A stretch of DNA of 24,094 nucleotides from a virus (taxonomy: Duplodnaviria; Caudoviricetes). The stretch lies in IMG/VR virus record IMGVR_UViG_3300017716_002789, positions 1-24,094 of that record; one strand, 5' to 3'. The notes beneath the pieces were generated by a model. That model ran no database searches. It was not told the DNA's origin and worked only from the letters and a program-made list of their open reading frames with translations. Both the position numbers and the translations under genes were made by a program. How positions within the stretch are numbered: position 1 is the first letter of the stretch; each line of letters starts with the position of its first letter. Positions 1 through 24,094 of the stretch are shown here, one piece after another.

Positions 1-654
1 CTTCTCGACATAGTTGGCGACCGTACAGGCCCCGGTCGTCATCTGGTGGGCATAGCCGAGGCCGGAGGTCAGCGACGGCACCGAGGCGAGCTGGACCTTG
101 GCATGGGGAAAGACGCCGAACTTTCCCCGGGCCAGCGTCTCGAGACCCGACAGCGGTTTCACCGCGGTCGGCAGGGTGTTCATCTTGGCGAAGAAGATCA
201 GGGGGCCGAGGTCGACGTTCTCATGCTCGAGATACGGTTGGACCTCCGACCGGAACGCCGCCGTCCGCGTCGCATGGTCCTCATACAGCCCCTTCTGATA
301 GGTGAAGCCACCCACCAGAATGCGTGCCCCGATGGCCAGCGCATAGGCCTGCAGGTTCATCCAGAACCCGGCGTGAACGTCCGTGTCGTCCTGGGCGGCC
401 GTCAGCAGGAACCGCTGGACCATCGGCGCGGCGGCCGGGCGGCTGGGGGTCTGGCCTTTCTGCATCCGGCGCTTGGCCCGCCGGACCGCGTGTCCGACCG
501 TGTCGTGCGCCAGCTTCTCGGCCCGCTCAGCCTTTCGGGCACCGCCATGCTTGTTGGCCAGGTCGATCAGCTCCGCCTCACGGGCGGTCGCATGGGCCTT
601 CAGCGACGGATCGACGGCATATCCATCGTTCGGCGGGACAAACGAAAGGGCCAT
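1..654 (-). CDS. T5 A1-like protein, N-terminal 218 aa (runs off the window edge)
   Basis: Hand-translated. ATG at 654, 27 bp after the Rz stop, and open to base 1. MALSFVPP...RFLLTAAQDDTDVHAGFWMNLQAYALAIGARILVGGFTYQKG...FFAKMNTLPTAVKPLSG...HAKVQLASVPSL...MTTGACTVANYVEK. The motif series matches my recollection of T5 A1. Not in the ORF track because there is no stop in the window. Confidence 0.75.
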   Translation of the reverse strand, partial: MALSFVPPNDGYAVDPSLKAHATAREAELIDLANKHGGARKAERAEKLAHDTVGHAVRRAKRRMQKGQTPSRPAAAPMVQRFLLTAAQDDTDVHAGFWMNLQAYALAIGARILVGGFTYQKGLYEDHATRTAAFRSEVQPYLEHENVDLGPLIFFAKMNTLPTAVKPLSGLETLARGKFGVFPHAKVQLASVPSLTSGLGYAHQMTTGACTVANYVEK

Positions 655-681
655 GATTCAATCCCGGAAGCGGAAGAGGGC

Positions 682-1224
682 CTAGTCCGCCTGGTCCCAG
701 GCGGCGCGCTGTTCAGTGTACCAGTCCTGCCAGCCCTTCAGGCGGGCGCGGTCGTCTGCGCAGCCGGCATAGTTCCCGGCGACGGTGTCGGCGACGGCAG
801 AGAGCGGAACGCCGCTGGGGGCGTCAGCAGGCTCCCCGGGACGGTCGGAAAGGGCTGGCGCGGCACCGCCGGCGGCGGCGGCGTCGTGCAGGCGCACAAA
901 GCCGACAGGCACAGGATAGTCGCGATCAATCTCAGGGGTGACATAGACGGGGATCCTTTCGGTGATGGTCCGATAGACGACGCGGGTCTCGGCACGGACG
1001 GCCTCGACCGCCTGGCCGACGTCCTGAGTGATGGTGGCTGCCTGCTGGGTGCGCTCCCCGACCCGGATTGCGCCGCGCAGATCCGCCTGCGCCTGCCTGA
1101 GCGCAGCCTCGGCCGCCATCCAGTCGCGGACCTTCCAGGTCCCGGCCGCGCCGAGCGTCAGCCCGATCATCAGCACGGCGACATAGCCCTTCCAGCCCGC
1201 GAGGGCGGCGACGATGCGCTTCAT
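682..1224 (-). CDS. Rz: i-spanin (Rz-like), 180 aa
   Basis: Start re-assigned to ATG 1224 (MKRIVAAL), just after the endolysin stop. N-terminal TM segment, Ala/Gln-rich helical region, C-terminal Cys (NYAGC). Contains an embedded lipoprotein gene. Confidence 0.85.
   Translation of the reverse strand: MKRIVAALAGWKGYVAVLMIGLTLGAAGTWKVRDWMAAEAALRQAQADLRGAIRVGERTQQAATITQDVGQAVEAVRAETRVVYRTITERIPVYVTPEIDRDYPVPVGFVRLHDAAAAGGAAPALSDRPGEPADAPSGVPLSAVADTVAGNYAGCADDRARLKGWQDWYTEQRAAWDQAD
738..944 (-). CDS. Rz1: o-spanin lipoprotein (Rz1-like), 68 aa, fully embedded in Rz in another frame
   Basis: ATG 944: MSPLRLIATILCLSALCAC is a signal peptide with a lipobox (LCA/C), followed by a Pro-rich mature region. 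Confidence 0.8.
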   Translation of the reverse strand: MSPLRLIATILCLSALCACTTPPPPAVPRQPFPTVPGSLLTPPAAFRSLPSPTPSPGTMPAAQTTAPA

Positions 1225-1226
1225 GC

Positions 1227-1829
1227 TCAGACCCCTTCCAGCAGCACATAGGGGATGACCTCGCTGCGCCAGTCCTCGCCGAACAGCCGCTTGGCCTGAT
1301 CCGTCACGGTGGCGATGAAGGCCGGCCACTGCGACGGCGGGATGGTCTGGCAGCCTTCCGAGCTGGTGCCGTTGACGCCGCCCCGGTGGATGTTGATCCC
1401 GAACATGCCGCGATCCTCATAGGGCGGATCACCGTCGCGCGTGACCGTCACAGGCCCCGCGCGCTGGCACAGCGCCAGGTGCTGGCCCGGGGTGCCCGCA
1501 CGATGGATGTCGAGGCGATAAACCGGCCAGAAGCCCGGGTTCAGGCTGGCCATCCCCTTGGCCGCGCCGGTGTCCCGGCCCTTGCGATAGCCGCTCGGGT
1601 CGGTGTTGGCATTGAAGGCGATGAAGGCGTCCGGCGTGACGATGAACAGGGCGTCGTCATACATCGCCCGATCGTTCCGACCGACCGCCCCCAGGGTGTC
1701 GGCGTAATAGCCGCGCACGCCGACGATGGTCAGGTCGCTGGGCGGCAGGGCCGGATGGCGACGGGCCACCAGGGCCATCAGATCGGCGCGGGTCATGCGC
1801 GGTCGGGCGGCCGGCAAAGCAGCGGTCAT
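1227..1829 (-). CDS. putative endolysin with YkuD/L,D-transpeptidase-like His-Cys motif, 200 aa
   Basis: Lies between holin-like genes and spanins. Motif GINIHRGG..GTSSEGCQTI. ATG 1829 is preceded by a GGAG Shine-Dalgarno. Confidence 0.7.
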   Translation of the reverse strand: MTAALPAARPRMTRADLMALVARRHPALPPSDLTIVGVRGYYADTLGAVGRNDRAMYDDALFIVTPDAFIAFNANTDPSGYRKGRDTGAAKGMASLNPGFWPVYRLDIHRAGTPGQHLALCQRAGPVTVTRDGDPPYEDRGMFGINIHRGGVNGTSSEGCQTIPPSQWPAFIATVTDQAKRLFGEDWRSEVIPYVLLEGV

Positions 1830-1889
1830 GGGTCTCACTCCGGGGGGTTGGTTTGGGCGGTGCGAACGGCGGTCGCACGGCAATAAAAA

Positions 1890-1906
1890 GTAGTCTGCCG
1901 GACTAC
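1890..1906. promoter_or_regulatory. operator-like dyad 1 (GTAGTC-TGCCG-GACTAC), likely HigA site
   Basis: Perfect 6-bp inverted repeat with 5-bp spacer upstream of higB; same arms as the dyad at 1923. Confidence 0.7.
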
Positions 1907-1914
1907 GTTTTCGC

Positions 1915-1943
1915 TTGTGTTCTGTAGTCCATCAGACTACACA
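1915..1943 (+). promoter_or_regulatory. putative higBA promoter (TTGTGT-N17-TACACA) overlapped by operator-like dyad 2 (TGTAGTC-CATCA-GACTACA, 1923-1941)
   Basis: Sigma70-like spacing in an AT-richer intergenic stretch, 27 bp before the higB ATG. The dyad fills the spacer and overlaps the -10. Confidence 0.6.
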
Positions 1944-1970
1944 TAGTCATCAACGCAAGGGAACACGGCG

Positions 1971-2264
1971 ATGCAACTCAAGTCCGCAAAACACAAGGCG
2001 ATCAAGGCGATGCTGGCGGGAAACAACCGGCCCAAGGGTCTCGGCCCACGCGATGCCGCTCGCATCGAACAGCAGCTGCTGATGCTCGCCGCCTCGGCCA
2101 ACCTCGAACAGGTCGCCGCGTCGTTTCCGGGCTGGAACCTGCACCCGCTGAAAGGCCCGCTGGCCGGGAACTGGTCGCTGGACGTGACCGGCAACTGGCG
2201 CCTGATCTTCCGAATGGACCAGCCGGGCGTCATCACCGATCTGGACTACATGGACACCCATTAG
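1971..2264 (+). CDS. higB: HigB toxin (RelE superfamily, plasmid maintenance system killer type)
   Basis: 97 aa with motifs PGWNLHPLKG, WSLDVTGNWRLIF and C-terminal LDYMDTH. Toxin precedes antitoxin. Confidence 0.9.
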   Translation: MQLKSAKHKAIKAMLAGNNRPKGLGPRDAARIEQQLLMLAASANLEQVAASFPGWNLHPLKGPLAGNWSLDVTGNWRLIFRMDQPGVITDLDYMDTH

Positions 2265-2282
2265 AGGGGGCTTCGGCCCCCT
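2265..2282 (+). terminator. stem-loop between higB and higA (AGGGGGC-TTCG-GCCCCCT)
   Basis: 7-bp stem with cUUCGg tetraloop immediately after the higB stop. Followed by a pyrimidine run (TCCTTCCT), not a true U tract. Confidence 0.5.
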
Positions 2283-2310
2283 TCCTTCCTGTAGTCCGTT
2301 ACGCTACACA
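2281..2310 (+). promoter_or_regulatory. degenerate copy of the higB promoter/operator in front of higA (dyad 3: TGTAGTC-CGTTA-CGCTACA, 2290-2308)
   Basis: 22/30 identical to 1914-1943 without gaps, including TACACA in the same register. Confidence 0.55.
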
Positions 2311-2334
2311 CCTTTTCACGATCAGGAGCCCGCC

Positions 2335-2634
2335 ATGTTGAAGAACCCCTGCCACCCCGGCCACGTCATCCGCGACAATACCCTGCCCGCCTTCGGCCTC
2401 TCGGTCGCCGCGGCGGCCCGCGTGTTGCACACGGACCGTCTCAACCTGACCAAGATCCTCAACGGCGAGCGCGCGCTGTCGCCTGAGATGGCCCTGAAGC
2501 TCGACAAGGCGTTCGGGGTGGATGCTGAACTGATGATCAGCGCCCAGGCGCTCTATGATCTGGCCCAGGCCGAGCGCCGCAAGGAAGAGATCACCGCGCC
2601 GATTGAGCGTCAGACGCTGAAGGCTGCAGCCTAG
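2335..2634 (+). CDS. higA: HigA antitoxin (XRE-family HTH)
   Basis: 99 aa with NPCHPG, GLSVAAAARVL, ILNGERALSPEMALKLDKAFG and Q..YDL motifs. AGGAG Shine-Dalgarno upstream. Confidence 0.92.
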   Translation: MLKNPCHPGHVIRDNTLPAFGLSVAAAARVLHTDRLNLTKILNGERALSPEMALKLDKAFGVDAELMISAQALYDLAQAERRKEEITAPIERQTLKAAA

Positions 2635-2962
2635 ACCTCACCGCCGGGGCTGTTGGCGCGCTGACCGGCACGCCCGCTTCTGCCTGTCGCTGCAGCTGGC
2701 GGAACAGATTGACCCACAACGGGCCGCCGTACACGGCCAGGGCCGTCAGGATCACGACCTCGCCGCTGGATGCACGATAGCCGCTCAGGGTCACCGCCAC
2801 GGCATAGCTGCCCAGGACGGCGGAAAGGCAGAAGGTCGAATAACGCACGCAGCGCGGGGCGTCGGGCCAGCTGGTCATGCCCGGCTTCAACATCTGGGAT
2901 CTGAGACCCAGAAACACGGCGGCCAGAATGGCCATGCCGGCGGCGATCAGCGACAACAGCAT
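2591..2962 (-). CDS. membrane protein with about 3 TM segments; holin/antiholin candidate
   Basis: Three hydrophobic segments. TGATG coupling to the upstream gene. Its 3' end overlaps higA convergently by 44 bp. Confidence 0.6.
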   Translation of the reverse strand: MLLSLIAAGMAILAAVFLGLRSQMLKPGMTSWPDAPRCVRYSTFCLSAVLGSYAVAVTLSGYRASSGEVVILTALAVYGGPLWVNLFRQLQRQAEAGVPVSAPTAPAVRSRLQPSASDAQSAR

Positions 2963-3312
2963 CAGACGCCTCCCTGCTTGTCGGCCTCGGCCTTCGCCCG
3001 ATTGCGAAGGCCCTTCAGGGCAAACGGCAGGACCTCCCAGGTCACGGCACCGATGAAGAAGCCGATCGTCGGCAGGTCGCGCATCGAGGCCCAGGGGATG
3101 ACCCCCGCAACCGCCGGAGAGACCACGACCGCCGTCACCACCCCGCAGAGGGCGGCTGCCAGCACATTCAGCCCCGCGCGCAGGATATCCTTCTGCGTCA
3201 CATGGGCCCCGGTCATGAACAGGGTCACCAGGGTGAAAACCCCATAGACGAACGCACCAGCGAAGGCCGCCAGGGCCACGCGCACGCGCTCGGGGTCGAA
3301 CTCAGACATCAT
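2962..3312 (-). CDS. putative holin (3 TM, charged C-terminus)
   Basis: 116 aa, three hydrophobic helices, tail KGLRNRAKAEADKQGGV, first gene after the tail genes. Confidence 0.65.
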   Translation of the reverse strand: MMSEFDPERVRVALAAFAGAFVYGVFTLVTLFMTGAHVTQKDILRAGLNVLAAALCGVVTAVVVSPAVAGVIPWASMRDLPTIGFFIGAVTWEVLPFALKGLRNRAKAEADKQGGV

Positions 3313-3358
3313 GGCGGGTCACTCGCTTTCAGGGGTGGGCCGGTCAGGGATCCGGGAT

Positions 3359-3380
3359 CGGGAGGGCGCGCGCCCTCCCG
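3359..3380. other. perfect 22-bp palindrome/hairpin CGGGAGGGCGC|GCGCCCTCCCG
   Basis: Read directly. Lies 5 bp downstream of the stop of the 3386..4408 gene, at the tail/lysis boundary. No U tract. Confidence 0.6.
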
Positions 3381-3385
3381 GCCGA

Positions 3386-4408
3386 CTACGGCGAGATGAA
3401 CTCGATCTTCGAGACGTAGAGATCGCCCGTCGGTTCAAAGGCGGGCGAGGTGCGCGGGCGGGCGGTGTTGGTACCCGCGACGCCCGGAGTCGGGTTCCAG
3501 CGGAAGCCGCACAGATAGGCGTTGACCTTCAGAACGTCCGGACCCACCAACCGCTTGGCCGAGGTGCCGACGTACATCAGGGGCTGGTTGTAGGCCGCCC
3601 GCTCATGCCCATCCTTGTTTTCCATGCCCAGCATCATGGTCCACATCGAGTCGCTGGGGCTGAACGGAATATCGACCTCCACCCAGCCGCTGTCGCAGAT
3701 GTAGTTGACCGTTCGGTCGGCGATGATTCCCGCGTTTCCGGCTCCCAGTTTCCCCAGGATGTCGGTGTGGTTCATGGCGTTGACCAGCGGAAATGCGCCC
3801 GCACCGGCGTTGCCGGTCCCGATCCGGGGGTGGGAGTCCAGCTCGCCCTGCAGGTGCATGCCCAGCACGAAGTCTGACGGAAACGCCAGGTCCACAGCCC
3901 GCATGGTCAGGCGCATGATGTGGTTGGTCAGGTCCGTCGCGTTAGGATAGGCCACCTTGTCCACGAAAGGCCCGCCACCGTCAGAGGCCAACAGCGGGTG
4001 CCCCGTCGCGAAGCCTGTCTGAAGCAGCAGCAGCAGGTCATTGACGACCTTCATGTGGTTGTTGTCGTACTCGTACAGAGGTGCCATCAGCCCCGTCCTC
4101 ACCCAGGCACCCGCCGTCCGGACGTAGCGGCCGAACTCGGCACTGTTGATGGCGAAGCAATAGGCCACCGCGCCGTCGCCATAGGACCCGACGGCGGCGA
4201 CCATGTCAGCGTAGGCCGTTCCGCCGCCGCCACCTGCGAAAACAACCGTCGGCACCTCGGTCCCGAACGGGATACGGATGCAGGAAGTGCCGTCGAAGGT
4301 CACGCGCCCGACGACCGCCGGGGTGGAAAGCGTGCCGACCGGCGAGTGGAAATACTTGTTGACCTCGGCGTCCGTGGTCATCAGCGACGTGTGATAGGTG
4401 GTTGGCAT
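3386..4408 (-). CDS. hypothetical tail-associated / receptor-binding protein, 340 aa
   Basis: Codon-biased ORF in the fibre region. Beta-rich C-terminus ending DLYVSKIEF, reminiscent of a jelly-roll/carbohydrate-binding domain. No family recognised. Confidence 0.55.
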   Translation of the reverse strand: MPTTYHTSLMTTDAEVNKYFHSPVGTLSTPAVVGRVTFDGTSCIRIPFGTEVPTVVFAGGGGGTAYADMVAAVGSYGDGAVAYCFAINSAEFGRYVRTAGAWVRTGLMAPLYEYDNNHMKVVNDLLLLLQTGFATGHPLLASDGGGPFVDKVAYPNATDLTNHIMRLTMRAVDLAFPSDFVLGMHLQGELDSHPRIGTGNAGAGAFPLVNAMNHTDILGKLGAGNAGIIADRTVNYICDSGWVEVDIPFSPSDSMWTMMLGMENKDGHERAAYNQPLMYVGTSAKRLVGPDVLKVNAYLCGFRWNPTPGVAGTNTARPRTSPAFEPTGDLYVSKIEFISP

Positions 4409-4417
4409 GACGGACCC

Positions 4418-5524
4418 TTATCCGAAGGCTGCGATCTGAATGTTCCGGGCGGTGTAGAAGGTCCGGCGGTTGTCGTAGGCGCTGACGGATCCGTCGGAGG
4501 TCACCGTGTCGCCCTTCCAGTGGTCCTCGATGGTGAAATAGCCTCCAACGCCGTTGGGCCGACCGAAGAACAGCCGATGACCCGCCTTGACCGAGGTCGG
4601 GGCCAGAACCGTTCCATCCCGGTGTCTGACCTCGTAAGAGTCGGAGCCGTTGATGCCGTCCACCTCGAACAGCCATGAAAAGCCAGCGACCCCGTCGGAA
4701 TCGACCAACCAGACCATGACCGTGTCATCGCCCGTGTTGTTGGGCAGAACATAGCCGGGGGCCGCCGCCAGCTTGGCCGTGTTGTTCAGCCTCGGCTCGG
4801 TCAGCACCATTTTCGTCATCAGCCCACCGCCGCCAGCGGCACCCGTACTGGCCAGGCCGTCGACCAGCTGGAACTGCCCCGTCCGCGAACCGGTCCCGTG
4901 GTAATAGACGCTGAAGAAGCCATCGATCAGGATGTCGCCCGTGGTGACGATCGTGCTGCCGTCCGCGCGCTCCAGGTTGCGTTGGTCTCCGTCATTGACG
5001 CCGACTACGACGATGTTGACGCTGCCGGGAGCGTCAGCCGGGGCCTTGCCGTAGAACACCTGGTCCACACCGACGTTGACGACCGCATACCCGGCCTTGG
5101 GCGTCATCCGCCAATAGGAGCCGACCACGGCCACGTCGCATGGCACCCGCAGCGCGGCCGGGAAGACGTCGAATAGCCGCTGCCATCCCGCCGGGGATGC
5201 CGACCAGGTGAAATAGCCGCTGTTCTTGACCGTGCCGCCGACGACCGGATCCGTATGGGTACCCGTGTCGCCCAGCCCCACAAGCGCCAGGGTTCTCGCC
5301 GGCCGCGAAGTGTCCGCCGCCAGGGCGGTCCAGCTGGGATAGGCCTTGGCTCCAGTCGCGCTCTGAGCAATCAGCTGGCGGTCGATGACCCGTTCGTCGG
5401 CATTGGCCTGTACGAAGGCGCGGATATCCTGCCTTGAGGTCTTGTGGATCGGGCTGGACGGATCTCCGACCACGGCGCGGTCGCGCCAGGCGGTCAAGCC
5501 GGCTTCTAGCGAGGTATCGGTCAT
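4418..5524 (-). CDS. putative secondary tail fibre/spike protein, 368 aa
   Basis: Start re-assigned to ATG 5524 (MTDTSLEAG), with AGGA upstream. The upstream extension in the ORF track overlaps the fibre gene. N-terminal WRD...GDPSS..H...DIR and DTGTHTDPVVGGTV.NSG.F.W motifs resemble alphaproteobacterial phage tail appendage proteins. Confidence 0.6.
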   Translation of the reverse strand: MTDTSLEAGLTAWRDRAVVGDPSSPIHKTSRQDIRAFVQANADERVIDRQLIAQSATGAKAYPSWTALAADTSRPARTLALVGLGDTGTHTDPVVGGTVKNSGYFTWSASPAGWQRLFDVFPAALRVPCDVAVVGSYWRMTPKAGYAVVNVGVDQVFYGKAPADAPGSVNIVVVGVNDGDQRNLERADGSTIVTTGDILIDGFFSVYYHGTGSRTGQFQLVDGLASTGAAGGGGLMTKMVLTEPRLNNTAKLAAAPGYVLPNNTGDDTVMVWLVDSDGVAGFSWLFEVDGINGSDSYEVRHRDGTVLAPTSVKAGHRLFFGRPNGVGGYFTIEDHWKGDTVTSDGSVSAYDNRRTFYTARNIQIAAFG

Positions 5525-5589
5525 GGCAGTTCCTGCGGCAGGGAAACGGGCACGGCGGCAGTCTCGGCCGCCGCTGAAGAGGGTCGGCG

Positions 5590-6846
5590 TCAGGCGCCGT
5601 AAAGGATCTCGATCAGGTATCGTTCGAGGGTCAGGGTGTCGCCGGCGTTGGCCAGCAGCCCGGTGATCCGGATGTCGAAGGGGGCCGAGGTGTCGATTGC
5701 CAACACAGCGGGCGCCGCTCCGACGTTGCCGAAGGTGGTCGGCCCGGAAACTGCCGCGACCTGCGCAGTCTGCGAATTCCTGTTGGCCACAGTGCGCATT
5801 CCCTCGTTCGACAACGTCGAGGCCAAGGAGAAGTTCTGGAAGGCGTTGCCGCCGAAGCGATAGCGAATGTTCTTGGCGTTTGCGTTGCTCGCCCCGGCCG
5901 AGGCGAGCGTGGTGATTCGAATCGCACCGTTCGGACCCATGGCCCCGCCCGGCACAGTCACCAGAACATAATCGGTTTCGGCGGTCGTGCCGGTCAGCGG
6001 AATTGCTACGTTGCCGCGCGCCAGTACCCGCCAATGGTCGCGGTCGACATAGTCAGTGGTGGCGAGCTGGGTGTTGCGGGTCCCGGCTGAAGCCGTCGGC
6101 GCGGTCGGCGTTCCCGTGAGGGCTGGGCTGGCCAGCGGGGCCAGCAGGGCGCGCACGGCGTCCACGAAGGCTGTGGTGGCCAACTGGGTGGTATTCGTGC
6201 CGGGCGCCGCCGTTGGGGCCGTCGGCGTGCCGGTCAGGGCAGGACTGGCCAACGGAGCCCGCAGGCCCAGGGCCGTTGCCATGGACGTTGCAAAATTAGG
6301 GTCGTTGCCCAGCGCCGTCGCCAGCTCGTTCAGCGTGTCCAGCGCGGCCGGCGAACTGCTGATCAAGGCCGACACAGCCGACTGGATGAAGGCCGTGGTG
6401 GCGATCTGGGTCGTATTGGTGCCCGGAGCCGCCGTCGGGGCCGTCGGCGTACCCGTCAGGGCCGGGCTGGCCAGCGGGGCCAGCAGGGCGCGCACCGCGT
6501 CCACGAAGGCCGTGGTGGCGATCTGGGTCGTATTGGTGCCGGGGGCCGCCGTCGGGGCCGTCGGCGTACCTGTCAGGGACGGGCTGGCCAGCGGTGCCCG
6601 CAGGCCCAGGGCTGTGGTCATGGCGGCGGCAAAATTCGCGTCGTCGGCAATCGCCGCGGCCAGTTCGTTGAGGGTGTCCAGCGTCGCCGGAGCACCATCG
6701 ACGACGGCGGCCGTGACCAGAGCCACGATGGCTGAGAGCTGCAGCTGCAGGGTCGTCGGCACCGTCGCCACGTCCCGGCTGATCTCGATCTTGTCGGTGC
6801 CTTGGGCGGCACCGCCACTGGGCATGCCGCTGATTTTCTGAACCAT
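5590..6846 (-). CDS. tail fibre protein with tail-fibre repeats, 418 aa
   Basis: Contains LDTLNELA.AL..D.NFA and APLASPALTGTPTAPTAAPGTNTTQIATTAFV repeats typical of lambdoid side fibres and P2 gpH. Distinct C-terminal domain of about 150 aa. Confidence 0.9.
   Translation of the reverse strand: MVQKISGMPSGGAAQGTDKIEISRDVATVPTTLQLQLSAIVALVTAAVVDGAPATLDTLNELAAAIADDANFAAAMTTALGLRAPLASPSLTGTPTAPTAAPGTNTTQIATTAFVDAVRALLAPLASPALTGTPTAPTAAPGTNTTQIATTAFIQSAVSALISSSPAALDTLNELATALGNDPNFATSMATALGLRAPLASPALTGTPTAPTAAPGTNTTQLATTAFVDAVRALLAPLASPALTGTPTAPTASAGTRNTQLATTDYVDRDHWRVLARGNVAIPLTGTTAETDYVLVTVPGGAMGPNGAIRITTLASAGASNANAKNIRYRFGGNAFQNFSLASTLSNEGMRTVANRNSQTAQVAAVSGPTTFGNVGAAPAVLAIDTSAPFDIRITGLLANAGDTLTLERYLIEILYGA
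6050..6700 (-). repeat. nested coding repeats: two 339-nt (113-aa) blocks, each holding two units 117 nt (39 aa) apart
   Basis: GTGTCCA (LDTL) at 6335 and 6674 gives a 339-bp period. Four APLASP..TTAFV/TTDYV units. Confidence 0.85.
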
Positions 6847-6849
6847 GAC

Positions 6850-8727
6850 CTACTCCAGGATGCGGCGCTGGCCGTCTTCTGTCAGACGGACGTCCCCGTC
6901 TTCGGACGCGCGATATGTGAGGGCGAAAGGCCCGGCCGTTTCGGTGGCGGACCACTGAATTCCGCTGCGGGCGGTCTCGTAACCCAGCTGCACTTCCAGC
7001 AGGACGTCGGCCGAGACGAAGCTACTAGCCCCGCTGAACGACGCACCGGCGGCGGTGTCCGTCACTTCGCCGGTGACCCAGCTGGTCGCGCCATCGACGC
7101 GCCAGCGGATCCACCAGGTCAGGTCCGCACGATCCGGCCCCGCCCCGGTGACCAGCAGCCGCAGCCCGTCCGTGCCGCCCAGGGATTCAAAGAACCCGGT
7201 CACCGCCGCGATAGTCGGAGGATCCAGCGCCTCGGCAACCGGCCTCGATCCCAGCTCGCCGCTGTCTTCCTCAGTGGCTGCATCCCAGTCCCAGGCGGTC
7301 GGATCGGCCGCCACGACGGAAAGGCTGACGCTGCCGCGTGAGAACGTCAGCTGACCGCCGGACGTCATTTCGAGCACCACCCCGGTCAAGCCCAGGTCGG
7401 GCAGGTCCGCGGCGATCCAGCGTTGCCCCAGGGCATCCGCTGCCGACAGCTTCCCGGTCAAGGAAGCCCGGAACGGCGACTGCTGCCGGCGCAGCACGGC
7501 CTTGGCCACGCGGCGCGACATGGGCCCGCTGTTCGAACACTCCAACGGGAGATCCGCCGACACGACCCGCCCGATCCGGTCGACTGCCGTCTCATCCCGC
7601 CAGGCGGTCGTATCCACCAGGGTCCAGTTGGCGGCCTCGCTGACGAATTTCGGCACGATCTCATTGACCGCATCGAACGCCTGGGCGTCTCCCTCGATGT
7701 CATAGTCGGCGATGTCTTCGTCGGTCAGGGTCACCGTCGGCGCGCGGTACTTGCCGACCCACAGCCGCCAGACCCCGTGCTGGTCCTTCAGCAGCCGCCC
7801 GTCACAGGCGGCCAGCAGCTTGTCCAGCATCTCCTGCGGATCGGCGGGAACGGCATAGTAGCCGCTGCCCCAATAGCGTTTTTCGGTCCCGCCGGCGGCC
7901 AGCGGAATGTCTTCGTCACAGATGTCGAACTCGCCGATCCAGTGATCGATGGCCGGGGCGATCTCGGTCGCCCAGTCCATGCCCATCCCGGTTTCGTGCA
8001 GGCAGAAGTCCAGAATCTGCAGGCCGATATTGGCGCTGGCCGTCGGCCAGGTCGTCGGGTCCTCGCGGTCCTGATCCTCATCGCGCGGATCCCAGATCCG
8101 GGACAGCCGCCCGGTAATCGACCAGCTGGGGTCGCCGTTCGGATAGTCGGCCGCCAGGTTCTCCTTCTTGCCGTGCTTGTAGTCGCAACCCAGGCTGACG
8201 ACACCGTCGCCCCGGCAGGCCGTCGTCCACAGGGTAGGAACCGCCGTCTGGATCTCCGCATAGTGGGTTTCGGGCACGACGCCGAGCCGCGACTGGACCC
8301 GGATCAGATCATTCGCGCCGCCGCCATAGTCCGCGCTGCCTTCCACATAGCCGCCGGATCCGATGGTCAGGACATGGTCGTGGGACCAGACCTGATCGAT
8401 CGCCTCGATCGGGCCATCACAGATATAGACGACGTCAAAGGCCGAAGACCCCTTGGCCTCCCACAGGGCATAGTAGCCGCCCAGCTTGCGCCGGCCATAG
8501 CCTCGGATGCGCGGCGGAATCGGCTGCTTCTTCGACCCCTTGGCCGTCTCGATGTCCGGCGTGCCCTGGGCCGCCTTCAGCGCGGCGTTGACCGCCATAT
8601 CAACCGCGACCGTTGTGGCCACATAGGCGAGCGCCGAGACCACGTCGACGACGAAGGCGCTGGCCCCTTGATCACTGGCGGCGGCCGCTGCGGCGTTCGC
8701 CACCCACTCACCGATCGTATCAGCCAT
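6850..8727 (-). CDS. tail tip / central tail protein (gpJ-like), 625 aa
   Basis: Start re-assigned to ATG 8727 (MADTIGEW). Motifs PPRIRGYGRRKLGG, IWDPRD, CDEDIPL..GGTEKRY and LLAACDG are typical of siphophage/GTA-type tail tip proteins. FnIII-like C-terminus. Confidence 0.8.
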   Translation of the reverse strand: MADTIGEWVANAAAAAASDQGASAFVVDVVSALAYVATTVAVDMAVNAALKAAQGTPDIETAKGSKKQPIPPRIRGYGRRKLGGYYALWEAKGSSAFDVVYICDGPIEAIDQVWSHDHVLTIGSGGYVEGSADYGGGANDLIRVQSRLGVVPETHYAEIQTAVPTLWTTACRGDGVVSLGCDYKHGKKENLAADYPNGDPSWSITGRLSRIWDPRDEDQDREDPTTWPTASANIGLQILDFCLHETGMGMDWATEIAPAIDHWIGEFDICDEDIPLAAGGTEKRYWGSGYYAVPADPQEMLDKLLAACDGRLLKDQHGVWRLWVGKYRAPTVTLTDEDIADYDIEGDAQAFDAVNEIVPKFVSEAANWTLVDTTAWRDETAVDRIGRVVSADLPLECSNSGPMSRRVAKAVLRRQQSPFRASLTGKLSAADALGQRWIAADLPDLGLTGVVLEMTSGGQLTFSRGSVSLSVVAADPTAWDWDAATEEDSGELGSRPVAEALDPPTIAAVTGFFESLGGTDGLRLLVTGAGPDRADLTWWIRWRVDGATSWVTGEVTDTAAGASFSGASSFVSADVLLEVQLGYETARSGIQWSATETAGPFALTYRASEDGDVRLTEDGQRRILE

Positions 8728-9181
8728 GGTTTGCCTCTCCGATCCGCCAGGCCGCGACGACCTCAGCCCGGCCGATCCACAGGCCGCGCGGTGCGCGCGT
8801 TGCCCAGCGCGCGCCGGTGCAGATCGCGCCGGCCAGGGCCGGGCCGTCCTCACTCAGAATTCTCACGACGCCCACATCGCCACGACGCACGCCGTGCGTT
8901 GCGCTGTTGTCGATCCGGGCAAAGCCCACCATCGCCGCGCGGGCCAGTTCCAGCACGCCGCCCGAGGCAGCCAGCACGGCCGCCGGATCATGGGCGGCGG
9001 CGCGCCAGGACGCGGCCGGATCCGGATGGCCCAGATGAACCATCCAGTCCGCCGGCAGCAGCAGGCAGTTCGACGCCCGCCGGTCAGGGTTGCGTCGCGA
9101 CTGTTCGCGCAGGAAGGTCGCCAAACAATCACTGGCAGGCCGGTCACCCAGCTCGCCGGCCCCGCTCTTCAGCTCGGCCAT
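8720..9181 (-). CDS. tail assembly protein, NlpC/P60-like (DUF6950/gpK-like)
   Basis: NCLLLPADW and RRGDVGVV motifs. Position between hub and tip genes, overlapping both neighbours. Confidence 0.65.
   Translation of the reverse strand: MAELKSGAGELGDRPASDCLATFLREQSRRNPDRRASNCLLLPADWMVHLGHPDPAASWRAAAHDPAAVLAASGGVLELARAAMVGFARIDNSATHGVRRGDVGVVRILSEDGPALAGAICTGARWATRAPRGLWIGRAEVVAAWRIGEANHG
8885..8899. repeat. dispersed dyad motif, copy 1: ACGCAC-GCC-GTGCGT (inside CDS)
   Basis: Exact match read from the sequence; flanks CG...TG. Confidence 0.85.
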
Positions 9182-9768
9182 TTCCGCGTGCTGTCGCGGG
9201 CGTACAGGCCGATCCTGTCGAAGAACTCATCATCCGGAAAACGGGCACGCTGCCCGGCCCCGGTCGCATAGGCCTGAACCCCCCGACGGCGCAGATAGGA
9301 CCCGGCCACGAGCGTCACCGAGATCGCCCGCTCCCAGGTCGCGTCATTCTTGCGGGCCCGGCGAACCCGGGGATTGAACAGCTTGCCGCGCAGGGGCCAG
9401 CGGATCGGTCCGGCCGGACGATAGCGTTCGTCCAGGATCGCCCAGCCCATGGCCGCCGAGGATCCGACGATCTGATCGCGGTCCAGGATGTAGGACTGGA
9501 TCGTCTCCGTGCTTACGCCCGACAGCTGCAGGGTCAGGCCCTGCGCCGCGCCGTTCATGGCCATGTCGATATCGGGCAGGCCCGGGCCGAACGACCCCGC
9601 CGCCAGATAGATACCGCCGGTCGTCTCGACGCCGTCCGCCGGCACGGGATAGTCACCGGCGGTGGCCGTCAGCCGCAGCACGGTCCCGCCCACCTCGGCG
9701 CGAAAGAAAAAGGCCAGGTTCTGTCGGTCAGACCGGCAGATCGCCCGCTCGGTGGCGTTGAAACTCAT
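9169..9768 (-). CDS. minor tail / hub protein (gpL-like position), 199 aa
   Basis: Start re-assigned to ATG 9768 (MSFNATE), which forms an ATGA overlap with the upstream stop. C-terminal Q.ARFP.D.FFD....Y.....KWP motif. Confidence 0.7.
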   Translation of the reverse strand: MSFNATERAICRSDRQNLAFFFRAEVGGTVLRLTATAGDYPVPADGVETTGGIYLAAGSFGPGLPDIDMAMNGAAQGLTLQLSGVSTETIQSYILDRDQIVGSSAAMGWAILDERYRPAGPIRWPLRGKLFNPRVRRARKNDATWERAISVTLVAGSYLRRRGVQAYATGAGQRARFPDDEFFDRIGLYARDSTRKWPS

Positions 9769-10442
9769 CGAACCGCCTCGACGAACCGCACCGAGGGCCG
9801 GGCGATCCAGCTCCGCGACATCTTCGGCCACAGACCGCCCTCGGGATCGTTCACCCGCATGGCGCAATGGGGATTGTTGAAATTGACCGGCGTGCCGGCC
9901 GCATGGGCCTGGCGGAACTGCGGCGCGATCGACACCGACCACAGGCCGGGCTCGACCTCGGTCATGGTCTCACACAGGTGCATCTCTTCACCCAGGCTGG
10001 CGGACCGCACCAGGCTGAAGACATCCGCACCCAGCAGTGTGCCACCCGTGACCCGGATCAGGGCCGTGTCGGCGCGCAGCACGACCGCCTCTTCCAGCTC
10101 GGCGGTGATCAGGCCGACGATCTCGCCGGTCCCGTCGGAATACTCGCTGTCGTCCGAGAACGGCACCTCGACCAGCCCACCCGTCGGGGATTGCTCGATG
10201 AAGGGCACGTCGATCCGCGCGCCGCCGCGCATCCGGCTGGCCAGAGCGCGCACCGCCCGGTGCTCGGCCGAGGTCGCCGCCCGCATCTCGCCGAACTCGG
10301 CGATCCAGTAGCCGCCGCCGTCCGTCGTCACCCCATCGGGCGGCAGGCCGAAACTGGCCGGGCCGTCGACACGGGCGTCGGCCAGTCGCCATTGCAGCAT
10401 GGACGGCAGGAACGGCCGGGACAGGGGCAGGCGCTCGATCAT
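9765..10442 (-). CDS. distal tail protein (Dit-like), 225 aa
   Basis: Directly after the tape measure gene. Motifs GGGYW.A, VPFSDDSEYSDGTG, I.P.FR and C-terminal FVEA. Confidence 0.7.
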   Translation of the reverse strand: MIERLPLSRPFLPSMLQWRLADARVDGPASFGLPPDGVTTDGGGYWIAEFGEMRAATSAEHRAVRALASRMRGGARIDVPFIEQSPTGGLVEVPFSDDSEYSDGTGEIVGLITAELEEAVVLRADTALIRVTGGTLLGADVFSLVRSASLGEEMHLCETMTEVEPGLWSVSIAPQFRQAHAAGTPVNFNNPHCAMRVNDPEGGLWPKMSRSWIARPSVRFVEAVR

Positions 10443-10444
10443 CG

Positions 10445-13201
10445 TCAGCCCTTCATCATGCGGTCGACGCGCTGCACCGAAGGGGCCGTAGCATGGACCG
10501 TGCTGACGGCTGAGCTTGCACCCCGCGCGGCCCCGACCGAGGCGGCCTGCACGTCACCGCGCTGGATCATCTGCCAGAACTCGGGCGTCATAAGATTGCC
10601 GCTGAAATGGTTGTGCACCACGGCCGGGGCCCCGCCCCCGCCCGCACCCGCGCCCATCATGGCCAGGCTGCGGGCATTGCTGGCGATCTGGGCCCCACGC
10701 GGTGCCCGGATCAGCTCCGGGCCTTCCTCGCCGACCCAGGTCCAACCGCCGGACCAATAGTCCGTGCCGGCCGCGTTGTTGCCGGGCTTCTTGCCGCCGG
10801 TGAAGCTCGAGAACAGGGCGCTGATCCAGTCACCGGCGCCGCCCTTGCCGCCACCAAATCCGCCACCGCCGCCCTGATTGAAGATGCTCGCCCAGTCGAT
10901 GTCGAACAGCTTGTCGACCAGATTTTCAATCAGGCGGTCGACCGACTGGTCAAACTGGCTGGTCAGGGCCTCGCGGATCCCGCCCTGGCGGATGTCGTCG
11001 ATGAAGCTCTTCGTCCAGGCGCGACGGGCACCCTCGGCCTGGGCATCGATCTCCTGACCGATTTCGGTCTTTGCCCGGCTCTCGCCCTCACCCCGGTTAA
11101 GCCCTTCGCGGGACTCGATCTCGCGAGCCCGCGACGCGATGCGCGCCCTGCGCTCCAGCCCCTCGACCTCCGCCTCGCGGCCGGCCAGCCGGGCCAGCGT
11201 CAGACGCTGTTCCTCAGCGGCCTCGGCGACAATCCGGGCCATGACCTCGGCGCGGGCCTCTTCGACCTGCAACTGGTCCCGGGCCGCCTTCAGCCAGGCG
11301 TCATAATATCCACGCCCGGCGTCGACATAGGTCGCGATCCGTTCTTGCAGATCGGCGCTGCGCTCGGAAAGCGCGACGTCCCGCTCGAGCCCCAGGATGC
11401 GATCGACCTCGATCGCCGCCGCAATCTGTGCAGCATTGGTTTCGCGTTCGGAGACGATGGCACGCGCGGCCAGCAGCTGCTGCTGTTCCTGCAAGGCTTG
11501 AGTGCGCGCAGCACCGGCCTCGACATCGTCGTCGACCAGCTGGCGGATCCGCTCGCGAAGAGCCGCTTCATCTTCCAGCACACGGACATGATCCACATCG
11601 CCCAGGGCGCGGGTCATCTCCAGTTCAATCATCGCCGCTCGGTCTTCGGCGGCGCGATCACGCTGCAAACGCTCACGGGCAGCGCGATCCCCAGATCGGT
11701 CCGTCCGAGTGCGCGGCGCGCCATCCTGGGCCAGTTGTGCCGCCTGGTTGTCTGCTGCGTCAGCATTTGCTCGCCCACGTCGGTCATCATCCAGCTGGTC
11801 ACGCAGAAGCTGGGCTCGCTCCTCCTCAAGGCGGGTGATGAAGCCCGGGGACAGCTGAATGCCGCGCGACTCCCGATCCCGGGCTCCCATAATCGCCTTA
11901 TCCAGGCTGGCCAACCGTTCGTCCGGCGTCGTGTAGAGGGCGCGCCCCAGCTCGTCCCAATAGTTGCTGACGGCTCGCGCGGCCGCATCCCAGGCGCTTT
12001 CGATCGAGCCGATGCGCTCGGCCTGCCCGTCAACGGCCCCGGTCAGGGCCTCCAGCAGGATCTTCTGCGCGGCCAGCCGGTCACCGTGCTTCACCAGGGT
12101 GTCGATATGAGCCAGCGTCTCCTGATCCAGCAGACCGATCTGGCGGGTCAGTTCCCGCGCAGCCTTGTCCGGCTCGGTCATCGCCTTGGCCAAGGATGCG
12201 GTCGCCTGTTCGGCGTCCATACCCATGACGGCGGCGTAGTCCTTGCCGATCGCGATCAGGCCGCCGATCACCTCTCCGCCGATCCTGCCCGTCTGGACGT
12301 AGGCAGCGGCCTGGGCGCGCGCCGAGCGCACCGAAACCTCGCCTCGGATGGCAGCCGACTGCGTCAGGGTTTCCAGTTCAATGGCCGTCAGGCCCGAGGT
12401 CCGGCCCAGGCCGGTCACGGCCCGATCCAGCACCAGAGCCTGGGACTCGCCGTCTTTCCAGGCAGCCGCCGCCACCGCCGCCGCGCCGGCCGCTGCGGTA
12501 AGAGCGGCACCCATGGCCAGCAGGCCGGCCGAGGCGCGGATCCCGCTGGTCGCAAGGGCGTCCGCGATCTGCGGTCCTTGCTGCATGGCGATCATCGCCG
12601 GGTTCATGCCCATGGCCGCGGTCACGGCCACATCTGCCCCCTGACGGGCCAGGTTCAGTCGGCTGGCCACCTGGTTGCGGGTCAGGCCGTTCGTGTTCTG
12701 GGCCAAGGCCGCCGTCGTCGCATCCAGCCGGGTCTTGGCCAGCGCCTGCGCCTGGGCCAGTTCCATCGTGCTGATCGCGCCGCGTTTCTGCAGGCCGTCA
12801 TATTCGCGCAGTTCGGCGTTGTAACGGTCCGTGGCCGCCGCCAGCGGATCGATCTCCGCCTTCAGCTGGGCCGCGCGGCGGGCCGCATCTTCATCGGCCC
12901 GGAACGCGGCGGCGAACACATCGGCCGAGGCGCTGGCGCTGCCCGCGCCATATCCACCGACGCCCAGCGCCGCGTTGAACTGGTTCTGGGCCTGCGACGC
13001 CTGAGCCGCCATCCGCAGGGCCTCGGCATTACGCCGCCACTGGGCTTCCTGCCGCTCGGCGGCTTGGGTCGCCCGGTCCGTCGCTGCCGCCGTTGCGGTA
13101 TTGGCCTGGACCCCGGCCTCTTCGATCCTGCGGACTTCGCTGATGACCTCGGCCCCACCCTCAGGCTTCAGCCGGAACGCGATCTGACGGGTAGTAGCCA
13201 T
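10445..13201 (-). CDS. tail tape measure protein, 918 aa
   Basis: Ala-rich helical protein. Lambda-type motif QGADVAVTAAMGMNPAMIAMQQGPQI and C-terminal AAGTDYWSGGWTWVGEEGPEL. Confidence 0.93.
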   Translation of the reverse strand: MATTRQIAFRLKPEGGAEVISEVRRIEEAGVQANTATAAATDRATQAAERQEAQWRRNAEALRMAAQASQAQNQFNAALGVGGYGAGSASASADVFAAAFRADEDAARRAAQLKAEIDPLAAATDRYNAELREYDGLQKRGAISTMELAQAQALAKTRLDATTAALAQNTNGLTRNQVASRLNLARQGADVAVTAAMGMNPAMIAMQQGPQIADALATSGIRASAGLLAMGAALTAAAGAAAVAAAAWKDGESQALVLDRAVTGLGRTSGLTAIELETLTQSAAIRGEVSVRSARAQAAAYVQTGRIGGEVIGGLIAIGKDYAAVMGMDAEQATASLAKAMTEPDKAARELTRQIGLLDQETLAHIDTLVKHGDRLAAQKILLEALTGAVDGQAERIGSIESAWDAAARAVSNYWDELGRALYTTPDERLASLDKAIMGARDRESRGIQLSPGFITRLEEERAQLLRDQLDDDRRGRANADAADNQAAQLAQDGAPRTRTDRSGDRAARERLQRDRAAEDRAAMIELEMTRALGDVDHVRVLEDEAALRERIRQLVDDDVEAGAARTQALQEQQQLLAARAIVSERETNAAQIAAAIEVDRILGLERDVALSERSADLQERIATYVDAGRGYYDAWLKAARDQLQVEEARAEVMARIVAEAAEEQRLTLARLAGREAEVEGLERRARIASRAREIESREGLNRGEGESRAKTEIGQEIDAQAEGARRAWTKSFIDDIRQGGIREALTSQFDQSVDRLIENLVDKLFDIDWASIFNQGGGGGFGGGKGGAGDWISALFSSFTGGKKPGNNAAGTDYWSGGWTWVGEEGPELIRAPRGAQIASNARSLAMMGAGAGGGGAPAVVHNHFSGNLMTPEFWQMIQRGDVQAASVGAARGASSAVSTVHATAPSVQRVDRMMKG

Positions 13202-13202
13202 G

Positions 13203-13901
13203 TCAGTCCCTCCAGGCGTTGGCGATCAGGGTGGCCCCGACGCCGGCGGACCGTTCGGCCACCGCGTCCAGATCCAGCCGCTTCTTCAGAGTCACCTGCG
13301 GCACCAGAACGAAGGCGACGAAAGTCTGCCCTTCCGGGCCGTACAGTTTCGCGCCGCGACCCTTGCCCCGGTAGGGAGCGATGATCCCGCCGCTTCTGCG
13401 GTTCAGCTGCGCGCGGTCCGCGACCAGAAAGGCGCGGTTCCCCTTGCCCGGGACGAACCTCAGTTTCAGTCCGGTGCGCCGCTCGAAGCCAGCGGGCGTG
13501 ATCCGCTCGCGCGCACCCTTCCGGTTCGTGGTGGCGCCGGCCCCGGACATCCCGGCCTTCAGACCGAACCGGCCCGCCTCGGGCGTCGGAACGGCCAGCC
13601 ATTTGCCCCGGTTGGCCCGGATCACCACGCCCTTCGAATGGGCGTCGATGATCTTGGCGGCCGAGCCGCGGACCTTGACCCAGCCGGCGGCGTCGACGCT
13701 GTCGCCCGTCCGGGGATAGACTTCGCCGCGCCAGGCCTTTGGCAGACTGTTCCGGAAACCCAGGGCGAGAAACGTCTCTTCGCGGACGTCGGCCTTCAGC
13801 GCCTCGGTCGCCGCCTTGACGCCGAGCGTGACCGCCCGTGCCAGATCCTTTTCGAGGCCCCGGGCGAGGCCGGCCATGTCAAAGGAACCGCGCACGGCCA
13901 T
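13203..13901 (-). CDS. DUF6441-like basic virion morphogenesis (neck/tail completion) protein, 232 aa
   Basis: GVVIRANRGKWLAVPT and FVLVPQVTLKKRLD motifs; Arg/Gly-rich. Confidence 0.65.
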   Translation of the reverse strand: MAVRGSFDMAGLARGLEKDLARAVTLGVKAATEALKADVREETFLALGFRNSLPKAWRGEVYPRTGDSVDAAGWVKVRGSAAKIIDAHSKGVVIRANRGKWLAVPTPEAGRFGLKAGMSGAGATTNRKGARERITPAGFERRTGLKLRFVPGKGNRAFLVADRAQLNRRSGGIIAPYRGKGRGAKLYGPEGQTFVAFVLVPQVTLKKRLDLDAVAERSAGVGATLIANAWRD

Positions 13902-13904
13902 GGC

Positions 13905-14243
13905 CTATTCATCCACTTCCGACTCTTCGCCCTTCAGCGCCAGCAGCACGACCGTCTCGATCTCGGGCAGGATCTCAGCCAGCAGGGCCGCGTCCGCGCC
14001 CAGCGCCTGGCCGACCTGCATGACCGCCCCGAAGTCCAGGCCGTAGGGCCCGTTCATTCCCATCCGCAGCTGCCAGCGGCAGCCCTTGACGACACTCCAG
14101 ACCGTCAGGCCTTCGCCGGTTCGGGGCTGGTTGACGACGGCGGGACACTCCCGGCATCGGTGGCCGTTGTCGGTGATGCATCCGTCGCAGTAGCTGTCGC
14201 CGCCCTCGGGGTGGAATTCCCACCTTGCGAGGGCGACAAGCCG
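13905..14243 (-). CDS. gpT-like frame of the gpGT tail chaperone, reached by -1 frameshift (112 aa after the slip)
   Basis: Hand-translated: RLVALARWEFHPEGGDSYCDGCITDNGHRCRECPAVVNQPRTGEGLTVWSVVKGCRWQLRMGMNGPYGLDFGAVMQVGQALGADAALLAEILPEIETVVLLALKGEESEVDE*. Stop TAG at 13905-13907, 3 bp before the next ATG. The GLD(F/Y) motif is typical. Confidence 0.85.
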   Translation of the reverse strand, partial: RLVALARWEFHPEGGDSYCDGCITDNGHRCRECPAVVNQPRTGEGLTVWSVVKGCRWQLRMGMNGPYGLDFGAVMQVGQALGADAALLAEILPEIETVVLLALKGEESEVDE

Positions 14244-14635
14244 TTTTTTTCAGCTTCGGCCTCCAGCAGCGGGCCTGCGTACTGGCGCTCAAACGCCTCA
14301 TAGGCCGGGAACCAGCCCAGCAGCTGATCAATCTGTTCCGGTGTCGGCTGCCCCTCGATCGGAGATCCGTCGCTGTCGGCCACGCCTTCCAGAGCCCGCA
14401 GGCCGCCACGCCGCTCGGGCGGCGCGTCAGGATCCGGGCGATGCACCAGCGCCCCGATCAGGGCGCAGCGATAGCGGGAATGCAGGTCGTGCGGCTCGCC
14501 TTCGCCGGCGGCCAGCACCAGGTCGCGGGCCAGGCCCTTGGCGCGCAGATAGTCATGGGGCTGGATCGGGTCACAGACGGCAACCGCGCCAGGCCCGAGA
14601 TCAATACGAACAGGCGCGAAACTCTTCAGCTGCAT
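14105..14635 (-). CDS. tail assembly chaperone (gpG-like), 176 aa
   Basis: Start re-assigned to ATG 14635 (MQLKSFAP). Follows the tail tube gene. EKNG slippery site followed by a low-complexity Ser/Thr/Pro tail. Confidence 0.8.
   Translation of the reverse strand: MQLKSFAPVRIDLGPGAVAVCDPIQPHDYLRAKGLARDLVLAAGEGEPHDLHSRYRCALIGALVHRPDPDAPPERRGGLRALEGVADSDGSPIEGQPTPEQIDQLLGWFPAYEAFERQYAGPLLEAEAEKNGLSPSQGGNSTPRAATATATDASPTTATDAGSVPPSSTSPEPAKA
14243..14249 (-). other. -1 ribosomal frameshift heptamer A AAA AAC
   Basis: Minus strand reads GAA AAA AAC GGC in the gpG frame, a correct X XXY YYZ phase. The -1 frame is open to 13905. Confidence 0.85.
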
Positions 14636-14659
14636 GAGGACAGACTCGGTTAAGGCGAA

Positions 14660-14685
14660 AGCCCCGCCGGCGAACCGGCGGGGCT
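14660..14685 (-). terminator. 11-bp stem-loop with TTCG loop and short U run (partial terminator or stabiliser) after tail tube gene
   Basis: Minus strand AGCCCCGCCGG-TTCG-CCGGCGGGGCT-TTCG. Confidence 0.6.
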
Positions 14686-14712
14686 GGGGGAAGCGGGCGG
14701 GTATTCGATGCA

Positions 14713-14727
14713 ACGCACGCCGTGCGT
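14713..14727. repeat. dispersed dyad motif, copy 2 (intergenic, after tail tube gene)
   Basis: CA-ACGCAC-GCC-GTGCGT-CG. Confidence 0.85.
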
Positions 14728-14803
14728 CGGGTGGTGATTGGCCGGGCGCCCGGCGCCCAGCCCGCGTCGGGTCGACAGGGCGGAGCCCTGTGACCGCGGG
14801 CCC

Positions 14804-16096
14804 TTAGTAGGATGCCACGTCGTTGACCAGGATGGCCCGCAGCGTGCGCTGCGTTGCGGCCTTCTCGGTCGGCTTCATCTGGAACGTGGTGCGGATCCCG
14901 CCGGGGCCGGTCAGGCCGACCTTGCGGCGCGGCAGGCGGACGTTCTCCATGATGATGTCCAGCCGCTTCAGGGGACTGATCTGCCAGCCCAGCCGGACCG
15001 AGATCGGCGTCTTCGAGGTGGCCTTGTCGAACAGCACGCGGTCCGCGAACCGCGCCGTCACATCCAGCCCGACCGACAGCATGGCGGGATCGGCCCCGCC
15101 GATGCGGCCGTCCGACCGGATCGATTCGTCCTTGTCCAGATTGTTGCCGATGCGCAGCGTGGCAGTGTCGACGCGGGCCAGCGGAACGCCGTCCTGTTCG
15201 ATGTAACCCGAGAACTGGCTGAAACGCTCGAAGGCCCAGTCGGACTCCAGCGTTCCGGCAAGCGACGAAGCCGACGGGGTCTCACCCTGGCCGATCAAGC
15301 CGATGGTGGCGTTCAGCAGGCCCGACCGCTGCATCTGGATTGACATGTCGTTGGCCATCACGCCGTAGTTCATGCCGTAGTGCGGCACATCGGGGAAACC
15401 CAGCTGGATTGCCGCGTCGGGGTGGGCGAGCTGGCCCGCGGTAAAGATATGGTTGAAGGCCCCCGAGGCAGCGCCGCCGGTCAGGGTGGCGGCAGAGCGG
15501 GTGGCGTTCGTGGCCGGGCTGGTTCCGGCCACAAGGGTGAAGCTGTTACCGGGCGTGCCGATCGTGTCATGCACGATGTTCAGCACAGTACCCGACAGGC
15601 TGGCCGAATAGGTCGCGGCGGCGATCCCGGCGTCGGCGCTGGCATTCAGGAAGATGACCAGGTTGTTGATCGTATCCGCCAGGGTGGCCCCAATCTGGCA
15701 CTGGCCTGCGGTCGGGGCAGCGGTCACCAGCGTGACTGCCGTGCCGCCGATGGTCAGGACCGAGTTGTTCGCCGGCTGGGCCGAGAAGGCATAGGAGCCC
15801 GTCGCGAACAGGCCCGCCGTCGACACGGGCTGGCCCAGCATCAGCTTCAGCCACAGGCCGAAATGGCGCAGATCCACGGGCACGACGCCCGAGCCTTCAT
15901 TCTTGATGACATCGTCCCCGCCGTCCTGCGGATCGCGGCCGAAGCCGAGGACCACGTCGTCCAGCACATCCTGGTCCTCGCCCAGATCCATGCTGACGAC
16001 CGGAACCTTGCGGAAACCGGACCCCGGGACCGTGCCGTAACCAGCCGTGGCCATAGCCAGGGCGACAATGCCGTTTGCACCGCGAGCGCGAGCCAT
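14804..16096 (-). CDS. major tail tube protein with internal extra domain, 430 aa
   Basis: MARARGAN, LGFGRDP, VVPVDLRHFGLWLKLMLG, HIFTAG, GPGGI and LVNDVASY motifs of the alphaproteobacterial tail tube family. Confidence 0.85.
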   Translation of the reverse strand: MARARGANGIVALAMATAGYGTVPGSGFRKVPVVSMDLGEDQDVLDDVVLGFGRDPQDGGDDVIKNEGSGVVPVDLRHFGLWLKLMLGQPVSTAGLFATGSYAFSAQPANNSVLTIGGTAVTLVTAAPTAGQCQIGATLADTINNLVIFLNASADAGIAAATYSASLSGTVLNIVHDTIGTPGNSFTLVAGTSPATNATRSAATLTGGAASGAFNHIFTAGQLAHPDAAIQLGFPDVPHYGMNYGVMANDMSIQMQRSGLLNATIGLIGQGETPSASSLAGTLESDWAFERFSQFSGYIEQDGVPLARVDTATLRIGNNLDKDESIRSDGRIGGADPAMLSVGLDVTARFADRVLFDKATSKTPISVRLGWQISPLKRLDIIMENVRLPRRKVGLTGPGGIRTTFQMKPTEKAATQRTLRAILVNDVASY

Positions 16097-16108
16097 GGGA
16101 GTCTCCGA

Positions 16109-16540
16109 TCAGAGAGGGGAAGGGGTTGAATAGTAGGCGATGATCGCCGCTTCGCTGGCCGCGCCGGACTCGGCACCGGCGATGTCCAGATCGCCCCGGT
16201 CGGGGGCAGTCGTCTCCAGCCATTCGACCAGACCGCCCAGCGTCCGGTCGGCCTCCACGGCGGAACCGACTGCGACCTGCATCGCATCCAGCGCCTGGCC
16301 GGCCGTCAGGCTGGCCGTCTGCAGGGCACCGAACAAAAGGCCGAACGGGTGGGAATAGTTGTAAACCAGGGGCGACAGATCGACCTCGGGCTCGCCCGGG
16401 TCGCCGTCCGAAATATCCACGGCACCGCCGGCGGGAATCTCATCCGCCTTGGCCTGGTTCCGCGTCACCGTCGCTGACGGCAAGGCGGCCGTCACCAGTG
16501 CCTCGATTGCGGCAGCGACCTGTTCGCGTTTGCTGGTCAC
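16109..16540 (-). CDS. tail terminator (gpU-like), 143 aa
   Basis: SKREQV..AI, DGDPGEPEV.LSP..Y.Y.H and ADRTLGGLV motifs; directly before the tube gene. Confidence 0.75.
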   Translation of the reverse strand: MTSKREQVAAAIEALVTAALPSATVTRNQAKADEIPAGGAVDISDGDPGEPEVDLSPLVYNYSHPFGLLFGALQTASLTAGQALDAMQVAVGSAVEADRTLGGLVEWLETTAPDRGDLDIAGAESGAASEAAIIAYYSTPSPL

Positions 16541-16851
16541 GCCGGAATTTCCTTGACTTCGCAGGTCCAGATCCGGGTCCGCGTCAGACGCGGCTTGGCC
16601 AGAACCTCCAGCACGACACCGTCAGCGGCGCGCGTAATCGTGTCCCCGATTCCCGGGGTCGGGACCTGGCTGCGACGCACCCGGACAAACCGGGTGCGGA
16701 CGACACGCTGGCCGTCCCCCCATCCGTCCAGATCGTCCCGTTCGGCGCAGCGGATCCGCACGGAACCCGACACGCCGGACCAGGTCGCATCCTCGCCGAG
16801 GCGGCGGAACACAGCATCCTGCTGGCGGTCCACGACCTCGGCGAAAGACAT
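16537..16851 (-). CDS. head-tail joining protein (gpFII-like), 104 aa
   Basis: Size, position, and motifs FRRLGEDATW, P..GDTI and C-terminal W. Confidence 0.7.
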   Translation of the reverse strand: MSFAEVVDRQQDAVFRRLGEDATWSGVSGSVRIRCAERDDLDGWGDGQRVVRTRFVRVRRSQVPTPGIGDTITRAADGVVLEVLAKPRLTRTRIWTCEVKEIPA

Positions 16852-16859
16852 CGGCGTGC

Positions 16860-17192
16860 TTAGATCGTCGGTTGCAGACGAACGCGACCCACCGCGGCGG
16901 CGGCGAGCTTGGCGTCGACCGCATAGCCGGCCTTCTGGTTGCTGCCGGCGGTCGTGGTGAAGTTCTTGGCGGTGTCGTCCCAGTAAACCAGGGCGCCTTG
17001 CGTCCAGGCCTGGGAGGTCGCCGCGGCGACGTCAAACACGCCCGTGACGTGCCCAGCGAAGGTCGCACCGACCGCAGCCGCGATGGCGGGCACAGCGATG
17101 ATGAGGCCGATCTTGACCGGCGCGCCGGCCACAACCCCGCCCGAAGGCGCGATCAGGTCCAGGCTGTTGCCCGGCTGGACGAAGTTTTTCAT
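16860..17192 (-). CDS. DUF2190 family capsid-associated protein, 110 aa
   Basis: Start re-assigned to ATG 17192 (MKNFVQPG) with AAGGA Shine-Dalgarno. GVFDV, VYWD and VRL motifs. Confidence 0.88.
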   Translation of the reverse strand: MKNFVQPGNSLDLIAPSGGVVAGAPVKIGLIIAVPAIAAAVGATFAGHVTGVFDVAAATSQAWTQGALVYWDDTAKNFTTTAGSNQKAGYAVDAKLAAAAVGRVRLQPTI

Positions 17193-17255
17193 GGTCGTTT
17201 TCCTTGCTCTCGAGGGGTCGTTGGCGGAACGCCGCCGGCGAAGACAGGCTGGCCG

Positions 17256-17270
17256 ACGCACGGCGTGCGT
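17256..17270. repeat. dispersed dyad motif, copy 3 (intergenic, after capsid gene; inverted)
   Basis: CCG-ACGCAC-GGC-GTGCGT-CGG, with 9-bp perfect arms at 17253-17273. Confidence 0.85.
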
Positions 17271-17299
17271 CGGACGGCCAGTTCCCGTCGGCAGAAGGC

Positions 17300-17323
17300 C
17301 CGGGGCCGCCGAAGCGGCCCCGG
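17300..17323 (-). terminator. 10-bp stem-loop with cUUCGg tetraloop after capsid gene
   Basis: Minus strand CCGGGGCCGC-TTCG-GCGGCCCCGG. No U tract, so probably a 3' stabiliser or pause site. Confidence 0.55.
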
Positions 17324-17342
17324 ATATTCAGGAAGAGAGGGA

Positions 17343-19508
17343 TCAGGCCCCGGTGTTGCGATAACCGAAGCGGAAGTCCGTGGCGGCGCAGCCGAAGTCG
17401 TGCTCCAGCTGGACCTTGACGCCCTGCTGACCGAACTGGTCCTCGATGCGCAGGCGCGGGGCCTGGTAGCCGTCCAGCAGACCCCAGGTCCAGTTGGTCC
17501 CGAACCGGGCGTCCGTATAGAGTTCCCAGGCGTTGCCGGTCAGCTGACCGCCGACGACCAGTTCCAGCTTGCCCGAGAACGGGTTGGCCTTGGCGACGTC
17601 ATTGGCGATCACGGCCGTCAGGGCCATTTCCGCCTCGGTCTCCTTGTCCGGCGACACCAGCAGGATGGCGGCGGCCTGACCCATCTGCTGACCCGACAGG
17701 TTCTTCTGTTTGCGCAGGGCCGCCCGGCCGATGCCGAGGCTGGTCGTGCTGATGGCCGTGCCGGTGCCGGTGTAGTTGCCGTGGTCGACATGGAAGACGG
17801 CCTTGGCGTCTTCGTTCAGCACCGGGCCGACGCCCGAAGAGACGCCCTTCATGGCAAAGAAGGTCAGTTCTTCGAACAGGGCGACCTGATCGCCCTGGCT
17901 GCCCAGGATCTGATCGATGGCACCGAGGTTGTCGTTCACCAGCAGTTGGCGGGACAGACCGAAGCCGACGCCGTAGGGGCGGACGAAGGCCGTTTCCTTC
18001 TTCTCGCCGATCGTGCCCTGCTTGATCTCGCCCGTCTCGCTGACGCCCTGCAGCTGCGGGAAGTCCCCGGGGCGCAGCACGTCATGGGCGCGGAAGTCCA
18101 TGAAGGTCATCTGGCGCGCGATGCGGCGATAGACCGGCGTGGCGGTCAGGTAGTTCTCCTGCAGGCGCGAGTTCAGCGCGCCGGACAGCAGGATCGGGAA
18201 GTCGCTGGTCGAGTGGAAGGCCCGCGAATACAGGTCGATGCGCTCGGCCGCGGTGCGGGGCATTTCGCGCTCGCCGAGGGAGCGGGCGGCGAGTTCAGAA
18301 AGCGAATGCCGCAGGAACGGTTCCGCCGCCGTGCGGGCATTGCGGCCAGCTTCGGTGTCCTCGAACTCGGTGCGGCCGGCCGACCGGCGCAGGCCGGCCA
18401 GGATGGCAGCCGGAACCCCGGCCCGAACGCGGTCGCGATCCTCGACCACAACACGACCGCCGGATCCGGCAGCGACACCACCAGTGGCGGTACGCTGGGC
18501 ATCGGCAGCGGCGGCCATGATCGCGGCGCGGGCAGATTCCACGCTGATCGAGCCGGCCGCGTTCTGGGTGACCAGTTCGTTGGCGCGGGCGTCAACGCCG
18601 AGCGCACGGGCCTGATCGACGAAGGCGACTGCCTCGACGGCCGAGAAGCGCGAAACTTCAACCGCCGCCGGAGCTGCGGCCGGAGCGGCGCGGGTTTCGA
18701 CGGCGGCAGCCGGGGTGGCGGCCGTTTCGGTGGCCCGGGTGTCCGGGGTGGCGGCATTACCGGGGCCGTTGGTGTCGTAGGCCACGCGGGCAGCCGACAG
18801 GGCCAGAGCGGCGGCCGTGCCGCCCAGCGAAAGGGAGCGTCTCATATCTTCGTCCTCTTGAGGGGTGGCGACAGCGCCGGTGGAAGCGGGAAGTCCGGGG
18901 GAAGGGGCCGCCGAGCGCACCCCGGCGGCGGGATCGGCGGGAACTGTGACCAGGCTGCCTTCCAGGAGTTCCCAGGAGGTCGCGCGCCAGGTGTGTTTTT
19001 CGGTCTCGGCATCAATCGCCACGACGGCCCAGGCCTTGGGCGCATAGCCGATCGAGATGCCGCGCAGCTCGCCGCGTGAGACCATGCCTTCGGCCTCGCG
19101 GCCGGCAGGCGTATCAGCGAAGCGCGCCGTGGCGGTCAGGGCGGCGACGCCACCGATGGTTTCGAACCGGACGGCGGTGATGGTGCCCAGATTGGCGTTG
19201 ATGCCGTAGCGGTTGTGGCTGTCCAGCAGTGGCACGACGCCCTGGGCGACGCGCCCGATGTCGACCGCCGTTGCGGAGATCTCCAGCTCTTCTACGAAGT
19301 AGTGCCTGTCGACGGCCGAGCCGGTCGACAGGACCAGTTCCACAGTCCGTGCCTCGGCACTGTAGGTCGAGGGCGTGAAGGCCGCGAACCGTGACTGCGG
19401 GCCGGTCGGAGGGTGAGCGCGGCGATCCTCGCCCGCGGCGGGTGCGTCACGGGTCATCGGAGCGAGGGCCAGAAGGGCCGTCGCCGCAATCAGAGCGGTC
19501 TTTGTCAT
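17343..19508 (-). CDS. prohead protease / major capsid protein fusion, 721 aa
   Basis: N-terminal HK97-type protease (PLLDSH, GELRGISIGY, WELLEGSLVTVPAD), Ala/Pro-rich scaffold-like linker, then capsid domain (RAFHSTSDFPILL...DFGCAATDFR). Confidence 0.92.
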   Translation of the reverse strand: MTKTALIAATALLALAPMTRDAPAAGEDRRAHPPTGPQSRFAAFTPSTYSAEARTVELVLSTGSAVDRHYFVEELEISATAVDIGRVAQGVVPLLDSHNRYGINANLGTITAVRFETIGGVAALTATARFADTPAGREAEGMVSRGELRGISIGYAPKAWAVVAIDAETEKHTWRATSWELLEGSLVTVPADPAAGVRSAAPSPGLPASTGAVATPQEDEDMRRSLSLGGTAAALALSAARVAYDTNGPGNAATPDTRATETAATPAAAVETRAAPAAAPAAVEVSRFSAVEAVAFVDQARALGVDARANELVTQNAAGSISVESARAAIMAAAADAQRTATGGVAAGSGGRVVVEDRDRVRAGVPAAILAGLRRSAGRTEFEDTEAGRNARTAAEPFLRHSLSELAARSLGEREMPRTAAERIDLYSRAFHSTSDFPILLSGALNSRLQENYLTATPVYRRIARQMTFMDFRAHDVLRPGDFPQLQGVSETGEIKQGTIGEKKETAFVRPYGVGFGLSRQLLVNDNLGAIDQILGSQGDQVALFEELTFFAMKGVSSGVGPVLNEDAKAVFHVDHGNYTGTGTAISTTSLGIGRAALRKQKNLSGQQMGQAAAILLVSPDKETEAEMALTAVIANDVAKANPFSGKLELVVGGQLTGNAWELYTDARFGTNWTWGLLDGYQAPRLRIEDQFGQQGVKVQLEHDFGCAATDFRFGYRNTGA

Positions 19509-19519
19509 TGGTGTCCCCG

Positions 19520-21040
19520 TCAGGTTCCGGCGTTTGCCTGGCCTGCGCCCTGCTGGGTCGACAGGTATCCGGCGGCGGCCTGAAGCACGCCGCTGTCAGT
19601 CAGGCGGCGCGGATCGGTTTCCAGCGCCAGTTTCAGATCGTCGATCATCGTGTTCAGTTCGGCGATCTTGTTCAGGTGGTCTTCGGCATTGATGCCGCGC
19701 TCGGCCAGCGACTGGCTCAACAGCTTCAGACCAGCGCGGATCTCCATGACCTCGCCCATCAGATCCTTGACCGGGTCGACATAGCGCCGCTTCGGCATGG
19801 CCCACTGGGCGCGAACCTCAAGGAAACGGGTGTCGCCGGTCTGAAGCGCCAGGCGGCGCATGCGACGCGCGAATGCCGGATTGCAGAGGCGCGGGACCAT
19901 CAGATTCTGTTGCCAGTCATCCAGCAGGGCCCAGTGACCCAGCATGGCGGCGCGCAGGCTCGAATAGTTGGCTTGGGACACATCCCCGGTCATCAGATGA
20001 TAGGGCACCATCGACGCCGATACGGCCGCCAGCTGCTGGCGGATGAAATCGACGCTATCGCCGTCCGTGTTCGGCTGAAGAGTGCTGGCCGTCGTTCCAG
20101 ACGGCGGCCGGATAATCATGCCCGGCCGCAGCGTCTCGATATCCGGGGCCGAGGTCCCGACTGAAGATCCGGACGCGGTTTCCCCGGTCAGCAGCGGCGA
20201 GCCGGCCGAGCCTTCACCGGCCGTCAGGATCAGGGCCAGACAGTTCTGGACCTTCTTCTTCAGGCGAATGGCCTGTTCGATGTCGGCGATGTCCTGAAAG
20301 GTCATCGCACTGGCCGCAAACCATGAAACGCCACGATCCGCACCGAAGCGGTCGCGCTCATAAAGGTGATCGACGTGCCGCGCCGGGATCAGCCGCGACC
20401 GGCGCGAGCCGCGCCAGGTCAGGTCGCCGGGGTGGCGATCGAACAGCCAGTAGCCGACACGGTTGTTGTCGCTGTCATACCGCACGCCCAGGGCGTCGCG
20501 GGATCCGTCAGCATCCTCTCCGACCTTGCTTTCGTCCAGGCTGTCGCTTTCCAGCCCCTCGATCCGTCCGTCAGGGCCCTGATTGTCAGCCTTCCAGAGC
20601 GTCAGCGTCTCGCCGCCGACGACCATGCCGCCGAAGGCCAGCTTCTGATAGCCGTACCAGTCGTCCTGGCCGTCGACCATGGACTCGGCCCAGCGGTCGA
20701 AATCGTCCTGCGCCAGCCGGCGCACGATCGGATCCGCGTGCACGGCCTGGGCGGCGATGCCGTCTCCGATCGCATTGGCAACGATCTGGCGCTTGGCCGT
20801 GAAGGCATATTTGTTGTTCCGGACCAGGTCGTGGCCGGTATTGCTCAGTCGGCGAAGCCCGCCGGACAGTTCGACATTGGCCCCGGAGGCCGGGGTGCGG
20901 CGACCATTGTGCCGACCAGCGGCGGCAGCATCATAGCCTCGGATCATCCCCAGCGCCTGACGCGCCGCGATGCGGCGCGCGCCGGCGGCCGGCGAAAACA
21001 CGGCGATGGTGTTGTCGATCAGATCACCCAGGACGGACAT
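19520..21040 (-). CDS. portal protein, lambda family, 506 aa
   Basis: DLVRNNKYA, RGVSWFA, LMTGDVSQANYSSLRA and VDPVKD motifs. Confidence 0.95.
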   Translation of the reverse strand: MSVLGDLIDNTIAVFSPAAGARRIAARQALGMIRGYDAAAAGRHNGRRTPASGANVELSGGLRRLSNTGHDLVRNNKYAFTAKRQIVANAIGDGIAAQAVHADPIVRRLAQDDFDRWAESMVDGQDDWYGYQKLAFGGMVVGGETLTLWKADNQGPDGRIEGLESDSLDESKVGEDADGSRDALGVRYDSDNNRVGYWLFDRHPGDLTWRGSRRSRLIPARHVDHLYERDRFGADRGVSWFAASAMTFQDIADIEQAIRLKKKVQNCLALILTAGEGSAGSPLLTGETASGSSVGTSAPDIETLRPGMIIRPPSGTTASTLQPNTDGDSVDFIRQQLAAVSASMVPYHLMTGDVSQANYSSLRAAMLGHWALLDDWQQNLMVPRLCNPAFARRMRRLALQTGDTRFLEVRAQWAMPKRRYVDPVKDLMGEVMEIRAGLKLLSQSLAERGINAEDHLNKIAELNTMIDDLKLALETDPRRLTDSGVLQAAAGYLSTQQGAGQANAGT

Positions 21041-21043
21041 GGA

Positions 21044-21256
21044 TCAGCCCCCCTGGAACGACGCGAGCGTGGTTCCCATCGTCTGGCGTCCGGTCGGCGC
21101 AGCGGCGGCCTTGCGGGTAAAGTAGGCAAGGGCCTTCTGGATCTCGACAGTCGACCGATAGGTCACCCGGTCGCCATCCGACTCCACTGTGACCTCGCCC
21201 GAGGCAAGGCCGGCTTCCAGCTGGGCAATCTCGACGGCGTAATCGGGGGCAGGCAT
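21044..21256 (-). CDS. head completion/adaptor protein (gpW-like), 70 aa
   Basis: LEAGLASGEVTVESDGDRVTYRS motif; between terL and portal; TGATG coupling. Confidence 0.88.
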   Translation of the reverse strand: MPAPDYAVEIAQLEAGLASGEVTVESDGDRVTYRSTVEIQKALAYFTRKAAAAPTGRQTMGTTLASFQGG

Positions 21257-23394
21257 CAGAGATAGTCCCCCTTGACGTCGATATAGCCCGGGGCCGAAGC
21301 CCGCGGCTCACTCTTCACAGCCACCGGTGAAGCAGGCGGCGTTACACCGACCGCGCCGGCCAGCAGATCGCCCTGCAGCGGATCCTTCGCGGCATACCGC
21401 TCGACCCGCAGCTTCGCCCAGTCGGCCTCCGACAGGGTGTCCAGCATCAGCTTCTCGGCCGCCGCGATGTTGTAGACTCGGCAGTCCAGGTAGTGGTTTT
21501 CGCGCCCCGGCAGGGGCTGCCACTTCCGCTTCGGATAGCCGTGCTCAACGACGCTGACGACCGTCTCGGCCGTGATCATCTCGAACCATTCGTCCGGGGT
21601 GTCCCGGCTGAAATGGCAAAGGCCGCGAGGGCGGTGACCCGCCGCCACGCCCGTTTTCGCTTCTTCGGCCGCCAGCTTCAGCGTCGACCGCAGGAAGCCG
21701 TAGAACATGGCCTTCACGCCATCGACACCGACCAGATAGGCCTTGTCGTCCGCCTTTTTCGAAGCAAACCCGGTGCGGCTGCCCTGCCGCTCATACTTCA
21801 GGTTCTCGCCACGCCCCAGGATCGGTCGGGTCCAGCCGGCACGGCCGAAGACGACCATCCGGTTGGGGCGCATCCGCGCATATTCTTCCGCAGCCTTCGT
21901 GTGATAGCCGCCGTCGACGACTTCCCAATCCAGCGGCAGCGCCTTGCCGCCCGGAAAAACCGTCAGCTGTCGCGACAGCTTGTCCAGATCGACCCAGGCC
22001 CCTTCGCCCGGCACATCGGTGTTGCCGGGCAGGAAGGCCTGGTGCAGCGACCAGCTTTCCGCATCCGGCCCCCAGCCGACCAGTTCGGTGTAGATCCCGT
22101 CGCCCTGGACGTCGCTGGCGCGGGTCAGCACGACCGGCCCCGCCGGCATCTGCCCCGTGCCCCAGTCCTGTGACCGCAGGGCCTTCAATCTGTCATGGTC
22201 CGGCGTCGCGCCGCGCAGTTCGAACGCCGCCCCGCGGGTCAGCATCGTCCAGCCCATCAGCTTGAACTGGTCGCCACGGCAGCCGACGAACTCGACCGCC
22301 ATATCGCCCCAGGTCTGGAAGCTGGTCAGCATGCCGTCGATGTCGAACGCACGTTTGACGCTGCGCACCATCCGGGCGCGCGCCGCTTGAAACTCTTCCT
22401 CCGACAGGACCAGCGGCAGGGTCTCGCCGTCGATCATCTCCGACAGCCAGCAGTCCTGCCGGATCATCGCCAGCTTCTGCCAGTGATGCGTCACCGTCCC
22501 GCAGCAGCGCGGGACCAGATAGGCGTCTTCTGGCCGGCCATCAGGCCATTGAATGTCCCGCTCGCCGTCCGGCTGGGGATCCCAGACGATCCGGAACCGC
22601 GAGGTGCAGTGCGGGCAGGCGTACCAGGCGAACCGGCGATCGACGCCGTCGGCGCTGAACGCCGCGTCGATCTTGCTGGCACCCTTGATCGTCGGGGTCG
22701 AAATCTTGACCCGTTTCGACAGGCCGCGTCGGCGGTAAACCTTTAGTCGCTGATCGACCATGCTCTCGGGTGAGCCCTGGCCGTCCAGGTTGTCCGGAAA
22801 CTGGTCCAGATCGTCTTCGACCGCGTACCGCATGGTGCGGGACCGCAGCCCGGCCGCCGAGTTCGCACCGGCCAGCGCCACATAGGACGACGACCGCGCA
22901 AACCGCAGCTTGTTCTTCGTCGATCCGTCGCCGGTCGCCTCGCCCAGCTGGCGGATCGTGCCGCCGCGCGCCGGGTCCAGCCGAGGCGTGGACTCGATCA
23001 TCGGCCAAAGCTTCTCCGCCGCCCATTCCAGCCCCGCCTTAAGCGTGGACTGCACGAACAGCATCGGGCCCGGGGCCAGGTCAGAGATGAACCCGATCCA
23101 GTTCTCGACCGCCGCCGTGCCGCCCGACTGGGCGCATTTGCGCAGGATCACTTCCTCGCAAGGATCTTGCGGGGACAGGGCGTCCATGGGCTCGACCAGA
23201 TACGGGGCCGTCTCATGACGCCACCGGCCCGGGATCGGCGCATCATCGCTGAAGCGCCGGTATTTCGCCGCCCATTCCGAAACCAGCATCCGCTCGGCGG
23301 GCCGGAACCCTTCCGAGAAAGCCTTGTCCAGTTTGCGGGCGTTGGCCGTCAGGATCGGCGCGGTCGTGCCGAAGGCTTCCAGATCGAACGCCAT
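21256..23394 (-). CDS. terL: terminase large subunit, lambda GpA family, 712 aa
   Basis: VSEWA, TAPYL.EPMD, KCAQSGGT, DDLD.FP, ISTPT, CPHC, DVQ, VDGG and RENHYLDCRVY motifs. Confidence 0.95.
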   Translation of the reverse strand: MAFDLEAFGTTAPILTANARKLDKAFSEGFRPAERMLVSEWAAKYRRFSDDAPIPGRWRHETAPYLVEPMDALSPQDPCEEVILRKCAQSGGTAAVENWIGFISDLAPGPMLFVQSTLKAGLEWAAEKLWPMIESTPRLDPARGGTIRQLGEATGDGSTKNKLRFARSSSYVALAGANSAAGLRSRTMRYAVEDDLDQFPDNLDGQGSPESMVDQRLKVYRRRGLSKRVKISTPTIKGASKIDAAFSADGVDRRFAWYACPHCTSRFRIVWDPQPDGERDIQWPDGRPEDAYLVPRCCGTVTHHWQKLAMIRQDCWLSEMIDGETLPLVLSEEEFQAARARMVRSVKRAFDIDGMLTSFQTWGDMAVEFVGCRGDQFKLMGWTMLTRGAAFELRGATPDHDRLKALRSQDWGTGQMPAGPVVLTRASDVQGDGIYTELVGWGPDAESWSLHQAFLPGNTDVPGEGAWVDLDKLSRQLTVFPGGKALPLDWEVVDGGYHTKAAEEYARMRPNRMVVFGRAGWTRPILGRGENLKYERQGSRTGFASKKADDKAYLVGVDGVKAMFYGFLRSTLKLAAEEAKTGVAAGHRPRGLCHFSRDTPDEWFEMITAETVVSVVEHGYPKRKWQPLPGRENHYLDCRVYNIAAAEKLMLDTLSEADWAKLRVERYAAKDPLQGDLLAGAVGVTPPASPVAVKSEPRASAPGYIDVKGDYL

Positions 23395-24020
23395 CAGCCG
23401 GCCTCCCGCTCTTCTGCCTCCCCTTCCGCCAGGGCCTGGGCCACTTCGGCCTGGACATCGGCGTCGTCTTCATCGGGATCGATGCCGTCCGCGACCTGAC
23501 CAGACGCGATCTGCGCCGCCAGATCCGCGAAGGCCCGTTCGATTTCATCTTCCAGCTGGGCCACGATGGCCCGGGCGTCCCGGTTCGCCGCCAGCCATTC
23601 GGCCTGCGACCGCACCACGGACAGCATCCGCTCGCGCGCCACCCGTCCGAACTCCGACGCACGCCGTGCGTATTCCTCGAGCGGCACCAGGTCACCGGCC
23701 CGCCGCGCGTTCTCCAGCTGCAGCTTCTCGGTCTGCTGACGGATCAGATCCGTCCGCACATCCGCCAGGCTGCCGCCGGCCGCCGGGGCCGAGGTCGGTG
23801 CCGGCGGCAAATCTCCAGCAGGCTGAACCCCGCCCTTAGTCGGACGGCCCCGCGCCGGGTCAATCTTCGCGTTCAGACGCGCCTCGGTCCGCGCGACGTC
23901 GATCTTCACCTTCGTCGGATCCGCTGGATCCTCCGCCATCACCAGGAGCGAGGCCTTAGCCCAGTTCGAAACCGCCGACTTGCCCACCCCTCGGTGAACC
24001 GCAAACTCGCTTTTGCTCAT
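23394..24020 (-). CDS. terS: terminase small subunit (Nu1-like winged HTH); start ATG 24020 or TTG 24047
   Basis: SKSEFAVHRGVGKSAVSNW HTH, ENARRAGDLVP coiled-coil motif, TGATG coupling to terL. Confidence 0.85.
   Translation of the reverse strand: MSKSEFAVHRGVGKSAVSNWAKASLLVMAEDPADPTKVKIDVARTEARLNAKIDPARGRPTKGGVQPAGDLPPAPTSAPAAGGSLADVRTDLIRQQTEKLQLENARRAGDLVPLEEYARRASEFGRVARERMLSVVRSQAEWLAANRDARAIVAQLEDEIERAFADLAAQIASGQVADGIDPDEDDADVQAEVAQALAEGEAEEREAG
23657..23671. repeat. dispersed dyad motif, copy 4 (inside terS)
   Basis: CG-ACGCAC-GCC-GTGCGT-AT. Confidence 0.85.
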
Positions 24021-24094
24021 GAGCCGGGGCGAGTTCACGGGGTTCAAAATCCTATTCAGGGCCTAAGCGTTTTAAGTTTGCGTTTATTCTCCTC

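Follow-up and report, generated by a model that had tools for sequence, protein, structure and literature searches.

Dispersed palindromes in a family of temperate phages as predicted loading sites for a ParA-less ParB clamp

Why should the late genes of a tailed phage carry the same short palindrome several times over, in part within their coding sequences? The stretch of DNA considered here (the window; 24,094 nt) contains late genes only, the early region lying outside it, and a first-pass annotation had proposed that four copies of a 15-bp dyad are read at the DNA level by a dimeric protein that silences or organizes the late operon. We asked what these sites are, whether they are a property of the late operon, and which protein might read them.

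Results

Four palindromes in the window

The word ACGCAC-N3-GTGCGT occurs exactly at the four sites in Table 1, as the first-pass annotation had it, and a match was present in 0 of 100 dinucleotide shuffles of the window; Markov estimates give 0.7–2.7e-4 expected occurrences per window. In four sequencing runs mapped to the window, variants fall at about 1036 places, 40 of which were listed. The described contexts also hold, with two copies intergenic, after the capsid and tail tube genes, and two intragenic. The geometry is in part different: a dyad is present, but rather than having a GSC center it contains the 6-1-6 palindrome CGCACG-S-CGTGCG as its core, and the bases flanking the center also pair, which makes the window sites 7-1-7 palindromes around a single S. 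Because the word is a palindrome around that one base, the supposedly reverse-complemented copy at 17256 differs solely by a flip of the center base, and it is also the only copy in which perfect symmetry extends past 7-bp arms, a feature that the annotation had described as frequent. A fifth match at 2843 has two mismatches and is at chance level. The gene holding site 1 had been labeled gpK-like, but its match is not to a named gpK family.

Table 1. Palindromic sites and the genes that hold or precede them, in window coordinates.
Feature	Position	Strand	Remarks
Site 1, 7-1-7 palindrome	8885..8899	no strand	In DUF6950 tail gene; reads THGVR
Site 2, intergenic	14713..14727	no strand	77 bp downstream of tail tube stop (14804)
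Site 3, intergenic	17253..17273 (core 17256-17270)	no strand	Arms 10 bp; center base G on + strand; between capsid stop (17343) and cement gene
Site 4	23657..23671	no strand	In terS; reads YARRA
DUF6950 tail gene holding site 1	8720..9181	-	DUF6950/phrog_2134 match
Tail tube-type gene (site 2 lies downstream)	14804..16096	-	phrog_290 (annotated 'minor tail protein'); assigned as tube by gene order
Protease-capsid fusion gene (site 3 lies downstream)	17343..19508	-	phrog_4523
Terminase small subunit gene (terS) holding site 4	23394..24047	-	At window's end

A genome-wide array in relatives

The palindromes belong to an evenly spaced whole-genome array in a family of related temperate phages. 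The annotation had suggested scanning the complete phage. Arrays were found genome-wide in the relatives, where 4–17 sites per array genome are distributed at a median density of 1.8 per 10 kb and are spaced more evenly than chance (across 42 genomes the gap CV has a median of 0.54; combined p = 2e-20). Because these sites cover the early and late regions of the relatives alike, the reading as a late-operon feature is not supported. Sites are gained and lost freely between relatives, and the center base flips between orthologous sites. In the position of site 1 there is a CGCACG-type site in G448 and a CGAACG-type site in G503; a site after the tube gene is likewise present in A694 (G501), G448, and G402; A694 has a site at the position of site 3; and site 4 is kept in A694, L500, G448 (center base flipped), and G503. 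Most sites lie within genes (252 of 347, 73%), so placement is no pointer to promoters, and there is an intergenic enrichment (27% versus 12%). In 38 of 46 genomes, against 10.9 expected, at least one site lies in the 1.5 kb that precede the GERR codon of parB.

The relatives also bear on the suggestion that the sites act as RNA hairpins with a 3-nt loop, as processing, pausing, or stabilizing elements. Folding is possible for every copy and is strong at site 3 (z -3.8), and the arms are longer at some intergenic copies, but three of the four window sites fold no better than shuffles. Moreover, 242 of 265 sites have complementary bases on the two sides of the center, though these could not pair in a hairpin, and within one genome the sequence itself is fixed beyond what pairing alone requires; we regard a role in RNA as very improbable.

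Sites of a host protein collected by the phage would be a still more improbable explanation. The CGAAC half-site is reminiscent of the Gram-positive LexA box, but the sites are near absent from host chromosomes. The first-pass annotation had asked for a host scan that might reveal a host repeat, and a host repeat was rejected: in the family of the Caulobacter metagenome-assembled genome, 2 of 401 genomes contain one copy each, and the collection-wide estimate of ~2300 stretches with the motif in 596 Gb is of chance order. In lysogens the sites lie within prophages (14/16, 21/23, 5/6, and 6/6), and many carriers are proviruses that are integrated and encode an integrase. In the case of host genome G296, the CGAACG sites (9/9) lie beside one parB and the CGCACG sites (6/6) beside a second; two prophages in one chromosome that differ in both ParB and site type argue against a host factor and largely refute this explanation.

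The array travels with parB

The array is accompanied by a ParB-family gene, without parA, whose place is on the early arm with cI to one side and the integrase gene to the other. Searches found 80 parB loci; L258-L275, with E 1e-6 or weaker, were left out, 62 loci were scanned, and for 47 the whole contig was analyzed. In 38 of these 47 parB contigs there are at least three perfect 6-1-6 palindromes that share a single private type, and 238 of 245 perfect sites, in contigs that were picked for parB, are of the genome's dominant type; six further parB contigs have at least four one-mismatch sites, and one has two. Starting from the motif, parB (E<1e-30) is present in 17 of the 23 contigs that have at least three sites versus 1 of 26 with two or fewer (p=4e-7), and, among records at least 90% complete, in 8/8 array contigs versus 0/4 others. 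The six array contigs without parB are 24–77% complete; G481 has a partial early region without parB, and its sites are confined to the late half. Four terminase relatives (50–62%) without parB have 0–1 perfect sites in their whole contigs and no array, and G503, in the same comparison, has both. An unrelated phage (G451) contains four CGCACG sites and no ParB match, and no array of this family accompanies the more distant ParBs of G441, G450, G508, G516, G526, G531, and G532. Among the annotation's candidate binders, it is the ParB-like protein that the comparative evidence points to. A putative parB of the window's own phage would lie outside the window; a 15.9-kb contig from the probable source run, which may belong to the same phage, shows matches to three parts of G448 in the same order (integrase, DNA-binding segment of parB, methylase).

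Operators of an immunity repressor or of a different small regulator of the phage, which would keep the whole length of the prophage silent in the manner of stoperators, are an improbable alternative, although slightly less so than the RNA and host explanations. The phages are temperate, and the cluster A mycobacteriophages are a precedent for dispersed, transcription-stopping repressor sites, many in number and often within genes (PMC9283540, as far as its available text goes). Those stoperators, however, are asymmetric and oriented and bind a monomeric immunity repressor (PMC9283540; for asymmetry and orientation also the accessible part of PMC4351075), whereas the phage sites are symmetric and tied to ParB. 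A few early or late-regulator gene families other than ParB likewise track motif type, but, ParB aside, no family occurs in more than 26 of the 46 compared genomes once a 31-genome family, which we read as the antisense shadow of parB, is set aside. In addition, temperate relatives without parB have no array, and G402 and G448 share the site while their repressor candidates are unrelated (a 273-aa S24 repressor in G402; in G448 the clear regulator is a 112-aa XRE protein). The lack of orientation and the unrelated repressors behind the same site are the reasons that the annotation's stoperator-like silencing is not supported.

Family features of ParB and covariation with the site

The G402 protein matches Pfam ParB_N and HTH_ParB, and N-terminal features place the relatives' proteins in the ParB-CTPase family, whose N-terminal domain is marked by GxxRxxA and ENxxR; they have the CTP-site motifs GxRR in 61 of 66 and ENxxR in 62 of 66. 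The best solved relative is C. crescentus ParB (6t1f; E 1e-19), and the ParB model matches ParB, Noc, and KorB (KorB PDB 8qa8/8qa9/1r71). An alignment search of genome contigs returned chromosomal ParBs only, and this result was left out; searches with the G448 ParB found itself and one weak match only. Neither a ParB of this clade nor a closely related terminase is present in any cultured phage (36 weak matches, none covering 80%).

The ParB residue equivalent to C. crescentus position 201 reads DNA in ParB and Noc. Of the alignment columns, the one that follows the innermost base of the site most closely aligns with C. crescentus G201. R or K occupies it in 13 of the 22 C-type ParBs and in none of the 32 G-type, an association that rests on about two lineages, because of which its p-value overstates it. 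Its direction is the one shown for R201 (PMC7383237). For the difference between CGCACG, the type in the window, and CGAACG, no explanatory ParB residue was found (best AMI 0.24). The tree and covariation set left out nine ParBs, with rows G469, G430, and G445 mis-extracted, and the tree is from a quick IQ-TREE search in which 34 of 62 branches are open. An extra N-terminal winged helix is present in 46 of 66 ParBs and conserved in G402 and G448; we rejected it as the site reader because it is absent from 20 of 66 array-bearing ParBs.

Discussion

We consider it quite likely that the palindromes are loading sites for a phage-encoded, ParA-less ParB CTP clamp that would probably act as a KorB-like long-range regulator of transcription. 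ParB would load at the palindromes every 4–6 kb, slide outward as a clamp to coat the whole phage genome, and tune phage transcription from a distance, early after infection or induction. The parts of this proposal differ in strength. Binding of the site by the central HTH domain as a dimer is predicted with high confidence, in line with the earlier suggestion of a dimeric protein acting at the DNA level, here presumably a phage protein. Closure of the clamp by CTP, allowing spread as in ParB and KorB, is very likely from the motifs, and early expression of parB is likely because of its placement between cI and the integrase gene. Whether the clamp would serve to control transcription or instead to organize or protect DNA may be about an even call.

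The same ParB and sites could instead have a physical job, compacting, positioning, or shielding phage DNA that has just entered or been excised, possibly via host ParA or SMC, with little change in transcription. This is a possible reading, though well short of probable: the even spacing, the mostly intragenic placement, and the free turnover of sites suit blanket coverage, and no sigma-70-like promoter was found in window positions 8000–24,094. However, a ParA-family (AAA_31) match is present in only 1 of 50 records, ~15 kb from parB, and the LGRGL-type motif for ParA binding, as defined in the available portion of PMC12704722, occurs in 0 of 66 ParBs. The many integrated, integrase-bearing carriers also count against a physical job, as does the regulator-like enrichment of sites between genes and around the start of parB (its 5′ end). 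An integrase of the serine or tyrosine type lies downstream of parB in G402, G448, and 7 of 9 further loci scanned. An N15-type plasmid-prophage centromere was rejected for the missing ParA and the integrases; the annotation's partition alternative falls on these two points, on the missing LGRGL motif, and on the arrays being inside host chromosomes.

The closest comparator for the proposed KorB-like regulation is KorB with its OB operators on the IncP-1 plasmid RK2, which is likewise a ParB-family protein (PMC11790492, in part). OB shares the 6-1-6 palindrome with a G/C center and the density, with 12 operators in 60 kb (~2 per 10 kb), close to the phage median (PMC13768133, from its available text). 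The two systems differ in that KorB resides on a plasmid and the phage ParB on an integrating temperate phage; that KorB has a ParA partner, IncC, in a korA-incC-korB operon, and the phages have none; that the OB sequence is not that of the phage sites, which comprise several private types; and that 46 of 66 phage ParBs have an extra N-terminal winged helix. KorB represses at long range with a clamp-locking partner of the KorA/TrbA kind, and repression by the phage ParB is putative.

Four palindromic IR sites are scattered over the genome of the phage-plasmid N15. Its SopB with IR1-4 is similar in combining a phage-encoded ParB with several palindromes, but N15, whose prophage is a linear plasmid, has SopA and depends on partition, while the array phages have integrases and no ParA (PMC7205306, available text). 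BisD and bisS of ICEclc resemble the phage system as a ParB-like clamp with an extra domain on an integrating element, with long-range transcriptional control; BisD, however, has two loading sites and acts as an activator together with BisC, in contrast to the 4–17 evenly spread phage sites, many of them coding (PMC12409273, available text). HerB (YfjB) of conjugative plasmids is a long ParB-like clamp that acts just after DNA entry and not in segregation, but it binds the host chromosome without a parS-like consensus, where the array phages have sites on their own DNA (PMC13370423 preprint, available text). Finally, the cluster O mycobacteriophages have genome-wide, unexplained 17-bp dyads and a ParB-like gp90 without parA, similar to the array phages, though their dyads are 7-3-7, exceed 30 copies, and occur without an integrase; a link between repeat and gp90 is not drawn in the accessible part of that paper (PMC4351075).

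A more speculative idea, which we hold to be rather unlikely, is that the phages label DNA as their own: a ParB clamp made early would load at the private, regularly spaced palindromes, blanket the whole incoming or excised genome, compact or shield it, and distinguish it from the host chromosome and co-resident prophages. A change at a single residue, such as the one equivalent to 201, would switch the specificity group. If true, the same principle would explain dyad arrays elsewhere, e.g., in the cluster O mycobacteriophages.

About 1% of parB homologs are in prophages, and most of the divergent homologs are orphans whose function is unknown (PMC12704722, available portion). No published account of a phage parB-palindrome array was found in the literature, most subscription papers aside. 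If the proposed KorB-like regulation is correct, KorB-style clamp regulation would extend from plasmids and integrative elements to integrating phages, and orthogonal ParB-site pairs would be on offer. For one widespread prophage parB clade there are now predicted targets, together with a series of naturally occurring pairs of protein and site, which make its function directly testable. Counting its long-ORF winged-helix form alone, parB occurs in roughly 28 of the 401 genomes of the Caulobacter family mentioned above.

Palindrome array in the window and its relatives

The first-pass annotation had reported four copies of a dyad in the window, more than chance would give, and both points are borne out, since the expected count is 0.7-2.7e-4 and none of 100 shuffles gave any copy. 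In full the word reads ACGCACG-S-CGTGCGT, a 7-1-7 palindrome, and the copy described as inverted therefore differs from the others solely in its single centre base. In the window, a virus record of 24 kb, the four sites are spaced 5828, 2543, and 6401 bp apart. Besides a HigBA pair it carries terS, terL, and portal genes and genes for protease-capsid, tail, and lysis functions; the window ends just upstream of terS and the early region is absent from it. An exact-word scan of IMG/VR gave 58 loci, with several copies in four contigs, three of which are relatives. Locus A694 (on contig G501) has five copies in 23 kb, phage contig G402 has six in 41.6 kb with gaps of 5.3-7.4 kb, and the complete record G448, with a terminase 92% identical to that of the window, has ten copies of the 13-bp core. 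The copies span early and late regions in both G402 and G448, and the reading of the array as a late-operon feature is thus not supported. Each of these two phages has a serine integrase gene and a gene for a long ParB-like protein that carries a winged helix at its N terminus, and their repressor candidates are unrelated to each other.

A profile scan for this ParB yielded 80 loci, of which 47 were extended to whole contigs and searched de novo for palindromes. In 38 of these 47, at least three 6-1-6 palindromes are perfect and belong to one related family, with types, named by half-site, of CGAACC (17), CGAACG (13), CGCACG (5, the type of the window), CGAGCG (2), and CGAATG (1); the dominant type of each genome makes up 238/245 perfect sites, and the centre base is G/C in about 90%. 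In six further contigs there are at least four hybrids with one mismatch (CAAACC-N-GGTTCG, for example) and in G419 there are two, and no site of the family occurs in the whole contigs of G441 and G450, whose ParBs are distant. Median site density is 1.8 per 10 kb, and across 42 genomes the sites are spaced more evenly than under random placement (median CV 0.54, combined p 2e-20). Rough gene calling puts 252 sites within genes and 94 between them, with intergenic DNA amounting to 12%, and in 38/46 genomes (10.9 expected) a site lies upstream of the GERR codon of parB at a distance of at most 1.5 kb.

Association of parB with the array

In the reverse direction, at least 143 loci were found by sequence alone and 50 contigs were chosen, 36 of them among the longer of 80 listed contigs and 14 drawn blind from the others, with G447 dropped from the counts because it was already in the ParB-first set. 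At E<1e-30, parB is present in 17/23 contigs with at least three sites versus 1/26 with two or fewer (two more have edge fragments of it), and in records at least 90% complete in 8/8 versus 0/4. The six parB-less contigs with at least three sites are 24-77% complete, and the far early arm is missing in five. G481, with sites confined to its late half and no ParB match, is a genuine exception that may be a mosaic with a swapped early module. No ParB was found in the 51%-complete record G451, an unrelated phage with a different terminase and portal, and five contigs with more distant ParBs (G508, G516, G526, G531, and G532) have no array of this palindrome family. Sites without detectable parB (G481, G451) and ParB phages without sites count against ParB as the reader, and the case for it is comparative throughout. 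Four contigs without parB, with terminase at 50-62% to that of the window (G504, G505, G506, and G513), have 0-1 perfect sites over whole contigs, and in G503 (83%, parB present) five CGAACG sites are perfect and variants of them occur as well. When site type is compared between nearest neighbours, agreement is 0.70 for ParB (0.32 expected) and 0.37, 0.42, and 0.41 for terminase, portal, and primase, though a few smaller gene families, the late regulator among them, also tracked site type.

Among 401 genomes from the family of a Caulobacter MAG, the word is present in just 2, with one copy in each. Host genome G296 carries two prophages, one holding 9/9 CGAACG sites and the other 6/6 CGCACG sites, each beside its own parB, and two private site types in one host argue against a host protein as reader. 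In further host genomes, 14/16 sites fall within 49 kb (G235), 21/23 within 89 kb with two parB genes (G188), and 5/6 adjoin the parB (G163), and 6/6 CGAGCG sites of Caulobacter MAG G001 are on phage-gene contigs.

ParB protein and proposed site recognition

GxRR is present in 61/66 ParBs and ENxxR in 62/66, the ParA-binding motif is in 0/66, and ParA was found in 1/50 records. The predicted structure (mean pLDDT 73, pTM 0.34) comprises a winged helix, a ParB N-terminal domain, an HTH domain, and a long tail, and it matches structures of ParB, Noc, and KorB. The winged helix is absent from 20/66 array-bearing ParBs, which leaves the central HTH domain as the candidate reader of the palindrome. 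The alignment column most tied to the innermost half-site base (C/G) is the equivalent of C. crescentus ParB G201, which is R/K in 13/22 C-type and 0/32 G-type genomes. Jalal et al. (PMC7383237) showed that in the Noc site cytosine at position 6 is selected by R201; the half-site spacing of that site differs from that of the phage sites. Sister ParBs switch residue and base together (G426, K with CGAACC; G409, H with CGAACG). Among 20 further loci picked by winged helix alone, of which 16 were aligned, R/K occurs with CC (5/5), E/H/N with CG (6/6), and S/P with CC (3/3), while loci with T are mixed or without a site; these loci are related to the first set and in some cases seem to be the same prophages, and with the R/K state arising in about two lineages the association is supporting rather than decisive. 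No alignment column accounts for CGCACG versus CGAACG.

Annotated loci have the order cI, parB, integrase, all in one direction. The corresponding position in lambda is the early left operon, and by this analogy parB would be expressed early. In the probable source run, a 15,879-bp contig matches, in order, the integrase of G448, the recognition-helix segment of the G448 ParB, and the G448 methylase; 15.9 + 24.1 kb fits a 40-kb genome, and this contig is a candidate early arm of the window's phage. A cluster of five copies of a different palindrome around one distant parB, on a 42% GC contig, resembles an ordinary parS cluster.

Conservation of individual sites

The terS site is retained in A694, L500, G448, and G503, relatives in which elsewhere just 60-84% of identical-residue codons are unchanged, and its sole change in G448 is at the free centre base; it is absent from L503 and more distant relatives. 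The DUF6950 tail gene site is CGCACG in the window and G448, and in G503 both arms have changed to that genome's own CGAACG type at the cost of an H to N substitution. The two bases on either side of the centre are complementary to each other in 242/265 sites, a pattern that a hairpin cannot account for, and for three of the window's four copies folding is no better than that of shuffled sequence. The stretch from the tail tube stop to site 2 holds a separate stable hairpin element (z -2.5). Three copies of its CAGCCCGCGTCGG end, all of them close to sites, lie in A694 and one lies in G503, and contigs of other runs match nothing of the window but this element, which may be a small repeat at the RNA or DNA level.

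Proposed mechanism

ParB dimers likely bind each palindrome, and bound ParB would then probably close on CTP and slide along DNA, such that sites every 4-6 kb would blanket the phage genome. A 6-1-6 geometry with a G/C centre is shared by KorB, which has 12 sites in 60 kb (PMC13768133) and silences promoters at a distance (PMC13768133, PMC11790492), the opposite being described for BisD on an ICE (PMC12409273). We give about an even chance to transcriptional control as the output of the clamp, favoured by the site at the 5' end of parB itself, the surplus of intergenic sites, and the lack of ParA; physical compaction or protection of the DNA seems rather unlikely. The array and ParB would work like KorB-OB but belong neither to that system nor to ParABS. 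In the literature searched we found no description of such an arrangement in integrating phages. Work on cluster O mycobacteriophages (PMC4351075) reports more than 30 unexplained dyads and the ParB-like gp90 in the same genomes, possibly a cognate pair.

Other elements

The palindromes upstream of HigB-HigA are likely HigA operators, and the tail fibre repeats account for the window's other recurring 13-14-mers.

Coordinates of the array sites and other features
Sequence	Position	Feature	Remark
Window	8885	Site 1	in DUF6950 tail gene
Window	14713	Site 2	downstream of tail tube gene
Window	17256	Site 3	downstream of capsid gene
Window	23657	Site 4	in terS
Window	14749-14802	Hairpin element	
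Window	1890-1940 and 1971-2634	HigB-HigA toxin-antitoxin pair	inserted against lysis genes
Window		Two GTAGTC-N5-GACTAC palindromes	upstream of HigB-HigA; degenerate one near 2290
Window	5590-6846	Tail fibre gene	three internal repeats
G481:C1	4181-27767	Provirus	CGAACG sites in late half
G451 (L020, L026, L032)	2522, 17144, 17247, 43666	Four CGCACG palindromes	arms 11-13 bp
L254	9092-10870	Five palindromes, GTTTTGCA type	around distant parB
G296	58-95 kb	First prophage	parB at 94.7 kb
G296	1356-1387 kb	Second prophage	parB at 1357.7 kb
ParB (L196-L256)	residues 1-90	N-terminal winged helix	conserved GRDxSN helix; 46/66 ParBs
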